DNA of 64,000 bases, from NCBI GenBank assembly GCA_041862235.1, contig JBGVSY010000015.1:11866-75865 (forward strand). The letters run 5' to 3'. The notes below the pieces were generated by a model that worked only from the letters and a program-made list of their open reading frames with translations, was not told where the DNA came from and searched no databases. Source of the stretch: Nitrososphaeria archaeon (GTDB taxonomy: Archaea; Thermoproteota; Nitrososphaeria_A; Caldarchaeales; JAVZCJ01). This document shows positions 1-64,000 of the stretch, one piece after another (the stretch's first letter is position 1; every line of letters starts with the position of its first letter). The position numbers were made by a program, and so were the translations under genes.

Positions 1-105
1 ATTCATAACCTACAAGTCTATGACGACTTATCACATCTGATGCGTGAAAGGGACGTTGCGGTGAACGTTATAGTCACCCCCAGAAGAATAGTCAGATGCG
101 CCTAG
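1..105 (+). CDS. 3' end of a gene truncated by the window edge; C-terminus resembles the 5-formyltetrahydrofolate cyclo-ligase family
   Basis: The frame is open from base 1 to TAG at 103-105 and reads ...YDDLSHLMRERDVAVNVIVTPRRIVRCA*. The DV-x-V-x-VIVTP-x-x-I ending recalls MTHFS-type ligases. Only 34 codons are visible. Confidence 0.25.
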   Translation: MHNLQVYDDLSHLMRERDVAVNVIVTPRRIVRCA

Positions 106-117
106 GCTCGCCGCGAT

Positions 118-1380
118 TCATCGGTGCTTACCCCTTCCTCTATGAGACGGTCTCCTTCTCAGGAGAGCCGCAAGGACGGCTACGAGAAGCACCATGGCTA
201 AAGCGATCTGAACCAAGAGAAGCGGGTTGGATCCATCGACATCCTGTGGGTTGCTAGTCGTCGAAACCTGGGTGGTCATAGTAGTTGTCGATGGCTCACC
301 ATCTGAGGTAGGCGCGGAGATGCGCACTCGACCAAGCCTTCCTCCGACATCATCTATGAACCAAAGATACCCATCTGGCGAGGCTGAGGGGCTCGTGGGC
401 CGAACACCTGTTAGAGGAAGCTCCTCAAGACCTTTCTGATCTTGGAAGCCGATCCTTCCTCTTGCGCTGTCGCAATACCAGACCCCGCCGTGTTTATCCG
501 CGACCATGTGAGAAGATGCAGATGCACCTGTCGGGAGAGGGTATTTGTGGATCTCGCCGGAGGCAGATAGATGCATAAGATTTCCCTCACTTGAGATCAG
601 CCAAACAGACTCATCTGAGGAAGGCGTCAACGCGTAGGCGCGTTCAGGCAAAGCTATAAGACTCATCTCCTTGTTCTTGACGTTCACCACGGCAACGCTT
701 CGATAGTCTCTTGTGATCGCCCAAAGATTCTCTTCTGTCTGGCAAATCACGTCTTCACCGTAGGCGACCGCCACCCTGATGCTATCAAGCGAGGTGAGGT
801 TGTCTGCTCGAAAGAGGAATAAGTCTTCGCTGTCGGGAAGTGAAAGCCAGAATCCCAATGGCGACGGAGCGATGTCATAGGGTTGATGTGGGAGCTTCAC
901 GACTAACGGCTGGGTAGAACCTTGGACCAGAACTCCTAGCACGTCTCGATTCGCGAGGAGGAAGAGGACTTTGTCTTGGATTGGAAGAAGCTTCCCAGGC
1001 TTCATTCCTTCTGGGACGAGGTACTCTTCGGTGGCATTGGTTTTGGGGTTAAACGCTCCAACCGTGCTTTGGGACGGAATACTGACCCAGATTCTCCCGT
1101 CAGGGCCTGCGGCGAGTCTGCTGGGCTTGTCGCTGAACGGCGGGGAAGAATACTGGGGCTCTGGAATGGACAGAGTCAACGGCTTTGAAAAAGCCGGAGT
1201 TATGAGGAGTAACAGACCTAGCATCTCCGCGGTGTACCGCAAAGGCCACCCTAGCCTTCCCGTTGCCACAAGGCTGGTAGACCTGCCAAAGGAAGAACTA
1301 GTCAGTATTCTCACCGGTCGACAGTTGATGAGCTTCTCTAATAAATCGTTACGATGAATGCGGGGAAGCTTAAATTCCAA
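118..1380 (-). CDS. Secreted/membrane-anchored beta-propeller repeat protein (Vgb/NHL-like repeats) with Thr/Ser-rich stalk and C-terminal TM anchor
   Basis: 420-aa ORF with repeated motifs GPDGRIWVS, DESVWLIS, DKHGGVWYCD and SPDGYLWFID. The C-terminus is STTTMTTQVSTTS followed by a hydrophobic helix and an RRRPSHRGRGKHR tail. An internal Met53 followed by LGLLLLITPAFS looks like a signal peptide, so the real start may be 1224. Confidence 0.5.
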   Translation of the reverse strand: MEFKLPRIHRNDLLEKLINCRPVRILTSSSFGRSTSLVATGRLGWPLRYTAEMLGLLLLITPAFSKPLTLSIPEPQYSSPPFSDKPSRLAAGPDGRIWVSIPSQSTVGAFNPKTNATEEYLVPEGMKPGKLLPIQDKVLFLLANRDVLGVLVQGSTQPLVVKLPHQPYDIAPSPLGFWLSLPDSEDLFLFRADNLTSLDSIRVAVAYGEDVICQTEENLWAITRDYRSVAVVNVKNKEMSLIALPERAYALTPSSDESVWLISSEGNLMHLSASGEIHKYPLPTGASASSHMVADKHGGVWYCDSARGRIGFQDQKGLEELPLTGVRPTSPSASPDGYLWFIDDVGGRLGRVRISAPTSDGEPSTTTMTTQVSTTSNPQDVDGSNPLLLVQIALAMVLLVAVLAALLRRRPSHRGRGKHR

Positions 1381-1400
1381 GGACCAGGAGTCGACTGTTT

Positions 1401-2780
1401 ATGGAAATGATCAAGAACTTCCATGATCTTCTCAAGAACGTAGATGGCAAGGAAAGGTCCGCCCGGAGAGCTGTGTTGCTGGCAGCAGCCGAGGGTATCA
1501 AAGCAGCTCAACCGGGAAATCTGTTCAGACACAAGGTGGCGAGGAAAGGCGATTCACTTAGGTTGATCAACAGAGCGCTAAAACTCAATAGGTTTGGAGA
1601 GATCCTCGTTCTCGGAGCCGGCAAGGCTTCTGTGAGGATGTACCGGGCTCTTCAGCCATTGATCGAGGACAAGCTAGTCGGAGGTGTTCTAATAGTGCCC
1701 CGCGGAGAAGAGAAGAAGGTCCATGGAGGAAAAGTTCAATTCATTGGCGCTGGACACCCCATCCCCGATGAAGATGGAGAGAAAGGAGCGCGAAGAATTC
1801 TGCAAGTGGCTCGCAGTGCAAGTGCGAACAGCCTTGTCATCTGCCTGATCTCTGGTGGAGGATCAGCACTCATGCCGTCTCCCGTTGAGGGTCTGACGCT
1901 GAAAGACAAGGCATACGTGACTAACCTGTTATTAAAATCGGGGGCCAACATAGAAGAAGTCAACACGGTTCGCAAACACCTGTCGGGAATAAAGGGAGGA
2001 AGGCTGGCCGAAGCCTGCGGTGCAGCCACAGTAGTGACCTTGATCCTCTCAGACGTGGTAGGGGACCCAGTGCATTCCATCGCCTCGGGGCCAACCGCTC
2101 CTGATCCTACCAGCTTTAAGGAGGCCCTGGCCGTTCTGAAAGGGAGAGGCATTTGGAGTAGCGCGCCCGCCAGTGTTCGGAAGAGATTGCTAGCTGGAGC
2201 AGCGGGAAAGGTGAAGGAGACACCCAAGCCCGGAAGTAGGGTATTCAAAAGGGTGACCAACCTGATAATCGGCGGCAACCTAGATGCGTGTCTCACTGCA
2301 AGAGAATCTTTGAGAAAGCTAGAGTTTGATGTTCTGCTACTCACAACTCACCTTGAGGGAGAGGCCCGACACGTAGGAACCGTACTCGGCTCGCTGGCTC
2401 AAAGCGCGGATCGCTATGGGCTTCCTCTGAAGAGGAGGGCGGCTATTGTTGCAGGAGGAGAAACCACGGTAACAGTTTGTGGACAAGGCTCGGGAGGAAG
2501 AAACCAAGAACTGGTCTTGAGCGCCTCTATGAAGATGGCGAGCCTTCGCGGCGCGGCGATGGTTTCTGTTGGAACCGACGGCATAGATGGACCTACGAAT
2601 GCCGCCGGTGCCGTAGTCGACGGAAAGACGGTGTCTAGGTCCAAGGTCATAGGTCTGAGCGCTCAAGACTATCTCAGGGAAAACGACTCTTATCACTTCT
2701 TTGAACGACTTGGAGATCTCATCTTCACTGGCCCGACTGGTACAAACGTTCAGGACATATCAATTCTGGCGATGGTCTAG
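1401..2780 (+). CDS. gck: Glycerate 2-kinase (MOFRL/DUF4147 family)
   Basis: 459 aa. Motifs LISGGGSALM, GGETTVTVCGQGSGGRNQE and VGTDGIDGPTNAAGA are typical of archaeal MOFRL glycerate kinases. Confidence 0.8.
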   Translation: MEMIKNFHDLLKNVDGKERSARRAVLLAAAEGIKAAQPGNLFRHKVARKGDSLRLINRALKLNRFGEILVLGAGKASVRMYRALQPLIEDKLVGGVLIVPRGEEKKVHGGKVQFIGAGHPIPDEDGEKGARRILQVARSASANSLVICLISGGGSALMPSPVEGLTLKDKAYVTNLLLKSGANIEEVNTVRKHLSGIKGGRLAEACGAATVVTLILSDVVGDPVHSIASGPTAPDPTSFKEALAVLKGRGIWSSAPASVRKRLLAGAAGKVKETPKPGSRVFKRVTNLIIGGNLDACLTARESLRKLEFDVLLLTTHLEGEARHVGTVLGSLAQSADRYGLPLKRRAAIVAGGETTVTVCGQGSGGRNQELVLSASMKMASLRGAAMVSVGTDGIDGPTNAAGAVVDGKTVSRSKVIGLSAQDYLRENDSYHFFERLGDLIFTGPTGTNVQDISILAMV

Positions 2781-3559
2781 GTCTGTGCAGGAGGAGTGAT
2801 CTTTCGGCTGAGAAGCACCAGAGCTTTCACCGCAGGCGAAGAAGGGTTGAAATCCAGCGGCGGGATTCCCTTTCTATCTGCATCCGCTATGGATCCGTCG
2901 TAGGGGATCAGGGCCTTCGGGGTAATGTGGTGCCTCGACAGTTCGTCGATCAGGAACTTTTCATCCTCTGCTGACGCCACCTTGTTTCCGATTAGCCACT
3001 TGCTTCGCACGGAGAGCTTACCGGCTAGTTCCGCTATTTTGAGCGACACCTCGACGGACTTCACGCTGGGTTCTGTGACGATGAGTAGGACGTCGAAGCC
3101 ACGTATGGTGCTTCTTCCCAGGTGCTCCAGGCCTGCCTCCATGTCCATTACGACAGCGGCTCTTTCTCCGAGAACCAAGTGTCGAAGAAGCCCCCTGATC
3201 AAAGCGTTTGCAGGGCACATGCAGCCGGAGCCGGCGTCCCTCACTGTTCCTACGACCATCAGTTTCACACGGTCAGGCCCGGTCACCGCGAGCTTGTCAA
3301 CTAGATCATCAACCTGAGGGTTGAGCCTAAATGCTCCACCTCCAAGCGTCGCTCTCTCCTCGATGATTTCCCTGTTTTCGACAAGGGGCACAATCCTGCG
3401 GCGCACCTCCTGAGGTATGCCCAGCGCCGGGGCGAGGTTCAGGGTGGCGTCAGCGTCAACGGCCAGGACATCGAAACCATTTCTCGCCAGCAATCTAGAG
3501 AGGGTTGAGGCCACTAGGGTCTTTCCTGAGCCACCCTTCCCCGCCACAGCGATCTTCAA
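2777..3559 (-). CDS. cooC: CooC-type Ni-insertion ATPase (CODH/ACS maturation factor)
   Basis: 260 aa with an apparent TTG start. It has an N-terminal deviant Walker A (KIAVAGKGGSGKT) and the metal-binding C-x-C motif (GSGCMCP). It is divergent from cdhA. Confidence 0.85.
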   Translation of the reverse strand: MKIAVAGKGGSGKTLVASTLSRLLARNGFDVLAVDADATLNLAPALGIPQEVRRRIVPLVENREIIEERATLGGGAFRLNPQVDDLVDKLAVTGPDRVKLMVVGTVRDAGSGCMCPANALIRGLLRHLVLGERAAVVMDMEAGLEHLGRSTIRGFDVLLIVTEPSVKSVEVSLKIAELAGKLSVRSKWLIGNKVASAEDEKFLIDELSRHHITPKALIPYDGSIADADRKGIPPLDFNPSSPAVKALVLLSRKITPPAQT

Positions 3560-3753
3560 CGAGGATATCTCCGCGGCGGGCAGGGCTGCTTCCTGTAGAT
3601 AAACCTAGTTCCAGGCAATCATCAAATCCTCAGTCTGTTTCTACCGAAAATCCTTAAATGGCATACCCTTATCTGGCGCCCGAAGGTTTTTTGCCACAGC
3701 GAACTTTTCACATTCCGTCTTGATCTGGGTGATGACAGTTGAGTAGTAGGAGT

Positions 3754-6084
3754 ATGAAGCTGAAGGTTAAAGAGCTGAAGACAGGTCTCGGGACCTTCAA
3801 GGACCTTGAGATATCCCTTGGCAGAGTGGTGGACGAGTCCTGGGAAGAACCCATGGGCCCGACCCCATATCCCAGCATCACAGATCTCAGACAATGGGAT
3901 AGGACACTTCTGAAAAGATACAAGCCTTTCTACATGCCGTTCTGTGACTTGTGTTGTCTCTGTACCTACGGGAAGTGTGATCTAACCGCCGGAAAGCGAG
4001 GGGCATGCGGCCTAGATGTGTTTGGTCAACAGTCGAGAGTCGTGCTTCTGGCAGTTTGCATTGGATGCAGCACCCACACCTCTCACGCCAGGGAAATGGT
4101 TGAGCACCTGATCGAGAAACTTGGTAGAGGGTACCGCCTCGATGCGGGGAACGCAGTGCAGGTAGAAGCACCGCTGACGAGGTTGGTCTGCGGCGTGCGG
4201 CCTCAGAACCTAGGTGACCTCGAAGAAGTGCTGGAGTATATCGAGAATCAAATCACCCAGCTGCTCGCCGCCACTCACACGGGGCAAGAGGGCGATCCTT
4301 TGGACTTCGAGTCTAAGGTCTTCCATGGTGGGATGCTGGACCATGTAGCCTTGGAGGTGGCGGACATAGCTCAGATATCTGGATACAACTTCCCCAAGTC
4401 AGAGCCGGATGCTCCCTTCGCTGAAATCGGGTTAGCCTCGATCGACACCAGCAAACCGGTTGTTCTCTGCGTTGGGCACAACGTTGCGAGTGGCGTCGAG
4501 GTGATGGACTATCTAGCCGCGAACAGGTTGAGCGGCAAGATGGAGGTATGCGGCCTGTGCTGTACTGCCATCGACATTACACGCTATGATCAGAGCGCCA
4601 AGATCGTGGGCCCGATGTCGTGGGAACTGCGCTTCCTGCGAACCGGAATTCCCGACGTGATCATGGTCGATGAACAATGCGTCAGGGCGGACACTCTGGA
4701 GGAGGCACAGCGAATAGGGTCTTCGGTCATCGCCACCTCTAACAAGATCACGTACGGGTTGCCTGATCGAACCCACGACGACGCCGATTCCATCGTCGAC
4801 GACCTGGTCCACAAGAAAATTCCGGGCGCAGTGATCCTCGATCCTGAACTGGCGGGTGAGGTAGCTGTAAGAACGGCTTTGCAGGTCGCTCCCAATCGAA
4901 CGTCGATGAAAAAACCCTTGAGCATAGAGGATGTGATCAAGAAGGCGGAAGAATGCGTGCGATGCGAGGAGTGCCTGCGCGCCTGTCCCAACGGTTTGGA
5001 CGTGGAAAACGCCGTTCAGGCTGCAAGAGGCGGCGACCTCTCGAAATTAGTTGAGATATATCATAACTGCATCGCATGCGGCCGCTGCGAAGAGGCATGT
5101 AAGTCTCACCTGCCGCTGATCACAATGTTCCAGAGAGCCGCAGACGACGTCGTGAGGGACGAGAAATTCGCGGTGAGGGTGGGTAGGGGTGCCATTCAAG
5201 ACACTGAGATCCGAGAGGTAGGGGCTCCCATAGTGCTCGGTGAGATCCCCGGGGTCATCGCCTTCGTAGGATGCCCTAACTATCCACGTGGCCCTGACGA
5301 CCTGATCGAGATGGCGGAGCAGCTCCTGCGTCGCAACTACATCGTGACCGCCTCAGGATGCAGCGCTATGACGATCGGCATGCGTAGGGGCGAGGAAAAC
5401 AAGTCCCTATACGAGGAGTACCCAGGAAGCTTCTCCGCGGGAGGATTGGTAAACGTCGGGTCCTGTGTCTCTAACTCCCACATCACGGGAGCCGCCGTAA
5501 AGATCGCCAGCATCTTCGCCAAGAGAAAGCTTCGAGGCAACTTTGAAGAGATCGCAGACTATATTCTGAACAGGGTGGGAGCTGTGGGTATAGCGTGGGG
5601 AGCGATGTCCCAGAAGGCAGCGTCCATCGCGTCTGGGTGTTGGCGACTCGGCATTCCAGTCATCGTGGGTCCCCATGGAATAAAGTACAGACGAATGCTC
5701 TTGGGACGAAAAGAGAAAAAGGAGGACTGGATGGTCTACGACGCTCGGAGCGGCGAGAAGGTTTACGTAGGCCCGGCACCAGAGCATCTGTTCTACACAG
5801 CCGAGACTAAGGAGGAGGCGATAGTCATGGCAGCGAAGCTATGCATCAGGGCCAACGACACCTCGAAGGGAAGGCAGATCAAGCTCAGCAACTACATCGA
5901 CCTGCATAAACGCTACTACGGCCGTATGCCCGACGACATCCATCTCTTGGTGCGCACCATGGCCGACGTTCCCATCACGATGAAAGAAGAGATCCTGAAG
6001 ATCCTCGAGGAGAAAGGGTGGGAAGAGACGATCATCCCCGACCCCACTCTGCTTCCGAGGATGATCAGGAAGCGGGTGGAGTAA
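3754..6084 (+). CDS. cdhA: Acetyl-CoA decarbonylase/synthase complex subunit alpha (CODH catalytic subunit)
   Basis: The N-terminal Cys cluster is CDLCCLCTYGKCDL. Two ferredoxin-type motifs (CVRCEECLRACP and CIACGRCEEACK) are inserted as in archaeal CdhA. ATG 3754 is preceded by TAGGAG; the ORF track begins at TTG 3739. Confidence 0.9.
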   Translation: MKLKVKELKTGLGTFKDLEISLGRVVDESWEEPMGPTPYPSITDLRQWDRTLLKRYKPFYMPFCDLCCLCTYGKCDLTAGKRGACGLDVFGQQSRVVLLAVCIGCSTHTSHAREMVEHLIEKLGRGYRLDAGNAVQVEAPLTRLVCGVRPQNLGDLEEVLEYIENQITQLLAATHTGQEGDPLDFESKVFHGGMLDHVALEVADIAQISGYNFPKSEPDAPFAEIGLASIDTSKPVVLCVGHNVASGVEVMDYLAANRLSGKMEVCGLCCTAIDITRYDQSAKIVGPMSWELRFLRTGIPDVIMVDEQCVRADTLEEAQRIGSSVIATSNKITYGLPDRTHDDADSIVDDLVHKKIPGAVILDPELAGEVAVRTALQVAPNRTSMKKPLSIEDVIKKAEECVRCEECLRACPNGLDVENAVQAARGGDLSKLVEIYHNCIACGRCEEACKSHLPLITMFQRAADDVVRDEKFAVRVGRGAIQDTEIREVGAPIVLGEIPGVIAFVGCPNYPRGPDDLIEMAEQLLRRNYIVTASGCSAMTIGMRRGEENKSLYEEYPGSFSAGGLVNVGSCVSNSHITGAAVKIASIFAKRKLRGNFEEIADYILNRVGAVGIAWGAMSQKAASIASGCWRLGIPVIVGPHGIKYRRMLLGRKEKKEDWMVYDARSGEKVYVGPAPEHLFYTAETKEEAIVMAAKLCIRANDTSKGRQIKLSNYIDLHKRYYGRMPDDIHLLVRTMADVPITMKEEILKILEEKGWEETIIPDPTLLPRMIRKRVE

Positions 6085-6086
6085 AC

Positions 6087-6623
6087 GTGTCAGCCACAGC
6101 GTGGCAGAAAGCAGAGGTCGCTGGACCCAAGAAAGCTCTAGTGATCACCAAGCCCCAAGTCGTCTCAGCTATGATCAAGCGGTCGAAGATGCCAATAATG
6201 ATCGCTGGTCACAAGGTCACAGAGACAGCCGTGAGTAACAAGCTACTCGTGGACTACCTGATAGACCTTGTAGGCCTGGCCGGAATCCCCGTCGTCGCCA
6301 CGGCACACATGATAGGTGAGTTCGATAAACGAGGATATCGTCCCAAAGCAAGCATGTCACTGGTCGATGTCTGCAACAGGTTGACGGATGCCTCTTGGTC
6401 CCTAGAGGGAAGCGGCTCCCACGACTTGGCTCTTTTCGCGGGGCACGACTACTACATGCAATGGTTGGCGCTATCAGGGTTGAAGCATGCAGCACCCCAG
6501 CTAAAAACCATCTCCCTGGATCGATACTATCAGCCACACGCCACCTGGTCCTTTCCAAACCTCAGCGAGCAAGAATGGTCTAATAGCCTACAACAGGTGC
6601 TTCGAGGCGTAGGAGGCCAGTAG
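6087..6623 (+). CDS. cdhB: Acetyl-CoA decarbonylase/synthase complex subunit epsilon
   Basis: It follows cdhA directly; GTG at 6087 lies 2 nt after the cdhA stop. The ~178-aa size and position fit CdhB. The track ORF from 6018 would overlap cdhA by 67 nt. Confidence 0.75.
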   Translation: MSATAWQKAEVAGPKKALVITKPQVVSAMIKRSKMPIMIAGHKVTETAVSNKLLVDYLIDLVGLAGIPVVATAHMIGEFDKRGYRPKASMSLVDVCNRLTDASWSLEGSGSHDLALFAGHDYYMQWLALSGLKHAAPQLKTISLDRYYQPHATWSFPNLSEQEWSNSLQQVLRGVGGQ

Positions 6624-6625
6624 AC

Positions 6626-8017
6626 GTGTCGATGTTTAAGGACATACCGGTAGAGGTGGGGGTAGTCTATGAGGGAGAAAGAATTAGGAAAGGCGACATG
6701 TATGTGGAGCTGGGAGGCCCAAACATCGATCACAAATTTGAATTAGTCCAAGTGAAAAATCCGGAAGAAATCGAAGACGGCAAGATAACGGTGATCGGCC
6801 AGGACCTGAAGGACTTGGAGAAGGGGAAAAGTTACCCCTTCGGCATCCTAGTCGAGGTGTCAGGAGAACAATTGGAGGAAGAGTTGGCAGGGGTGATTGA
6901 GAGGAGAATTCACGAGTACACCAACTACATCCAAGGAGCTATGCACCTAAATCAAAGGTACGACATATGGTGCCGGGTGAGCACAAAGTCCTTTGAAAAA
7001 GGCCTTGACTCGTTCAAGATCATTGGAAAGGTGCTGCAAAGACTGTACAAGAGCGAACTGCCCATCATAGAGCGAATTCAAATCACATTTATGACTGACC
7101 CCGAAAGGACCAAGGAGCTGTTTGAAAAAGCCCTGGGGATCTACGCTGCACGTGACGCAAGGTCGAGGGGAATGAAGGATGACGAAGCGGATGCCTTCTA
7201 CGGCTGCCTTCTCTGCCAGTCGTTTGCCCCCACCCATGTGTGTGTCATCACCCCTCAGAGGTACTCTAATTGCGGGGCTATCAGTTGGTTCGACGGGAGG
7301 GCGGCTTCGAAAGTTGATCCGAAAGGCCCTCTATATCGCGTTGAGAAGGGCGAGTGTCTAGACGCCGTCAAGGGCGAGCATTCCGGTGTGAATCAAACGG
7401 TTCAGAAGAAATCCCTGGGGGAGATCAAGAGAGTTTGGTTGTACACGGCGTTTGGCTACCCACACACATCTTGCGGATGCTTCGAGGCAGCCGCGTTCTA
7501 CATTCCTGAAGTGGACGGACTGGGGATAGTGGACAGAAGTTTCAAGGGAGTAGCGGTCAATGGACTTCCCTTCTCGACGATAGCTGATTCGACCGCGGGA
7601 GGAAGACAAGTAGACGGCTTCCATGGACTCTCTATCGAATACATGCGTTCACCCAAGTTCCTTCAGGTGGACGGAGGCTGGAACCGAGTTGTCTGGTTGC
7701 CGAGTGCGGTGAAGGAAAAGGTTAGGGAATTCATTCCGCAGGACATGGTTGACATGATCGCAACCGAGAAGGACGTGTCAACTGTAGATGAGTTGAAAGC
7801 ATTCCTTGAGGAGAAGCAGCACCCCGTCGTTCAGCGATGGAAGGAAAAACCGGAGGAGGTGCTGGTAGCGGCTTCGCAACCCCAAGAGGAGGGAGTAGAA
7901 GGGACAGCGGTTTTGCAGTTGCCGAGTACGTCCGGGGCAGCGGAATTCGAAGTGATTCTTGAGGGCGCAAAGATTCATGCGAGGAAGTTGACGTTCAAGA
8001 AGGTGCGGAGAAAGTGA
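6626..8017 (+). CDS. cdhC: Acetyl-CoA decarbonylase/synthase complex subunit beta (acetyl-CoA synthase, A-cluster)
   Basis: 463 aa. A-cluster ligand regions are CLLCQSFAPTHVCVITPQR, CGAISW and HTSCGCFE. Confidence 0.9.
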   Translation: MSMFKDIPVEVGVVYEGERIRKGDMYVELGGPNIDHKFELVQVKNPEEIEDGKITVIGQDLKDLEKGKSYPFGILVEVSGEQLEEELAGVIERRIHEYTNYIQGAMHLNQRYDIWCRVSTKSFEKGLDSFKIIGKVLQRLYKSELPIIERIQITFMTDPERTKELFEKALGIYAARDARSRGMKDDEADAFYGCLLCQSFAPTHVCVITPQRYSNCGAISWFDGRAASKVDPKGPLYRVEKGECLDAVKGEHSGVNQTVQKKSLGEIKRVWLYTAFGYPHTSCGCFEAAAFYIPEVDGLGIVDRSFKGVAVNGLPFSTIADSTAGGRQVDGFHGLSIEYMRSPKFLQVDGGWNRVVWLPSAVKEKVREFIPQDMVDMIATEKDVSTVDELKAFLEEKQHPVVQRWKEKPEEVLVAASQPQEEGVEGTAVLQLPSTSGAAEFEVILEGAKIHARKLTFKKVRRK

Positions 8018-9219
8018 AGGCGGAGAAAAATAGGAAAGAAATGGACGATATCATTAGCAGACTGGTAGAGAACCTGGCGAAGTTTGGAGAGATCGAGCTC
8101 GAGGACGTAACCATCGAAGCTCAAAGACTTAGGATTAGGCTGCCGCAAGCACTTCTGCCTGCGGTCCGAAGGAAGATCGCTCCTCCAGCCCCGGCGTTGC
8201 CCAAAGAGATCGCAAGAGTCGAATTCACGTACCCTAAGACGCAGTGGCTTGGAAAGGTGATCGAGGTGAAAATCGGTGCGACCAAAGCGGAGGGTGGTAC
8301 ACGAAGCAACTCCGTGACCATAGGCGGCGAAACGGCGCCTCCCTTCTATAGTTTCGCTGCACCGATGACCTATCCGCCCGTGATAGCCTTTGACGTCTTC
8401 GACATGAAGACCTCTCTCCCACGATCCATTAGAACGCATTACGAAGAGGTCATGGAGGACCCGGGTGAATGGGCAAAGAGATGCGTTAACAAGTACAATG
8501 CGGAGATGATCAACCTCCACCTTATCAGCACCGACCCGCTTGTGAAGGATACGACTCCAAGGGAAGCCGCCAAGAGTGTTGAGACGGTGCTGCAATCCGT
8601 GAATGTCCCTATAACCGTGGGTGGAAGCGGAGATCCAGCCAAGGACATGGAGGTCTTCAAGAAGGTGGCTGAGGTCGCTGAGGGTGAACGTGTTATGGTC
8701 AACAGCATCGTGAAGGAAATGGATCTCTCCCAGGTCGCTTCCATCATGAAGGAGCACGGACATATTGTCGTTGCGTTCACTCCCATGGATCTTGACCTCG
8801 CCAGAGAGCTGAACAGAAAGCTCTTCGATTATATGCCCAAAGACCAGATCGTCATGGATACGAACACGGGTGCCCTCGGCTACGGACTGGAGTATGGGTT
8901 CACGGTGATGGAGAGAGCTCGCTTGGCCGCCTTGAGGGGAGACGAGGAGCTTCAGCAGCCACTTCTCGCGGGGACCACAAACGCATGGGGTGCCAGAGAA
9001 TCTTGGTTGAAGATGGACTCGCAGTGGGAGCCAAGGGAGCTTCGGGGGCCTCTCTGGGAGTTCACGACAGCTCTCACGATGATGTTGGCCGGAGCAGACT
9101 ACCTTATGATGATGCATCCAGCGTCGATCAAGACACTGAAAGATGTCATAAACGACTTCCTGACTGGGGAGGTCGACGCCGAGACAGACATCAGCAACTG
9201 GGTTAGCGCCAAAATCTAG
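8014..9219 (+). CDS. cdhD: Acetyl-CoA decarbonylase/synthase complex subunit delta (corrinoid protein small subunit)
   Basis: 401 aa. The GTG start overlaps the cdhC stop (GTGA). Position and size fit CdhD, and the TIM-barrel-like sequence has no Cys cluster. Confidence 0.8.
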   Translation: MKAEKNRKEMDDIISRLVENLAKFGEIELEDVTIEAQRLRIRLPQALLPAVRRKIAPPAPALPKEIARVEFTYPKTQWLGKVIEVKIGATKAEGGTRSNSVTIGGETAPPFYSFAAPMTYPPVIAFDVFDMKTSLPRSIRTHYEEVMEDPGEWAKRCVNKYNAEMINLHLISTDPLVKDTTPREAAKSVETVLQSVNVPITVGGSGDPAKDMEVFKKVAEVAEGERVMVNSIVKEMDLSQVASIMKEHGHIVVAFTPMDLDLARELNRKLFDYMPKDQIVMDTNTGALGYGLEYGFTVMERARLAALRGDEELQQPLLAGTTNAWGARESWLKMDSQWEPRELRGPLWEFTTALTMMLAGADYLMMMHPASIKTLKDVINDFLTGEVDAETDISNWVSAKI

Positions 9220-10650
9220 GTGGAGAACTTGCCGTCCAAGACCCTCAGTCCGATCGACATCTACGGGTTGCTGCCTCGCACAAACTGCAAAGAATGTGGC
9301 GAAGCAAACTGCATGGCATTCGCCGTCAAGCTGGTCAACAAAGAGACGGAGCTGCGGCTCTGCACGCCGCTGGTCACCGAGGAAAGGTTCAAGCGAGCCT
9401 ACGAGGAACTGTGGGAAATGCTGAAGCCACCCGTCGCAGAGGTGGAGATCGGCACCGGGGAGCGAAAGGTCAAGATAGGCGGTGAATATGTGCTGCATCG
9501 CCACGAGCTGACGTACTTCAACCCAACGGCAATAGCGATAGACATCTCTGACGACATGGGCGAGGAAGAAATCATCGACAGGGTGAAGAAGACCGAGGAC
9601 TTCACCTTCACCTACATCGGTATGGAACTCAAGCTCGACATGCTTGCGATACGCTCCGTCCTGAACGACCAAACCCGCTTCAGAGAAACCGTGAAGAAGG
9701 TTGCGGACAACACCGATCTACCACTCATGCTGTGTGCACTGAATCCAAAAGCCATGGAAGCAGCCTTGCAAGTTGTCGGAGACAGGAGACCGCTGCTGTA
9801 TGCCGCGACCGAGCAAAGCTGGAGAGAGATGGCTGACCTCGCCCTGAAGCACAAGTCTTCGCTAGCGGTTTTTGCACCGAACGACCTCACGATGCTCAGC
9901 TCCCTCACGAAGACGTTAGCAGAATCCGGGCTAACTGACCTCGCCCTCGACCCAGGCACCATCCCCAAAGGCGGCCTATCTAGCATGATCAACGCCTTCA
10001 CGGCACTACGATGGAAGTCGCTTAGAGATGGCGACGAGCTGTTGGGATTCCCTCTCATCGGAACGCCCATCACCGCCTGGATAACGCTGGACGGCGACCC
10101 AGACATCAAGGCCTGGTGGGAGGCATGCATCGCTAACACCCTAATAACAAGATACGCCGATCTCCTAGTGATGCACAGCCTAAAGGGCTGGTCACTTCTA
10201 CCCAGCACATTCCTGCGGCAAAACATCTACAACGACCCGAGAAAACCCGTCTCCGTGAAGCCGGGGCTCAGAGTGCTCGGCAACCCCGACGAGTACGCAC
10301 CTGTCATGATGACCACGAACTTCGCCTTGACCTTCTACACCGTTAAGTCAGACATCGAGGCTGCAAAGGTCGACTGCTACCTCCTAGTTGTGAACAGCGA
10401 GGGAATCGCCGTGGACTGCGCTGTTGCCGGACGAAAGATCACCCCTGATTCAATAGCGGAGGAACTGAAGAACTCCGGTGTAGACCTAAAAGTCAAACAC
10501 CGCATTCTCATCGTACCCGGTAAGGCCGCGCGTCTTTCAGGCGAAATCGAGGACGCCACAAAGCTAGAGTGGAAAGTCGTCGTGGGGCCAATGGATTCCT
10601 CGGGGATTCCTAAGTTTGTGAACACCGAATGGAAGAGCATGGACAAATGA
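9220..10650 (+). CDS. cdhE: Acetyl-CoA decarbonylase/synthase complex subunit gamma (corrinoid Fe-S protein large subunit)
   Basis: 476 aa with an N-terminal [4Fe-4S] motif (CKECGEANCMAFA...LC). GTG follows the cdhD stop directly. Confidence 0.85.
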   Translation: MENLPSKTLSPIDIYGLLPRTNCKECGEANCMAFAVKLVNKETELRLCTPLVTEERFKRAYEELWEMLKPPVAEVEIGTGERKVKIGGEYVLHRHELTYFNPTAIAIDISDDMGEEEIIDRVKKTEDFTFTYIGMELKLDMLAIRSVLNDQTRFRETVKKVADNTDLPLMLCALNPKAMEAALQVVGDRRPLLYAATEQSWREMADLALKHKSSLAVFAPNDLTMLSSLTKTLAESGLTDLALDPGTIPKGGLSSMINAFTALRWKSLRDGDELLGFPLIGTPITAWITLDGDPDIKAWWEACIANTLITRYADLLVMHSLKGWSLLPSTFLRQNIYNDPRKPVSVKPGLRVLGNPDEYAPVMMTTNFALTFYTVKSDIEAAKVDCYLLVVNSEGIAVDCAVAGRKITPDSIAEELKNSGVDLKVKHRILIVPGKAARLSGEIEDATKLEWKVVVGPMDSSGIPKFVNTEWKSMDK

Positions 10651-11444
10651 ATTCGCTGGAGGATCTACTCAACATAAGGAAAATAGTTGTCTCCATCTCT
10701 GGAAAGGGTGGATCTGGAAAGACAACGCTTTGCGCACTGCTGCTGAAAGCACTGCTCCAAAAATCTCAGAGGTCGATTCTGGTTGTCGACGCGGATCCCG
10801 CCACAAACCTACCCGAGGTTCTCGGTGTAAAGATAGGAAAAACGGTGGGAATGGTCGCCAGTGAACTGAGAGAGAAGATCGACAGGGCCGCTGTTCCTCT
10901 AGGGCAGTCAAAAGCAGACTTGCTTGAAACATGGGTCTTCCACACCTTGGTTGAGACCCCTGAATTCGACCTACTGGCGATGGGCAGAACCGAGGGTGAA
11001 GGCTGCTATTGCTACGTCAACAGCGTCCTAACCAGAATACTGGATGTTCTTACGAAGAACTACGATATCACCCTTATGGACATGGAAGCCGGCCTGGAAC
11101 ACCTGAGTAGAAGGACAGATCGGGATGTCGACGTACTCTTGATTATGACTGACCCATCAAGAATGGGTTTCGAGACGGCCAGGAGAATCCGCGATTTAGT
11201 CAAGGAAGTTCACATAAAAGTCAAGAAGATCTTCTTGATCGGAAACCAATTTCCAGAGACCATGGAAAACATGCTGTCCGAACACGCACAAGACATCGAG
11301 GTCGATTACGGAGGAACACTCCCAACCGACCCGGCGATATCCCGGTACAACCTTGAGGGAAAACCACTCCTCGCGATACCTTGGGACAGCCCCGCCGCCA
11401 AAGCGGCCCAATCAATCGCCCATCTGACAGGCCTCTCCCCTTGA
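10647..11444 (+). CDS. cooC: Second CooC/AcsF-type Ni-insertion ATPase
   Basis: It has Walker A ISGKGGSGKTT and the C-x-C motif GEGCYCYVN. ATG 10647 overlaps the cdhE stop (ATGA). Confidence 0.85.
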   Translation: MNSLEDLLNIRKIVVSISGKGGSGKTTLCALLLKALLQKSQRSILVVDADPATNLPEVLGVKIGKTVGMVASELREKIDRAAVPLGQSKADLLETWVFHTLVETPEFDLLAMGRTEGEGCYCYVNSVLTRILDVLTKNYDITLMDMEAGLEHLSRRTDRDVDVLLIMTDPSRMGFETARRIRDLVKEVHIKVKKIFLIGNQFPETMENMLSEHAQDIEVDYGGTLPTDPAISRYNLEGKPLLAIPWDSPAAKAAQSIAHLTGLSP

Positions 11445-11482
11445 GTAGGGCCGTTATCGATCTGAGAAGACGGGTGGTTCAG

Positions 11483-13486
11483 CTAGGTTTTTCGTGTCAA
11501 TCTTCTACTTGCTTCCCACCAATGTGGGAAAAGCTCCTTCTTTCCCGGCAAAACGAAGGCTGCTAGATACTCATCCATAAAATCCATGTCCTGCAACATA
11601 TCAAAGTAGGTGGTTAGTTCCGCTATTTCCTCTGCTTTCTTTCTGTAGTCCAATGAGACGAGAGCTAGGTAGGCACCGGCGGCGGAACCGTTTCCCAGTA
11701 TGAGGTGCTTTGCATTCGGAAACTCTGGGAGCAGACCGATTGCCACAGCGCTATTTAGGTCGAGAAAGCTCCCGAAGGCTCCACAGACATAGACATTCTT
11801 GATGTCTTCGACGGTTAGCCTCATTTTCTTGATCAAGACGGATATTGCTCCGCAGGCCGAAGCTTTTGAATCCATCAGTATGTCCACGTCTTTTTGGGTT
11901 ATGACGATATCCTGTCCTATGCTTGTTTCTCGGGACGGGGAAACAACGTATTCCAACCCGTCCGATCCTTTTCTTACAAATGGTGGAGGTAGGTTGCCAT
12001 GTATCTTGCCGAAGGAATCGAGGATTCCCACACGGAACATCTCAGCCATCGCGTCTATCAAGCCGGAGCCGCAGATGCCTTTGGGCTTGGCTGAGCCTAT
12101 CAATGTGTAGCTTGCCTTGAGGGTTTCAGGGTCTATCTTGATGCGTTCAATGGCGCCTTCGACAGATCTTGTCCCGAACTTGATGCCCCATCCTTCAAAG
12201 GCTGGACCAGCGGCAGCTGAAGTTGAAAGAAGCCATCCTTGGCTACCAAGTATAACCTCAGCGTTGGTTCCTATGTCGATCAACAGGGATATGTCCTGTG
12301 ATTCATGCATTCGAGAGAGAAGAATATCTCCCACCGCGTCTCCTCCAAGAAATCTGCTCACGCACGGGAGGAAGTGAACCATTGCCCATGGATTCACATC
12401 TACTCCGAGCATTTTTGATTCCATCTTGATCGAATGCTTCGGAACGAAAGCGTTGACGTGCAGCAGGGGAGCGGAATCCATGCCTGCAAACAGGTACGAC
12501 ATCACAGTGTTTCCTGCAACGGTGACATCGATGATCTCACGTGGGTGGACCTGGTTCCTTTGAGACAGTGTTCGAATCAATTGATTGACTGTGTTTACGG
12601 CAGCTTCTTGAACCTCTCTTGTACCATATACTTGGTCGACTGTAAACCCAATCCTGGAAACTACATCTTCTCCGTACATCAGTTGTTTGTTGTAATCTGA
12701 GGCTACATCCAAGATTTCTCCCGTCACCAGATTCACCAAGTAGGCGACGATCTTCGTCGTGCCTATGTCGACGGCCAGGCCGAAGTTTCTACTGGATCGA
12801 TCACCGAGTTCAAGATCAACGAGTTCAATTGAGTCCGCCTTCTTTCTCACGGTCACGGTCAACCCCCTTCCGAATTGACCAGATAATTCTTTCAATCTTG
12901 AGGAGATGAAGGGAGAAAAGATCACCTCTCCTCTGCCAGAATACCGAGATCGGAGGAAACCCGATATCTTGGCTTCGAGGTCGACGTCGGTTATGGCTCG
13001 ACTCAAGAACTGGGGGTCTAGGTACTCCCTTGATACGCTTGGATTAGGTTTAACTTTGAATATCTGTGCTTTCGAGAGTATCTGCTGTCCCTCTATTCTA
13101 CTTTCCGGGGGTATGAGGACTTCGCAGTCGCTGAGACAACGGGTTTGACACGCCAAGACGTATCCTCTTGAAAGTTCCTCATCTGATAGAAGTTTCTCGC
13201 CCCTAGGAACTCTAAAGTCGATGTTCCCGTTCTTGACGATCGCTCTGCATTTTCCGCAGATACCTTTGCCACCACAGACGTTTCTGATGGTTATTCCCGC
13301 AGTTCGAGAGGCCTCCAAAACAGTTTCCGCCCTATCGATACGAACCCTTCTTCCAATCGGCTGAAATGTTATTGTGACATCTGTTTTGGACAGCTTCTCT
13401 GGACACCAACTCCTCGGCTTCGTCGCCCCGTATATATCTGTTGGCGGGGCAATAGGATAGATATACTGTCTACGGTGAATCGGCAA
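11483..13486 (-). CDS. Corrinoid activation/regeneration protein (RACo-type: 2Fe-2S ferredoxin plus ASKHA ATPase, DUF4445)
   Basis: 667 aa. The N-terminal plant-type ferredoxin motif is CGGKGICGKCR, and a long ASKHA-like domain follows (DIGTTKIV..., IDIGTNAEV...). It is convergent on the cdh operon. Confidence 0.8.
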   Translation of the reverse strand: MPIHRRQYIYPIAPPTDIYGATKPRSWCPEKLSKTDVTITFQPIGRRVRIDRAETVLEASRTAGITIRNVCGGKGICGKCRAIVKNGNIDFRVPRGEKLLSDEELSRGYVLACQTRCLSDCEVLIPPESRIEGQQILSKAQIFKVKPNPSVSREYLDPQFLSRAITDVDLEAKISGFLRSRYSGRGEVIFSPFISSRLKELSGQFGRGLTVTVRKKADSIELVDLELGDRSSRNFGLAVDIGTTKIVAYLVNLVTGEILDVASDYNKQLMYGEDVVSRIGFTVDQVYGTREVQEAAVNTVNQLIRTLSQRNQVHPREIIDVTVAGNTVMSYLFAGMDSAPLLHVNAFVPKHSIKMESKMLGVDVNPWAMVHFLPCVSRFLGGDAVGDILLSRMHESQDISLLIDIGTNAEVILGSQGWLLSTSAAAGPAFEGWGIKFGTRSVEGAIERIKIDPETLKASYTLIGSAKPKGICGSGLIDAMAEMFRVGILDSFGKIHGNLPPPFVRKGSDGLEYVVSPSRETSIGQDIVITQKDVDILMDSKASACGAISVLIKKMRLTVEDIKNVYVCGAFGSFLDLNSAVAIGLLPEFPNAKHLILGNGSAAGAYLALVSLDYRKKAEEIAELTTYFDMLQDMDFMDEYLAAFVLPGKKELFPHWWEASRRLTRKT

Positions 13487-13520
13487 GACTCCGTGTTGAA
13501 CTCGAATGTCAGCTATGGGT

Positions 13521-13700
13521 TCACTCCCGAGCTAGGTCGACGCGCTCCTTCTCCACAGAGACTCGAACGAGATGGCAATTCGGGAGACGTTTCTCAACAC
13601 CCAGAATGTCGCGCAATAGAACCACACTTCCAGAGACCTCTACGAAGATCACGTCCTCAGCTAGCTGTTCATCGTCCAGAAAAACCTTGAATTCACACAA
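13521..13700 (-). CDS. cooT: CooT-like small nickel-binding CODH accessory protein (not in the supplied ORF track)
   Basis: My translation gives a 59-codon ORF: (TTG)M-CEFKVFLDDEQLAEDVIFVEVSGSVVLLRDILGVEKRLPNCHLVRVSVEKERVDLARE*. The N-terminal Met-Cys and the overall pattern match my memory of the CooT family. An in-frame TGA two codons upstream leaves TTG as the only start. It lies 35 nt upstream of the RACo gene on the same strand. Confidence 0.65.
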   Translation of the reverse strand: MCEFKVFLDDEQLAEDVIFVEVSGSVVLLRDILGVEKRLPNCHLVRVSVEKERVDLARE

Positions 13701-13802
13701 GCTCTGTCACTGGTGCGCAGCCATGCCGACATAAGAACCTAGCTACGAGAGCATACTTATCTTGAAGCCGATTTCACCACGTGGCGGAGACACCTGAAGT
13801 CC

Positions 13803-15494
13803 ATGGGATCCCCCGAATTTCTAGTCGTGGACTGTCTGGGTGTTGGAAGATCCAAGGAAGGCACGAGGTTTGCGACGCGCGATGTCATAGGAGCTGGCCC
13901 AAGAGCGATTGCCGGCGTCCTTGAAAAACATCGTCTTCAGCCTTCCCTTGTCGAGTGCTCCAGCGTCTTCCAAAGACCGAAGGACTTGAAGAAATTCGAT
14001 GTCCTCCTCCTAACCGGTATGTCCGCTGACATCCCTGCTCTAAGAAGAACAAGCAGACACTGGAGAAGAGAGCGCGGAGACAACCCACTGTTGGTTGGTG
14101 GGCCCGTATCGGCTGACCCCTTCCAAGCCGTAGCAAGGTCAGGCTGTGATATCTGCGTGGTAGGCGAGGCAGAGGAAACCCTGGAACAACTGCTTGAGAG
14201 CGGCTTGTCGGGGGGGAAGCTTCCTGAGATCGATGAAATGACTCGAATTGAGGGAATAGCGTTTCGAGATCGGGGGACAATAGTGACTACGGGCTTGACG
14301 AGACCGATGACGAGGAAGAGGTTCAGCCAATTCCATCCATCAACACGGGTTGTCCCCATGTATCGTGGATATCAGGCCGCAAGGGTCTACGTGGAGGTGG
14401 TTCGAGGATGCAGCAACTATCTCAGGACGAGTCTGCAGCTGCACGACGGACGTGTGTGCTCACATTGCGAAGTCTGTAGATCTGGGGCTCTGGTGAATCG
14501 GAACGATTGTCCCCTGGAGATCCCCCCAGGATGTGGTTACTGCGGGGTGCCTAGCTTCTTCGGCCCGTCAAGAAGCAGGGATGCAACAGAGATCAAGAGG
14601 GAGGTCAGCGAACTTCTTGACCTGGGAATCAGACGCATTGTATTGAGCGGCTCTGACTTCTTGGACTATGGTAGAGATCTGCTTGTGGAACCTCAGCCTG
14701 TGACGGATCCCAGAAAACCCGAGCCCAACATCAAGGCGTTGGAAAGCCTTCTCTCAGAGTTGACATCGCTGAACCCGGTGGCAAAGAGTGAAGCTGTAGT
14801 GATGGTGGAGAACTTGAAGCCGAACTTCGTTACTGAGCAAACTGCTGCTCTTCTTGGCAGATACCTTACAGGAACTCATGTCCACCTGGGCTGTGAGACA
14901 GGTTCGGAGGAGCACTCTGAATCAATGGGCCGGCCTTCATCCCCTTTGGAGACCCTGATGGCTGTCAGACTTCTGAGCGAACATAAGGTAAGACCTTACG
15001 TCTACTTCATTCACGGCTTGCCCGGTGAAAACCTCGCGACAGCCGGAGAAACCGCCGAGATCGTCGGGGCTATGGTGAAGATGGGCGCTGAGAGAATAAC
15101 GGTCTATCGCTTTCGGCCTCTACCCATGTCGTCATTCTCGGAATTCAGGGGGGCACCGCCTTCTGTCAGAAGCCCATGTGCGAGAATCGTCGTTTCAGCC
15201 GCCAGGAGGGCCAATCGAACCCTCATCCGAAGATGGGTGGGGAGGGATGTCGAGGCAGTGGTCTGCGACGGAGGAAGGAAGATGGTGGTGTGTTACCCCT
15301 TGAGACACGGACCGGTTATTGAGGGGATAGCAGGGGGGGAACGAGTCGAACCCGGGGATATAGTTGAGGTGCATATCACCTCCGCTACCTCGGACAGGAA
15401 GCTTGGAGGGCGGATCGTGAAGATCATATCGAAGTGGAAGGGGTACCGCGAGTCGATACCTTTCGCTAGTGCTTTGAGAACCGGAAAACCTTAA
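13803..15494 (+). CDS. B12-binding-domain / radical SAM protein with C-terminal TRAM-like domain and a non-canonical Cys motif
   Basis: 563 aa. The N-terminal part is Rossmann-like (LLLTGMSADIP...VGGPV), and the core reads VEVVRGCSNY...CSHCEVC...CPLEIPPGCGYCGV...LSGSDFLDYG. The C-terminus (GDIVEVHITSATSDRKLGGRIV) is TRAM-like. No C-x3-C-x2-C motif is present. Confidence 0.55.
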   Translation: MGSPEFLVVDCLGVGRSKEGTRFATRDVIGAGPRAIAGVLEKHRLQPSLVECSSVFQRPKDLKKFDVLLLTGMSADIPALRRTSRHWRRERGDNPLLVGGPVSADPFQAVARSGCDICVVGEAEETLEQLLESGLSGGKLPEIDEMTRIEGIAFRDRGTIVTTGLTRPMTRKRFSQFHPSTRVVPMYRGYQAARVYVEVVRGCSNYLRTSLQLHDGRVCSHCEVCRSGALVNRNDCPLEIPPGCGYCGVPSFFGPSRSRDATEIKREVSELLDLGIRRIVLSGSDFLDYGRDLLVEPQPVTDPRKPEPNIKALESLLSELTSLNPVAKSEAVVMVENLKPNFVTEQTAALLGRYLTGTHVHLGCETGSEEHSESMGRPSSPLETLMAVRLLSEHKVRPYVYFIHGLPGENLATAGETAEIVGAMVKMGAERITVYRFRPLPMSSFSEFRGAPPSVRSPCARIVVSAARRANRTLIRRWVGRDVEAVVCDGGRKMVVCYPLRHGPVIEGIAGGERVEPGDIVEVHITSATSDRKLGGRIVKIISKWKGYRESIPFASALRTGKP

Positions 15495-15724
15495 TGCTGG
15501 CTCGTAGCAAGCGAGCCCTGATCGAGATGAGCGAGACCGAAGAGGAGCCACGAATTTACTACCAGTGCATGTACTGCAGAAAGGTCTTTGAAAGGGAGAA
15601 GTTGTCCAAGGTAGCCGAGACTCGATGTCCGTACTGCGGCTTCAACGTGATCAAGAAGACGCGAGGAGGGAGGACGAAACTAGTCAAGACCTCGGAGCTC
15701 ACAAAGGAAGAATCATTGGAGTAG
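15494..15724 (+). CDS. rpoP: DNA-directed RNA polymerase subunit Rpo12 (RpoP), zinc ribbon
   Basis: YYQCMYCRKVFEREKLSKVAETRCPYCGFNVIKKTR matches the archaeal RpoP pattern Y-x-C-x2-C...RCPYCG. ATG 15494 overlaps the upstream stop (TAATG). An alternative start is ATG 15527. Confidence 0.7.
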   Translation: MLARSKRALIEMSETEEEPRIYYQCMYCRKVFEREKLSKVAETRCPYCGFNVIKKTRGGRTKLVKTSELTKEESLE

Positions 15725-15870
15725 CTGACCGATTTTCCCGGAAGAGCCATAGGCCCGGCGGCACACCTGAAAGATCGATTGATTCCCGTGTCGATCGATG
15801 TCCGCCGACCAGCTGAAAACACTTATCTTGACTTCACGTCAATCGACTATACGGAGCTCGATAGGCTGAG

Positions 15871-16665
15871 ATGCTTTCTATAGGCTTGGGTCAGGTGCCT
15901 GGGCTAGACTGGTTACTCGATTTTGTCGGAAGGCAGACGCTTATCGACGCTCTCATCGCTCTCTTGGTGTTCTTGGTTACATACGTCACGGCGGCTGTGT
16001 ATAGTCGTGGTCTATCCAAGATCTCCCCAAAGATCAGCAAGACTCGATCCCGCAAAGGTGAGCTGCTAGGAGTGATTGTGATATGGATGATTGGTCTGGG
16101 GATCTTGATGACTTATTTCCGAGTTCCTCCATCGCAAGCCGTACTTCTATACGCTGTTGCCCTGGGAGGGCTCATCGTGGCCTTCCGAGACGTGCTCACC
16201 TCCATTGCTGCCAAGAAGATGCTCGACGAATCAGGCGCCATGAAGGTGGGGGACCTAGTCAGGATCGGGAAGTACTATGGAAAGGTGGAGAAGATAGGTT
16301 CTCTCTACACGACTATGATTACCCCCAACTTCCTTGAGGTTCACATACCAAATAGCGAGCTGCTAAAACATGAGATCGAGAACGAGAGCCAGTCGGCGAC
16401 GACGCTCATGAGCATTCCGATCACAGTAAATGCAAACGAGCTGAACATGAATGATGTGAAGCTGCTTATGATGAAGGCGGCGAGGATCGCCAAGAGGGAA
16501 CTGGCGCCGGGGAAGGTCACGGAGATAAGGTTTCTTAACATCTCGGGCAACCTGGTCACGCTGGAGCTACGCCTTCACATATTGAACCCCGCCAAACGCG
16601 ACGCCTTAGCCTCACTGATTAGGGAGAAGATATACCAGAAGCTTCAAGAGATTGGACGAAACTAG
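15871..16665 (+). CDS. Small-conductance mechanosensitive channel (MscS family)
   Basis: 264 aa with three N-terminal TM helices followed by the MscS beta-domain signature VGDLVRIGKYYGKVEKIGSLYTTMITPNFLEVHIPNSEL. Confidence 0.75.
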   Translation: MLSIGLGQVPGLDWLLDFVGRQTLIDALIALLVFLVTYVTAAVYSRGLSKISPKISKTRSRKGELLGVIVIWMIGLGILMTYFRVPPSQAVLLYAVALGGLIVAFRDVLTSIAAKKMLDESGAMKVGDLVRIGKYYGKVEKIGSLYTTMITPNFLEVHIPNSELLKHEIENESQSATTLMSIPITVNANELNMNDVKLLMMKAARIAKRELAPGKVTEIRFLNISGNLVTLELRLHILNPAKRDALASLIREKIYQKLQEIGRN

Positions 16666-16700
16666 AAGCACCCGACTTATGGAGGAGGCGAATCCAAGCC

Positions 16701-17318
16701 CTACTCCTCGAGAAGCCGTGAAGCCGCGGCTTCCAGTTCGTCTGAAGTGGCCAAACCCACGAATGTGCTTGCCACCCTGAACTGTTTGTCTATGAGGTAC
16801 GTCGTCGGCGTGCCGGGGGCAGGGTAGGCTTGAGAAACCTCTGGCGACGTATCCCAAGAAGCCCTCCAAGTGACATTTTGCTCGTTCAGGTATGACTTGA
16901 ATTCCTCATTACTGTCGTCAGGGTCGTAGTCAAGTAAAACTATCTCGATTTCCTGCGGACTGATTGCTTCCTCCGTGGATTTGAGTTCCTCGAGTTGAAG
17001 TCGACCAGGCTCATCCCCGATCCTCAGGATCGTCAGAACGATCACCTGGCCTTTGAGGTCGACGAGACGAAACGCATTGCCCTCGACATCGATGAGCTGA
17101 AGGTCGGGGGCGGGCAATCTAGTCTCTGTCGAAGCCGTTGACACCGTGCTACTTTGTGTCGGTCCTGTTGTAACGGACGTTGTGGTGGTCTCCGTGGTTG
17201 TGCTGCTTGAAGGGGTAATGGTTTCTCGATAGGCCGATAATGCTAGAGCCAGGACGACCAGGAGGACGAGAACTATGGCGGAGGCTAGACCCGCCGAGAC
17301 TCCGCGCGCATCCGTCAA
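16701..17318 (-). CDS. Membrane-anchored TlpA/redoxin-like thioredoxin-fold protein lacking the CxxC motif
   Basis: 205 aa with an N-terminal TM helix and a Thr/Ser-rich linker. The redoxin layout is ...LVDLKGQVIVLTILRIGDEPGRLQLEEL...GTPTTYLIDKQFRV. DEPG stands where WCxPC is expected. Confidence 0.55.
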   Translation of the reverse strand: MTDARGVSAGLASAIVLVLLVVLALALSAYRETITPSSSTTTETTTTSVTTGPTQSSTVSTASTETRLPAPDLQLIDVEGNAFRLVDLKGQVIVLTILRIGDEPGRLQLEELKSTEEAISPQEIEIVLLDYDPDDSNEEFKSYLNEQNVTWRASWDTSPEVSQAYPAPGTPTTYLIDKQFRVASTFVGLATSDELEAAASRLLEE

Positions 17319-17353
17319 GCCCCGTCACCTGTTCTGCGGCACGCACCCGATGT

Positions 17354-17361
17354 TATTTATA
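17354..17361 (-). promoter_or_regulatory. Candidate TATA box for the TlpA-like gene
   Basis: The minus strand reads TATAAATA about 36-43 nt upstream of the start codon at 17318. Confidence 0.35.
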
Positions 17362-17437
17362 CGTTTGAGATCTCGGTCTGGTCTGCGTGCAGTGCAGCCC
17401 GAGGCTGGGCAGTTCGTGGTGGGCGGATGATTTGCTT

Positions 17438-17857
17438 CTACTTCTTCTCTTTTGAGATTTCTTCCTTGAGCCACTCTGCCGCCTGAGAGGCGGCCATCAG
17501 GTTTTCCTTGTCTGTCCCAAGCTGAGCGGGTTTCACTGTTACGAGCCAGCCTTTCCCATACGGATCCTCGTTGATCAGTTTGGGCTGAGACTTGAGGTCT
17601 GAATTGGCTTCGGTTATTTCCCCCGTAACCGGAGACTTCAACGCCCCCACCCACTTGGCAGTTTCGATAGTGCCGACAGGCTTGCCCTGAGCCAACGTGC
17701 CCTTGGGTCTCATTCGGGAGAACACGATCTTCCCAGCTATGTGTTGGCCGTAGTCCGTCAGTCCGACCCGCACCAGTTCTCCTTCCATTTTCGCCCACAT
17801 GTGGTCTTTCGAATAGAGGAGATCGTCTGGAAGCTTGTATCCTTCTACTTCAACCAT
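17438..17857 (-). CDS. gcvH: Glycine cleavage system H protein (lipoyl carrier)
   Basis: 139 aa. It contains YSKDHMWAK, the lipoyl-lysine context IETAKWVGALKSPVTGEI, and EDPYGKGWL. Confidence 0.85.
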   Translation of the reverse strand: MVEVEGYKLPDDLLYSKDHMWAKMEGELVRVGLTDYGQHIAGKIVFSRMRPKGTLAQGKPVGTIETAKWVGALKSPVTGEITEANSDLKSQPKLINEDPYGKGWLVTVKPAQLGTDKENLMAASQAAEWLKEEISKEKK

Positions 17858-17990
17858 CTTCGTTCACCAAGTACCTTTGTTCAGCGTTCTGTCCTAAGCA
17901 TTTAACTGTTTTCAGCCCTCTAGTCTCTCTTTGGTGTAACCCCAATATCGACCGATCAATAATTTATGTCGGTGAGAGGAAGTTGTACTC

Positions 17991-18761
17991 ATGCCTGTCG
18001 GGTTGGACGATTCGGCTCTGAAGATAGATGTAGAGCACGTTATGGAAAGAATCTCTTCTTTCGTTGCCTCGACGGTGAGGAATCGAAAAGCCAGGGGAGT
18101 AGCTACGGTCTGTCGATCCGAGGCCTCCACATTTGCCTTGACTTCAGCTTTAGTTCAGGCATTGGGAGCCGAGAGAGTGCTCTGCCTGTCGGACGCCGAC
18201 GACTCCGGGTTTACAACAATTATGAGGCTCCGCGATAGATTGGGCTTCAGCCTCGAGGTTGTGGAAGCGGGTAAGTTAGTGGAAGCCTTTGAAAACTCTA
18301 CCATTCGCTCACGGAGCGAAGATCGAGAATGGGAACGGGTGTTGAGAAGAAGGCTACTGGCACTTACAATGCAGAGTCTCGCCGAGAGATCGAATCTTCT
18401 CATTGCTGTTGACGTGAACAGGACAGATTTCTTGATCGGCACATTCGACCAGAGGGTCGCCTCATCATGCGACCTACTTCCCCTAGTGGGGTTGTTCAAG
18501 ACTCAGGTGGATCAACTGGCATCTTTCCTGGGAGTCGACTACTATGGCATCAGTTCCTCCCAGACAGATGAAGCCACCTCCCGCGCCGGCTTGGGCTATC
18601 CGACACTCGACTTAGTTCTTTGGGGAGTAGTGGACCAAGGTATGGATAGAGGAAAGGTCGCTTCGCGCCTCAGTATCCCGACTACAGCTGTGAACCACGT
18701 CTACCATCTTCATCTCTTGAGCGAATCCAGCCGAAACTTTCCTCATTTTCCAGTGCTGTAA
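17991..18761 (+). CDS. NAD+ synthetase (NadE)-like protein with degenerate PP-loop
   Basis: 256 aa. The layout parallels NH3-dependent NadE (..GVATVCRSEASTFALTSALVQALGAERVLCL.., ..NRTDFLIGTFDQRVASSCDLLPLVGLFKTQVDQLASFLGV..). However, SGGxDS is replaced by RSEAST and GY-TK-GD by GTFDQRVA. Confidence 0.5.
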   Translation: MPVGLDDSALKIDVEHVMERISSFVASTVRNRKARGVATVCRSEASTFALTSALVQALGAERVLCLSDADDSGFTTIMRLRDRLGFSLEVVEAGKLVEAFENSTIRSRSEDREWERVLRRRLLALTMQSLAERSNLLIAVDVNRTDFLIGTFDQRVASSCDLLPLVGLFKTQVDQLASFLGVDYYGISSSQTDEATSRAGLGYPTLDLVLWGVVDQGMDRGKVASRLSIPTTAVNHVYHLHLLSESSRNFPHFPVL

Positions 18762-18839
18762 AAGATTTCGGTTATGATCGATCAAACTACTCTCAGAAAC
18801 ACTTATTGAACTCCTCATTCATCCGCTCAACGATTCTGC

Positions 18840-19736
18840 ATGTGGGCGACGGCAGCAACATGGAGATTCAGTAGGAAGGCCGTTCAAGGTGGTTCACAGA
18901 TGCTCGCCAATGGGTCTCTTGCGCGTGACTCAGTTGAGTATGGTGTGAGACTTGTCGAGGCAGATCCGAACGTTGATTCGGTAGGTCTCGGAGGGATTGC
19001 CAACTTCGACGGAGTCGTTGAGTTGGATGCCTCCATAATGGATGGTAGGATAGACGCTGGGTCTGTTGGTGCGCTGCCGGACATCGTGCACGCCGTGTCT
19101 GTCGCAAGACGGGTGATGGAGAAGACGCCATTTGTTCTTCTTTCAGGCGCGGCGGCCACCATGCTTGCTCTTCAAGCAGGGATGCCCAAGAGTTCCTTGC
19201 TGACAGACGCTTCTCGGTCGAAGTGGAGAGAAATGAAATGGCAGATGGGAGACCAGTGGACGGAGGAGAAGTGGGAGAATTCTATCAAGCGATCTATTGA
19301 CAGAAGCAGAGGCGACGGCATAGGAATGATCGCTCTCGACATGGATGGAATGATCGCGGCCGCGGTATCCAGCAGTGGAGCGCCGTTGAAAATCCCTGGA
19401 AGGATCGGGGATTCCGCGTTGGTGGGAGCAGGTCTGTACGCCAGCAACCTCGTCGGAGCCGTTGTCTCGACTGGTCGCGGTGAAGTCGCGATAAGGCACG
19501 TTCTGTCAAAGACCACCTGCAATCTAATGGAGCAGGGGTTGTCGCCTCAAGCGGCCTGCGAGGAGGCATTGAAGTTCGTCGCCAGGCTTGAGTCAGAACC
19601 TCGAGTTGCGCTCCTGGCAATGAACACGACAGGTGAAGTTGGATCTGCTTCGTCCTTTGAGGGATTCGAATATTGTTACAGAAGCTCAGTCATGGATCAA
19701 GAGATCCTCCTTGAAGCTCCAATCATTTACAATTAG
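18840..19736 (+). CDS. Ntn-hydrolase asparaginase-2 family protein (glycosylasparaginase/isoaspartyl peptidase-like) lacking the Thr nucleophile
   Basis: 298 aa. Family motifs present are DSVGLGG, LDASIMDG, ...GMIALDMDGMIAAAVSSSGAPLKIPGRIGDSALVGAGLYA... and STGRGEVAIR. The autocleavage site reads GD-G-IGM, where HD-T-IG / G-T-VG is expected. Confidence 0.6.
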   Translation: MWATAATWRFSRKAVQGGSQMLANGSLARDSVEYGVRLVEADPNVDSVGLGGIANFDGVVELDASIMDGRIDAGSVGALPDIVHAVSVARRVMEKTPFVLLSGAAATMLALQAGMPKSSLLTDASRSKWREMKWQMGDQWTEEKWENSIKRSIDRSRGDGIGMIALDMDGMIAAAVSSSGAPLKIPGRIGDSALVGAGLYASNLVGAVVSTGRGEVAIRHVLSKTTCNLMEQGLSPQAACEEALKFVARLESEPRVALLAMNTTGEVGSASSFEGFEYCYRSSVMDQEILLEAPIIYN

Positions 19737-19928
19737 CGCTGGTTCAACCCGCGTAAAGTGTGTAGAAGTCGTGTAGCCCTCTACAAAAAAGGAGGTGAGG
19801 TACTACCGAGGTACAGTTGCCGCTGCGACGCCGAGATCACTTGTTGCGTTAAGAATACATAGCTGGCCGAACACGGAAGCCGATATCGGAGGACGATCGG
19901 CACGAAGTTCTTTCTGGGCCTCGCTGCT

Positions 19929-20486
19929 ATGATTGCTATATGCCTCTTTACTGGATATTTGAACGTAGCGTCGTACGCCGAGGTTGCGGTTCAGGATGTT
20001 CAAGTGCAGGCGCAGCCGTTCGTGTTCATCTTTCTGATCATAAGTGGCCTCCTGCTTCCCTACTCGGCAATGACACGTGAACCGTTCCGTCTGCTCAACT
20101 TCGAGCCTGTGCTCTCGTCGAATCCGTGGTACCCCGTCTCTGCGTTGGTCTTAGGAGCCGCTACTGGAGCTCTTCTGGTGCGAAACTCCTCTAGATCAAT
20201 GAAGGTTGCTGCCGTCGCCTTTCTTCTTCTTGTTCTTCTGTGGCTCCCGTCAGCCATGATGACGGCGCATCATCTTTGGCAACGATCCTCGGCTGTTATT
20301 GTGTCCATGGATGCCATAATATCCGAGTTCGTCCTAAACAGGCCCTTCGACCTCCTAACCGCCTTCTTCGTTCCCATAGTCACTGCTGGCTTGGTTGGAG
20401 CGGCAGCGTCTCTGAACTACAGAGAGATCAAATGGAGGATGCTGTCAAGGATAAGACACGTTCTTGGAATGTACGACGTGGAGTAG
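19929..20486 (+). CDS. Hypothetical multi-pass membrane protein
   Basis: 185 aa with 4-5 hydrophobic helices and no recognisable family motif. Confidence 0.4.
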   Translation: MIAICLFTGYLNVASYAEVAVQDVQVQAQPFVFIFLIISGLLLPYSAMTREPFRLLNFEPVLSSNPWYPVSALVLGAATGALLVRNSSRSMKVAAVAFLLLVLLWLPSAMMTAHHLWQRSSAVIVSMDAIISEFVLNRPFDLLTAFFVPIVTAGLVGAAASLNYREIKWRMLSRIRHVLGMYDVE

Positions 20487-20575
20487 AGAACCCAACATTT
20501 TATTCGAGCTAAAGTGGATCTGCGTTGGTGAAGTTGGAGAAGAAGCCGCCGCGATATCGCTTGAAGCAACTTGGT

Positions 20576-21283
20576 CTATCGAATCAGTCCGAATATCTCA
20601 TCCTCAACGTAGTCTACTAGCTCCTGCTCATCGATCTTGCTGAAACACGTAACCACGCAGTTCCGGGTCAGACCAATTACAAGTCCCCTGGAGCGAGATG
20701 TGTAGACTACATACCAAATCTTTCCATGTGAGAGGTATTGTTCATATAGGGTTGAGTCCTTCAACGCGCTTCCGTATAGAGCCAACCTGTCTACGTTGGG
20801 TACGTCAACGTCGTCAAAGAAAATCACCTTAGTCGCATCCGGATTTCTTTCATGGAACTCTTGCAGCGTCGCGGAGGGAATCTGGGCTTCGACTATCCCT
20901 CCAAAAGTAACGAACAGAATTTGACTCAACACGGATGCAACGCTGTTGGCGAAATGCTTCTCTTGAAGCACGGAAAGAAGCGTTTTTCCCTGGAGCTCAT
21001 GGATAACCAATGGAGCTTCGATAGTCTTCACTATGGGTAAGATGTTGCCGCGCTGGTTGATCATGACGACTTTGTCTCGACTGAAGAGGCCCCTAAGCTG
21101 GTTCTTTCTCACCCGCAGATCCTTGATCTCAGTCAAGAGTTCCAGATCTTTTTCCTCCGCACTGAAGATCTCTTGGACGCTGTAGTCCTTCAGCCTCTTC
21201 GCTACTTCAGCAAGTGACATCTCTTCCCTGAACTCGAAGATCTTGGTAACTGATACCAGATTCGGCACCCCCTGACTGTCCAA
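20576..21283 (-). CDS. Hypothetical protein, divergent from the SMC-like operon
   Basis: A clean 235-aa ORF with mixed alpha/beta character and no motif I can name. Confidence 0.45.
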   Translation of the reverse strand: MDSQGVPNLVSVTKIFEFREEMSLAEVAKRLKDYSVQEIFSAEEKDLELLTEIKDLRVRKNQLRGLFSRDKVVMINQRGNILPIVKTIEAPLVIHELQGKTLLSVLQEKHFANSVASVLSQILFVTFGGIVEAQIPSATLQEFHERNPDATKVIFFDDVDVPNVDRLALYGSALKDSTLYEQYLSHGKIWYVVYTSRSRGLVIGLTRNCVVTCFSKIDEQELVDYVEDEIFGLIR

Positions 21284-21397
21284 ATAGGCTCAAGGAGCCG
21301 ACATATACCCGTTTTCCTGTTCGTGGGCCCATTTGCCGTGAATCATGGGCAAGGGAGAAGGGCTACGGCGTCTCCGAGAGCGCGTCAAGTGCTACAC

Positions 21398-21406
21398 AAA
21401 TAAATA
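21398..21406 (+). promoter_or_regulatory. Candidate TATA box for the SMC-like operon
   Basis: AAATAAATA lies 4 nt upstream of the GTG at 21410. That spacing argues for a downstream start, GTG 21488, which is preceded by GGAG. Confidence 0.35.
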
Positions 21407-21487
21407 CGGGTGGAATCAGCCGCTTCGTCCAGAGGGCGCCCTTTGACGAAGACCATTGAGCGACAGGAGACGAAGGAGCCGCAGAAG

Positions 21488-23299
21488 GTGCAGCTCGGGG
21501 TCTTCGTCGGCGAGGTAATATTAGAGAACTTCATGTCACACGACTACTCCCGGATACCCCTGAGACCTGGCTTGAACGTTATCGCTGGCCCCAACGGATC
21601 TGGCAAATCCTCCATCTTGCTGGGGATCTCAGTTGCCCTCGGACAGACCTACACTGAGAGAGCGCAGAAGCTGAGCCAGTTGATCCGTAGAGGCAGCGAG
21701 GTGGCCAGAGTCTCTGTGTCTCTCGACAATAGTCCCAGAGCCGGAAAGAGGCCCATACCCAGCCTCCCGACGGATAGAGTGACCATCTCACGCTACCTAA
21801 AGAGAAGTGGTGAGTACTGGCACTACGTGAACAACAGGTTCCGAGCCAAAGCAGAGGTGCAGCATCTTCTTGAAGGCCTCGGCATGAACCCGGATAACAT
21901 CCTGATAATAATGCACCAGAACATGATTGAGCAGTTCAGCGGGAGATCAAGCCAAGAAAAACTCCAAATGGTTGAAGACGCGGTTGGGGCGGGCCGGTTA
22001 AGAGCGAGGATCCTGAAAGCCGAGGACAGGCTCATCGAACTTCAAAGCGAAGAAGCCGCTGTGAAAAGGTCCATTGAGGAAGGAAAAGCAGCAGTAGACT
22101 TCTGGAGGGAAGAGTACGAGAAGCTTCTTTCGTTGAGGAAACTCTACGATCAGAAGGAGGCCCTAGAAAGAGAGTACGCTTGGTCGCAGGTAATTCAACT
22201 CGAATCTGAGGCCCGCCGGCTGGCAACAAGGATCACGGAGAGCATGTCCAACATCAAGGCACTTGAAGCGATGATTGTTGACAAAGACAAAGAAGTAGCG
22301 GAGCAGAGGGAGAAGTTCACGACGTTGATGGCGACCCTTCGACGCCACTACTTCGACATGGTCGAGCTGGCAAGGAAGACAGCAACGTCTGATGAGGAGA
22401 AAGCCAAGGGTCTCGACGAGAAGTTTGCCAACGCCGATGAGAGAATAGGAAGGACCGAGCAAAGGATCGTCAAAGCAGTGGATCATCTGGTGGAAAAGAG
22501 CGTTCGAGCTGAGCTCCTGAAACAGAGGAAGAGGAGGATAGAAAGAGAGCTAGGTAAACTCAGGCAACAGTTCGACGAGATCGATAAACAACTTGAATCT
22601 AGGGTCGATGAGGCAAAATCCATGGGAGAGCGGTTGGAGACGCAGCGTCGACCCCTCGAGATTTTGGAGGACATCAGAGTAGTCTCGGTACAGATAGCAT
22701 CGATTGGACACGTCAATAATGAAGCCGAGGAAATGTACCTGATGGCTGATTCGAGGTTTAGAGAGACCGAGCTGAAGTTCCAGCAAGTAACCGAGAACAC
22801 AGAGAACGCTCTAAAGGAGGTGGAGCACCGCAAAAATGTCTGGCGAGCCTTCTTAAGAGGCCTGGCCTCCGAAGTGGAACCAGTATTCAACCAGATTTTG
22901 TCTTTGGTGGATGCCAGAGGGAAGATCGCGCTGGAGAACCTCGAGGAGGTTCCTGAAGCATCTCTGAGCGTCTCTGTCGGCTTCAGAGGATCAGAGCCGA
23001 TTCCACTCAACGTACAAACTCAGAGCGGAGGGGAGAGGACTGTAGCAACAATGGCGTTTCTCCTAGCCTTGCAGAAGCATGTCAAATCATTCTTCAGAGC
23101 CATCGACGAGTTCGACGTTCATCTAGATCCCCTGAACAGAGAGAGAATGATGAAGATTCTGATAACTGCAGCGCAGGGAGACAACTCATCTCAGTACATC
23201 GTGATAACTCCCGGTAGAGTTAACGCCGCGACAAACGCACACTTCATCGTAGTTCAAAACGTGGGTGGCAAGTCCTCTGTTAAGGTGGCTGAAAAATAG
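21488..23299 (+). CDS. Short SMC-like ABC ATPase (no hinge, no zinc hook, no cysteine)
   Basis: It has Walker A GPNGSGKSS, a long heptad-rich Glu/Lys/Arg middle section, signature QSGGERTVATMAFLLAL and Walker B FFRAIDEFDVHLDPLNRERM, then ...SQYIVITPG. The ORF track starts at GTG 21410 (629 aa); I prefer GTG 21488 (603 aa). Confidence 0.75.
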   Translation: MQLGVFVGEVILENFMSHDYSRIPLRPGLNVIAGPNGSGKSSILLGISVALGQTYTERAQKLSQLIRRGSEVARVSVSLDNSPRAGKRPIPSLPTDRVTISRYLKRSGEYWHYVNNRFRAKAEVQHLLEGLGMNPDNILIIMHQNMIEQFSGRSSQEKLQMVEDAVGAGRLRARILKAEDRLIELQSEEAAVKRSIEEGKAAVDFWREEYEKLLSLRKLYDQKEALEREYAWSQVIQLESEARRLATRITESMSNIKALEAMIVDKDKEVAEQREKFTTLMATLRRHYFDMVELARKTATSDEEKAKGLDEKFANADERIGRTEQRIVKAVDHLVEKSVRAELLKQRKRRIERELGKLRQQFDEIDKQLESRVDEAKSMGERLETQRRPLEILEDIRVVSVQIASIGHVNNEAEEMYLMADSRFRETELKFQQVTENTENALKEVEHRKNVWRAFLRGLASEVEPVFNQILSLVDARGKIALENLEEVPEASLSVSVGFRGSEPIPLNVQTQSGGERTVATMAFLLALQKHVKSFFRAIDEFDVHLDPLNRERMMKILITAAQGDNSSQYIVITPGRVNAATNAHFIVVQNVGGKSSVKVAEK

Positions 23300-23333
23300 C
23301 ACGCGCTGAGCAGACGCCCTTGGTGTCAGAGCT

Positions 23334-24152
23334 TTGAGCCAGAAAAGAACAACACTGAGGAGAAGTGAACTGCAGAACATGATTGAGCTCTGCCGAACTG
23401 TCGAGAGGAAGGGACTCAATCCATTCGATGTCGATGTCAAGAGCCTCCTCACCAGGCTGAGGAGAATGCTCGAAGAAGCAAGGTACGTCGAAGACATAGT
23501 CATGGACGCCGAGACCCTCTATCGAATCGCCTTGCTGATAGCGTTCCAAGGCAGGTGGCTCAGGGACAAGGCTTCAGCTCTTTTCATCGATCATCAACTT
23601 GTGGCGGTCAAGCTTGCGGTGGCGGACAACGAATGCTTAGCCCAAGCCTTTCTGCGATCTTGGAGGCCGATAGCTAGGCTGGAGCAACTGACCGCCTACA
23701 AGGCCAGGCTTGGTATGGAGCATTTCCTGAATCTGCCTTCCATAAACCGTGAAAAGAGCAAGCTTCCATCCCCGAGAGAGATCTTTGTGTCCGAGATAGA
23801 GGAGATGATGCGTGCTGGGCTGCTGGAGAAGGCTTGGTTCGAGGAGAAGCTGAAGGAGGTTCACGCTGAACTTCTTGATCAAGCAAGGCGAGGACAGGTC
23901 GACTATTGGCAGTTCATTGCCGGGAAAGACTTGGAGGAAAGCATTGCGAGAGCGTACGCAGTCAGCTTCCTCGTAACCAATGGAAAGGTTCACTTGAGGG
24001 TCGACCCCCTCGCCGACAAGAAGACGCTGGTTTTGCTGGATGAAGCCGAGGATAGGGGAGAAACCAGATCTCTGGCCGTGGCGATCGATGAAGAGATCCT
24101 GAGGGAGAAGAAGCGTGAGCGACAGTCGGGAGAGAACAGCGGAGAGGGTTAA
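23334..24152 (+). CDS. Kleisin (ScpA)-like protein
   Basis: 272 aa. The N-terminal ...MIELCRTVERKGLNPFDVDVKSLLTRLRRMLEE... resembles the ScpA N-terminal motif. The body is helical, and it sits directly downstream of the SMC-like gene. The start is TTG 23334 or ATG 23379. Confidence 0.5.
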   Translation: MSQKRTTLRRSELQNMIELCRTVERKGLNPFDVDVKSLLTRLRRMLEEARYVEDIVMDAETLYRIALLIAFQGRWLRDKASALFIDHQLVAVKLAVADNECLAQAFLRSWRPIARLEQLTAYKARLGMEHFLNLPSINREKSKLPSPREIFVSEIEEMMRAGLLEKAWFEEKLKEVHAELLDQARRGQVDYWQFIAGKDLEESIARAYAVSFLVTNGKVHLRVDPLADKKTLVLLDEAEDRGETRSLAVAIDEEILREKKRERQSGENSGEG

Positions 24153-24741
24153 GAAGAAGCTGACAAGAGCAGCAGCGATGCTCTTCTATTCAAGACATAG
24201 GCTCCCGGGCGTGAGAGGCTGGGAACTGAGAAAACGCCTTGGGAGGAACTACATGAAGATCGTCGAGATGCTCAACAGTCGGCTACAGCCCATTGGAATG
24301 CAGGTGAAGGTTGTCTTCGAGCAACCCCAGCGGGAAGATAAGATTAGCGAAGAGAACCTGGAGCGAGCGAGATTCTACATAACTCTCGCACACCCTCTAT
24401 CCCTCTCAGATGTAGTTGGCTCAGGGTGGAGGATAGATGAGGTGGCGGCGCTTGCTGCGGTAATCTCCTACGTCTCAAGCCGTGGAGGCAAAGCCCCTGT
24501 TAATGATGTGAGAGAGATGCTACAAACAAAGTTCCCTCGTTGGAAGGCCGAGGCTGCGATAGAAAGGTTCACTAGGAGAGGGTACCTGCATATCTCGGAA
24601 GATGACGTGATATACGTCGGTTGGCGAACAAGAGCAGAAGTCGATCAAAGAGAGCTTCTAAAGGCGCTTATGGAGATAGTGCCCACGGAGAGCGAGGAAT
24701 CCACGGCCGCAAGTGAAGAAGCGAGTGGAGAAGAAAGATAG
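24115..24741 (+). CDS. Tandem winged-helix 'kite'-like protein (ScpB / Nse3-MAGE-like layout) with acidic tail
   Basis: 208 aa. The GTG start overlaps the upstream gene by 38 nt. The two halves read AAAMLFYSRHRLPGVRGWELRKRL...MQVKVVFE and IDEVAALAAVISYVSSRGGKAPVNDVREML...RRGYLHISEDDVIYVGWR. The C-terminus is ESEESTAASEEASGEER. Confidence 0.45.
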   Translation: MSDSRERTAERVKKKLTRAAAMLFYSRHRLPGVRGWELRKRLGRNYMKIVEMLNSRLQPIGMQVKVVFEQPQREDKISEENLERARFYITLAHPLSLSDVVGSGWRIDEVAALAAVISYVSSRGGKAPVNDVREMLQTKFPRWKAEAAIERFTRRGYLHISEDDVIYVGWRTRAEVDQRELLKALMEIVPTESEESTAASEEASGEER

Positions 24742-24742
24742 C

Positions 24743-27607
24743 TTATCTGAACATCCTGCGTAGAGCTCTCTTCTCCGCCTCTATTATGTCGAGCACCAAG
24801 TCATCCGACACTTTACCGTGCTTTTGGAGGATCTGCTGAATGTCTTTACGCGAGATTCTTCTGCCAACCAGCACCACAACGGCTGCTTTTCCATACTTTT
24901 CGACCAGTCGGCTCGTCGCCAGGATCTTGCTTTTTCTCTTGGCGCTCGCAGAACCGGTTGCCCTCCCTTTTCTGGCCACAAGTCCGTAGACCTCAGAGGG
25001 CTCCGCTTGTATGACTCCAAGCCGAGGCGAATAGCAACGCGGGCATGTGAGATGTTCGTCAAGATCCTTCACCAAACGCTTGTCAGCGAAGTCCCAGCAA
25101 GACGCACACACTAGAAGAGGGACTTCGTTCATCAACCTCGCCTTGACAGCGTTGAGGACCAAACGCTCAATTCGGTCGGACGCAGCCACTTCGAACTCGC
25201 TTCTGTGTCGTTGGACCGTAAGTCTTGCTAGCGGAGAAAGCTTTTCCACGAGCTCCCTGGTTTCTATCTGAATCTCTCCAGTTATGGCCTTATGTAGAAA
25301 ATCCTCCGTTCCCTTCACATCTAGATCATGGTAGATCACGACCTTGAGGGCCTCATCGTAGACCGGCGTTCCCTCCACGGCTTCCACAATGCGCGTGGCT
25401 GTTACGTCGAGTAGGCTAGCTTCCTTCTTCAGCACACCCATCTTTCTAGCGACATGCATGACCCGCCTCTTGAAGAGACCAGAAGACTCCACAGCTGAAA
25501 CAAGACGCTCCTTGACGCCGCTTGCAGACAACCCGTGAAGTGACTCCAAAACTAACTGAGGATAGACATCGCTTGACTGAAATGCGATTCTGTAGGCGTC
25601 CTGCTGAGTGGCAATCGGAGCACCTATTCTCTCCGAGAGATCAAAAGCGACAAGCCTTGCGATAGTTCTGTTGATCTTCAGGCCTCCACAGACATGCATC
25701 ACAGTAAACTTGTCATGCCGTTCGATGAGCACTCTCTTGTCCGTTGGAACTGGAATGTGTTGTTTGAGATGTAGCCAAACCTCTTTGAGCGCTCTGAGCA
25801 CTACATCTGGCTCAACTTCATATCTCAGGGCGATGTCGCTGCATACATCTGCGTATTTCTCGCCGGCCAAACATCTCCGCTCGAGCTCTGCGCGCAGTGC
25901 GCCGACCTCCTGTGCTATCTCAAAGGGGACAGGGATCTCCTCTCCAACCCAGGAAGGTACAGCTCCCTCGAAGCCTTCTACGGCTGAGACGTAGATTCTG
26001 TCTCCCTGTGTATGCAAGATATTCCAAGGCTTTCCAGTCAAAACGAACTTTGTCCCGGGGTCACCATGCTCAGAGACAAACTCCTCATCAAGTATCCCTA
26101 TCGGCTCTTGGGTCGCCTCGTTCACAACTAGGTACTGCCTTACCTCGGGTATCATCGAAAGGGTGTTGAAGTAGTACTCGAAGAGAGGCTTGGACTTGAA
26201 GGCCCTTGTGATGTACTCGTCTTCCACGATGTTCGCCAGACGCACGGCGGACATGAAATAGGCGACCTCTCTCAACTGATGCAGTCTGAGCCCGTGAAAT
26301 GGGTAGGCCCTTTTCACTATGTCGAGGATTTCTTGTATTGTCCACCTTGATCGCTCGACCAGCAAGCCGGCCATCTGATGAGCCAATACGTCGCTGCTGT
26401 TCTCGGGTATGATAGACTCCTCTAGTTCCTCCAACTGGGCTCTACGCGTTATTGCCATCGCTTCCAGTGCATCGTCAGAGTCGCTGACGATGACAGTCCC
26501 TCTCGCCGTTCTCCCTATTTTGTGGCCACTTCTGCCCACCCGCTGTGTCAGCCGTGTCACTTCTCTCGGGGAGTTGTACTGAACTACGAGATCAATCGCG
26601 CCGACATCTATGCCCAACTCGAGGGAAGAAGTGCATATGATTCCGATCAAGGTTCCGCGTTTCAACCCCTGTTCCGCAGACAGGCGGCTGGGCTTCGCCA
26701 GAGATCCGTGATGGACTCCCATCGGAAGCTCCAAGTCCCAAGCTCTGAACCTGTTGGTGAGTATCTCGGCTAGGGGCCGCGTGTTTGTAAATACGAGAGT
26801 GCTCTGGTGACTCTCGACGAGTTCCCTGATCTTTGAAAGCCTTGCGGCCACGGACGGGAAAGTCATGAGCTTCTCGGCGAGCTTCCGGTCCTCTGCTGTC
26901 GGCCGCGGGAAAACCACCTCAAGCTTCATTTTCCTGTCTAATGGAACCCTGACTATTTCACACCCTTCATCATCGCCCACTAGGAAGCTCGCTATCTTTT
27001 CTGGATCGCCTATGGTGGCTGACAGACCTATACGCTGAAATCTTCGTCCGACGATCTCAACCAGTCTCTCAAGACCTACGGAGAGCTGAACTCCTCTCTT
27101 GTCCGTCGCCAGTTCGTGTATCTCGTCGACAATGACCCATCTCAGCGTTTTGAGATGTCGCCTCAACAATCTTCCCGTGAGGATGGCTTGCAAGGTCTCT
27201 GGTGTTGTGATGAGCATATCTGGCGGGCTTAGAGCCTGCATCCTTCTCTCACTTGCACCCGTGTCTCCATGCCGCACCGACACCGTCAGGTCTAGCTCCT
27301 GGCTCCACCACTCTATCCTCTCTAGGAGGTCTCTATTCAAGGCTCGAAGTGGGGTGATGTAGACAAGCTTGACGCCGGGTATTCTCCCCTCCAACATGAT
27401 CTTGCTTAGGATCGGGAGCATGGCGGCCTCGGTTTTTCCCGTTCCTGTCGGGGACATGAGAAGGAGGTTCCTGCCCTCCATTATCTTGGGGATACTCTCT
27501 ATCTGAGGCGGAATCAACTCGCCGAAGCGCTCTCTGAAAGCCTCGGCTACAGGTTTCACAAGCAGCCTTAGCACTTTTTCGCTCTCAGAATCGCTCTTCG
27601 ACGTCAT
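24743..27607 (-). CDS. lhr: Lhr-type large ATP-dependent helicase (superfamily 2, DEAD/DEAH box, with C-terminal Zn ribbon)
   Basis: 954 aa. Helicase motifs are MSPTGTGKTEAA, VIVDEIHEL, LSATIG, VFTNTR and QRVGRSGH. The C-terminal region contains CASCWDF...CPRC. Confidence 0.8.
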   Translation of the reverse strand: MTSKSDSESEKVLRLLVKPVAEAFRERFGELIPPQIESIPKIMEGRNLLLMSPTGTGKTEAAMLPILSKIMLEGRIPGVKLVYITPLRALNRDLLERIEWWSQELDLTVSVRHGDTGASERRMQALSPPDMLITTPETLQAILTGRLLRRHLKTLRWVIVDEIHELATDKRGVQLSVGLERLVEIVGRRFQRIGLSATIGDPEKIASFLVGDDEGCEIVRVPLDRKMKLEVVFPRPTAEDRKLAEKLMTFPSVAARLSKIRELVESHQSTLVFTNTRPLAEILTNRFRAWDLELPMGVHHGSLAKPSRLSAEQGLKRGTLIGIICTSSLELGIDVGAIDLVVQYNSPREVTRLTQRVGRSGHKIGRTARGTVIVSDSDDALEAMAITRRAQLEELEESIIPENSSDVLAHQMAGLLVERSRWTIQEILDIVKRAYPFHGLRLHQLREVAYFMSAVRLANIVEDEYITRAFKSKPLFEYYFNTLSMIPEVRQYLVVNEATQEPIGILDEEFVSEHGDPGTKFVLTGKPWNILHTQGDRIYVSAVEGFEGAVPSWVGEEIPVPFEIAQEVGALRAELERRCLAGEKYADVCSDIALRYEVEPDVVLRALKEVWLHLKQHIPVPTDKRVLIERHDKFTVMHVCGGLKINRTIARLVAFDLSERIGAPIATQQDAYRIAFQSSDVYPQLVLESLHGLSASGVKERLVSAVESSGLFKRRVMHVARKMGVLKKEASLLDVTATRIVEAVEGTPVYDEALKVVIYHDLDVKGTEDFLHKAITGEIQIETRELVEKLSPLARLTVQRHRSEFEVAASDRIERLVLNAVKARLMNEVPLLVCASCWDFADKRLVKDLDEHLTCPRCYSPRLGVIQAEPSEVYGLVARKGRATGSASAKRKSKILATSRLVEKYGKAAVVVLVGRRISRKDIQQILQKHGKVSDDLVLDIIEAEKRALRRMFR

Positions 27608-27804
27608 AGCCCGATTCTGTCCGGCCCTCTAGGGTGGCAGAGGTGGGCTAAAGTGTTTTGCACAATTGGTCGCTTTGAAAACGTCATAGCCTGGGTGTAA
27701 CTAGAAGTCTGAGCTGAATCTCTCCTTTTCTCAGTCGATCGAATAGACATAGACCTGCTTGGAATTCGGGTTCGTTTCCTGAAATCGACTAACGTAGAGC
27801 TTGG

Positions 27805-28794
27805 ATGCTTCCAAGGGAGATACGTTATTTAGTGAAACGGGCGTTTGTCGAGTGTAGGACGAAGCCGAGGTTGAACGAGGAGTTACGTGAGGATCTGCGG
27901 CTGCTTCTTCCGAACGAGTCAGAGCAGCTTCTTGAATGCTGCTCAAGACCTCTCAGGGAGAGCATCAGGGTGAATACCCTGAAGATCGACAAAGATACCT
28001 TGGTTTCGAGGCTCACGAAGTATGGCTGGGTGCTTAACCCTGTCCGTTGGTGTGACTACGCCTACTGGGTGGAGCGGTCTTCAAGAGACATAGGCAAGAC
28101 CTTGGAGCACGCCCTAGGCTACTACTACATGCAGGGAGCGGTGTCCCTTGTTCCTGTTGTGGCTCTCGGCCCCCAGCCCGGAGAGAAGGTTCTAGACATC
28201 TGCGCGGCTCCAGGGAGCAAAACCACTCAGATGGGGCAGGAGATGCGGAATACAGGGGTGATAGTTGCAAACGACTCAAATCTGAAGCGGATACGGGCGC
28301 TTTCCTCTAACACACAGAAATGTGGTCTGATTAACTGCGTGATTACCCGGGTCGACGGTAGACGGTTTCCCAATTGGGCAGCGAATACGTTCGACCGCGT
28401 CTTAGTTGATGCTCCATGCACGGCCACAGGGATTATCAGGAAGTCCTGGGCAGCCGCTTCGAGCTGGACTCGCCGCCTAGCGCGAAGGATCTCCCGTCTT
28501 CAAAGATCGCTGCTGCTGGCAGGCTTCGACTGTTTGAAACCCGAGGGAGAGATGGTCTACGCGACTTGCAGCCTATCCCCTGAGGAGAACGAGGTGAACG
28601 TGAGTGAGCTGCTGCGAGCTCGGCCCAAGGCAGAGCTGTTGACCTTTGAGGTGCCGGGAATCTATACGAGACCGGGAGTAGTCGAGTGGAGGGGAAGAAG
28701 ATTCGATTCAAGCATAGCGAAGACCATTCGCATATACCCTCATGACAATGATGCGGAGGGCTTCTTCATCGCCAAGGTGGCGAAGGCAAAGTGA
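27805..28794 (+). CDS. NOL1/NOP2/Sun-family RNA (cytosine-C5)-methyltransferase (aTrm4/RsmF-like catalytic part)
   Basis: 329 aa. It has the SAM motif VLDICAAPGSKTTQM and the catalytic Cys motifs DAPCTATG and YATCSLSPEENE. Confidence 0.8.
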   Translation: MLPREIRYLVKRAFVECRTKPRLNEELREDLRLLLPNESEQLLECCSRPLRESIRVNTLKIDKDTLVSRLTKYGWVLNPVRWCDYAYWVERSSRDIGKTLEHALGYYYMQGAVSLVPVVALGPQPGEKVLDICAAPGSKTTQMGQEMRNTGVIVANDSNLKRIRALSSNTQKCGLINCVITRVDGRRFPNWAANTFDRVLVDAPCTATGIIRKSWAAASSWTRRLARRISRLQRSLLLAGFDCLKPEGEMVYATCSLSPEENEVNVSELLRARPKAELLTFEVPGIYTRPGVVEWRGRRFDSSIAKTIRIYPHDNDAEGFFIAKVAKAK

Positions 28795-29300
28795 AGGCAA
28801 TCCTCTTGGGCGCTACGAAGCGTGAGAGATTGGAGAGGATGCTCAAGTTACAGTACGGGATCGATTGCAGGTTGCCCTCCACCCTCATCCAATCCGGGGC
28901 GGGAAAGATTCGCATCGCTACGCCGGAAGCCTTTGAAGCTGCTCAGTTGCTTCGAGGGGTACATTCAGTCGGACTGTATGTGGTCAAGGTCGTTGATGGA
29001 ACGCCGGTACTTTCTATTGAGGGAACGCATCTCTTCTGCAGGGAGATACGGCAGAATGTCATGGAACTCTCACATGAACAATCTGACGCTTGGATGTCAG
29101 CGTCACCCGTTCAGTTAAAGACACACACGGCGTCGAAGTACGTGGCCGCCAGGAGCGGGCCGGACTGTTTGGGGTGTGGGCGGACATCTGGACCTAAGGT
29201 CTTTCCGTACGTGCCACGGTGGAGGAGAATAGTTCCCCAATCCAGGTTTGAAGTCGGGGGCCCCCAGAGAAAGGCAGACGGGGAAGACAACTATATTTAG
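28791..29300 (+). CDS. RsmF/Trm4 C-terminal PUA-like domain encoded as a separate ORF
   Basis: 169 aa. The GTG start overlaps the methyltransferase stop (GTGA). The pattern ...VHSVGLYVVKVVDGTPVLSIEG...MELSHEQSDAWMS...YVAARSGPDCLGCGRTSGPKVFPYVPRWRR resembles the C-terminal domains that are fused in RsmF-type enzymes. Confidence 0.4.
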   Translation: MKAILLGATKRERLERMLKLQYGIDCRLPSTLIQSGAGKIRIATPEAFEAAQLLRGVHSVGLYVVKVVDGTPVLSIEGTHLFCREIRQNVMELSHEQSDAWMSASPVQLKTHTASKYVAARSGPDCLGCGRTSGPKVFPYVPRWRRIVPQSRFEVGGPQRKADGEDNYI

Positions 29301-29310
29301 CACGATCAAT

Positions 29311-29320
29311 CGATCGATCG
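29311..29320. repeat. CGATCGATCG palindrome, 1 nt upstream of the AMP phosphorylase ATG
   Basis: Read directly from ...caatCGATCGATCGcATG... Confidence 0.9.
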
Positions 29321-29321
29321 C

Positions 29322-30833
29322 ATGAGCTTCATCGCGAAGACAATCGAGATACACACGGATCGAAGAGTTATAGTCCTCAACGAAAAGGACGCCGTCAGAC
29401 TTGCTTTAAAGGAGAGTGATAGGGTCAAGGTGTACTGCGGAGGCAGGGCTGCTTCGGCGATCCTCAGTGTTTCTTCCAAGCTAGTAGCTGAAGGGGAAGC
29501 TGGTGTATTTGACACGTTGAACGACGCGCTTGAAGTCAGAGATGGAGACCGGGTTGAACTCAAGATTTCTGAAGCGCCTAAGTCTGTGCAGTTCGTCAAG
29601 AAGAAGATGATGGATGGCGTGACGTTGACCAAGGATGAAATAAGATCAATAGTCGAAGACATCGTGAGCCTTGACCTCAGCGACCTAGAGATGGCGGCCT
29701 TTGTGATGTCTCAACACTTTCGGGGAATGAACATGGATGAGGCTGAGGCCTTGACGAGATCCATGGTGGAGACGGGTGGGACCATAGATTTCGAAAGGCC
29801 TGTATATGATAAGCACAGCGTGGGCGGCGTACCTGGGAACAAGGTGAGTTTGCTGATCGTCCCGATGGTTGCCGCGGCCGGCCTCTTCATTCCAAAGCTT
29901 TCCAGCCATGCCATAACGTCCCCGAGCGGCACAGCGGACACGATGCAGGTGCTTGCCAACGTTGACTTCTCCGTCGAGGAGTTCAAGGAAGCGGCGATGA
30001 AGGCAGGGGGAGCCATCGCCGCGTCAACTGGAATGAACATCTCTCCAGCAGACGACATCCTAATAAGACGTGTTGAGCATCCCCTGGGCGTTGATCCTGT
30101 GAGCCAGATGGCTGCCAGCATAATGTCGAAGAAGCTGGCGGTTGGCGCGAAGTTCTTGCTACTGGATATCCCTGCAGGGAAGGAGGCGAAGGTGGAGAGT
30201 GAGGAGGAGGCTCGCAGCCTAGCCTCGATGTTCATCGAGTTGGGGCGGAGAACTGGGATGAGGATCGCTTGCGGAATAACTTTCGGAGGAGCTCCGGTGG
30301 GACATGCCGTCGGCTCTGCTCTCGAGGCCCGCGAGGCGCTTCTGGCACTCGCCGGAAAAGCCGCGTCAACCAGCTTGGTTGAGAAGTCAACTGCTCTGAC
30401 TGGAATGATGTTTGAAATGGCTGGAGTAGCCTCCCAAGGTCAGGGCAAGGAGATGGCGGAGGCCACAATTCGAAGCGGAAAGGCTCTGGCCAAGATGCGG
30501 GATATAATCGCGGCTCAGGGCGGCGATCCCAACATCCGGCCAGAGGATATCCCTGTTGGGTCGCATATCGCCGAGGTGAAGGCACGGTCCACTGGATATG
30601 TTACTAGGGTCAGCAACGCTGCACTTGTGGAAATAGCGAGAGCCGCGGGTGCACCAGTGGAGAAAGGAGCAGGCTTCGAGATAGAGGGTAAGGTAGGTCA
30701 CTTCGTTAAGAAAGGCGATGTCATTTTGAGGATATATGCCGAAAGAGAGTCCAAGTTGGAGGCCGCACATAGCCTGGCACTCCATACCGAGCCCATACTC
30801 ATAGAAGGGATGCTCCTACACAGGGTTCCTTGA
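29322..30833 (+). CDS. deoA: AMP phosphorylase (thymidine phosphorylase family II with N-terminal extension)
   Basis: 503 aa. Motifs are HSVGGVPGNKVSLLIVPMVAAAG and TSPSGTADTM. The length and N-terminal ~80-aa domain are typical of archaeal AMPpase. Confidence 0.8.
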   Translation: MSFIAKTIEIHTDRRVIVLNEKDAVRLALKESDRVKVYCGGRAASAILSVSSKLVAEGEAGVFDTLNDALEVRDGDRVELKISEAPKSVQFVKKKMMDGVTLTKDEIRSIVEDIVSLDLSDLEMAAFVMSQHFRGMNMDEAEALTRSMVETGGTIDFERPVYDKHSVGGVPGNKVSLLIVPMVAAAGLFIPKLSSHAITSPSGTADTMQVLANVDFSVEEFKEAAMKAGGAIAASTGMNISPADDILIRRVEHPLGVDPVSQMAASIMSKKLAVGAKFLLLDIPAGKEAKVESEEEARSLASMFIELGRRTGMRIACGITFGGAPVGHAVGSALEAREALLALAGKAASTSLVEKSTALTGMMFEMAGVASQGQGKEMAEATIRSGKALAKMRDIIAAQGGDPNIRPEDIPVGSHIAEVKARSTGYVTRVSNAALVEIARAAGAPVEKGAGFEIEGKVGHFVKKGDVILRIYAERESKLEAAHSLALHTEPILIEGMLLHRVP

Positions 30834-31021
30834 TCTTATAGGATCCTTGCTGGGAGCTCACGACGATACGTCTGCATCGCGCATCCTTGTCGGTGCAGTG
30901 AATCGCACCGATTAACTTCTCGCCATACTTGTAGTTCTCCATTTTTGAATTCATGTCGGTTTCCACCACCCACGGCAACGTTTTTAGACTGCAGAGCAGC
31001 TGGTGGGCTGAACGATTGGCT

Positions 31022-31936
31022 ATGATCCCAGACGAAATTGCGGTCTATCTCAAGCCTTCTGGAAGGATACTTGAGGCTGAAGTTGACTACGGAGACGCGA
31101 GATACGTCGTCTTCGGCATACCTTACGATCTTACGAGTAGCTTCCGCCACGGCTCCAGATTCGCTCCGAGAGCTGTTAGAGAAGCGTCCACCTACATCGA
31201 GGTCTACAGCACCAGAGCCAGTTTTGATGCTTCAAACCTCAAGATAGCTGACCTTGGAGACTTGGCTTGCGTCTATGGTTTGCCGACTATGCTGAGGAGA
31301 GTAAAGGCCGTAGTTGGTAGGATCGCCAGAGACAAGAAGATTCCAGTAATGATCGGGGGAGAGCACACCTTCACGTACAGCGCAGTCGAGGCACTTGGAA
31401 GAGACACGGCACTGGTCTCTTTCGACGCACACATGGACCTGAGACCGGAATACCTTGGCGATGCTTGGAGTCACGCAACTGTTATGAGGAGAATAGCAGA
31501 GAGAATAGATCCCCAAAAGATCGTAATCGTTGGACCTAGAGCATTCACACCCGAGGAGCGACGTTTTGCACAGCATAAGGGGATGAGCTTGATCTACTCG
31601 TGGGAGATCACATCAGACCTGGAGGAATCCAAGAGGAGGCTGCTGGACGCGCTTTCCTCCGCGGAAAGGATCTACCTGACACTCGATATGGATGTTCTGG
31701 ACATTCCATTCGCACCAGGGGTGGGTAACCCAGAACCCGAAGGTATCAACTCGAGCCAGCTCTACGACCTTCTATCAGTAGTAAGTGACCGGAGACTTGT
31801 CGGGTTTGACATAGCTGAAGTGTGTCCGCCATATGACCATGGGCAGGCTGCTGTGCATGCAGCGAAGGCTCTCGTGGAGGTGCTCGCGCACCTGGAAATA
31901 AGCACCGATCACTCGATCGGTGATCATGCTGAATGA
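31022..31936 (+). CDS. speB: Agmatinase (arginase/ureohydrolase family)
   Basis: Metal-binding motifs are GGEHTFTYS, FDAHMDLR and LTLDMDVLDIPFAPGVGNPEPEG. I prefer ATG 31022 to the track start at 30953. Confidence 0.8.
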   Translation: MIPDEIAVYLKPSGRILEAEVDYGDARYVVFGIPYDLTSSFRHGSRFAPRAVREASTYIEVYSTRASFDASNLKIADLGDLACVYGLPTMLRRVKAVVGRIARDKKIPVMIGGEHTFTYSAVEALGRDTALVSFDAHMDLRPEYLGDAWSHATVMRRIAERIDPQKIVIVGPRAFTPEERRFAQHKGMSLIYSWEITSDLEESKRRLLDALSSAERIYLTLDMDVLDIPFAPGVGNPEPEGINSSQLYDLLSVVSDRRLVGFDIAEVCPPYDHGQAAVHAAKALVEVLAHLEISTDHSIGDHAE

Positions 31937-32307
31937 TCAAGAGCGTTGCTATCTAGCGTCGATCAGGAGGAGCATCAAGCTGGAAACGGCCAACGTTGTG
32001 GCCGCCAGGTTTGCTATAGCAACAGCTGCATTCCACCTCAATGATCGATCGATTAGTTTGTCCAGTCGCTTCGCATACCTATGGTCCAGCCAACCTGAAG
32101 CCGCCATAATCCTCTGCTCGATCGCGAGGTTCGCATCAGCAAGTTTTGAATTCTGCAGGGGTATTCCCAAGAATCTTTTGAGCGATCATGGTGACCTCCA
32201 TTTCATCGTAGGTCTCAGACAAAGATTGTGCCGATCGATCAATCGCCAGGCACGCATCTTTCATACGGTGACTCGGGTGATAGGATTGATAGATCGAGGC
32301 GTGATCG

Positions 32308-33675
32308 CTAAACTCTGTCTGAGGCCATCACGGCGATGAATGAGCCGTTGGATTCGTGAAGATGCGGGTAGAGTCGTCTACAGGTTGACAATCCTCTCAA
32401 TCCTGGCTGGCCAATCTTCGGGCTGAATTCCTCCAGCTTGAATTGCGGATGCTCCGCTAAGAAACGTTCAACAACCATCTCGTTCTCCTCCACAGCGATG
32501 CTGCATGTGCAGTAAACCAGCCGGCCTCCCGGCTTGACTGTTCGAGCGGCGTTGCTAAGCATTTGACTCTGGATTCTGTTGAATCTCGCCAAAGATCGTC
32601 GGTTGTATCTCCACTTCTGCGCGGGAACACGCCAGTAGATCCCCGTACCGCTGCAAGGGACGTCAACAAGCACCAGATCCATCATTCGTCTCACTGGGAG
32701 GGTTTTCGTTGCGTCAGTCAATAGAGGATGCACGATATCGACGCCGAGCCTCCGAATATTCTCCTTCAAGACGCGGGTTCTCTTCGGAGAGGAGTCGATC
32801 GAGTAGATAAGTCCCCTGTTTCGCATCAAGAAAGCCATGAGGGCTGTCTTTGCCCCTGGCGCGGCACAGATATCTAGCACGCTCATGCCTTTTCGAGGTG
32901 AAGCTGCACGTACGCAGAGTTGGCTGGCGAAGTCCATCACGAAGAATAGTCCTCTTCTGTAGCTCTCGGTTAGCCTCAGAGGCTTAAGGTATGACTCGAG
33001 TATGTAGGAGGAAGGCAGGCGTCTGTCTCGCCTCACGACAACTCCCTCGGAGCTCAGTTGTTCAAGACAATCCTCTTCATACCCCTTAAGCGGATTGACA
33101 GTAATGTAGGTTGGCGCCTGGTGATTGCTGTGTTTCATGAGCCTGATTGCCTCTGTTCGACCTAGCAGTCTTGTAGCGTAGTTTACGAACCATCTGGGGT
33201 GAAAGTATCTTAGGGCGTCCCTAGACGGAGAATCGAGGTTGAATTCCAGTTCCGGAGGCTCGATCCCCAGTACCCTGCCGAGGTAGGGTTCGACGTCTCG
33301 AAGCGATTTTTCCCCGAACGCCATCCTTCCAGCTCTAGCTAGCTTCAATGCATTGGTCCTTCTTCTGTCTGGTGCTCCGTACACGATTTCACTCACATAG
33401 ATCTTAAGGAAGCGAAGCGCAAGAGGCTTGATCTCTAGCTTCCTCGGCCCCACCAGCTTTTGAGATATCCTGTTGACGCCGTTCTTTCTGCGAAAGAGCT
33501 CGCTAAGAATGCGTAAAGCAGCCATTGTCTCTTCGATGGTGGAGCCGAACTGGTGCGCGGTGGAGTACAGCGATGAATCGATGGAAGTTCGGCGCCTTTC
33601 CATTAGAAACCAAGAACGCTCTGCGAGACGGAGGGCTTGTTGAAGCACTTTTCCTTGAGACGTGGGTTCTCGCAA
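32308..33675 (-). CDS. NOP2/RsmB-like RNA (cytosine-C5)-methyltransferase with N-terminal NusB-like domain
   Basis: 455 aa. Motifs are VLDICAAPGAKTA, DVPCSGTG and YCTCSIAVEENE. Confidence 0.8.
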   Translation of the reverse strand: MREPTSQGKVLQQALRLAERSWFLMERRRTSIDSSLYSTAHQFGSTIEETMAALRILSELFRRKNGVNRISQKLVGPRKLEIKPLALRFLKIYVSEIVYGAPDRRRTNALKLARAGRMAFGEKSLRDVEPYLGRVLGIEPPELEFNLDSPSRDALRYFHPRWFVNYATRLLGRTEAIRLMKHSNHQAPTYITVNPLKGYEEDCLEQLSSEGVVVRRDRRLPSSYILESYLKPLRLTESYRRGLFFVMDFASQLCVRAASPRKGMSVLDICAAPGAKTALMAFLMRNRGLIYSIDSSPKRTRVLKENIRRLGVDIVHPLLTDATKTLPVRRMMDLVLVDVPCSGTGIYWRVPAQKWRYNRRSLARFNRIQSQMLSNAARTVKPGGRLVYCTCSIAVEENEMVVERFLAEHPQFKLEEFSPKIGQPGLRGLSTCRRLYPHLHESNGSFIAVMASDRV

Positions 33676-33792
33676 GGTCTGGGCCTCTTTGGCTTTGTGT
33701 CTTGGAGTGAAGAATAAGGATTGCTAAAGAAGATCAGAGCCGCGAGAGTTATATCTCGAGATGGTTCGGCTCATGACGGAACGACGACGACG

Positions 33793-36291
33793 ATGAGCAC
33801 CGACGCCTCAAGGGATCAGCCAAGGAAGCTTTTCCTCCTATCCGCAGGCTACAATGGTATAGTAGGGAAGGCCTACCTCAAGTTACTCGATCCCAGGCGC
33901 CAAGAGATCGTCATTTGGAACGATCCAACCGGGCACCAACCTTTCTGCTACAGCAGAGAGAGCGTGGAGAAGCTCAAACAGGATGAACGGCTGACTCAAG
34001 CCGGAGCAATCGGATTCCTTAGAGAGAGCAAGTTCGACCTGATGGAAGATAGGCCGATAGAGGTTACGAAGATCGTAGCATCAGATCCACTTGCTGTTGG
34101 AGGAAAAGCAGGCTCCATAAGAGAGTTCATCGAAGCCTGGGAAGCAGACATACCGTATCATCTAAATTACATCTATGATCGTGGTCTCGTTTGCGGAATG
34201 CCGTACAGGGTCCAAAAGAACGATCTTATGCCCCTAGTCGCCGACAGAAAACGCATTAACTCGCTAGTTGAGAAATTGTTTGTTCAGGAGCCCGACGACG
34301 AGAGGAGGGAAATAAGAAACTGGATGCTGTTGCTGGAGGCCGACCAACCGGAGATAAAACACGTTTCCTTGGACATCGAAGTCGTTTCCCCGGTCTCTAC
34401 CAGGGTTCCCTCACCAGGAAGAGCGGAAGACCCAATAGTCTCCGTCGCCCTACGTGGTTCCGACGGGCTCAAAAAAGTCCTCATGCTGAAGAGAGATCTG
34501 GGGGGCGATGTCCTGTCGGGCCTCCCCTTCACTGTTGAACTGTACGAGAACGAGAAGGATCTACTCAAAGAAACCTTCAACACAATTGAAAGCTATCCGA
34601 TTGTAGCAACTTTCAACGGAGACGACTTCGATCTTCCCTACCTGAGAAATCGAGCAGAAAGAGTCGGTGTAGAGAGGTCGGCAGTGCCCGTTCTGGTCGG
34701 CAGACAGGGAGCGTCGCTGAAGAGAGGAATACACCTCGATCTTTATCGACTCTTCTTCAACAAGTCCATGCAGATATATGCCTTTAACAACGCCTATAGG
34801 GAAAACACCCTCGAAGCCGTTGGTCAAGGCGTTCTGGGCCGAGGCAAGGTCGAGATCGAGAAACCAATTGGTCAACTGAACCTGAGAGAGCTCGCGTGCT
34901 ACAACTTCGGAGACGCTGAACTGGTTTACAGTCTTCTCTCATATCACAACGACCTCATCCTGAGGTTGCTTGTTGTGCTGTGTAGGATCAGCAAATTGAC
35001 AATAGAGGATGTCTGCCGGCAGGGTGTGTCTGGCTGGATAAAGAACCTCCTGTTCTACGAGCATAGGGCACGGGGCTATCTTATCCCAAGATCAGACGAC
35101 ATACTCAAAGTGAAGGACGTCACAAGTACGAAAGCGATCATCGAAGGCAAGAAGTATCGAGGAGCGATAGTTGTCAAACCTGTTCCTGGCATGCACTTTG
35201 ACGTGACGGTCCTTGATTTTGCGAGCCTCTACCCCTCGGCACTCAAGGAATGGAACCTTAGCTACGAAACCGTAAGGTGTCCACACCGCGATTGCAGGGG
35301 AAACAGGGTGCCAGAGACGAGCCACTGGATCTGCACGAAGAGGAAGGGCTTGGAGAGTCTGCTTGTAGGATCGCTGAGAGACATCAGGGTTGCTTGGTAC
35401 AAGCCTAAGAGCAGCGATCAGCGTCTCCCGGAGGAGACTAGGATATGGTATTCCGTGGTCCAAAGGGCGCTCAAAGTCTTCCTGAACGCCAGCTATGGGG
35501 TCTTTGGAGCCCGGATCTTCCCCCTTTACTGTCCTCCTGTGGCTGAGAGCACAGCGGCAATTGGAAGACACGCCTTCAGCAGGGCTATAGAAAAAGCCAG
35601 AGAACTCGGGGTGGAGGTCATCTACGGCGATACAGACAGTATCTTCCTAGAGACGGACGACAAGAACTTGGTCAGGATGCTCATCGACTGGGCTGCCCGC
35701 GATCTGAGGTTGGATCTTGAGATAGACAAGGTATACAGGTATGTTGTCTTCTCGACAAGAAAGAAGAACTACCTCGGCGTGACCACGAGCAATGTGCTCG
35801 ACGTCAAGGGATTGACTGGGAAGAAGAGACACGTCCCCATATTCATAAAGAACGCCTTCGACGATATGGTCGAGAAACTGAGGAACGTCCGTACACCGGA
35901 GGATCTAGCTGAAGCCAGACGACAAATAGAGGACATACTAAGGGATTGGTATCACAAGTTGAACCGCAAAGAGTTCAGCCTCGAGGATGTGTCATTTCAC
36001 GTGATGATGAGCCGCGCCCCGGAAAGATACGTCAAGACAACCCCTCAACACGTCAAAGCCGCAAGAAAGCTCCAAGGTCAGGGATTGAATGTTTCTGCAG
36101 GGGATATCATAAGCTTTGTGAAGACAAGAGACCGAGAAGGTGTACAGCCTCTTCAGCTCGCACGCAAGGAGGACGTAGACGTCGATAAATACATGGAGTA
36201 TCTCGAGTCCACCTTCGACCAAGTCCTTGATGCCCTTGGCCTTGACTTCAAGTCAATCAAGGGTATAAGCAGCCTTGAAGACTTTTTCTAG
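33793..36291 (+). CDS. polB: Family B DNA polymerase
   Basis: Exonuclease motifs are LDIEV, FNGDDFDLPYL and YNFGDAELVY. Polymerase motifs are VLDFASLYPS, KVFLNASYGVFG and YGDTDSIF. I prefer ATG 33793 to the track's TTG 33721, because TTATAT lies about 35 nt upstream. Confidence 0.9.
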   Translation: MSTDASRDQPRKLFLLSAGYNGIVGKAYLKLLDPRRQEIVIWNDPTGHQPFCYSRESVEKLKQDERLTQAGAIGFLRESKFDLMEDRPIEVTKIVASDPLAVGGKAGSIREFIEAWEADIPYHLNYIYDRGLVCGMPYRVQKNDLMPLVADRKRINSLVEKLFVQEPDDERREIRNWMLLLEADQPEIKHVSLDIEVVSPVSTRVPSPGRAEDPIVSVALRGSDGLKKVLMLKRDLGGDVLSGLPFTVELYENEKDLLKETFNTIESYPIVATFNGDDFDLPYLRNRAERVGVERSAVPVLVGRQGASLKRGIHLDLYRLFFNKSMQIYAFNNAYRENTLEAVGQGVLGRGKVEIEKPIGQLNLRELACYNFGDAELVYSLLSYHNDLILRLLVVLCRISKLTIEDVCRQGVSGWIKNLLFYEHRARGYLIPRSDDILKVKDVTSTKAIIEGKKYRGAIVVKPVPGMHFDVTVLDFASLYPSALKEWNLSYETVRCPHRDCRGNRVPETSHWICTKRKGLESLLVGSLRDIRVAWYKPKSSDQRLPEETRIWYSVVQRALKVFLNASYGVFGARIFPLYCPPVAESTAAIGRHAFSRAIEKARELGVEVIYGDTDSIFLETDDKNLVRMLIDWAARDLRLDLEIDKVYRYVVFSTRKKNYLGVTTSNVLDVKGLTGKKRHVPIFIKNAFDDMVEKLRNVRTPEDLAEARRQIEDILRDWYHKLNRKEFSLEDVSFHVMMSRAPERYVKTTPQHVKAARKLQGQGLNVSAGDIISFVKTRDREGVQPLQLARKEDVDVDKYMEYLESTFDQVLDALGLDFKSIKGISSLEDFF

Positions 36292-36450
36292 CAGGAATAC
36301 TTTTGCGCGCGAAGGCTATCAACCATTACCCAAGCATCATAGCTTGCATGGCCGGAAGTCCGACGGTCTATTGGTCGCCCGGCAGAAAAAGATGGGTGAC
36401 CAACCAACGGGGGAGTTCAACCCCTTCACGTTGATTGATCTGTTTTTTCT

Positions 36451-36549
36451 CTACTTCTTCTTTCTCTTGCTCTTCTTGGCGGGTTTTTTCTTAACCGCTC
36501 TCTTTCTCTTCTTTGGTGCTTTCTTCTTTGCTGATTTCTTTCTGGGCAT
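36451..36549 (-). CDS. 32-aa extremely Lys/Arg-rich micro-protein (not in the supplied ORF track)
   Basis: My translation is MPRKKSAKKKAPKKRKRAVKKKPAKKSKRKKK*, which has 17 Lys, 4 Arg and no acidic residue. The ATG is preceded by GGAGGT with a 6-nt spacer. It is the only plausible gene in an intergenic stretch of nearly 700 bp. The sense-strand alternative is a poly-Phe/Leu ORF. Confidence 0.45.
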   Translation of the reverse strand: MPRKKSAKKKAPKKRKRAVKKKPAKKSKRKKK

Positions 36550-36982
36550 GTGTTTACCTCCGCACTACAGGTCTTTTTCTCGTTTTTTGTGCAGTGCTTG
36601 CAGCTTTTAAGATTTGTGGTTCAGCATTTGTCGAAGCAATCGCGTGATTAAGGGTAAGGATTCGGTTGAATCACTGAGTTGGCTTCGAGCAAATGGGAGG
36701 TGGATTTTGATCCAGCTGGCCACGAGTTCCTTCTGAAGAATTGTCACTTCGTCTCAGCGATTGCAGGAGGAATCTGGAATATCTTTAATGATGTTTTTGT
36801 CACCCTGAATCAAAGTCTTCTGACCACGTCAAGGGGAATGTCGGCTGAAATATGACTGGATCGTTGTGGGTTTTCATACCTTGCTCGAAGATATTCAGCT
36901 TGGATTGATCGCGATCGATCAGCCAGTGAAGATCACTCACGTTTCCAACTCTTCGCTGAGCACCAATCTTAAAGAGAGGTTG

Positions 36983-37951
36983 ATGGGACAATCTATCATG
37001 CAGCGGTTGGCGGTCATAAAGGGACCTCAGCTACTTTCCTATGATTTCCCTCGCAGCCACCCTTTGAAGTCTGATAGGGTCGAGATATTTTGGAGAATGC
37101 TCGAAGAATCAGAAGGTGAGCTGGGGGGCTCCATCATCTTCGTCGACCCTGTTGTTGCAACTGACCAGCAGCTACTACTCTTCCACGAACGTGATTATCT
37201 ACGGTTTGTTCAGCTGATGTCGAATAGAGGCGGAGGCCTTCTAGACTACGGGGATACCCCAGCCTTCAAGGGATGCTATGAAGCAGCTGCATACTGCGTC
37301 GGATCTACGCTCAAAACTATAGAGATGGTTCTCAACAGGGAGGCCGACCACGGCTTCAATCCGGTGGGAGGCTTTCACCACGCAAGAAGAAGTGCCGCTG
37401 CAGGCTTCTGTATATTCAATGATGCCGGTGTCGCAATAGAATACCTCCTGCGCGTGAAAGGCATCTCTCCTGTTGCATACGTGGATATGGATGCTCATCA
37501 TGGTGATGGGGTCTGCTATGAATTCTACAGCAACAAGAAACTCATATTCGTAGACATTCATCAGGATGGCAGATCACTCTACCCTGGGTCTGGCTTCGCG
37601 TATGAGACGGGAGAGGGCGAAGCTGTGGGAACAAAGCTGAACACTCCACTTCCAGCGGGATCCGGTGACTCGGAATTTAAGGAAGCCTTCGAGAAGGGGT
37701 TGAGGTTCCTTAACCAGTTCTCGCCTCGTTTCATCCTCTTTCAGTGCGGAGCTGACGGCCTCGAGGGAGATCCCCTCACTGGCCTGAGGTATTCGGAGGA
37801 AGCTCATGCTTTCGCTGCGGCTCGCCTGAACGAGATCGCGCACAGGCTCTGTGAGGGCAGGCTGGTGGCTCTGGGCGGGGGAGGCTACAGTCCTGACGGT
37901 ACAGCAAAAGCCTGGATGCAGGTGGCGAAAGCCCTGATTCAGCCCCCTTGA
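36983..37951 (+). CDS. Histone deacetylase-family (HDAC/AcuC-like) lysine or polyamine deacetylase
   Basis: Motifs are GGFHHARRSAAAGFCIFNDAGVA, VDMDAHHGDG and GGGGYSP. ATG 36983 is preceded by GAGGT; alternatives are ATG 36998 or the track start at 36866. Confidence 0.8.
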   Translation: MGQSIMQRLAVIKGPQLLSYDFPRSHPLKSDRVEIFWRMLEESEGELGGSIIFVDPVVATDQQLLLFHERDYLRFVQLMSNRGGGLLDYGDTPAFKGCYEAAAYCVGSTLKTIEMVLNREADHGFNPVGGFHHARRSAAAGFCIFNDAGVAIEYLLRVKGISPVAYVDMDAHHGDGVCYEFYSNKKLIFVDIHQDGRSLYPGSGFAYETGEGEAVGTKLNTPLPAGSGDSEFKEAFEKGLRFLNQFSPRFILFQCGADGLEGDPLTGLRYSEEAHAFAAARLNEIAHRLCEGRLVALGGGGYSPDGTAKAWMQVAKALIQPP

Positions 37952-38677
37952 TTGAGACAAACCCAGCTTGGGTTGCGGCTGTGGAAAGTAGGGTAAATGC
38001 GAGGCCGATCGATCAGGAAGACGTAGAAGTAGGCTGGAGGGAGGGGCGAGATCGTACACACAGTCAGGAGCAACGGCCAATGCGCTTCGTTCTTCAGGCG
38101 TTGCAAGAGTTTTGGATAAGAACAGACTATTTTACCGGTATCTCCTTTTCCAGCCATCTTTTGGGCGCCGTAATCTCGTGCACTATGGCATTGAAGGCCG
38201 CTCTCGTCTTATCTGGATCTACGGCGCAAGGTAGCTTTAGGGTGAGACGATACTCGGAGCGGCGCGTCTCGCCCAATCTGAAGCCAGGGCCGGCTCTGAC
38301 GATCGACCGAATCTCTCTGACATTCTCTGACATCTCCTAGAGACATACCGGAGATAGCTCGATCGATCCTTGCTCTTCCACATCGGATCCATCAACCGCT
38401 GCGTCCTCCTAATGAGGTCTCTCATATGTATCTTAACCTCATCGGCGGTCTCGAAAAGAGGAGACACATCCACCTCAAATCCTAGAATCCTTCCCGCAAA
38501 CCGTAGAAGATCGATCGAAGATGACCTCGGACTCTTGCTCGCAATCCAGTCGATCAACTCAGATATAAACGGGCCTCAGCACAGAAATTGGTATCGGAGT
38601 TTCCGAGAAAAATGCCACGAAGTCAGTCTTCGCGTACAGCCTCATCAACTCCTTGATGCCGCTCTCGTGAACCGCAA

Positions 38678-38689
38678 TCGATCGATCGA
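38678..38689. repeat. TCGATCGATCGA 12-nt palindrome in the unassigned 37.95-38.74 kb region
   Basis: Read directly. It is one of five GATCGATC copies within about 700 bp. Confidence 0.9.
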
Positions 38690-38739
38690 GCAGTCAAATA
38701 CTGGAAGCGCAGCCAGCGGCATTGTTGGACAAAAAGAAT

Positions 38740-38889
38740 CTATCTGGGAAATTCACGTCTGTAGTGAGGACATTCAACATTACTGCAATGCAAGACTGAT
38801 GAACATCCAGCACATGAGAACACTCGCGAGTAACTAATGTCAAAAGTCCTCCCACAGGAAAGACAGGTCACCAGCCTGCTATTTGACAT
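38740..38889 (-). CDS. Possible 49-aa C4 zinc-ribbon protein
   Basis: MSNSRLVTCLSCGRTFDISYSRVFSCAGCSSVLHCSNVECPHYRREFPR* contains C-x2-C-x14-C-x2-C. It is co-oriented downstream of the ATP-grasp/membrane gene pair. There is no convincing SD site. Confidence 0.3.
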   Translation of the reverse strand: MSNSRLVTCLSCGRTFDISYSRVFSCAGCSSVLHCSNVECPHYRREFPR

Positions 38890-38938
38890 TCTTTGTGGAT
38901 CTGAATGACAGCGGCATTCATCGCTATGTCCCAGTTTC

Positions 38939-39751
38939 CTAGTCTCGCGTTGATTCATGGATTCCTGTAAGTGAGGTCAAACGCGTCGCCACCAATGTTC
39001 CCACAACAAGTGATATGGCAACCTGGATGGGTGTCACCAAAGCTCCTCCCATCCATATGTACCTGAGTGTCTCAACATTGAATCCATAGAGGAAACTGTA
39101 CGTCTGACACGGAATAAACAGGAATATCCTGAACAATATATCTGACTCGAGCCCAATAAGAGCTGAGAATAGAAAACGGTAGGTCGGTCTGTCTTTCCAT
39201 CTATCGATCAATCCTCGAAACGACCATACATCAAACTGCTTTGAGACCCGCACGGCGCGCGACATCAGCAGGATGTATACCACATAGGTGTCCCACATTC
39301 CCCAGATCGGAAGTCCCCATGCCACCGGCGTTAAGAAATATGCAGCGAGGAGAGCCGTCTGGTACACAGCAACACCCCTGACCCGCCCCCTGAAAACATG
39401 TCCGGAGATCATTGCTCCCACTGGGGCGCCCATCATGAACAGAAACTCAGCCGGGCCTCGATAATTGACGAAGTGGCCTAGAAGAACACCGATCAAAACC
39501 GCGATAGCCCCCTGACGAGGACCTAGAATCACTCCTGTCAGCGGCTCTGTAATGAACACCCAACTCATCCAGACACCCGTCTGAAATTGAGGAATCCCAG
39601 GGACCGAGTCGAAAACCGCGTTCATCGCGGAGAAAAGTGCAATCCGCGCAATAGCCGACGAAGTTCTGACAGAGGGCGATCTATCGATCGTGCCTCGATT
39701 CGAGGAGTTTAACGCTTTGGGGGGACAAAGACCGGAGTCCCTCACTCTCAT
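38939..39751 (-). CDS. Multi-pass membrane protein (ECF S-component-like)
   Basis: About 270 aa with 6-7 hydrophobic helices. Its ATG overlaps the stop of the upstream ATP-grasp gene (ATGA at 39748-39751). Confidence 0.45.
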   Translation of the reverse strand: MRVRDSGLCPPKALNSSNRGTIDRSPSVRTSSAIARIALFSAMNAVFDSVPGIPQFQTGVWMSWVFITEPLTGVILGPRQGAIAVLIGVLLGHFVNYRGPAEFLFMMGAPVGAMISGHVFRGRVRGVAVYQTALLAAYFLTPVAWGLPIWGMWDTYVVYILLMSRAVRVSKQFDVWSFRGLIDRWKDRPTYRFLFSALIGLESDILFRIFLFIPCQTYSFLYGFNVETLRYIWMGGALVTPIQVAISLVVGTLVATRLTSLTGIHESTRD

Positions 39752-41040
39752 TTCACCGCTAATGCTCTCAAGACCCTCGAGGCGCGACGTCTGGCAAGCC
39801 CTAACGATTTGCTCTCTGTTCTTCCCAAAGCGATGACCGAGCAAACCGGTTCTCCCTTCTCGACAAGGCTCCCGGGCAGGGGAACGTTTCTAAACCAGCG
39901 TTCGTGTCTGAAATCCGGCACTAGGCATCTTTCTGGGGCATACACTATGAGTCTGGTGCAAAAAGCTTTTTGATGGGCGATCTTGGCCGGCAGTTTTCCA
40001 CGGAGACAGGCGTTCACATGCATTTTGACCACGTTTAGCCCAAAAGCCTTCTCCACACATTCAAGTGTCCCTTGAAACCTGGGGTTAACCTCAATTACAC
40101 AAGGATGACCATCTGGCGAGATCACGAAGTCGACACCGTTCGACCCAACCAATCCAAAGTGTACGCAAACTTCCTCAGCTATCCGCATACACTCTCTAAC
40201 TACGTTTCGATGCATGGAAATTGGAACGATGTTTCCACACCAGCCAAAGGCGTGCCGCTGGAAAAGTCTATGATCCCCTAAAATCTGTTTGCTAGCCGCG
40301 ACGGACTTTGCACGTCCAGACGCTGAAATAACAGAGACGCTAGCCGGAACCCCGGGGACATATCTTTGCACGAGCACGCGAGAGGACGAGCCACGGACCC
40401 TAGCGAAGGATTCCGCGAGGTCCCTCGTGTTCTTAACGAGCTTGATTCTGGTTCCGCCCGAGGTGGACCAAGGCTTCATCACAACGGGGAATCCGATTTG
40501 AGCCGCCGCCGCCTCAGCTTCCTCTCTGTCGGCTGCGAAAATGGTCTTGGGGTGCGGTAGTGATAGTCGACCAAGTTCATCGAAGAAGAACCTCTTATCT
40601 CGCACGTGTTTGATGGCGCTAGGTGGGTTTCCGAGAATGGGAGCCAACTCATTTAGCTTTTCGAGGATGTTCCTCGAGTCGTCCAGTCCCGACGCCAGCA
40701 GCATGAATTGAGGTCGACACAGAGACACCAAGCGTCGAGCTATCTCAAGGAGGCCTTGAGGGCTGTAGCGGGTTTCAACGGTCCCCGAAGATTCCCCCAC
40801 CCTCTGCTGAATGATTGATTGCGAATGAAGACAGAGGCTCTTGAGATCGAGGTCGCCGAAGTAGTCCACGGCGCAGACTGAGTAGCCAGCTCTTGCCGCA
40901 GATGCCGCCAGCCCAGGGGCGTCCAACCCTACTACCATGATACGAGGTGAGTGATCGAGACCGACCTGGTCCATGGCAGCATCCTCCGGGGAAAGGTGAC
41001 TAGCTGAGCGTTCAATGTGGGAGCTCAAAGTATAAGACAT
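39748..41040 (-). CDS. ATP-grasp superfamily ligase (COG2232-like predicted carboligase)
   Basis: 430 aa. The N-terminal Rossmann-like part is MVVGLDAPGLAASAARAGYSVCAVDYFGD, and the ATP-grasp core is FPVVMKPWSTSGGTRIKLV...LVQRYVPG...NGVDFVI...CVIEVNPRFQG. Confidence 0.55.
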   Translation of the reverse strand: MSYTLSSHIERSASHLSPEDAAMDQVGLDHSPRIMVVGLDAPGLAASAARAGYSVCAVDYFGDLDLKSLCLHSQSIIQQRVGESSGTVETRYSPQGLLEIARRLVSLCRPQFMLLASGLDDSRNILEKLNELAPILGNPPSAIKHVRDKRFFFDELGRLSLPHPKTIFAADREEAEAAAAQIGFPVVMKPWSTSGGTRIKLVKNTRDLAESFARVRGSSSRVLVQRYVPGVPASVSVISASGRAKSVAASKQILGDHRLFQRHAFGWCGNIVPISMHRNVVRECMRIAEEVCVHFGLVGSNGVDFVISPDGHPCVIEVNPRFQGTLECVEKAFGLNVVKMHVNACLRGKLPAKIAHQKAFCTRLIVYAPERCLVPDFRHERWFRNVPLPGSLVEKGEPVCSVIALGRTESKSLGLARRRASRVLRALAVK

Positions 41041-41051
41041 CTCCTGTGGCG

Positions 41052-41061
41052 CGATCGATCG
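41052..41061. repeat. CGATCGATCG palindrome in the divergent ATP-grasp / DUF99 intergenic region
   Basis: Read directly. It lies 12-21 nt upstream of the minus-strand ATG at 41040. Confidence 0.9.
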
Positions 41062-41138
41062 AGTTTGGAGCTGTAGTTTTCTCCTCAGTTGGCAGAGAGC
41101 TTTAAGTCTCTGAGATGAGGCTTGTATCTGGATTTTGG

Positions 41139-41771
41139 ATGCGGCTGCACCTGGGAAAGAAGGGTCTGCGTGTTCTCGGGGTGGCTGAAAGCTTTGTACG
41201 TGAGAAGAGCGATCGAGCTGCTTTGGCCGGAGTGGTGATGAGGACGGATGGAGTCATCGATGGTTTTTCGCTGGGTTCTTGCCGTGTAGGTGGAATGGAT
41301 TCCACCGAAAACATCATTCGGATGTTTCGAGATTTGGGAAGAGAAGACATCAATGCCCTCATGCTCAACGGATGCGTCATAAGCTGGTTCAACGTTGTCG
41401 ATCTGAATGTACTTCATGAATCCATTGGCTTACCGACGACGTGTGTGACGTATGATGCTTCTGAAGGACTCAAGAAGTACTTCGAAGAATACTTTCCGCA
41501 CGACTGGGAGCGCAGATACTTCGTATACCAAAGAAACGGAGCGAGAACAAGGGTCAAGCTTAGGACCGGATACCCGATCTTCCTGCGGTGTTTCGGAATG
41601 GAGGTGGAGGAAGGGCTCGGTTTGGTGAATAGGTTCACTGTTCACGGGAAGATACCTGAACCCATAAGGCTCTCAAAGTCGCTGGCTCACTGTTTCTTTA
41701 GAACGTTCTCCACTGCGAGATGGGAGTCGCACTGCCTCCAAAATAACAAGGATGGAGCGCAAGATGCCTAA
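41139..41771 (+). CDS. UPF0215/DUF99 family protein (EndoV-like fold)
   Basis: LRVLGVAESF...ALAGVVMRTDGVIDGFSLGSCRVGGMDSTENIIRMF...INALMLNGCVISWFNVVD is typical of DUF99. Confidence 0.6.
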   Translation: MRLHLGKKGLRVLGVAESFVREKSDRAALAGVVMRTDGVIDGFSLGSCRVGGMDSTENIIRMFRDLGREDINALMLNGCVISWFNVVDLNVLHESIGLPTTCVTYDASEGLKKYFEEYFPHDWERRYFVYQRNGARTRVKLRTGYPIFLRCFGMEVEEGLGLVNRFTVHGKIPEPIRLSKSLAHCFFRTFSTARWESHCLQNNKDGAQDA

Positions 41772-41958
41772 GAGCACAGCTGTGATCGATCGTCTTCTTG
41801 GCCCTCTAGATGAAGACCAATTGACGTGTTGGACCGATCGATCTTGGGCATATAAGCCCCCACTGTGGCAATGATTCAGCTAAAAATGTCAGCCTTCTTC
41901 GCAACCCGCTGAAAAACGATAAATCCCTTAGAATTCTCGATGGCTGGTGGAGTCGAGT

Positions 41959-43008
41959 ATGACCCTCCTTTTCATAGGGCTTGGAGTGGATGGATTGGAC
42001 GGGATAACGTTGCAGGCCTTGCGCGCGATTCGAGAATCAGACCTTGTCCTTCTAGACGTGTACACAGGCCGTGTTGCTAAGGATCTACGAAGCGAACTGG
42101 AGAAGAAATCGGGAAGAGAGATCGTTGATGCTGGAAGAAGCCTACTAGAGGAGCAACAGAGAAACGTTGTGGAGAAGGCCCGATCCGAGGAAGTCGCTAT
42201 ACTTGTTCCCGGAGACCCGTTCGCAGCCACAACCCATGTCTCGCTCAGGCTCCTGGCCGCCAGAATGAGTGTTCAGACTCTGGTGTTTCACGGCGTGTCG
42301 ATTTTCTCAAGTGCTCCAAGCGCCTGCGGCCTTCAGTCCTACAAATTCGGTCGGACTGTCACGATCCCCAAGACGGAGGATCTAGATTTGGTTCAGTCAG
42401 CCTACCGGGGGATCAAGGAGAACTTGGCGAGGGGTCTTCATACATTGGTTCTCCTCGACACCAAGGACGGCGGCTTGTCTATGCAAGACGCTCTTCAAAT
42501 GCTTCTCGACTTGGAGGAGAGGAAGAAGAGACATGTGGTGAGGCCGGACATGCTGACCATCGGCCTAGCTAGGATTGGATATCCTGATGTAAGAATTGCG
42601 GCAGAAGCCCTTGAGGAGATCAGGCTACAGACCTTCCCTCAGCCGCCTCACTGCTTAGTGTTCCCTGGAGACCTTCACTTCGCAGAGGAGGAAGCCCTGG
42701 TTCTCATCGCCGGCGCCCCTGAAACGTTGGTACGGGGCCATCGCGCCAGAAACGAAGTCGCTGAGAGGACAGGCAGATATCTCAGCAAGGCGGAATCGGT
42801 TCTTAGGAACATAGCCTTGAGAGACCTGCCTGCGTCTCTCAGCCTTGAAGATGTGGAGCGGGTGACTGCTCAAGCTAGCAACTACACTGAAGACACAAAG
42901 CACTTCCTCACTGCTGGGGATGCTGAGACAGCGTTGGCATCCATCTCCTATTCCGAGGGACTGCTCGACGCGCTAAGACTATTAGGTTTGGCTAGATTCA
43001 CTTGGTAG
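41959..43008 (+). CDS. dph5: Diphthine synthase fused to a C-terminal ~85-aa helical domain (DUF357-like)
   Basis: The N-terminus MTLLFIGLGVDGLDGITLQALRAIRESDLVLLDVYT and the ...VPGDPFAATTH... tetrapyrrole-methylase fold fit Dph5. It is about 349 aa, whereas my recollection for Dph5 is about 260. The ATG is preceded by GGTGGAG. Confidence 0.75.
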   Translation: MTLLFIGLGVDGLDGITLQALRAIRESDLVLLDVYTGRVAKDLRSELEKKSGREIVDAGRSLLEEQQRNVVEKARSEEVAILVPGDPFAATTHVSLRLLAARMSVQTLVFHGVSIFSSAPSACGLQSYKFGRTVTIPKTEDLDLVQSAYRGIKENLARGLHTLVLLDTKDGGLSMQDALQMLLDLEERKKRHVVRPDMLTIGLARIGYPDVRIAAEALEEIRLQTFPQPPHCLVFPGDLHFAEEEALVLIAGAPETLVRGHRARNEVAERTGRYLSKAESVLRNIALRDLPASLSLEDVERVTAQASNYTEDTKHFLTAGDAETALASISYSEGLLDALRLLGLARFTW

Positions 43009-43027
43009 ATGAGCAGGGTTACTGGCG

Positions 43028-43486
43028 ATGGTTCGAACGGTCTTGGCTTCAGGCGTTTTTGATCTGCTTCACCCTGGCCACGTGATATATCTCTCTGAAG
43101 CCAAGAGGGCCGGAGGAAAGAACGCCCGACTGGTTGTGGTTGTTGCAAGAGACTCGACTGTCAGGAAGGTGCGAAATCGGGGACCCGTGTTTAACGAGGA
43201 GGCTAGAAGAATATTGGTCGAATCGCTCAGGCCAGTTGACAAAGCAATCCTAGGAAGCGAGCCGTTCTCATTCGAGGAAATCGTGCGGAAGGTTAGGCCC
43301 GATGTCGTGGCGTTTGGCTATGATCAAGAGAGATGGATGAGAGACTTCCTAAAGACAAAGAAGAGGATGAAGTGGAAGATAAAGGCCGTGAGAATAAAGG
43401 AGTTTAGGAGCAGCCCGATTCATAGCAGCTCAGCTGCGGTTAAGAAGATTCTCAAGCAGGACGCCTGGAGGAAAGCTAGCGGATAG
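43028..43486 (+). CDS. ribL: Archaeal FAD synthase (CTP-dependent FMN adenylyl/cytidylyltransferase, RibL)
   Basis: 152 aa with the nucleotidyltransferase motif VLASGVFDLLHPGHVIYLSEAK. Confidence 0.75.
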   Translation: MVRTVLASGVFDLLHPGHVIYLSEAKRAGGKNARLVVVVARDSTVRKVRNRGPVFNEEARRILVESLRPVDKAILGSEPFSFEEIVRKVRPDVVAFGYDQERWMRDFLKTKKRMKWKIKAVRIKEFRSSPIHSSSAAVKKILKQDAWRKASG

Positions 43487-44146
43487 GGTCACTCGATCTC
43501 CATCCTTCAACCCAAGTGTCTCGCGGAAGTAGTCCCTAGCCATGACCTCAACAACGGAAGAGTCATAGTGCGTTCTCTCCGAGAAAACTATTACGCACTC
43601 CACGGAATCGTTTAGAATCGCTTGCAAGCATTTCGCTGCCCCATAGGTCCTGCTCTTGTCGCTGAACCCCGCTATCTCTACAGGAGCCATCCTCTCCATC
43701 AGCAACCTATTCTCTATGGAGCCTCTGTTGTCCAGCCTGATGTTCAGAGTGCCCGGATATGGCCTGTACCCGAACTTCTTCTCAAACTGCTGAAGGTATC
43801 CCTTTAGGCTGGTGTAGTATGAACCCTCACCTATTCCCGAGAACACTCTTCCTTGGAGAACGAGCTTTGCGGGCATCTCGAAGACCCCCCTGTATTCGAC
43901 AAAGATTTCCCTGAGTGCCCTGAGACCTTCAGGGGTTATCTTGACGAAACTCCTTCTTCCGCTCTTCTTCCTATGGATGAATCCCCGCTTCTCCAAGCTC
44001 CTGAGCTGCCTCGAGGCTGATTGCTGCGATATCCCCAGTTCTTCGGCGAGTGAGGATGTCGTAGCCTCGACAGGGATGACATAGGAGCTCCTCCTAGCCA
44101 GCAGGAGAAGAAGACGTTCCTTAGATCCACGCAGCATCTCATTCAC
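43430..44146 (-). CDS. rbkR: Winged-helix regulator fused to CTP-dependent riboflavin kinase (RbkR type)
   Basis: The N-terminal wHTH is LAEELGISQQSASRQLRSLEKRGFI. The C-terminal archaeal riboflavin kinase part reads GRVFSGIGEGSYY...YPGTLNIRLD...KDGDRVTL. Confidence 0.75.
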   Translation of the reverse strand: MNEMLRGSKERLLLLLARRSSYVIPVEATTSSLAEELGISQQSASRQLRSLEKRGFIHRKKSGRRSFVKITPEGLRALREIFVEYRGVFEMPAKLVLQGRVFSGIGEGSYYTSLKGYLQQFEKKFGYRPYPGTLNIRLDNRGSIENRLLMERMAPVEIAGFSDKSRTYGAAKCLQAILNDSVECVIVFSERTHYDSSVVEVMARDYFRETLGLKDGDRVTLSASFPPGVLLENLLNRS

Positions 44147-44152
44147 TCTCTT

Positions 44153-44857
44153 TCACCTCGTTAGCCTGCGGCTCTCTCTCAGTAGAAATCTCGCGGTCTT
44201 GTGAGCCAGCCGCATCGGAACAGGCAGTCTGCCTCCATCGATTAGGCGGGTTACTATTTCAGTAGCTCTCTTGAGGGAGATCATGTTTCCCACGCTCACG
44301 TAAATAGGTCCCTTGGATGTTTGGATCATCTTGGCCGCCATTTTTCTCTCCTCGTCGAAGACATAATTTTCTCCTCCGTCCAAGACGACTGTATATCCTT
44401 TGAGCAAGCTCGAGGATACGCCTACGCACGGAATCTTTCCCACAACACCCACGTGGGTGGCGAGCCCGCAACGTCTAGGGTGTGCCAGGCCGTGGCCGTT
44501 CACCATCAATATGTCTGGCCGGGCTTCGAGTCGACGAAGCACGGCAAATATGAACCGCGCTTCCCTGAATGCGAGGAAGGTGGGAATGTAGGGAAATCCA
44601 ACACGTCCAAGAAAAACTTTGGATTCCTTTTCACAGCGATCCTTCATGGAAATCACGACAACTGCTGCAGCGCCGTTCTCCGAGTCATAAGCCACGTCAA
44701 CCCCGGCTATTAGTTCCGGGTCTTCCTTGACGACATCCTCCTTGACTGTCTTCGCCGCGAGCAGGGCTTGGGCCTTCGCAGCCCGTCGAACCGAGAATCC
44801 TCTAGGAACTGTCGCTGGCCGACGCGAACATGGATACCTTCCTTCGGGAGTGGGCAA
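44153..44857 (-). CDS. nfi: Endonuclease V
   Basis: IAGVDVAY...GFPYIPTFLAFREARF...PDILMVNGHGLAHPRRCGLATHVGV. Confidence 0.8.
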   Translation of the reverse strand: MPTPEGRYPCSRRPATVPRGFSVRRAAKAQALLAAKTVKEDVVKEDPELIAGVDVAYDSENGAAAVVVISMKDRCEKESKVFLGRVGFPYIPTFLAFREARFIFAVLRRLEARPDILMVNGHGLAHPRRCGLATHVGVVGKIPCVGVSSSLLKGYTVVLDGGENYVFDEERKMAAKMIQTSKGPIYVSVGNMISLKRATEIVTRLIDGGRLPVPMRLAHKTARFLLRESRRLTR

Positions 44858-44871
44858 GCGTGTTTCAACCT

Positions 44872-45531
44872 TTACGGCCTAGGCGCGGTGGTGTGACGAT
44901 GTTTTTTGCCAGAGCTCTTCCCCACGGCTGTCATCATGTCTTCGATTCGAGCCCTCTGGTATTCCATTGTGACGTCGCCGCGCGTGTGTTCGACCAATGC
45001 TCTCACTTGGTCGCATTTTCTACGAAGACCCCTCGTGCTGGGTGCGGCATGAAGAGTGATCATCAGCTCGTCATAGATCTTCTCCATTGTTTCAAAGCTT
45101 TTGATCGCCTTGGCTACCTCCCCTCTCCTAATGCTGTCCAAGCATGATCTTCTCAACTCTCCGCAGAAGTCGGCCAATCCAAGGATGTAGGCTTCACGAG
45201 GAGCTCGTATCTTCGTCGGCGACATCAGCCTCCCTGTCCTCACATATTCGCGCAGGAGCTTTGCTTCACAATACTCTTGGTAGGCTTGGTTCATCGCGCC
45301 GTGGTGCCGGAGCTCCCTTTCTTGTCGACTAGCCTGCTTCGCAAGGGAAAGGATTTCCTCGACTTGGGCAATGCGGCGATCTGCCTCGTTCAACTTTTGT
45401 CGATGTAGCGATATGATGGCTGCGCTGCACTCCTGGATGGCTCTTCTTCCGAGCTTCAGAATTTCTTCTCGAGCCTCAGCCTTCACCGAGAGGTCTCTCC
45501 TAAGTTTCTCCATAGCCTTCTCGAAGCTCAT
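44872..45531 (-). CDS. Translin-family protein
   Basis: 219 aa and all-helical. The ...AYILGLADFCGELRR... motif is typical of translin/TRAX. Confidence 0.6.
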   Translation of the reverse strand: MSFEKAMEKLRRDLSVKAEAREEILKLGRRAIQECSAAIISLHRQKLNEADRRIAQVEEILSLAKQASRQERELRHHGAMNQAYQEYCEAKLLREYVRTGRLMSPTKIRAPREAYILGLADFCGELRRSCLDSIRRGEVAKAIKSFETMEKIYDELMITLHAAPSTRGLRRKCDQVRALVEHTRGDVTMEYQRARIEDMMTAVGKSSGKKHRHTTAPRP

Positions 45532-45542
45532 TCCATGCTCAC

Positions 45543-46523
45543 CTACAAGTTGAGTTTTATCGGCTTTTCAAGCTTACTGAGAAGAGCAACGCGGCTCTCC
45601 ATCTGCTGGTCGATCAGATTGTAACTTGTCAATCGACTCAGCTCCGCCGCAAACGACATGATCTCCCTGTGGCTAGGCATGCCTTTGAAGCCCAGCCTTC
45701 GAGTTGAGTATCCTACGTGCATGTAGGCCTTGGCCTCAACGTACGTCACTTCAGAGGACAGGATTAGCTTGGAATATTCTTCAGGGATCATCATGTTCAG
45801 GCCTTTGACAAGGGTTAGGCGAATGACAGTAGGGCAGGAAAAACTGCTGAGGATCTCCAACGTTGTCTTTAGGCTCTTCCATCCGTCTTGGACCAATGGG
45901 CTACAGACTCTTCGGTAAATCTCCTCAGAGGGGGCGGCTACAGTCACGTAGAGCTGAGTTGGCTCATCCTCGAGACTAGCCAAGGCATCAGGTTTCGTGC
46001 CGTTCGTAACCAAGAAAGAGGTCACCCCCCTCTGACGAAAGCAATCTATCAGGGAGCCCAAGTGTGGATAGAGCGTCGGCTCGCCGGCTAGGCTTATGGC
46101 CACATGTCGAGGGTCACAGGCTTCCTCGTAGCGTCGGCGTGGAACCATCGGGTTGCCCTTATACCCTGAAACCAGTCGCCTCTGCTCCTCTATTGCGGCC
46201 ACGGCAATCCGCTCGGGGTCATCGGGAGTTCTAGGCTGAAGTTCGTTCCAATCGACCCCGACATCACTTGGCTGCATTCGCCAACAGAAGACGCATCGCT
46301 GGGTGCAATGGAAGGGCGAAGGTGAGAGCTGCACGCAGCGATGGGAACTTACGCCGTAGAACTTCTGTTTGTAGCAAACCTTGCCGTTTACCAAGCTTTC
46401 ATGCAGCCATCGACAGGCCTTGACCGCAGCTAGATTCCCGATGAAGTGATAGCGTTGCTTGGCTAGTCTCCTCTTCAGCTTGGCTATTGTCTCGCATTCA
46501 TCCATTGCGACCCGCAAGTTCAA
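45543..46523 (-). CDS. taw1: tRNA 4-demethylwyosine synthase (Taw1/TYW1, radical SAM)
   Basis: The radical SAM motif is CTQRCVFCWR, with upstream Cys residues and downstream LAGEPTLYP. Confidence 0.8.
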   Translation of the reverse strand: MNLRVAMDECETIAKLKRRLAKQRYHFIGNLAAVKACRWLHESLVNGKVCYKQKFYGVSSHRCVQLSPSPFHCTQRCVFCWRMQPSDVGVDWNELQPRTPDDPERIAVAAIEEQRRLVSGYKGNPMVPRRRYEEACDPRHVAISLAGEPTLYPHLGSLIDCFRQRGVTSFLVTNGTKPDALASLEDEPTQLYVTVAAPSEEIYRRVCSPLVQDGWKSLKTTLEILSSFSCPTVIRLTLVKGLNMMIPEEYSKLILSSEVTYVEAKAYMHVGYSTRRLGFKGMPSHREIMSFAAELSRLTSYNLIDQQMESRVALLSKLEKPIKLNL

Positions 46524-47134
46524 GCCTGGACGCCAACTGTCTCGTCTCGCTCCAAGCCTTGTGAAGTGAAAAGCATCAGGTCGATGCCGTTGCCGCTCGC
46601 TGTATCTCTGCTTATAGACGTCCTCACTGTTTTCACCGCGAGATCGTAGAGTTGATCCTTGCTTAGATCCGGCTCGTAGTTTGCCTCCAAAACGCCTATG
46701 GCGACCTCTGCGCCGGTCCCAACCGCTGCATAGTCGTCCTCAATTAGGGAGCCTATGGGATCCAGCACAAAGACGTGTGATCCACGGTCATCGACGCCTC
46801 CAACAATCGTTTCAGCCAGGTAAGGATAGTATCTCCGTCCAAAGAGGTGGTTCGAGAGGATCTTCCCAACTGTTTGAACTGGGGGTTCTCTCTTCATTTC
46901 AAGCTTGTAGAGGTTGACGGCTGCGATGGCATCGCGAACAAGCACTTGCATGTCCGCAACCATGCCGGCGCAGGCCGCCCCGGTGCGATCGGTGACTTTG
47001 AATAGCTTCCTAACGTTCTTGCTGACAACGAAGTAACCATAGGAGAGTCTCTTCTCGGAGGCGATGATTGCCCCAGTAGGTGAACGTACGCCTATCGTCG
47101 TGGCTCCTGGAAACGGAAATGGAAGAGCGGACAT
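46520..47134 (-). CDS. psmB: Proteasome subunit beta
   Basis: A short propeptide is followed by GATTIGVRSPTGAIIASEKR, placing the Thr nucleophile at the predicted cleavage site. Confidence 0.85.
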   Translation of the reverse strand: MSALPFPFPGATTIGVRSPTGAIIASEKRLSYGYFVVSKNVRKLFKVTDRTGAACAGMVADMQVLVRDAIAAVNLYKLEMKREPPVQTVGKILSNHLFGRRYYPYLAETIVGGVDDRGSHVFVLDPIGSLIEDDYAAVGTGAEVAIGVLEANYEPDLSKDQLYDLAVKTVRTSISRDTASGNGIDLMLFTSQGLERDETVGVQA

Positions 47135-47185
47135 GACTCAGATCCCTTCGATGTGTACGCCATAGCAAAATACCTCCGTAGATAA

Positions 47186-48229
47186 GTGTTTGCGGGGTGT
47201 TTGGGGACGCAGCCCTTCGAGCGGCTTCCTCACGTGCCGCGGGCTGAGGAGCTACTGGAGCAGGCTTTCAGAAAAGCCAGGCAGAAAGCTACTTCGATCC
47301 ATGTCTCAGCGAAGTGGCAAAGGCCCCGGTTGGCGGAAGAGGCGAGGGTGAAAGCAGCCCGAGGGTCGATTTCCCGGAGACTTCGCGCCCTGCTGAGAGA
47401 AACGCCGAGAATCGAGCGAGTTCATCCCTTTTACTTGGAGGTTCTGGAAACGGTAGTCGGTCTCGACCGGTTCAAGAAGGACATGGGAGCGGTCAAGTGG
47501 GCCTTGGGGAGAACGGAATCTCTGCAACGCAGCCACCTCCGAAAGATGCGGAGCATCCGTCGAGGCTACGCGTCGGTTAGGAGGAGCTACTTCGGAAGGC
47601 TGGCCTCAGTTCTGAAACAGATAGATCCACAATTGGATGAACTTGCTAGAGCCCGAGCTGTTCTTAGAAAGTTGCCGGATATCGATTTTAGCAAGGCATG
47701 TCTGCTGGTCTGCGGGCCGTCGAACACAGGCAAGTCAAGCCTGGTGAAGAGGATATCTTCAGGAAAGCCCAAGATCGCCGCGTATCCGTTCACGACAAAA
47801 CATGTCAATGTTGGCCACAGAGATCTAGGAGGCAGGGTTATTCAGATAGTCGACACGCCAGGGCTTCTGGACAGGCCTCTCTCCAAGAGAAACCCGATAG
47901 AAATCAGGGCGATAGCCGCGCTTCGACACCTAGGGGACCTGACAGTTTTTCTCTTCGATCCAAGCGAAACCTGCGGCATTCCTATCGAGATGCAAATGTC
48001 CATCTACCGCAGCGTGGGCGAGTTACTAGGGAAAGACACCAGATTGCTGACAGCTGCCAACAAGATCGACTTGTCTCCGAAGGAGAACCTGAAGAACCTT
48101 GACAGAGCGCTGAAACGGCGGGCAATCAGAATCAGCTGCCTCACAGGGGAGGGAATAGATGAACTTCTTCACGCTATATCAGAGGAACTCGAGGCTGTGC
48201 AGACAGCGGGTGAGGGGATCCTCCATTGA
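47186..48229 (+). CDS. NOG1-family GTPase
   Basis: G motifs are GPSNTGKSS, YPFTT, DTPG and ANKID, after a NOG1-type N-terminal helical domain. The start is GTG. Confidence 0.75.
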   Translation: MFAGCLGTQPFERLPHVPRAEELLEQAFRKARQKATSIHVSAKWQRPRLAEEARVKAARGSISRRLRALLRETPRIERVHPFYLEVLETVVGLDRFKKDMGAVKWALGRTESLQRSHLRKMRSIRRGYASVRRSYFGRLASVLKQIDPQLDELARARAVLRKLPDIDFSKACLLVCGPSNTGKSSLVKRISSGKPKIAAYPFTTKHVNVGHRDLGGRVIQIVDTPGLLDRPLSKRNPIEIRAIAALRHLGDLTVFLFDPSETCGIPIEMQMSIYRSVGELLGKDTRLLTAANKIDLSPKENLKNLDRALKRRAIRISCLTGEGIDELLHAISEELEAVQTAGEGILH

Positions 48230-49335
48230 GATCGTTCATCTCGATAGATGGCAGCCACGGGAGCGGAGGTGGTCAGATCCTCAGGGTTGCATTGGCTCTC
48301 TCAGCTCTAACTCTCAAGCCGGTGGAGGTCTTCAACGTTAGGGCGAAGCGGACCAAGCCTGGGCTCAGGCCCCAGCACCTTGCGGCAGCGGAATCCGTTG
48401 CGAAGCTAGCTTCCTGTAGAGCTACAGGCCTTCACGTGGGCTCGAGAAGGGTCAGCTTCGAACCGACACACATATCAAGTGGATCAATGCGGTTCGACAT
48501 AGGAACCGCGGGCTCCACAACTTTAGTGCTCCAGGCGCTCATGCCTCCCATGTGTTTCGCGTCTGGCCCTGTCGAAGTCGATTTGATCGGGGGAACTAAC
48601 AACCCGCTGGCTCCCCCCATTGAGTTTCTTCAGCAGGTCTTACAACCAGCTCTGGTCAGGATGGGGTGCAGGATAGAGGTTGACCTCGCTAGAAGGGGCT
48701 TCTATCCAGTAGGCAAAGGGGAGCTGAGAGCCCGCTGTTATCCCATAACCAGACTCAAACCTATCGAGATTACGGAGTTTGGAAGATTGGAAGAGATTAC
48801 GGGTGTGGTGTACAGTTCCAGACTTCCAAGTCATATCCCAAGAAGAATAGCGGCGAGTGCGAAAGAGCATCTGGCGAAATCCGGTTTCCCTGACGCCGCT
48901 CTCGAGATTGAGGAGATGCAGCCGGGTGATGCCGAGTGTTCAGAAAGCCCGGGCTGCGGGATCAGTCTGGTCGCTCACCTCACCTCAGGCAGCGTCCTCT
49001 CAGGGGACAGTCTGGGGCGCCCCGGCAAGACCTCTGAAATTGTGGGTCGAGAAGCTGCGCAAAGACTCTTGGAACAACTGAGAGTTCAGAAACCTGTGGA
49101 CAGGCATCTCGGAGATCAACTAGTCGTCTACATGGCAGCAGCAGACGGCACCTCTCGAATAGATGTGACCCAGCTTACAACGCATGCACTAACCTCCATC
49201 TATGTGGCCCAGGAAATAGCCGGAGTAAGGTTCTCCGTCGAGGGTGAGGAGGGAACACCAGGACGCATCACCTGTGAAGGCGCTGGGCTCAAGAACACGA
49301 GCCTCCAGACACACCTTCGTGGACCCGAGGGATGA
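48226..49335 (+). CDS. rtcA: RNA 3'-terminal phosphate cyclase
   Basis: IDGSHGSGGGQILRVALALSAL and RPGLRPQHL. The TTG start overlaps the NOG1 stop. Confidence 0.8.
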   Translation: MRSFISIDGSHGSGGGQILRVALALSALTLKPVEVFNVRAKRTKPGLRPQHLAAAESVAKLASCRATGLHVGSRRVSFEPTHISSGSMRFDIGTAGSTTLVLQALMPPMCFASGPVEVDLIGGTNNPLAPPIEFLQQVLQPALVRMGCRIEVDLARRGFYPVGKGELRARCYPITRLKPIEITEFGRLEEITGVVYSSRLPSHIPRRIAASAKEHLAKSGFPDAALEIEEMQPGDAECSESPGCGISLVAHLTSGSVLSGDSLGRPGKTSEIVGREAAQRLLEQLRVQKPVDRHLGDQLVVYMAAADGTSRIDVTQLTTHALTSIYVAQEIAGVRFSVEGEEGTPGRITCEGAGLKNTSLQTHLRGPEG

Positions 49336-49424
49336 GAAACCCAAAAGAGAAATACTTCAAGGCGGCAGACTATTTAGTAACTGCAAGGAGGAACTCAACT
49401 GTCTTTGGAGGTAAACGAAACTTC

Positions 49425-49958
49425 ATGATTCGAGGACTGTTTCTGGGCAAGTTTCAGCCTTTCCATATCGGACATCTCGAAGTCGCTAGAGTCATTCTTC
49501 GGGAGGTTGACGAGATCGTTCTAGCGATTGGGAGCGCTCAATTCAGCTACACCCCTGAGAACCCCTTTACCGCCGGCGAGAGAATAGAGATCGTCAGACG
49601 CAGCCTCTTGGACAGAGATGTTGACCTAAGGCGGTGTTTGATCATGCCGGTCCCCGATGTGGGCACTCACTCTATCTGGGTCTCGTACGTGAAGACTTTC
49701 TGCCCTAAGTTCGATGTTGTCTACTCTAATAACAACTTGGTAAGAACACTGTTCATAGACGCTGGCTACGAGGTTAGGCCCTCACCCCTCTTCAACAGAG
49801 AGAAGTACTCGTCAGCCGAGATTCGGAGGCGGATGAGAGAGAAGAAGGATTGGAGAAGCCTTGTTTCCCAAAGTGCTGCCGCCTACTTGGAGGGGATAGA
49901 CTCGGAGATTAGGTTGTCGGACATAGGAGCTCCCACGCAGGAAGAACACACTCCATAG
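49425..49958 (+). CDS. nadM: Nicotinamide-nucleotide adenylyltransferase (archaeal NadM type)
   Basis: RGLFLGKFQPFHIGHL and ...SAEIRRRM. ATG 49425 has GGAGGT 13 nt upstream. The track ORF starts at 49332. Confidence 0.8.
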   Translation: MIRGLFLGKFQPFHIGHLEVARVILREVDEIVLAIGSAQFSYTPENPFTAGERIEIVRRSLLDRDVDLRRCLIMPVPDVGTHSIWVSYVKTFCPKFDVVYSNNNLVRTLFIDAGYEVRPSPLFNREKYSSAEIRRRMREKKDWRSLVSQSAAAYLEGIDSEIRLSDIGAPTQEEHTP

Positions 49959-50086
49959 GCGTACGATCGATCCGCCAACTGTAAGTAGAGACTGGAGGGT
50001 TCGCTCCGATCATTACTCGATCAATCGAGATCATCGCGCGGGCGAATCTACGCTCGGCTGCTCACCCTTCTAGGTTAATCGATACT

Positions 50087-50917
50087 CTAATCTATGATTC
50101 TGACCTTCAGTCGTCTCCCGATCCTTGTCCTCAGACTCTTCGCTGCGTCTCCCTGATTTGCTGCTATCTCGAGGAGGCCATGGCTTCCGATGAGGGCAAG
50201 CATCTTCCTCTTTTCGACGTCGGAATACGTTCTGCAGAGCTGCATTCTGAAGGCTCGTAAGGCTGACTTGACGCGAATCATGGAGCCTGACTTCATGCCT
50301 GTCTTCGACAGAAAAATGGGGTCGATGTTGGTTATGATGTTGCCGAAGCCATCGATGTGAAGAACCTCGCAGACAATCTCGTCGTCTCTTATCTGAGGCT
50401 CCGGAGAGCGGAGCTCGACGATTCTGTGGAGGAAGTGGCCGAACTCATCTAGAGGAACGCCTCTAGCCAAATGAGCTGCTGCTGGAGCGAAGACATCGCG
50501 TCCATGGAAGGTCTTAGAGCGCTGCGGAAGCATGTACTTCTCGTCCTCTATTTCGACGACACGCTTCACCTCCTCAAGGCGGGCGGCGGGAGATAGGACC
50601 CCGTTATCAGGGCCCACGAGGAAGCTTCGTCTGGTCTCGACAATCACGGCTTTGCGCGGTGAACCAACACCAGGATCCACAACGACGACGTGGATGGTTC
50701 CACGGGGGAAGTGTGGAGTAGAGCTTCTGAGGAGAAAAGCCGCATATCTAACGTTGAACTTGGGAACATCGTGTGTGAGGTCGACTATTCTCACAGTGGG
50801 GCTGATCCCGAGGACAACTCCTTTCATGGCGCCCACGTAGGTGTCTCTCGTTCCGAAATCCGTCAGCAAAGTGATGATATTGCTGAGCTTGCTAGCGCTC
50901 CTTGTTCTTGGGGGCAT
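50087..50917 (-). CDS. SAM hydroxide adenosyltransferase (DUF62; chlorinase/fluorinase-related SAM hydrolase)
   Basis: ITLLTDFGTRDTYVGAMKGV, VVVDPGVGS and FHGRDVFAP. Confidence 0.75.
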   Translation of the reverse strand: MPPRTRSASKLSNIITLLTDFGTRDTYVGAMKGVVLGISPTVRIVDLTHDVPKFNVRYAAFLLRSSTPHFPRGTIHVVVVDPGVGSPRKAVIVETRRSFLVGPDNGVLSPAARLEEVKRVVEIEDEKYMLPQRSKTFHGRDVFAPAAAHLARGVPLDEFGHFLHRIVELRSPEPQIRDDEIVCEVLHIDGFGNIITNIDPIFLSKTGMKSGSMIRVKSALRAFRMQLCRTYSDVEKRKMLALIGSHGLLEIAANQGDAAKSLRTRIGRRLKVRIID

Positions 50918-51061
50918 CGCCGAACGCTCGGGTCTACTGCCATTTGAAATTTCTTAAGGATTTGTTTCCTGCGTCGGGTGAAAGTTCGATTGATCGCTGT
51001 CCGTCACCAGCTGGGTATGGTCATCGACACGCTCAAACCGATAGAGCCAAAACTGCATAGC

Positions 51062-51068
51062 ATAAATA
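51062..51068 (+). promoter_or_regulatory. Candidate TATA box of the ribosomal stalk operon
   Basis: GCATAAATAC lies about 50 nt upstream of the rpl11 ATG. Confidence 0.35.
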
Positions 51069-51117
51069 CTGCCGGAAAACCATCTCAGCACACACCTATA
51101 GAAGAGCGGCACCGAAG

Positions 51118-51603
51118 ATGTCACAAAGAACGGTTAAGGCGCTAGTGGCAGGCGGAAAAGCAACAGGGGGGCCACCGCTAGGTCCTGGTCTCGCGCCCCT
51201 AGGCGTAAATGTCCTCGCGGTTGTTGAGAAGATAAACGAAGAGACCAAGGACTTCCTCGGAATGCGGGTGCCTGTCACCGTTACGGTCGATACTGAGACG
51301 AAGGATTTTTGGGTCGAGGTGGGGACGCCGACAGTTTCAGCTTTGGTTGCCAAGGAGATTTCCAAGGAAAAGGGCTCTGCCGCCGCCGGCAAGGATTTTG
51401 TCGGCAACCTTTCCATGGAGCAGGTTGTCAAGATAGCTAAGGCGAAGCGGGGCCAGCTGCTTGCCAAGACGTTGAGGGGCGCGGTGGGAGAGGTTGTAGG
51501 GGCGTGTGTAAGCATGGGTGTCACGGTTGAGAGCGAGGACCCCAAGCAGGTTGCCCGTGCTATCAAGCAGGGTAATTATGACAATGTGCTGGGAGAGGGG
51601 TAG
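51118..51603 (+). CDS. rpl11: Ribosomal protein uL11
   Basis: VKALVAGGKATGGPPLGPGLAPLGVNV, followed by the canonical gene order L11-L1-P0-P1. Confidence 0.9.
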   Translation: MSQRTVKALVAGGKATGGPPLGPGLAPLGVNVLAVVEKINEETKDFLGMRVPVTVTVDTETKDFWVEVGTPTVSALVAKEISKEKGSAAAGKDFVGNLSMEQVVKIAKAKRGQLLAKTLRGAVGEVVGACVSMGVTVESEDPKQVARAIKQGNYDNVLGEG

Positions 51604-51605
51604 CC

Positions 51606-52274
51606 GTGTCGATTCGTACAGAGGCTTTTGTGAAGGCAGTTAGCGGCGCCAGAGCAGGAATGAAGAAGACGAACTTTAAGCAATCCTTTGAACTCATTCT
51701 CAATGTGAAGGGAGTGGACGTTGACAAGCCAGGGAAGCGCTTTACTGAGCAGGTCGAGCTTCCAAATGGCTTAGGCGAGAAGAGCAGGAAGATCTGCGTG
51801 ATTGCAACTAGGAACATCGCGCTCGAGGCTCGCAGGACCAAGGAGGTCGACCGGGTTCTCGAGAGGGATGAGGTCGAGTCCTTGGTTGGCAACAAGAAGG
51901 AGGCTAAGCGCCTCGCCTCGAGATACGATCACTTCCTGGTGGAGGCCCAGATAATGGGCTCAGCCGCCAGGGCGCTCGGGGCAGCTCTTGGGTCGAGAGG
52001 AAAGAGGCCTGTGCCGATCACGCCGGGACAGGATATTGGAGACCTCGTTAGAAAGTACCTCAAGACTGTGACCGTGCAGCTCAGGAAGACAACTCAGCTG
52101 AGCTGCATAGTCGGCACAGAGAACATGAAAGACGAGGATGTGGCTGGAAACGCAGAAGCAGCTACGAGAAGAGTTGCGGCGAAGCTGGAGAAGAGGTTCA
52201 AGAACATTGGTTCAATCTACATAAAGACAACCATGGGTTCACCTGTCAAGGTCGCTATTGTTGGGGGAAAGTAA
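51606..52274 (+). CDS. rpl1: Ribosomal protein uL1
   Basis: 222 aa with a GTG start. It reads FKQSFELILNVKGVD...RFTEQVELPNG... Confidence 0.9.
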   Translation: MSIRTEAFVKAVSGARAGMKKTNFKQSFELILNVKGVDVDKPGKRFTEQVELPNGLGEKSRKICVIATRNIALEARRTKEVDRVLERDEVESLVGNKKEAKRLASRYDHFLVEAQIMGSAARALGAALGSRGKRPVPITPGQDIGDLVRKYLKTVTVQLRKTTQLSCIVGTENMKDEDVAGNAEAATRRVAAKLEKRFKNIGSIYIKTTMGSPVKVAIVGGK

Positions 52275-53128
52275 TGCAGAGGCAGGTAAGGAGAACCGAG
52301 AAAACGCGCGGAGTTGATAGACTCACCGGAGTAATCTCGAGCCATCATACGATTCTCTCCTTCCGGCTACGAAAGGTGAGGTCGAGCGTTCTTCATCAAG
52401 TGAGGAGGATACTCAGGGGGCAGGCAGAGATAACCGTCTGCAAGAAGACGTTGTTCTCGAGAGCAGCTGAGAAAGCGAACAAACTACACTTGAAGAGGCT
52501 TGTTGAGGATGAGAAGGAGCCACTTGGCTTCATCTTTACAGACCAAAACCCATTCAAAGTAAACATAATGCTGGAAAAGAGCAAGATACTCATGCACGCG
52601 AAAGCCGGTGACAAAGCAGACATAGAAGTGGTTATCCCTGAGTCCAATACAGGCTTGACTCCAGGGCCTGTTCTGAGTGACTTCGGGAAACTGAAGATAC
52701 CGACCAAGATCGAAGGAGGCAATATCTGGATAGCAAGGGACACACTCGTAGCGGAGAAAGGAGAGACCATTTCCCCTGCCCTCGCAAGCCTTCTCGCCAA
52801 AATGGACATAGGAACCGTCAGAAGAGGGCTGGAGACCTTAGCCGCCTTCGACGGCGACACCTTCATCCCGGGCTCCGATCTGAGAATAGACATAGAGGCG
52901 TATCGAAGAGACCTGGTCCAAGCTGTGTCCGAAGCGCTCAACCTCAGCCTAAACTCAGCCTACCCCACACGTGAGAACATGGCTGTGCTCATCTCAACGG
53001 CTGAGAGGCAGGCCCTAACGCTAGGAGTTACCGCAAGCTATCCATCACCTGAGACCGTCTTGGAGATCCTTCGACGTGCGCATATCGGGGCACAAGCTCT
53101 GAGCCGAGCGGTGAGATCCGGAGTCTAA
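52274..53128 (+). CDS. rplP0: Ribosomal stalk protein uL10 (P0), without the usual C-terminal acidic tail
   Basis: 284 aa. The N-terminal L10 domain (..ITVCKKTLFSRAAEK..), the insertion domain and the helical spine are present. The protein ends ...AQALSRAVRSGV* with no EE-rich/GLxxLFG tail. Confidence 0.85.
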   Translation: MQRQVRRTEKTRGVDRLTGVISSHHTILSFRLRKVRSSVLHQVRRILRGQAEITVCKKTLFSRAAEKANKLHLKRLVEDEKEPLGFIFTDQNPFKVNIMLEKSKILMHAKAGDKADIEVVIPESNTGLTPGPVLSDFGKLKIPTKIEGGNIWIARDTLVAEKGETISPALASLLAKMDIGTVRRGLETLAAFDGDTFIPGSDLRIDIEAYRRDLVQAVSEALNLSLNSAYPTRENMAVLISTAERQALTLGVTASYPSPETVLEILRRAHIGAQALSRAVRSGV

Positions 53129-53229
53129 CTCCTAACCCCACGGGTCGATAGAGAGATCAGTCGATCGACCCAAGCAAAAAGTTAAGAACAGGGAAAGAGG
53201 CGAATACCTACAATCAAGGGGACAAACAA

Positions 53230-53541
53230 ATGGAATACGTCTATGCAGCCCTACTCCTCCACAAAGCCGGGAAAGAAGTCAACGAAGAAACCATCAAGAA
53301 AGTCATAGAGGCCTCTGGCATCGAATATGCCGAAGCAAAAGGAAAAGCACTTGTCGCCGCGCTTTCTGAAGTCAACATAGATGAAGCTCTAAAAACAGCC
53401 CTAACAGCGGCGCCAACAGTAGCGGCTCCTGCGACCACGGCAGCGACGGCGGCTGAAACGAAGAAACCGAAGAAGGAAGAAGAGAAGGAGGAAAAGAAGG
53501 AAGAAGAGGCGTTAGCTGGGCTTTCAGCGTTGTTTGGGTAG
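53230..53541 (+). CDS. rpl12: Ribosomal stalk protein P1 (aL12)
   Basis: [11 protein letters not shown]..., an Ala/Pro hinge, and the tail [23 protein letters not shown]. Confidence 0.9.
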
Positions 53542-53737
53542 GGCAGAATTTCTTGCATTGCAACGAATTCATTTACAACAGCTGCCGAGACGGACATGCG
53601 TGTGCTTGATCGGCTTAGCATTTGGTGAGAGATGAATAATCGTAGTGCCAATGTTATTCTCCGCGAGGCTCTGGGACCTACCCCTTCGTCAGATGCAACC
53701 CGTCGCTACGCTAAAGAAGCTGACTACGTCCTTGAAG

Positions 53738-54781
53738 CTACTCGATAATCTCCCACCTTGACTGGTATAGATCGAGCTGTTTGATGGTGTAGTCGTCCAT
53801 CGGATGGCTGCGTTCTGGGATTTCCACGTGCTTCTCCTCGCCGCATAGTTCCGTGGAGAAGTAGCGTTGACCTGTGTCGTTGATCATCGTCACAATCATA
53901 TGCAAGTCCGGATGCTTTCTGGCCAGCTTGACGCAGGCAGCCACATTGCATCCAGATGAAATGCCGCAGAAGACGCCCTCCTCCACTGCAAGTCGGCGGC
54001 TCATTTCAATGGATTCTTCCGAGGTTGTGGTGATAACCCCAGTCAACTGGCCAAGATCGAGATTGCGGGGTACAAATCCATCACCGATGCCCTCAACCTT
54101 GTGTGATCCCCACCTGCGTTTTGACAACAGTGGAGCTTCTGTGGGCTCTACTGCGTACAACCTGATATCTGGGTTTTTCTCTCGCAAGTAGCGACCAACG
54201 CCGGTAATTGTGCCGCCTGTACCCTGCGAAGCGACGAACGCGTCGACCTCACCATTTGTCTGCTCCCAAATCTCAGGGCCTGTTGTTTTGTAGTGAGCTG
54301 CGATATTGTGTGGGTTGGTGTATTGGTCCGGCTCCCAGTACTTGCTCAGGTTCTGCCTCTTGATTTCTGCAGTCTTCTCGATGCAGAGATCCACGTCTGA
54401 TTCGGCGCCGGGCGTGGTTATGATCCTTGCCCCGTACGATCGTATCATTTTCATTCGCTCTTGGCTCATGCCGGCAGGCATGACGATCGTTACCTTGTAG
54501 CCCTTCAAATTCCCGATGAGTGAACATGCAATACCGGCGTTGCCGGTTGATGTTTCGATGATCTCCATTCCGGGTTTCAAGATGCCGTCCTCCATAGCTC
54601 TTGTCACCATCTCGTGGTAGATGCGGTCCTTGAGACTGCCTGATGGAGAGAACCATTCGAGCTTCCCCAAGATCATGGTTTTTACGCCTTCGGTGACATT
54701 CTGCAACTGGATCATAGGCGTTCTGCCGATGGCATCCAGAATGTTGTCGAAGTAACGCCGATTCTTATCCCATTCAACCAT
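53738..54781 (-). CDS. PLP-dependent cysteine synthase / O-phosphoserine sulfhydrylase-like enzyme
   Basis: The PLP lysine context is SPSGSLKDR, with TSTGNAGIA and SQGTGGTITG and a ~40-aa C-terminal extension. I prefer ATG 54781; the track starts at GTG 54823. Confidence 0.7.
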   Translation of the reverse strand: MVEWDKNRRYFDNILDAIGRTPMIQLQNVTEGVKTMILGKLEWFSPSGSLKDRIYHEMVTRAMEDGILKPGMEIIETSTGNAGIACSLIGNLKGYKVTIVMPAGMSQERMKMIRSYGARIITTPGAESDVDLCIEKTAEIKRQNLSKYWEPDQYTNPHNIAAHYKTTGPEIWEQTNGEVDAFVASQGTGGTITGVGRYLREKNPDIRLYAVEPTEAPLLSKRRWGSHKVEGIGDGFVPRNLDLGQLTGVITTTSEESIEMSRRLAVEEGVFCGISSGCNVAACVKLARKHPDLHMIVTMINDTGQRYFSTELCGEEKHVEIPERSHPMDDYTIKQLDLYQSRWEIIE

Positions 54782-54842
54782 CACAGTTGGCACCCTGATT
54801 GTTCCGCGGTTGCAGCAGCCCACATATTAGTCTGTCTTTAGG

Positions 54843-54854
54843 GCGATCGATCGC
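54843..54854. repeat. GCGATCGATCGC 12-nt perfect palindrome between the cysteine synthase-like gene and tRNA-Val
   Basis: Read directly. It contains the cyanobacterial HIP1 core GCGATCGC interrupted by a duplicated ATCG. Confidence 0.9.
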
Positions 54855-54924
54855 TATCGAATCGGTCGGCAAGATCATGGTGGAGGGATGGGCCGGAGGG
54901 GCTTTGAACCCCTGACCTCCGCCG

Positions 54925-54944
54925 TTTCCTCGTTGCTGTGGCGC
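54925..54944 (-). other. Putative canonical-position (37/38) tRNA intron
   Basis: GCGCCACAGCAACGAGGAAA is inserted right after CTCACA (U33-C34-A35-C36-A37). Intron GAGG could pair with exon CCTC, flanked by ACA and AAA, as a relaxed bulge-helix-bulge. This was not folded computationally. Confidence 0.55.
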
Positions 54945-54959
54945 TGTGAGGGCGGCGTC

Positions 54960-54979
54960 AATCTGTCACTTCTTAGTTG
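54960..54979 (-). other. Putative non-canonical tRNA intron in the D-arm
   Basis: CAACTAAGAAGTGACAGATT interrupts GGTCTAGCCTGGTAT|GAC. Removing it restores a normal D-arm. The exact boundaries are ambiguous by 1 nt. Confidence 0.5.
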
Positions 54980-55027
54980 ATACCAGGCTAGACCACCGGC
55001 CCTTTGTTATTTGGAGAGATCCTTTGG

Positions 55028-55189
55028 CTATTTCTTGATTTCTCTCCTTTTCCATCTGAGGTTGTAGCTTCTGCACTTTCTGCACTTTACCGCTCCGGGT
55101 GGATTTCTCGCTCCACATCGTCTGCAGATCTTGAAATAGAGTCTTCGTTTCTGGGCTATCTGCAGCAGCGTTGGATCTCGGATCGGCAA
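55028..55189 (-). CDS. rpl40e: Ribosomal protein eL40 (not in the supplied ORF track)
   Basis: My translation is (TTG)M-PIRDPTLLQIAQKRRLYFKICRRCGARNPPGAVKCRKCRSYNLRWKRREIKK*, 53 aa. The zinc-ribbon pattern C-R-x-C-x-A-R-N...C-R-K-C...L-R-x-K is typical of eL40. It lies 29 nt downstream of the sucD stop, and no in-frame ATG or GTG is available. Confidence 0.75.
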   Translation of the reverse strand: MPIRDPTLLQIAQKRRLYFKICRRCGARNPPGAVKCRKCRSYNLRWKRREIKK

Positions 55190-55218
55190 CGTCGGTCGCC
55201 GAGGATTCTCTACGCTGA

Positions 55219-56088
55219 CTAAATAACTTTCCTCAAGGTCTCAGCAACCTCTGAGGGTTTCTTGGCGACCTCTACCCCTGCTGCCTCAAGTGCCTCGAGC
55301 TTACTGTTGAATGTCCCGATGTCACCTGTTATCATGGCTCCTGCGTGGCCCATTCGCTTCTCCGGTGGAGCTGTCCTTCCGGCTATGAAGGCCTCCACTG
55401 GCTTTGGGTACTTGGTTGCAGCGATGTATTGTGCGGCCTCTTCCTCCATGCCCCCTCCTATCTCACCAATGATCGTGACGGCCTTGGTTGCGGGGTCTTC
55501 TCGGAAGAGCTTGAGCACATCCACAACTCTCAAGCCAACTATTCGATCCCCTCCCACTCCGATGCACGTGGATTGCCCGACCCCAGCCGAACTGAGTGTG
55601 CTGGCGATCTCATACATCAGGGTTCCGCTTCTCGAAACCACACCGACTTCTCCGGGTTTGAAGACGTGGCTCGGCATAATGCCGACCTTCGACTTTCCGG
55701 GAGTGATGACTCCTGGGGTGTTCGGTCCCACCATCTTGACCCCGGTCTTTTCCGCTGCCTCCCTTATCTGGAAGGCGTGATGTGCAGGGATCATCTCGGT
55801 GACAACCACAAGCAGCTCTATGTTGCTGGAGATTGCTTCCAGCGCTGCGTCACGCGCAAAAGCAGCTGGCACAAACATTATTGAAGCATCGACCGAATGC
55901 TCCGCCAGCGCGTCTTTAACAGAGTTGTAGACAGGTATGCCCTCCACCTCAAGTCCAGCCTTTCCCGGGGTAACCCCTGCCACTATCTTCGTGTCGTAGT
56001 CCAACATCAGACGTGTGTGGAAGGATCCCTGAGTCCCCGTTATTCCTTGCACGAGAACTCTTGTGGAACTGTCGATCATGATTCCCAT
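55219..56088 (-). CDS. sucD: Succinyl-CoA synthetase subunit alpha
   Basis: VLVQGITGTQGSFHT, SRSGTLMYE and the catalytic His in MGHAGAMI. Confidence 0.85.
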   Translation of the reverse strand: MGIMIDSSTRVLVQGITGTQGSFHTRLMLDYDTKIVAGVTPGKAGLEVEGIPVYNSVKDALAEHSVDASIMFVPAAFARDAALEAISSNIELLVVVTEMIPAHHAFQIREAAEKTGVKMVGPNTPGVITPGKSKVGIMPSHVFKPGEVGVVSRSGTLMYEIASTLSSAGVGQSTCIGVGGDRIVGLRVVDVLKLFREDPATKAVTIIGEIGGGMEEEAAQYIAATKYPKPVEAFIAGRTAPPEKRMGHAGAMITGDIGTFNSKLEALEAAGVEVAKKPSEVAETLRKVI

Positions 56089-56095
56089 TGGGGAG

Positions 56096-57226
56096 TCATC
56101 CCTTTACGGCGCTGGTTATCAAGTCCTCCATGTTGTCAAAGTAGGAGATGCCAGCTTCTCTCAGGATCTCCTTTCCCTGCTCCTCATTTGTCCCAACGAG
56201 CCTCACGTATAGTGAGGGGAGTTGTAGGGTCTTCACCGACTCTGCGATTCCTCGGGCTATTTCGTCGCATCTGGTGATTCCACCTAAGACGTTTATCACG
56301 ATGCTGCGTAGGGGCTGAATCGTTGACAACCTTTTCAGCGCCTGCACCACGTTGTCCCTGGTCGCTCCTCCACCCAGGTCCAGAAAATCCGCGGGCTTGC
56401 CTTCGTTGAGTTTCACCAAATCCATTGTCGACAGAACGAGCCCTGCACCATTGCCTATCACACCTACGTCTCCTTCAAGCTGCACAAAGTTTTCTCGAAC
56501 CATCGGTTTCTCCAGCCCGGCTCTTTGTAAGGTTGCAGCGAGTTTCTGACGCAGCTCTTTCTGGGTCGATAGCGCATCGTTGTCTATTATCACTCTGACA
56601 TCTAGGGCCGTGAGCTCACCCTTCTCGTCCATGCTTAATGGGTTGATCTCAACTGTCTCTGCATGGTAGTCGTCGAAAAGCTTCTTCATGTGGCTAGCGA
56701 TCCGTAGAAGCTGCCTCGCCTCTCTTTCGGCTAATCCTCTTTCTCTTGTCTCACTGACGAAGCTCTCCTCAAAGCCTGCTTCCGGTTGTTCAGCTTCGAG
56801 CACCAAGACTCCGCCCGTTTCAGCACGGTCTTCCAAGCCCGCACCACCCGCCGTGGAGAACATGAAGATTGGTCTCTGTTTCCTCCAGTCAAACGTGTAT
56901 GCCAAGTAGTACTCCTTGGTAGATGGCAAGGCTTTCTCCAACAAGATTCTGGTCACGGGGAGCCCTTGGATTCTCTTGGAGAACATGTCCCTTGACAGGT
57001 TGGCCACTTCTTCCTCGTTTCCGGCTTTCAGTATTCCTCCATGTTTCAGTCTCTCCTTAATCGGCAGTTGAGCCTTGAGCATCACGGGGAAACCGAAACG
57101 CTTCGCCGCCTCGAAGCACTGTTGGGCTGAGGTGCATAGCTGAGAGGAAGGAACGGGGATGCCTAGATCCGAGGCGATCTTCTTGGCCTCATGCTCCAGA
57201 AGCAGCAACGCCTTTCCCAACCGCAA
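56096..57226 (-). CDS. sucC: Succinyl-CoA synthetase subunit beta (ATP-grasp)
   Basis: LLEHEAKKIASDLGIPVP, EINPL and a GGGATRD-type C-terminal domain. The start is TTG at 57226 or 57208. Confidence 0.85.
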   Translation of the reverse strand: MRLGKALLLLEHEAKKIASDLGIPVPSSQLCTSAQQCFEAAKRFGFPVMLKAQLPIKERLKHGGILKAGNEEEVANLSRDMFSKRIQGLPVTRILLEKALPSTKEYYLAYTFDWRKQRPIFMFSTAGGAGLEDRAETGGVLVLEAEQPEAGFEESFVSETRERGLAEREARQLLRIASHMKKLFDDYHAETVEINPLSMDEKGELTALDVRVIIDNDALSTQKELRQKLAATLQRAGLEKPMVRENFVQLEGDVGVIGNGAGLVLSTMDLVKLNEGKPADFLDLGGGATRDNVVQALKRLSTIQPLRSIVINVLGGITRCDEIARGIAESVKTLQLPSLYVRLVGTNEEQGKEILREAGISYFDNMEDLITSAVKG

Positions 57227-57281
57227 ACCGTTGGCTTCAGACTAAAAAGACTTGCCTAGCCGTAGGCTTACGCTGAGTTTC

Positions 57282-57309
57282 GCGCTCCTTGGAGCGCAAT
57301 CTATTTATT
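57282..57309 (+). promoter_or_regulatory. Hairpin-forming inverted repeat abutting the candidate TATA box of the alba gene
   Basis: GCGCTCC-TT-GGAGCGC (57282-57297) is followed by AATC and then TATTTATT (57302-57309). The alba ATG lies about 50 nt downstream. Confidence 0.35.
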
Positions 57310-57358
57310 GTCGGCTCAGAGAGCTGTGGCAGCCTGCCTAAAGAGGGAGATGATCGAG

Positions 57359-57631
57359 ATGTCCGAAACACCGGTTGTGTTTATCGGTAGAAAACCTGTG
57401 ATGAACTACGTTCTCGCCTGCATGACTGCCCTTCAATCGGAGGACAAGAAGGCTATCGTGAAGGCAAGGGGTAGAGCAATAAGCAGAGCAGTCGACACAG
57501 TGCAAATCTTACAGCGTCGGTTCTACAAGAACCTCAAGATAGGCGAGATCAAGACGAACACGGAACAGCTGACCGGGGAGAACAACGTCACCCTGAACGT
57601 CTCAACGATCGAGATCACCATCTCGGCTTGA
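57359..57631 (+). CDS. albA: Alba (Sac10b) DNA/RNA-binding protein
   Basis: VFIGRKPVMNYVLACMTAL...IVKARGRAISRAVDTVQIL...STIEITIS. ATG 57359 has GGGAG 9 nt upstream. The track starts at TTG 57308. Confidence 0.85.
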   Translation: MSETPVVFIGRKPVMNYVLACMTALQSEDKKAIVKARGRAISRAVDTVQILQRRFYKNLKIGEIKTNTEQLTGENNVTLNVSTIEITISA

Positions 57632-57734
57632 AGCTCTGAGGTCTTGCCTTCCAGAAGTTGTGGGAAGTTGACCTCCCCGGAACGGTTGCAGACCGTCCCC
57701 TCTGGGCGGGGTGTACCAGAGAGATGCGCGGTTG

Positions 57735-58331
57735 ATGGAGACTCCGTTGGACCTGTTCTGCCTGAGAAGCGGGACCTTCTGCCCGCAGTGCGAGGCGAAA
57801 ATCAGGTCCGGGAAGGTCTCTCAGCTAGATGTCGATGTGACGAGGCTCCTTCTTGACCTGGAGCCGCAGTTTCCAGCGCTTCAAGACGCCACGTATATCA
57901 AGGCTGCCGAGACCGAAGATTTTTTGGCGGTGGTCCTCAAGGAGGGGGATCTCTCAAGGATGTCCGTCAATGTTCTTACGAAGCTAGCAAGGGGCCTGTC
58001 AGCTGCGATAGGAAAGAAAGTTAAGTTCCTAGAAGACTCATCGGATCCTACCAAGTTTCTTGAGTCCCTTGTTGCGCCAGCCAGGATCATCGCGGTGAAT
58101 CAAGTTTGGCTGCCAGATGGCTCCGTGGCTACGAGAATCATTCTTGATGACAAGAGGTCGTTGAGGATGAGCGAGAATTCCATTATCGAGTTGGGCAGCA
58201 AGATAAAGAACATGTCGCTTAGGATCGATTTCGAGAGGAAGAGGTTCTCCGCTCCCTCAGGAGGACGCGGGAGAGAAGCGGCTGTGAGAAGGTTCTCTCG
58301 TCGATCGATCGATCGTCGCCGCAGAGGCTAA
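57735..58331 (+). CDS. NusA-like double-KH protein with N-terminal zinc ribbon, degenerate GXXG loops and an Arg-rich tail
   Basis: The Zn ribbon is CLRSGTFCPQC. VVLKEGD...GKKVKFLEDSSDPTKFLESLVAPARIIAVNQV... parallels the NusA KH1-KH2 linker motif (DP..F..NAL.PA.V). No G-x-x-G is visible in either KH-like half. The tail reads GGRGREAAVRRFSRRSIDRRRRG. Confidence 0.5.
   Translation: METPLDLFCLRSGTFCPQCEAKIRSGKVSQLDVDVTRLLLDLEPQFPALQDATYIKAAETEDFLAVVLKEGDLSRMSVNVLTKLARGLSAAIGKKVKFLEDSSDPTKFLESLVAPARIIAVNQVWLPDGSVATRIILDDKRSLRMSENSIIELGSKIKNMSLRIDFERKRFSAPSGGRGREAAVRRFSRRSIDRRRRG
58302..58315. repeat. CGATCGATCGATCG 14-nt palindrome at the 3' end of the NusA-like gene
   Basis: Read directly. 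It encodes part of the RRSIDRRRR tail. Confidence 0.9.
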
Positions 58332-58514
58332 CATTGTTTGACCGTCCAACCTTGATGGTTTCGAAGGTCTTTCCCCTCATCTACTTTGCGCATTGAAGAC
58401 CTGGGTTGAAGTGGGAGGCAAGACAAATATGCGCCAATCGGGCTTCAGTCGTGGGCTGGGGGCGGTGGATTGACCTGTCCACTATTAACATTGAAGCTAA
58501 GCGTATGGCAGGAA

Positions 58515-58530
58515 TCGATCGGTCGATCGG
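58515..58530. repeat. Tandem TCGATCGG-TCGATCGG upstream of the glutaredoxin-like gene
   Basis: Read directly. It lies about 17 nt upstream of ATG 58547. Confidence 0.9.
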
Positions 58531-58546
58531 TCCCAGGTGGGAAAAG

Positions 58547-58822
58547 ATGAAAATCATAGTCTATGTCTCGTCTGGCTGCGGGCGTTGCCCCGCTACGATA
58601 AGAATGCTAAGAGAGCTCTTATCAGAAAGGAAGGTTTCCTATGAAGACGTAGTGGTCGAAAGGAACATTTCCGTTGACAGGGACGCTAAGGCCGATCTCA
58701 TGATGCTGAACATTCTCTCGACCCCCACAGTCCAGTCTAAGGACCTCGTTCTTCTCCCCGATGAGGCTACAGACAGGAAAAAGCTTAGAGAGTTGATAGA
58801 GAGAGCCTACTCCGCCGGCTGA
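58547..58822 (+). CDS. Glutaredoxin/NrdH-like small thioredoxin-fold protein
   Basis: MKIIVYVSSGCGRCPATIRML has a CxxC motif at the start of helix 1. The product is 91 aa, and GGTGGG lies upstream of the ATG. Confidence 0.65.
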   Translation: MKIIVYVSSGCGRCPATIRMLRELLSERKVSYEDVVVERNISVDRDAKADLMMLNILSTPTVQSKDLVLLPDEATDRKKLRELIERAYSAG

Positions 58823-58831
58823 CCTCATCAG

Positions 58832-60544
58832 GTGATCCCGTTGGGTGAAGCCGACCTTGTTCTACTTCATCCTCCCTCTTTCTACGACTTCAGGAAGAGG
58901 TCGTTTCTCTACGGCCCCGTGAGTGACGTAGTGCCATCGTCCTCCATCTTCGAGATGTACCCACTGGGCTTCTCAACAATTCTCGGATATCTTCAGGGTA
59001 GGGGATTTGATGTGAGGATAGCCAACCTAGCTGCAAAGATGCTTCAGGACCCTGCCTATGACCCAGAGGAGCAGATCAGATCGCTTAGGGCGAAGGCCTT
59101 CGGCGTCGATCTTCACTGGTTGGTCCACACGCAGGGCAGCCTGGAAGTAGCTCGGCTGCTGAAGAAGCATCACGGGGAAACGACCGTGGTGTTTGGAGGG
59201 TTAACGGCCTCGTATTTTCACATGCAACTAATAGAGTCGCCATACGTTGACATCGTAGTGAGGGGCGACAGCACAGAGCCAATCCTGGAAAGGCTACTGG
59301 AGGTGGAGCTTAAAGCCCCCCTGCTCAGAGCCATTCCAAACCTGACCTACAAAGATGAGGTTGGAAAGACCCAAGTTAACCCTCTGAGCTTCGTCCCTGA
59401 GAACCTGGACTACATCAGCTACGGGTTCTCAAGCATGGTGCGCTCGGTCCTCTCACACAGGGAGATACGTGGCTACCTCCCCTACAGAGCCTGGCTGGAG
59501 AGCCCAATCGGCGCAGTTTTCCTGTGTAGAGGGTGCAACTATAACTGCAAGACGTGCGGAGGGTCGAGATCTGCCTATCGTCGGTTCTTTGGGAGAGAGC
59601 GACCTGCTTTCAGATCGCCTGAAAGGGTCGTTGAGGATCTCGCCGACATCAGGGGCTACATGAAGGGTCCGATCTTCCTCATCTCGGACCCTCGTCAAGC
59701 AGGAAAGGAGTACACAGAAAGGCTCCTCAGAGAGATAAGGAGAGAGAAGGTGGAGGGACCACTTGTCTTTGAATTATTCACAGGAGTCAATAAAGAGACG
59801 GCGTCGACGCTCGCTCGGTGTTGCGACAGTTTCTCAGTCGAGATGTCGCCTGAATCACATGACTCAGGGGTAATGCGGGCACAGGGGAGAGCCTTCACGC
59901 AAGCCTCGGTACAGAGGTCCCTGCGGAACTTGCTAAGTACAGGCTGTGAAAGAGTAGATGTCTTCTTCATGATCGGTCTCCCAACCCAAACGAGAGAGTC
60001 GGTCCTGGCAACCACAAGGTACGTGGATCGGCTTCTCAGCAGATTCCGAGACGACAGGTTGAAACCGTTTATCGCGCCTTTAGCACCATACATGGATCCC
60101 GGGAGCATAATATTCGAGAGTCCTGAGGAGAACGGTTACACCGTTTTCTTCAGAGACTTGATGGAGTACCAGACTGTTTCACAGTCACTCAGCTGGAAAC
60201 ATCTACTCAACTATGAGTCTCGCTGGATGACGAGAGACGAGCTGGTCGATGTGACCTACGATGCGGCCTACAGGATCAACAGGGTGAAGGCAAGGCACGG
60301 GTTGATCTCCAAGAAAGAAGCGGAGAGGCAGCAGGCGCGCATAACGTTGTCATGGGAGCTCAGCAAGGAGATAGATCGAATGCTTGGGAAGGGAGACCAG
60401 AAGCAAATCGAAGATCTGATGAAAAAGATCTTCGCTGAGCCTGGGCTGATCGAAGAGTACACCCTCTGTCTCTCGACGGACCTTCGTTGGCGGGGCTCCA
60501 GAATAAAATACATGAATCTTGTGAAGTCTCTCTTGAAGAGGTAG
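58832..60544 (+). CDS. B12-binding-domain radical SAM protein
   Basis: 570 aa. The N-terminal B12-like Rossmann part is VVFGGLTASYF, and the radical SAM motif is CRGCNYNCKTCGG (C-x3-C-x2-C). The GTG start lies 10 nt after the grx-like gene. Confidence 0.7.
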   Translation: MIPLGEADLVLLHPPSFYDFRKRSFLYGPVSDVVPSSSIFEMYPLGFSTILGYLQGRGFDVRIANLAAKMLQDPAYDPEEQIRSLRAKAFGVDLHWLVHTQGSLEVARLLKKHHGETTVVFGGLTASYFHMQLIESPYVDIVVRGDSTEPILERLLEVELKAPLLRAIPNLTYKDEVGKTQVNPLSFVPENLDYISYGFSSMVRSVLSHREIRGYLPYRAWLESPIGAVFLCRGCNYNCKTCGGSRSAYRRFFGRERPAFRSPERVVEDLADIRGYMKGPIFLISDPRQAGKEYTERLLREIRREKVEGPLVFELFTGVNKETASTLARCCDSFSVEMSPESHDSGVMRAQGRAFTQASVQRSLRNLLSTGCERVDVFFMIGLPTQTRESVLATTRYVDRLLSRFRDDRLKPFIAPLAPYMDPGSIIFESPEENGYTVFFRDLMEYQTVSQSLSWKHLLNYESRWMTRDELVDVTYDAAYRINRVKARHGLISKKEAERQQARITLSWELSKEIDRMLGKGDQKQIEDLMKKIFAEPGLIEEYTLCLSTDLRWRGSRIKYMNLVKSLLKR

Positions 60545-60569
60545 AGAAATAACGTCGACCGTTTTCGAT

Positions 60570-61742
60570 GTGGCTGTTATCGGTGCAGGACCTGCTGGTC
60601 TCTCGGCAGCTAGGTCGGCTGCGAGAAAGGGGTTGAAGGTGATTGTTCTAGAGAAGAAGCGAGAGGTAGGTTTTCCCCTGAAGTGCGCAGGGTTCCTACC
60701 GTCCCCAACCGAGATGAAGAAGCTGCTTCCTGAGGCAGAGCGCTTCCTCGGGCTTCTCGACTTCGGCTCAGATGTCAGGGTTCATCAGTGCAGGGTGGTT
60801 GAAGCGGTCTTTCCTTCAGGCCGGAAGCTTTCCGCCAGGTTTGATGGTCAGGCCGTGGATCGCAGAGCACTGGAAAGGTCTCTCGCGCAGGAGACAGCAG
60901 AAGCAGGTGCAACCCTGTCGCTCAACTCGAGGGTGTGGAGGATTGAGGGCAGAACTATCAGCACAGTCGTGGAGGGTGAAGAAAGGAAGTTTGAAGCAAA
61001 GGTTGTGGTAGGCGCTGACGGAGCTCACTCCATAGTTGCCGCTCAATACGGAGAGAGGCACAGGCCTGAGCAACTGGCTTTCTGTTATGCACACGAGTAC
61101 TGCAACGCCGATATAGATCCTGACTGTGTCCAGATGTTCTTCGGCAGAGATTTTGCGCCAGGAGGCTTTGCCTGGCTTATTCCCCACGGCTTAGATCTCA
61201 TGAACTTGGGTATAGGGATCAGGGATAGGTATAGGAGAGCAGGTGATAGCTTGAACAGTCTTCGGCAGAGGTTTCTCTCTCTACCTCAGGTAGCGGTCTC
61301 AGTTAGGCGCGCTCAGCCGCTGGCGCGCATTGCAGCTCACGTTCCTATAGCGGGGCCCCGAAAGCGCACAGCCTTCAAGGATGCACTCCTCGTCGGAGAC
61401 GCAGCGGGACAGGTCCTGCCTCACGTCGGCTCAGGGGTGGCCACATCGATTATTGCAGGAGAAATCGCGGGCTCCGCCATCTACGAGTACCTTACCAACC
61501 GAAGCCCCCTTACCTCGTACGAGGCGGATTGGAGGCAGGTAATGGGTGGAGTCCTAGAGTCGTCTCTCAAGATCAGAGCCGTGCTGGAGAGGTTTGTGGA
61601 GAGAAACTGGCTGCTTAACCTCGTCCCTGACTTGATAGGGGAAGAAGCTTTCCTACAGTTACTCATGGCTCATGCACCTCAGGGGATCCATCAGCTGTTT
61701 TCGAGTATACTTTCGAACCGATCAAAAGGTTCTCCGTCATAG
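60570..61742 (+). CDS. Geranylgeranyl reductase family flavoprotein (digeranylgeranylglycerophospholipid reductase-like)
   Basis: The FAD motif is VAVIGAGPAGLSAARSAARKGLKVIVLEKK, with VVGADGAHS and LVGDAAGQV. The start is GTG. Confidence 0.75.
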   Translation: MAVIGAGPAGLSAARSAARKGLKVIVLEKKREVGFPLKCAGFLPSPTEMKKLLPEAERFLGLLDFGSDVRVHQCRVVEAVFPSGRKLSARFDGQAVDRRALERSLAQETAEAGATLSLNSRVWRIEGRTISTVVEGEERKFEAKVVVGADGAHSIVAAQYGERHRPEQLAFCYAHEYCNADIDPDCVQMFFGRDFAPGGFAWLIPHGLDLMNLGIGIRDRYRRAGDSLNSLRQRFLSLPQVAVSVRRAQPLARIAAHVPIAGPRKRTAFKDALLVGDAAGQVLPHVGSGVATSIIAGEIAGSAIYEYLTNRSPLTSYEADWRQVMGGVLESSLKIRAVLERFVERNWLLNLVPDLIGEEAFLQLLMAHAPQGIHQLFSSILSNRSKGSPS

Positions 61743-63106
61743 GCGAGTGCAGAAGAGCTCTTCATGAATTCTCGAAGAACAGAGGTCGCGTAGCCACCTC
61801 GAGAAACCTCCAGGTGAAGTGCTACAGTGCACGTTTCATTATCGTGAGTTGTCGATAGCATTTTGATGGCTGCGGCGCTCAAGCACACAGGTCTGTAGGC
61901 TCCCCGTGTTCCTGCCTCAGGTAAGCACGACGTGTTGAAGTCTTCGAGACTCACTTTTTCCTGATCGAGAATCCTGGCCATCAGCTCGCCCTTAGGTCCT
62001 TTAGGGATCTCAACCTGGTATCCGGGGACCGGCAGCACCACGGCCAGTCTACCCTTCACCAATCTTTCGCGAATGTTTTGTATGTTGTACTGGTTGACGT
62101 TCAAGAACTTTGGCTTTACTAGGCCGCAAAAGTCTGTCTCGGCAACCAAGTCTCCTGGAACGGGGTCATTCAGAAGATCTCCTGTTGACAGCAACTCGGA
62201 AAGAGTCTGGTTGAATACATAGGAGCTGTAGGACTGGACCAACAGTTTCCTCAGACGTAGAGGAAAGGCTCGGACTGCCTCTAAATAGTCCTCCTTCCGT
62301 CTGTCAAGAGAAGCCAGGATTCTTCTCTCGTATTCCAACTGAGGCGGCAACTGATCCGGGGCACCTCCTCGACTCCACTGAGTCTGCACCTTCTCTCGAG
62401 CGAGCCTTGTTTCCAGCACCTCAAGTCTGGAGTGGGAAGTGACGAAAGTCTTGACCGCATCATGTAGTCTCCCCTTCACTATCAATCTCCCCACGACATG
62501 GTTTATGGGCCTTCTTACACCGAATCTCTGGTGGCCGAAGAAGTTCGGGATTCCTGTAGCTCTCAGCAAGGCTAGGGTCTCAGTGACCATCTCTGCCGCG
62601 CGCTCAGGAGAATGCTTCACACCTCTTATCCTCACCTTGAACTCGTTTCGAGCTAACATGTGTGGGAAGACAGGTCTAGACACACGCTTAACCGGGATCA
62701 ACCTTGCGTTGCGCAGAATGATTTTACGGACGCTCTCAGCGGCCTCCCGAAACTTGAGTGGTATCGTTACGAACTGCGTGGTGACTGCCCGCTTGTCCTT
62801 TAGACCACACACACCAATTGACGCTGGCCCGACGCCAATTGCAGCAGCTATTCCCGACAGGCAAAGAAGTGTATCTCTGTTCCTTTTCTCCAATACACAG
62901 AGAATTTGGGTACCTGCACCCGGCATTATATGCGGCGGAACAAGAAAATCATTTGACTTCATGCCGTTGGAAAGAACCTCGTCAACAACAAAGTCATCCA
63001 CATGAAGCTTAATGACTCCACCGATTCCTGGAGTACTGGAGGCCCAGCCACGAATGCCTATGAACTCCTCAACCTCCCCGCCCCCGATCTCCTCCAAAGA
63101 CTTCAT
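61691..63106 (-). CDS. truD: tRNA pseudouridine synthase TruD/Pus7 family
   Basis: The catalytic motif is CGLKDKRAVTTQFVT, with NFFGHQRFG. The 3' end overlaps the convergent GGR gene by 52 nt. Confidence 0.8.
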   Translation of the reverse strand: MKSLEEIGGGEVEEFIGIRGWASSTPGIGGVIKLHVDDFVVDEVLSNGMKSNDFLVPPHIMPGAGTQILCVLEKRNRDTLLCLSGIAAAIGVGPASIGVCGLKDKRAVTTQFVTIPLKFREAAESVRKIILRNARLIPVKRVSRPVFPHMLARNEFKVRIRGVKHSPERAAEMVTETLALLRATGIPNFFGHQRFGVRRPINHVVGRLIVKGRLHDAVKTFVTSHSRLEVLETRLAREKVQTQWSRGGAPDQLPPQLEYERRILASLDRRKEDYLEAVRAFPLRLRKLLVQSYSSYVFNQTLSELLSTGDLLNDPVPGDLVAETDFCGLVKPKFLNVNQYNIQNIRERLVKGRLAVVLPVPGYQVEIPKGPKGELMARILDQEKVSLEDFNTSCLPEAGTRGAYRPVCLSAAAIKMLSTTHDNETCTVALHLEVSRGGYATSVLREFMKSSSALAYDGEPFDRFESILENS

Positions 63107-63118
63107 CTCTACGCTCTC

Positions 63119-63508
63119 CTAGAGTAGGGCAATCGACCCGGTCACCCGATCCACCAAGTCGGAAGGACCAGGACCTATCCCAAGAGCAGTCAGCGTGCCG
63201 GGCAGAACCTCTGTTAATCCCATGTCCTTCACCATCGCAGTGGGCAACCCCAGCTTTCTAGCCCTCATCTCCAAGGCCTTCAGTTCGTTCAGAGACTCCA
63301 CCCTCAACACAATCTTACGCTGTTCAATCTGCAGCCATCGCTTTGCCCAGGTCGGCTTGTGTTTGCGGCATTTCTCAAGCGCCGACACTGAGGCGTGTGC
63401 TACTTGTGCTGAGGTCTTGCCCACACTCATTCCTAGGTCGACCCTGACCGCGACGACTTGTTTGAAGTCAAATGATCGAATCAAATTCCCCGCCCAAAGG
63501 AGAACCAC
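63119..63508 (-). CDS. pth2: Peptidyl-tRNA hydrolase, archaeal Pth2 type
   Basis: KQVVAVRVDLGMSVGKTSAQVAHAS and ...VKDMGLTEVLPGTLTALGIGP. Confidence 0.85.
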   Translation of the reverse strand: MVLLWAGNLIRSFDFKQVVAVRVDLGMSVGKTSAQVAHASVSALEKCRKHKPTWAKRWLQIEQRKIVLRVESLNELKALEMRARKLGLPTAMVKDMGLTEVLPGTLTALGIGPGPSDLVDRVTGSIALL

Positions 63509-63652
63509 GGTGTATAAGCCTTAAGCATGCTTGGTCAGCAAGATTCTACCCCACCCTTTTGGATCTGCTGAACTCCCGGCTCAACCGGACGTCGATCTTA
63601 ATAGAGACGGTCAAAATGGGGCGGGAGATCGATCGGCTCTCCTCTTAGGAGA

Positions 63653-64000
63653 CTACTTGGTCTCCACCGCCTTTGCCGTTGTTCTTACGTGATCGACCGG
63701 AACCGATATTGGGAGTGGGAAGGCTGATTCAGCTAGCTCTATTGTTACTTCCTTCTTGGGCTTGTCAACTCTTGCTATCTTTCCAGACATTCCTTTGAGT
63801 GGGCCTGCTGTTATCTCCACGGTGTCACCTGTGCTCAAGGTGTCTATGATGGGCATCTCCACCAGGTGGCTGGCAATCTCGTCAAGGCTGACCGGCATCA
63901 CCGGCCTACTTCTGACGTGTCTTATTCCATGAAGCGTCGTAACGACGTGCTCCCTTCTCTTTGCTTCCACGAAGACGTATCCTCTGACATCTGGGAGAAC
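63653..64000 (-). CDS. spt5: Transcription elongation factor Spt5 (NusG), 5' end beyond the window
   Basis: The KOW motif is GDTVEITAGPLKGMSGKIARVD. The frame stays open to the window edge, where it reads ...VLPDVRGYVFVEAKRREHV from the NGN domain. Confidence 0.75.
   Translation of the reverse strand, partial: VLPDVRGYVFVEAKRREHVVTTLHGIRHVRSRPVMPVSLDEIASHLVEMPIIDTLSTGDTVEITAGPLKGMSGKIARVDKPKKEVTIELAESAFPLPISVPVDHVRTTAKAVETK

Follow-up and report, generated by a model that had tools for sequence, protein, structure and literature searches.

Short GATC tracts in non-coding DNA of an uncultured archaeon and their link to indel junctions

Distribution of the palindrome in the window

The window (the whole 64-kb stretch of DNA analysed) comes from an uncultured archaeon with the NCBI label "Aigarchaeota". 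Gene calls were based on Pfam and on public gene calls for near-identical contigs; 57.8 kb is coding and ~6.2 kb non-coding or unassigned. The palindrome GATCGATC has 18 matches at 17 loci (58303 and 58307 overlap) and is the top-ranking 8-mer by frequency in the window. Dinucleotide-preserving shuffles average 2.03 matches and never exceed 5, and the expectation under the Markov-3 background suggested in the first-pass annotation is 5.0. The over-representation claimed there is thus confirmed, all 17 listed loci being exact. CGATCG is observed 42 times against 21.5 expected. The related sites are present at 15792, 27736, 32796, 39685, 53162 and 58516/58524, as are the extended palindromes GCGATCGATCGC (54843–54854), TCGATCGATCGA (38678–38689) and CGATCGATCGATCG (58302–58315). 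The inverted repeat CACCGATC-ACTC-GATCGGTG is real, and lies at 31903–31922, 10 nt to the left of the position originally given.

The individual tracts, unstranded throughout, are listed below together with their state in contigs of relatives; L085, L096 and L097 represent one congener, species A.

12795–12802: GATCGATC inside the RACo gene (11483–13486, minus strand), a bare 8-mer in the linker that joins the Fer2 domain to RACo-middle; this coding copy is probably due to chance
15791–15799: TCGATCGAT, a one-and-a-half-unit tract in a 376-nt spacer
18776–18783: GATCGATC in a 78-nt spacer, 15 nt past an NAD-synthase-like stop and 57 nt ahead of an asparaginase-family gene
27735–27742: TCGATCGA in a 197-nt spacer before an RsmF-like gene
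29303–29320: tract CGATCAATCGATCGATCG, filling most of the 21-nt spacer between a TATA-like box ACTATATTTAG and the AMP phosphorylase ATG (29322); in L083 and L084 the spacer is unrelated and longer by 17 and 13 nt, respectively
32043–32053: GATCGATCGAT within a 268-nt segment (31964–32231) missing from L084
32232–32245: CGATCGATCAATCG, 62 nt past an RsmB-like stop, bounding on its right side the 268-nt indel that separates the window from L084
36433–36440: GATTGATC, a C-to-T variant; a 31-nt within-species deletion in L082 has one end directly beside it
36903–36920: GATTGATCGCGATCGATC upstream of a histone-deacetylase-family gene (start at or after 36926), with 2–4-nt indel differences in L085 and L086
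38006–38014: CGATCGATC in a 987-nt unassigned region, kept in L085 and L086
38300–38368: two copies 60 nt apart, CGATCGAC (perfect in L086) and TCGATCGATC; precisely the DNA between them is gone in L085
38509–38518: GATCGATCGA; a 106–107-nt segment of L085 and L086 is absent from the window within ~12 nt of this tract
38677–38689: ATCGATCGATCGA, exceeding its counterparts in L085 and L086 by exactly 4 nt; that of L086 is ATCGATCGA, with a single GATC
41052–41062: CGATCGATCGA in a divergent spacer ahead of the ATP-grasp ATG (41040, minus strand); L086 shares it, whereas L085 has a same-length unrelated patch and L087 a shorter sequence
41784–41843: two copies, at 41784 and 41836, downstream of the Endo_dU gene; window positions 41711–41891 are missing from L086, which has GGGATCGATCG at the junction
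49964–49972: CGATCGATC past a stop, between convergent genes; GATCGCTC in L085 and L096; in L086, ~140–165 extra nt split around a GATCGG
50017–50028: decayed tract TCGATCAATCGA; TCGATCGA in L086, 4 nt shorter
53160–53169: GTCGATCGAC in the spacer preceding the gene for ribosomal protein P1; also conserved in species A
54843–54854: GCGATCGATCGC, ~64 nt upstream of a PALP-enzyme start (54781, minus strand); TCGATCGCGATCGA with a 5-nt indel in species A
58301–58315: TCGATCGATCGATCG in the last codons of a NusA-like KH gene (57735–58331), conserved in species A; in L098 a point change shortens the called protein (190 vs 198 aa)
58514–58529: ATCGATCGGTCGATCG upstream of a thioredoxin-like start (58547); 4 nt shorter in species A, perfect and abutted by a 59-nt insertion in L098
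63627–63635: GATCGATCG between the PTH2 start and the NusG/Spt5-like stop; GGTCGATCG in species A

The repeating unit of these very short tracts is the palindromic tetranucleotide GATC, present as (GATC)2 to (GATC)3.5 and often flanked by C and G. C occupies position −1 in 12 of 18 copies and G position +1 in 10 of 18, compared with ~35% for single GATC sites; no extended flank consensus beyond the 8–10-nt unit was found around the window copies. GATC, in its four phases, is the only one of the 256 tetramers to stand out as doubled in non-coding DNA (the same holds among the 16 palindromic ones), with 15, 12, 11 and 10 tandem doublings versus 3 for the runner-up, TTCT. The decayed form seen most often is the C4-to-T variant GATTGATC, with six non-coding and two coding occurrences. 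GATC itself occurs 466 times in the whole window, coding and non-coding DNA together, about as often as expected under a Markov-2 model; 388 of these sites are coding.

The non-coding DNA carries 15 copies of GATCGATC (2.4 per kb), with 0.27 (Markov-1) and 0.69 (Markov-2) expected, whereas the coding DNA carries three copies at two loci (0.05 per kb), approximately the chance level. The split between coding and non-coding sequence, proposed earlier as a check, thus gives a ~45-fold difference in density. As had been claimed, only two of the 17 loci lie in CDSs, namely the RACo inter-domain linker (12795) and the end of the NusA-like KH gene (58303/58307); the longest coding tract is the one in these final codons. 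Copies occur in 10 of the 34 spacers, with up to four in one dead region, and are found upstream of starts, downstream of stops and between convergent genes. The distances reported before starts (2 nt from the ATG at 29312, 12 nt at 41053 and 17 nt for the 58514–58529 tract) and after stops (6 nt at 49965, 18 nt at 63627) hold.

Turnover among relatives and association with indels

Every covered site is identical in same-species contigs from at least eight independent samples. No tract length polymorphism was seen among these samples, so the underlying process is slow or episodic. The first-pass annotation had suggested a comparison with sister genomes: the trait is common to congeners at 75–94% nucleotide identity (enriched in L083–L087 and L098) and was not found in family-level relatives. 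Tract copy number differs several-fold among the congeners.

In relatives that are 91–94% identical, 6 of 19 sites are retained, compared with a fraction of 0.31–0.36 for control non-coding 8-mers. The tracts evolve no slower than other non-coding DNA and turn over neutrally; hence their abundance must be continually replenished. Private new sites occur in L083, L084, L087, L098 and L086, the last having six in 14.6 kb. Species A retains four loci in ~33 kb, all of them inherited and none private, and has lost most copies, as if the generating activity had been lost.

Of the 17 unique non-coding indels of at least 4 nt that distinguish the window from its congeners, 13 or 14 fall within or immediately next to a (GATC)n tract. 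Some of these are +4 steps, some remove the DNA separating two tracts, and others are deletions whose junction carries a tract. In an automated test, 10 of 21 indels of at least 10 nt had the exact motif within 10 nt of an edge, versus 10.5% of random non-coding positions. Clean +4 changes on a single ancestral GATC are seen at 38677 and 50020, and further 4-nt changes at 58523 and 36911. The L085 junction left by the deletion between two copies, CTCTGAC-GATC|GATC-CTTGC, matches the product expected from two filled-in cuts. The new L086 site at 36666 is obtained if the lone GATC at window position 36709 gains 4 nt and the DNA immediately to either side is then deleted. Because the sequence gained or lost next to tracts is unique and belongs to no repeat family, the events are deletions rather than mobile insertions. 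Point changes converting near-motifs to motifs or back (41836, 49965, 63627, 38301) make up about half of the differences between relatives. Several new tracts also appear where relatives have no single GATC at that spot (L083 at 30941, window 29312 and the 41053 patch). The position of tracts at indel junctions and their changes by 4-nt units, which are the decisive feature, had not been foreseen by the first-pass annotation.

Proposed cutting and rejoining at GATC

We tentatively prefer to read the tracts not as conserved binding sites but as scars and continuing hot spots of lineage-specific cutting at GATC/CGATCG, fill-in and rejoining, which survive only where frameshifts are harmless. 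From the observed distribution, neutral turnover rate, 4-nt steps and link to indel junctions we infer a nuclease, an overhang and fill-in joining. The putative nuclease would cut at GATC (or C^GATCG), leaving a 4-nt 5' GATC overhang. If both ends were filled in and blunt-joined, the site would be doubled from GATC to GATCGATC with a gain of 4 nt, and a further cycle would give (GATC)3. Resection of one end before joining would produce a deletion beginning exactly at the tract, and joining of two sites would remove the intervening DNA. Tracts would then survive only in spacers, dead DNA and dispensable 3' gene tails, because a +4 step or an adjacent deletion breaks the reading frame.

We know of no report in which fill-in scars form a natural signature across a genome. 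In mycobacteria, restriction-made 5' overhangs are known to undergo templated fill-in when the ends are joined (PMC4176160), and the same fill-in chemistry makes GATCGATC the junction of DpnII/MboI Hi-C libraries. Such scars of bacterial NHEJ and Hi-C religation resemble the tracts in the tandem duplication of a 4-nt overhang, the addition of units in repeated cycles and the deletions that start from the cut site after resection. They differ in that here the nuclease and end-joining machinery are putative and several new tracts arise without a visible ancestral GATC, which counts against cutting. The Pfam search, which detected no nuclease, DNA methyltransferase, Ku or ligase D genes in the 64 kb, also counts against it. 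Moreover, coding GATC is not avoided, which would be unexpected if every GATC were often cut; the flanking C and G are not predicted by plain GATC cutting; and the point changes between near-motif and motif are explained equally well by a biased-repair ratchet or selection.

Of the functions proposed in the first-pass annotation, a restriction- or recombination-related site agrees best with tracts at indel junctions and changes by 4-nt units. Its description of an iterated palindrome is also supported, the trait being lineage-wide, while its operator or boundary element and REP-like element are not supported.

Other candidate origins

The closest known elements are the cyanobacterial HIP palindromes, and the HIP1-like character suggested earlier holds in that congeners are enriched and the CGATCG/GATC core is shared with HIP1 and its derivative TCGATCGA. 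By analogy, near-motifs might be perfected by the combined action of orphan GATC and/or CGATCG methyltransferases and a biased repair ratchet (Elhai's model), the resulting sites then acting throughout the genome in, for example, chromosome structure, strand discrimination, or recombination and DNA exchange. We regard this as somewhat unlikely. It accounts for the C...G flank preference, for the many single-base changes between species and for the C4-to-T decay to GATTGATC, expected from deamination of methylated C. HIP1 (GCGATCGC) and TCGATCGA, a known derivative (PMC4390886, PMC5861425), are likewise 8-nt palindromes; HIP1 is the commonest 8-mer of its genome, as GATCGATC is of the window, is likewise lineage-specific with enriched 1-nt variants, and has a proposed origin by mutational drive (PMC4390886). 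However, the tracts lack two defining HIP features: HIP1 shows conservation beyond that of control palindromes and is abundant inside genes (PMC5861425), whereas the archaeal tracts are conserved at the neutral control level, occur at chance in coding DNA and are ~45-fold denser outside it. A point-mutation ratchet explains neither the 4-nt steps nor why deletions cluster at tract edges, and the window yielded no DNA methyltransferase. The tracts differ further in having an archaeal host, a 4-nt period and changes by 4-nt units, and in marking indel junctions, which are not mentioned for HIP1 in PMC4390886 and PMC5861425.

It is unlikely that the tract serves as the recognition end for a transposase or site-specific recombinase whose gene lies elsewhere, i.e. 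a minimal non-autonomous element that the enzyme would move or copy, causing IS-like adjacent deletions from the exact edge of the tract. Deletions that begin at the tract edge, on one side or both, without damaging the tract itself, new tracts where relatives hold unrelated sequence, and the several-fold spread in copy number with one species lacking new copies would all fit. Yet there is no conserved sequence past 8–10 nt and no target duplication, clean insertions were not seen (new tracts nearly always accompany net DNA loss), the flanking DNA gained or lost is unique, and Pfam reveals no such gene in the window. REP/BIME elements with RAYT transposases and the very small cyanobacterial repeats are 20–40 nt long, have conserved flanks or loops and insert cleanly. 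The tracts are similarly short palindromes confined to intergenic DNA with copy numbers varying between relatives, but have an 8–10-nt unit and net deletions; the missing flank consensus and unique neighbouring DNA argue against a REP-like element. The DNA uptake sequences of Neisseria (DUS) and Pasteurellaceae (USS), also lineage-specific short motifs abundant through drive rather than site-by-site selection, are non-palindromic and common in genes. Uptake bias predicts no 4-nt steps, and we know of no competence system in this archaeal lineage.

A binding site for a dimeric global regulator, nucleoid protein or transcription boundary factor, selected in number and free in position within spacers, appears quite unlikely. 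The perfect 8–14-bp palindrome, the confinement to non-coding DNA and several copies between a TATA-like box and a start codon (29312, 41053, the 58514 tract) speak for it. Against it, copies are equally common just past stops and between convergent genes, occupy a minority of spacers while crowding one dead region, are conserved at orthologous positions no better than random 8-mers and were mostly lost, with none gained, in species A; the indel link is left unexplained.

An ordinary tetranucleotide microsatellite growing and shrinking by replication slippage is very improbable. Changes of ±4 nt at 38677, 50020 and 58523 and tracts of up to 3.5 units are in line with slippage, but only one tetramer of 256 behaves so, two units are too few for efficient slippage, no length variation was seen among at least eight same-species samples, and slippage explains neither long tract-edge deletions nor de novo tracts.

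Finally, although GATCGATC is identical to the ligation junction of DpnII/MboI/Sau3AI proximity-ligation libraries, a laboratory or assembly artefact is effectively refuted, since false junctions would mostly hit the coding GATC sites and break collinearity, and JGI, Logan and NCBI assemblies of at least eight different samples all show the sites, with positions unchanged, in collinear contigs.

Abundance and placement of the palindrome

Genes were called from ORFs and Pfam matches; several starts were corrected, and two small ribosomal protein genes added, from public gene calls on near-identical contigs. The window carries archaeal markers (Alba, family-B DNA polymerase, PTH2, TruD, the CODH/ACS operon and RACo), and 6.2 kb of it (10%) is non-coding or unassigned DNA. 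The 8-mer palindrome GATCGATC occurs in 18 copies at 17 loci, the copies at 58303 and 58307 overlapping. All 17 positions given in the first-pass annotation, which was made from the sequence alone, were exact on recount, and the related sites listed there are present. The over-representation claimed there also holds: 5.0 copies are expected in the window under a Markov-3 model, and dinucleotide-preserving shuffles yield 2.0 on average and 5 at most (observed/expected ratio about 9). The palindrome is the top-ranked 8-mer of the window by count, and its shorter form CGATCG is found 42 times with about 21 expected. We found no earlier description in the literature of archaeal enrichment of GATCGATC or CGATCGATCG, or of over-represented archaeal palindromes.

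In the window as a whole GATCGATC reaches about 280 copies per Mb, in its non-coding DNA about 2400. Its near-confinement to non-coding DNA was likewise confirmed: of the 18 copies, 15 lie in these 6.2 kb, at 2.4 per kb vs 0.05 per kb in genes, with 0.27 expected there under a Markov-1 and 0.69 under a Markov-2 model. The coding count is at about chance level for 58 kb of genes and comes from two loci: the RACo linker holds a bare 8-mer, and the final codons of the NusA-like KH gene a (GATC)3.5 tract. Some sites precede start codons, others follow stops or lie between convergent genes. They are distributed unevenly, with one non-coding site in the about 2.0 kb of spacers of 1–29000 and 14 in the about 4.2 kb of 29000–64000, a difference of borderline significance.

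Among all 256 tetramers, including the 16 palindromic ones, only GATC and its three phase variants stand out by tandem doubling in non-coding DNA (15, 12, 11 and 10 copies; the next best, TTCT, has 3). Position −1 of GATCGATC is C in 12 of the 18 copies and position +1 is G in 10, compared with 33% and 37% at single non-coding GATC sites; beyond these two positions the 18 window copies show no flanking consensus. Scans of the whole window for Rfam families and tRNAs revealed no known RNA. The 20-nt inverted repeat CACCGATC-ACTC-GATCGGTG noted on first reading does exist, 10 nt to the left of the place first assigned to it: it occupies 31903–31922, the final codons of an arginase-family gene. 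The spacer after this gene has an unusual abundance of GATC, with about 12 sites counted by eye in 371 nt.

Relatives and turnover of sites

Contigs L081, L082 and L089–L095 belong to the same species as the window (99.2–99.9% nucleotide identity). They come from at least eight independent samples, include NCBI MAG GCA_041862275.1, keep every covered site and show no variation in tract length among these samples. Congeners with 91–94% identity are L083, L086, L098 (an NCBI MAG labelled "Aigarchaeota archaeon") and the contigs L085, L096 and L097 of a single species, referred to as species A; L084 and L087 are remoter (75–85%). The palindrome is also present in L083–L087 and L098, mainly in spacers; in L096 and L097 it is limited to the tail of the NusA-like gene. 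GCA_029880125.1 is the MAG of a motif-rich congener; species A is represented in SRR5248173, ERZ27275860 and JGI24422J19971, and the window species in many sequencing runs, SRR29975710, SRR31155648, SRR35494106 and SRR34261233 among them. The nearest GTDB species representatives (Nitrososphaeria or Aigarchaeota MAGs) are only about 60% identical in the histone-deacetylase-family protein, closer relatives being found in metagenomes, and none of the 80 loci from GTDB species representatives is enriched. Given this absence and the presence in L083–L087 and L098, the trait is roughly genus-level, and the proposal that the palindrome is iterated beyond the window is borne out lineage-wide.

GATC itself, which occurs once per 137 nt in the window, is strongly depleted in some family-level relatives (loci L001, L030 and L034). 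This depletion suggests that GATC-targeting restriction is common around the lineage.

GATC sites at loci of other genomes
Ca. Benthortus locus: 8 sites in 19.8 kb
Nitrososphaeria MAG locus: 16 sites in 20.9 kb
Chloroflexia MAG locus: 0 sites in 10.2 kb

Window sites were conserved in 6 of 19 comparisons with the 91–94%-identical relatives (32%); in the same comparison all non-coding 8-mers gave 31–36% and coding 8-mers 58–62%. As the sites are conserved no better than the non-coding controls, their abundance must be continually replenished. The same test showed that the cyanobacterial highly iterated palindrome (HIP) HIP1 is kept by selection (Xu et al., PMC5861425), whereas the outcome here is the opposite, neutral turnover.

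New private sites were found in L083, L084, L086 (six), L087 and L098. L086 has nine loci in 14.6 kb, six of them private. Species A has four loci in about 33 kb, all common to the window and none private, and carries near-motifs at the other window sites (e.g. GATCGCTC, GGTCGATC and GATCGGTC). If private sites were proportional to length, by our arithmetic the split of 0 vs 6 would have P of about 0.001; the argument is weakened if the sites counted as "private" include older ones that were lost twice. In species A, the activity that generates the sites seems to be switched off. Point changes that convert a near-motif to the motif, or the reverse, make up about half of the differences between species; the C-to-T variant GATTGATC is found six times in non-coding and twice in coding DNA. 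With L084 and L087 as outgroups, most gains and losses could not be polarised, the non-coding DNA being too diverged at 75–85% identity.

Insertions and deletions at the tracts

When the window was compared with its congeners, 13–14 of the 17 unique non-coding indels of at least 4 nt were located within a (GATC)n tract or immediately next to one. In an automated test, the exact motif was within 10 nt of the edge in 10 of 21 indels of at least 10 nt, vs 10.5% of random non-coding positions. The automated test is conservative and undercounts relative to manual reading, since some junction tracts are broken up by gaps in the MAFFT alignments.

Differences at (GATC)n tracts (window positions)
38677: 4-nt unit step, ATCGATCGA in L086 vs ATCGATCGATCGA in the window
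50020, 58523 and 36911: further 4-nt unit steps
38300–38360: exact 60-nt loss between two copies in L085, junction CTCTGAC-GATC|GATC-CTTGC
38515: deletion from the tract edge in the window
36411: deletion from the tract edge in L082, beside GATTGATC
29312: deletion from the tract edge in the window
58509: deletion from the tract edge, a 59-nt difference in L098
32232: deletion from the tract edge, a 268-nt segment missing from L084
41711–41891: deletion with a tract at the junction, segment missing from L086, junction GGGATCGATCG
36666: deletion with a tract at the junction, about 57–68 nt missing from L086, junction CGCGATCGATC
49965: deletion with a tract at the junction, about 140–165 nt missing from the window and species A
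Histone-deacetylase-family gene to the next gene: deletion with a tract at the junction, about 1 kb missing from L087, junction TCGATCGATCGATCGA

An ancestral single GATC with a relative exactly 4 nt shorter is clean at 38677 and 50020. The tracts at 58523, 36911 and, in L086, 36666 are compatible with a 4-nt gain at a single GATC; this is not the case at 29312 in the window, at 30941 in L083 and at 41053 (a same-length patch). The DNA gained or lost beside tracts is unique and has no match elsewhere in the window or in L081–L095, so that MITEs and insertions were rejected as its source. Downstream of polB, at 36448–36534, there is a CT-rich 36-nt tandem repeat, where species A has a 12-nt indel unrelated to GATC tracts.

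Some of the changes reach genes. In L086 (9300–9345, window 41711–41891) the last 20 or so codons of the Endo_dU (PF01949) gene are gone together with the spacer; hence a tract-linked deletion reached into a gene and survived. In L098 (7297–7310, window 58301–58315) a G-to-A change within the (GATC)3.5 tract gives GATAGATC, and the tract-bearing tail of the NusA-like protein appears dispensable, as the protein is called at 190 aa there vs 198 aa. At 29290–29322 of the window, 21 nt separate the TATA-like box ACTATATTTAG from the ATG of AMP phosphorylase, and the corresponding distance is 17 nt longer in L083 and 13 nt longer in L084; the mRNA may be leaderless in the window species only.

The 987-nt stretch between convergent genes at 37952–38938 has no Pfam match and contains four exact tracts and several near-tracts. 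Its ORF frames differ among the window, L085 and L086, and it is missing entirely from L087. Most likely the stretch is dead DNA, such as a pseudogene in decay. Deleting one GATC per site did not restore an ORF (the best was 170 aa, within the range of random controls), and a larger repeat or origin-like structure at 36.3–39.0 kb was rejected, as nothing but the tracts recurs there.

Possible origin of the tracts

The phenomenon is real, strong and lineage-wide, and its unexpected features are the link to indels and the neutral turnover. The absence of site conservation, the exclusion from genes and the tight link to indels together argue for a purely mutational origin of the palindrome. The best fit, which we favor tentatively and at somewhat less than even confidence, is a GATC-centred process of cutting, fill-in and rejoining. 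A cut 5' of the G would leave a 4-nt 5' GATC overhang; filled in and blunt-joined, it would double the site and add 4 nt, and further rounds would give (GATC)3. Resection of one end would produce a deletion beginning at the tract, and joining of two cut sites would remove the intervening DNA. The junction of the 60-nt loss in L085 is exactly the product expected from joining two cut sites, and one 4-nt gain at the single GATC of window position 36709, followed by deletions on both sides, would suffice to yield the L086 tract at 36666. A C^GATCG cutter would also account for the C...G flanks. Because 4-nt insertions and adjacent deletions break reading frames, tracts would persist only in spacers, in the 37952–38938 region and in the dispensable 3' tail of one gene. 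In the laboratory, fill-in and religation work by the same chemistry as such doubling. For end joining in mycobacteria, templated fill-in has been documented at restriction-made 5' overhangs (PMC4176160). This scheme postulates a nuclease, its overhang and a joining activity; in the 64-kb window neither a GATC- or CGATCG-specific nuclease nor an end-joining gene was found.

Several observations count against such scars. No avoidance of GATC is seen in genes, no ancestral GATC is visible for some of the new tracts (L083 at 30941, the window at 29312 and the same-length patch at 41053), about half of the species differences are point changes, and the tracts are not polymorphic within the species. 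We regard as possible, and somewhat more doubtful than the process itself, the fuller proposal that natural, ongoing cutting, fill-in and rejoining at GATC/CGATCG, or a minimal palindromic mobile site of equal effect, is the dominant source of indels in the non-coding DNA of the genus, leaves (GATC)n scars wherever tolerated and is off in one sister species.

Cyanobacterial HIPs are the closest known family, and the comparison with HIP1 made on first reading was reasonable. The tracts share the hyper-abundance of HIPs: GATCGATC is the top over-represented octameric palindrome, and its density is in the range of hundreds to thousands per Mb. Unlike HIPs, the archaeal tracts are not conserved above control octamers (PMC5861425) and are not abundant within ORFs, and for these two reasons we do not classify them as a HIP; they are of the iterated-palindrome kind, and their behavior points to a different, more tractable origin. 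A HIP-like ratchet of methylation and repair, as in Elhai's model (PMC4390886), would explain the point changes to the motif, the CGATCG core and the C-to-T excess of GATTGATC, but it leaves the 4-nt steps, the link to indels, the absence from genes and the neutral turnover unexplained and seems unlikely. HIP genomes encode methyltransferases for a part of the motif, GATC or CGATCG (PMC4390886); no DNA methyltransferase was found by Pfam in the 64-kb window. TCGATCGA is a known HIP1 derivative (PMC4390886, PMC5861425).

Deletions that preserve the tract and bursts in copy number could also result from a minimal site of a transposase or recombinase causing IS-like adjacent deletions; there are, however, no clean insertions, no target duplications and no such enzyme in the window, which makes this rather unlikely. 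The first-pass annotation had also suggested a REP-like element. Repeats of the REP/RAYT or MITE type were rejected, as there is no conserved sequence past the core and the unique segments gained or lost include no members of repeat families. A site for a regulator or a nucleoid protein, agreeing with the perfect palindrome and its restriction to non-coding DNA, is improbable by both position and conservation: the operator suggested initially does not agree with neutral turnover or with sites lying after stops and between convergent genes as well as before starts. A boundary element is equally at odds with the turnover, the indel link and the difference in copy number between species. Plain slippage would produce the observed 4-nt gains and losses, but it should not affect just one of the 256 tetramers while leaving no length variation within the species (at least eight samples), and we give it little credence. 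Since GATCGATC is the DpnII/MboI ligation junction of Hi-C libraries, a Hi-C or assembly artefact was considered; it can be practically dismissed, because many independent assemblies, the same-species contigs from at least eight samples, show identical sites. Because the tracts are identical to this ligation junction, junction-trimming software could misread them.

To our knowledge, iterated palindromes such as HIP1 have had no explanation for 30 years. End joining in archaea is poorly understood, and most archaea lack Ku. If the tracts are indeed scars of cutting and rejoining, they would provide the first genome-wide trace of end joining from any archaeal lineage and would demonstrate that one site-specific process is able to dominate the evolution of intergenic DNA. 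Comparing the motif-rich with the motif-poor sister species would then be a direct way of finding the responsible gene, and, if the fuller proposal holds, the genus would be a natural system in which to look for an unknown archaeal break and end-joining activity.

Apart from the tracts, at 3739–13486 a complete CODH/ACS cluster (cdhA-E-like genes and two CooC-type ATPases) adjoins the RACo corrinoid activator; this implies that an archaeon labelled Aigarchaeota has a pathway of the Wood-Ljungdahl type.

Follow-up and report, generated by a model that had tools for sequence, protein, structure and literature searches.

The window analysed here is a stretch of 64,000 nucleotides on contig 15 of a MAG that represents an uncultured, heat-loving member of the Caldarchaeales (Aigarchaeota), an order of the Nitrososphaeria; the MAG amounts to 1.68 Mb in 142 contigs and is about 90% complete. 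Within it, a family B DNA polymerase gene (polB) ends with a stop codon at position 36291 and is followed, after a gap of 691 bp, by a gene for a deacetylase of the HDAC/AcuC family. The ATG of the deacetylase gene is most likely that at 36983, which is the NCBI call and corresponds to the 322-aa product on record; close relatives of this protein bear the database name acetoin utilization protein AcuC. Because polB and the deacetylase gene carry consecutive NCBI protein accessions, nothing is called by NCBI between them. The minus strand of the gap holds an open reading frame (ORF) that can be recognized both by reading the sequence and from the ORF list (Table 1). Its ATG lies at 36549-36547, separated from a preceding GGAGGT by the six nucleotides aaacac, and its TAG lies at 36453-36451. 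The starts of this micro-gene and of the deacetylase gene are 434 bp apart.

Table 1. Features of the polB/HDAC junction, alleles of the micro-gene and related small genes at other loci. Positions without a prefix are those of the window.
Feature	Position or locus	Strand	Description	Basis
polB	33721..36291	+	Family B DNA polymerase; converges on the micro-gene	Pfam DNA_pol_B, DNA_pol_B_exo1
T-run	36385..36393	-	ATCTTTTTC, past the stem-loop	Invariant in the alignment
3' stem-loop	36398..36440	-	Outer 12-bp stem GAUCAAUCAACG / CGUUGGUUGGUC, variable inner stem	RNAfold
Micro-gene	36451..36549	-	32 codons plus TAG, product MPRKKSAKKKAPKKRKRAVKKKPAKKSKRKKK	Sequence, ORF list, seven in-frame alleles
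Putative 5' leader	36550..36602	-	Conserved CGAGAAAAA and Shine-Dalgarno-like GGAGGT (36561-36556), 6 nt before the ATG	
Promoter-like block	36603..36642	-	Contains AAATCTTAAAAG (36615-36604)	32 of 40 columns invariant in six alleles
HDAC/AcuC-family gene	36983..37951	+	Deacetylase gene, divergent from the micro-gene	Pfam Hist_deacetyl, E = 1.6e-78
Allele, 32 aa	This window, L131		MPRKKSAKKKAPKKRKRAVKKKPAKKSKRKKK	
Allele, 45 aa	L085, L086		MPRKKAGKKKARKKPKRKAKKKAKKKPKRKAKKKPKKRKARRKKK	
Allele, 27 aa	L088, L089		MPRKKAAKKKAPKKKRAVKKKPARKKK	
Allele, 27 aa	L090		MPRKKAAKKKAPKKRAVKKKPARKRKK	
Allele, 28 aa	L091		MPRKKAAKKKAPKKKRAVKKKPARKRKK	
Allele, 22 aa	L093, L094		MPKKKAAKKKAAKKKTTKKRKR	
Allele, 22 aa	L132, L133		MPKKKAAKKKAAKKKTAKKRKR	
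Second poly-Lys micro-gene	Own genome, contig C28:11503-11595	+	MCMSEKKSKARKKAPKKKVAKKKKVAKKKK	Six-frame genome scan
bS22 gene, Georgenia and Xylanimonas	L079:5552-5650, L073:5377-5487	+, +	A few hundred bp downstream of an HDAC-family gene	
Poly-Glu micro-ORF, genus g2	L174 about 1030-1125; L175 about 925-1015; L176 about 2685-2775	-, -, +	MEEEEGFEEEEFEEEEEFELEEPEEEEEEEW	

The predicted product contains 17 lysines and four arginines, which together make up 21 of its 32 residues, and it has no aspartate or glutamate. An earlier note on this DNA had described a Shine-Dalgarno-led, acid-free Lys/Arg micro-ORF of exactly this kind, set in a gap of nearly 700 bp between polB and an HDAC gene some 430 bp away. 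Every element of that description is right, the distances being those measured above and the Pfam matches agreeing with both flanking assignments. Its comparison of the peptide to histone H1 tails and protamines also holds as far as composition goes, since the product is an acid-free polycation. A TATA-like box that it placed about 60 nucleotides upstream is present and lies inside a conserved block (see below), and the alba gene that it reported in the window is found at about 57374-57622 (tblastn, with an approximate query sequence). The antisense poly-Phe/Leu ORF at 36275-36610, which the same note took for nonsense, was likewise rejected here, because its start, end and relative frame differ between the window and a relative (L085).

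Small ORFs of such composition are rare in this genome. A six-frame scan of the 1.68 Mb found 28 ORFs of 15-90 amino acids with at least 50% Lys plus Arg, and three of them are dominated by lysine. This rarity and the in-frame conservation in seven alleles described below place the micro-ORF beyond what chance would produce. The micro-ORF appears to be a genuine, self-contained and conserved small gene and not a chance frame, and it is very probable that this gene is translated.

Relatives of the locus were reached through the HDAC protein cluster and by contig look-ups with exact proteins. Seven distinct alleles were found at the same polB/HDAC junction in close relatives with HDAC proteins that are 81-100% identical. 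The earlier note had proposed conservation at this junction as a check on the ORF, and all seven alleles are in frame; among them, no frame-disrupting change that leaves the purine tract in place was found. All seven share an ATG behind (G)GAGGTAA and a TAG followed by AGAAAA. Between these fixed ends the length varies from 22 to 45 codons, and every length difference is a multiple of three. Indels of this kind are also expected from slippage at AAG repeats without selection.

The fact that a purine tract is open proves nothing, because a stop codon needs a T, and the phase of the tract was therefore tested. The ATG frame encodes no Asp or Glu in any allele, and frame +2 encodes 6-21 of these residues. 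A start codon in frame +1 is present in L085 only and none is conserved, which led to the rejection of an Arg-rich ORF in that sense frame as a gene. The seven alleles contain 135 all-purine codons in total, and the counts of G at positions 1, 2 and 3 of these codons are 1/27/83. The non-purine interruptions of the tract (five in the window allele, nine in the 45-codon allele) encode Ala, Pro, Ser, Thr, Val or Gly and always restore the Lys frame. No slips of one nucleotide in the A6 runs were seen among the alleles.

The micro-ORF was also considered as the pseudogene tail of a larger gene. This was rejected on the grounds that the upstream spacer has deletions and holds no conserved ORF. The closest species-level genomes within the family are distant, with polB 61-62% identical, and no such ORF was found at their polB or HDAC loci. 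The contigs of three close-relative assemblies (L092, L095 and L096) end exactly inside the poly-Lys tract, which suggests either length heterogeneity in the population or assembler trouble at a low-complexity repeat.

Six of the junctions were aligned and their invariance was profiled in windows of 40 columns. The best-conserved parts of the 691-bp gap, equal to the ends of the flanking genes, are the promoter-like block, a block comprising the Shine-Dalgarno-like sequence, the start codon and the first eight codons (36564-36527; 31 of 38 columns invariant), and a block comprising the stem-loop and T-run (36446-36369; 23-26 of 40 columns invariant). The spacer toward the deacetylase gene has deletions of 60-70 nucleotides in L085 and L093 and carries no conserved ORF. 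Within the promoter-like block, a TATA-like CTTAAAAG at 36611-36604 lies 62 nucleotides upstream of the ATG. The longer element AAATCTTAAAAG, 55-66 nucleotides upstream of the ATG, resembles a BRE/TATA box and could function as the promoter. The GGAGGT, to judge by its position and conservation, would act as a Shine-Dalgarno sequence; by a crude count, this motif is not enriched ahead of ATG codons genome-wide, and Shine-Dalgarno use is not general in this genome.

Downstream of the stop codon, the predicted energy of the stem-loop is -25 to -31 kcal/mol in four alleles (RNAfold). Its consensus fold has an energy of -21 kcal/mol and includes one compensatory pair, in the inner stem. The stem-loop is followed by ATCUUUUU, and an A-run at 36441-36450 after the stop codon can pair with the U-run. 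The stem-loop and T-run together are likely to mark the transcript end, possibly as a bidirectional terminator shared with polB. A simple terminator scan does not flag the T-run because it begins five nucleotides past the stem. Two other readings of these signals were rejected. The palindrome occurs once in the whole genome and is therefore not part of a repeated mobile element. The micro-ORF does not qualify as a leader peptide or regulatory uORF, as nothing but the stem-loop, the T-run and the convergent polB lies downstream and there is no gene for it to control.

Searches for known families returned no relatives of the micro-ORF. It has no Pfam match at E <= 1, no NCBIfam match and no PDB match at E <= 10, eL41 and bS22 included. 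Related tiny polybasic ribosomal proteins are within reach of the PDB search, since a 32-aa actinobacterial bS22 ORF from L079 matches bS22 chains with E = 3e-10, and eukaryotic and Pyrococcus eL41 queries retrieve 21-30 eL41 chains. The window has no Rfam match at the gathering cut-off and no tRNA according to a tRNA scan. Longer members of the order-wide family described below have no match in Pfam, NCBIfam or PDB searches, and an exact look-up of ten family members in a collection of 15 billion proteins found none of them. A protein search of 41 genomes returned the micro-ORF itself only, low complexity defeating HMMER, and a homology search with a 48-aa relative scored nothing. Proteins of the Pyrococcus eL41/eS32 type were sought with PF05162, by tblastn and by genome search. 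No credible one was found in the source genome or in any of 76 Caldarchaeales genomes; the only match was weak and lacked a start codon, and the search is insensitive for a query of 25-36 residues. A full-text search of the literature found no description of archaeal poly-Lys genes of this type.

Examination of 65 loci with HDAC-family genes turned up only one other type of basic micro-ORF beside such a gene. This is bS22, at two Micrococcales loci, an assignment confirmed by comparison with solved structures of the ribosome. The adjacency of bS22 and HDAC-family genes in Micrococcales is a coincidental parallel and lends no support to a pairing of the archaeal micro-gene with the deacetylase.

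The six-frame scan of the source genome revealed a second poly-Lys micro-gene, on contig C28, flanked by genes for an adenosine-deaminase-like protein and a phosphoribosyltransferase. A AAAGTTAAATA box lies upstream of the micro-gene, and a hairpin and a run of seven T residues lie downstream. In relatives (L134-L142), this gene is kept at the same site, in frame and with 22-44 codons (MCMAEKKRRSPKKKVKRKAKRK, MCMAEKKPKPKKKVAKKPAKKKAAKKK, MCRCKSKKKKTSKKRKKKPAKKKKKAVKKKAKKKPARKRKKKRK), and its AAAGTTAAATA box is conserved.

A third basic small ORF, MGWKKPSVARPKAKHKVKRKPKTKPRRKVRKTGKPKVKSKKRRA, is found on contig C10 of the same genome (1183-1314, minus strand), and GATCGATC motifs are clustered downstream of it. 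This palindrome is far more frequent than expected and is concentrated in intergenic DNA. There are 690 copies in 1.68 Mb against about 26 expected, with 4-21 for other 8-nt palindromes, and 44% of the copies lie outside ORFs of at least 120 amino acids, which take up about 90% of the genome. The copies are often in tandem; examples in the window are at 36900-36915 and 37952-38938.

Lys/Ala-rich ORFs were found in most Caldarchaeales genera by blastn with ORF DNA and with a degenerate N-terminal pattern, complemented by our own six-frame scans (L104, L108, L110, L115, L118, L124, L127, L143-L153, L157-L160, L163, L167-L169 and L172). These ORFs are positional orthologues. They are arranged head-to-head with a stand-alone tRNA_bind gene (Trbp111/CsaA-type, PF01588); beyond this gene comes one for a class IIb aaRS, and the ORFs are bordered on their other side by genes for a membrane protein and for eL33. 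Such an ORF is carried by 21 of the 30 Trbp111 loci examined. By genus, it is present at 8/8 loci in g7 (Geocrenenecus), 3/3 in g15, 6/6 in g10, 2/2 in g8 and 2/2 in g13, and at 0/6 in g6 and 0/4 in g3; it also occurs beside the Trbp111 gene in two further genera, g5 and g4. The order-wide ORFs encode 24 to about 100 amino acids, mostly with a short Pro/Ala/Glu tail at the C-terminus, and have a conserved canonical GAAAATTTTTATA box (TATA) upstream and T-rich ends.

The window ORF shows the same M-(P/A)-(K/R)-K-K start and K/A-rich body, and it stands alone. The pattern ATGCCNARRAARAARN6AARAARAAR matches the window ORF, four Geocrenenecus genomes and one g10 genome, where it falls on the N-terminus of a larger protein, and has zero control matches. 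The window ORF ends in KKK and is without the Pro/Ala/Glu tail and the tRNA_bind/aaRS synteny of the order-wide genes. At the Trbp111/AspRS locus of the source genome itself (C120), no Lys-rich ORF was found. The low complexity of these sequences precludes a real homology test between the window ORF and the order-wide family; the micro-gene is a gene of the same kind, and orthology cannot be established. It is one of a set of poly-Lys mini-genes found throughout the Caldarchaeales.

An acidic counterpart of the poly-Lys genes, in which a purine tract is read in the Glu frame, is conserved in all three genomes of a sister genus (g2). This poly-glutamate micro-ORF comes after GGAGGAG and a TATA-like box and is located about 540 bp downstream of a Trbp111-like gene. 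An equivalent was looked for in the source genome and was not found.

The elements of the polB/HDAC junction would make up a stand-alone transcription unit of about 200 nucleotides, consisting of a TATA-like promoter, a short leader with a Shine-Dalgarno sequence, the 32-codon ORF, the stem-loop and the T-run. Translation would yield a peptide of about 3.7 kDa that lacks acidic residues, carries a net charge of roughly +21 and is probably disordered. Such a peptide most likely works by bulk charge, binding and neutralising intracellular polyanions, and its most likely targets would be RNA (tRNA or rRNA) or DNA. As a function based on charge would need no particular fold, its length would be free to vary, and slippage by triplets within the AAG/AAA tract could alter the number of codons freely over the range observed, provided that the frame is retained. 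The most plausible function would be to coat nucleic acids or to bind rRNA or tRNA. RNA is slightly favoured over DNA because of the translation-flavoured neighbourhood of the order-wide genes and the precedent of Arc1p (PMC11286949). The full statement, that this is a real small gene with a product that binds polyanions, is held to be probable, with less assurance than the existence of a translated gene.

A narrower role in translation is one alternative. The peptide could be a ribosome-bound micro-protein, a lineage-specific analogue of eL41/eS32, bS22, bL37 or bTHX, or else a general tRNA/rRNA-binding cofactor of translation. Its size and charge fit the tiny polybasic ribosomal proteins, and the failure of an admittedly insensitive search to detect a Pyrococcus-type eL41 in 76 genomes of the order would leave room for an eL41-like niche. 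The order-wide relatives adjoin tRNA_bind OB-fold, class IIb aaRS and eL33 genes, and in Arc1p a Lys-rich middle domain is needed together with the OB domain for tRNA binding (PMC11286949). This explanation is nevertheless unlikely. No match to eL41 or bS22 appeared under conditions in which both controls were readily found, and the window copy adjoins no translation gene. Furthermore, a length that varies two-fold in close relatives and about four-fold across the order, with scattered prolines, is unlike a buried, stoichiometric ribosomal helix. Slightly less probable again is a model in which the poly-Lys mini-proteins of the Caldarchaeales act lineage-wide and in trans as a Lys-rich RNA-binding appendage, together with the Trbp111-type protein and the class IIb aaRS. 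In that case they would correspond, as free-standing archaeal proteins, to the Lys-rich domain in Arc1p and to the Lys-rich extensions found on eukaryotic synthetases, and the window copy would be a dispersed, tail-less paralogue. The earlier note had suggested a link of the peptide to its neighbour, as a chromatin or nucleic-acid coat whose acetylated lysines would be deacetylated specifically by the divergent HDAC/AcuC enzyme, in the manner of Alba regulation. The adjacency is retained in all alleles of the genus-level clade, the genome provides a chromatin context of one histone and three Alba genes (tblastn, with approximate queries), and a lysine-rich peptide is a chemically possible target, so that its acetylation is possible. 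However, the proposed pairing does not extend beyond that clade: the C28 paralogue and all order-wide relatives lie elsewhere, and none of the other archaeal loci in the set of 65 with HDAC-family genes has a Lys-rich ORF. The 430-bp spacer toward the deacetylase gene is poorly conserved, and its large deletions in relatives make a regulatory region shared by the two genes unlikely. There may be a chromatin role, to which nothing points specifically, and a dedicated enzyme-substrate pair is improbable.

Two remaining explanations dispense either with the peptide or with its proposed targets. In one, the ORF would be incidental and untranslated, and what is conserved would be a small purine-rich RNA or else a DNA element, for instance a slippage-prone tract with a palindrome. 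It is true that the tract has no stops in any of the three sense frames, that AAG slippage alone gives length changes in multiples of three, and that the contigs of three assemblies break within it; the invariant outer 12-bp stem of the palindrome could also reflect a DNA-binding site. Set against these points are an ATG, a Shine-Dalgarno box and a TAG that are exactly conserved around a variable interior, interruptions that all keep the Lys frame, and the lack of any acidic residue or single-nucleotide slip in the A6 runs. The same architecture also recurs at two independent loci and in many genera, and there are no Rfam matches. An untranslated element is accordingly very improbable. The chances are slimmer still that the peptide binds some other polyanion and not nucleic acids, as with the polyphosphate granules with which Pseudomonas AlgP, a Lys/Ala/Pro-rich H1-like protein, associates (PMC9239181). 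Charge-driven binding is indiscriminate among polyanions, but no polyP-related genes were seen adjoining any copy of the micro-gene.

Genes that are so short and of such low complexity are dropped by gene callers, and the poly-Lys set of the Caldarchaeales appears never to have been annotated. The features used here offer a comparative way to tell a true poly-Lys gene from a purine tract, namely conserved ends, a variable interior that stays in frame, and a frame that is free of acidic residues. If these genes are highly expressed, as the canonical TATA boxes found across the order suggest, their products could be among the major polycations in the cells of thermophilic archaea. They would then have a bearing on how RNA and DNA are stabilised at high temperature, and could have one on the origin of the lysine-rich tails and appendages of eukaryotic proteins of chromatin and translation.

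The genes for the tiny polybasic ribosomal proteins eL41/eS32, of archaea and eukaryotes, and bS22, of Actinobacteria and others, are themselves often missed by gene callers. Like them, the micro-gene stands alone, falls in the range of 25-40 codons and encodes a product in which about two of every three residues are Lys or Arg and acidic residues are all but absent. Unlike eL41 and bS22, the product lacks a helix motif containing Trp or Met, has prolines and is highly variable in length. An eL41 protein is a single rRNA-embedded helix of about 25-37 amino acids, whereas the alleles described here have 22, 27, 28, 32 and 45 amino acids, and there are three prolines.

The lysine-rich H1-like proteins of bacteria, such as chlamydial Hc2/HctB, Pseudomonas AlgP and the PAKKA tail of mycobacterial Ku, and the C-terminal tails of H1 itself share with the micro-gene product a low complexity in Lys, Ala and Pro that includes AKKK and PKK units. 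In Hc2, a DNA-binding protein rich in Lys, length varies with repeat number as repeats are gained and lost (PMC2848022), and the window gene resembles it in its composition and in its length variation by multiples of three. Lysine-rich H1-like bacterial proteins bind polyanions by charge (PMC3553676, PMC9239181). Unlike these proteins, the micro-gene product is archaeal, is 5-10 times smaller and has no globular or other domain.

Lys-rich N-terminal extensions are also borne by eukaryotic class IIb aaRS, as tRNA-binding appendages. In contrast to yeast Arc1p, the poly-Lys part of the Caldarchaeales system is a separate gene and not a domain, and the window copy is not beside tRNA_bind or aaRS genes. 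As in Arc1p, however, a Lys-rich and probably disordered segment is paired with a Trbp111-type OB fold, an association that takes the form of head-to-head genes in most genera of the Caldarchaeales.
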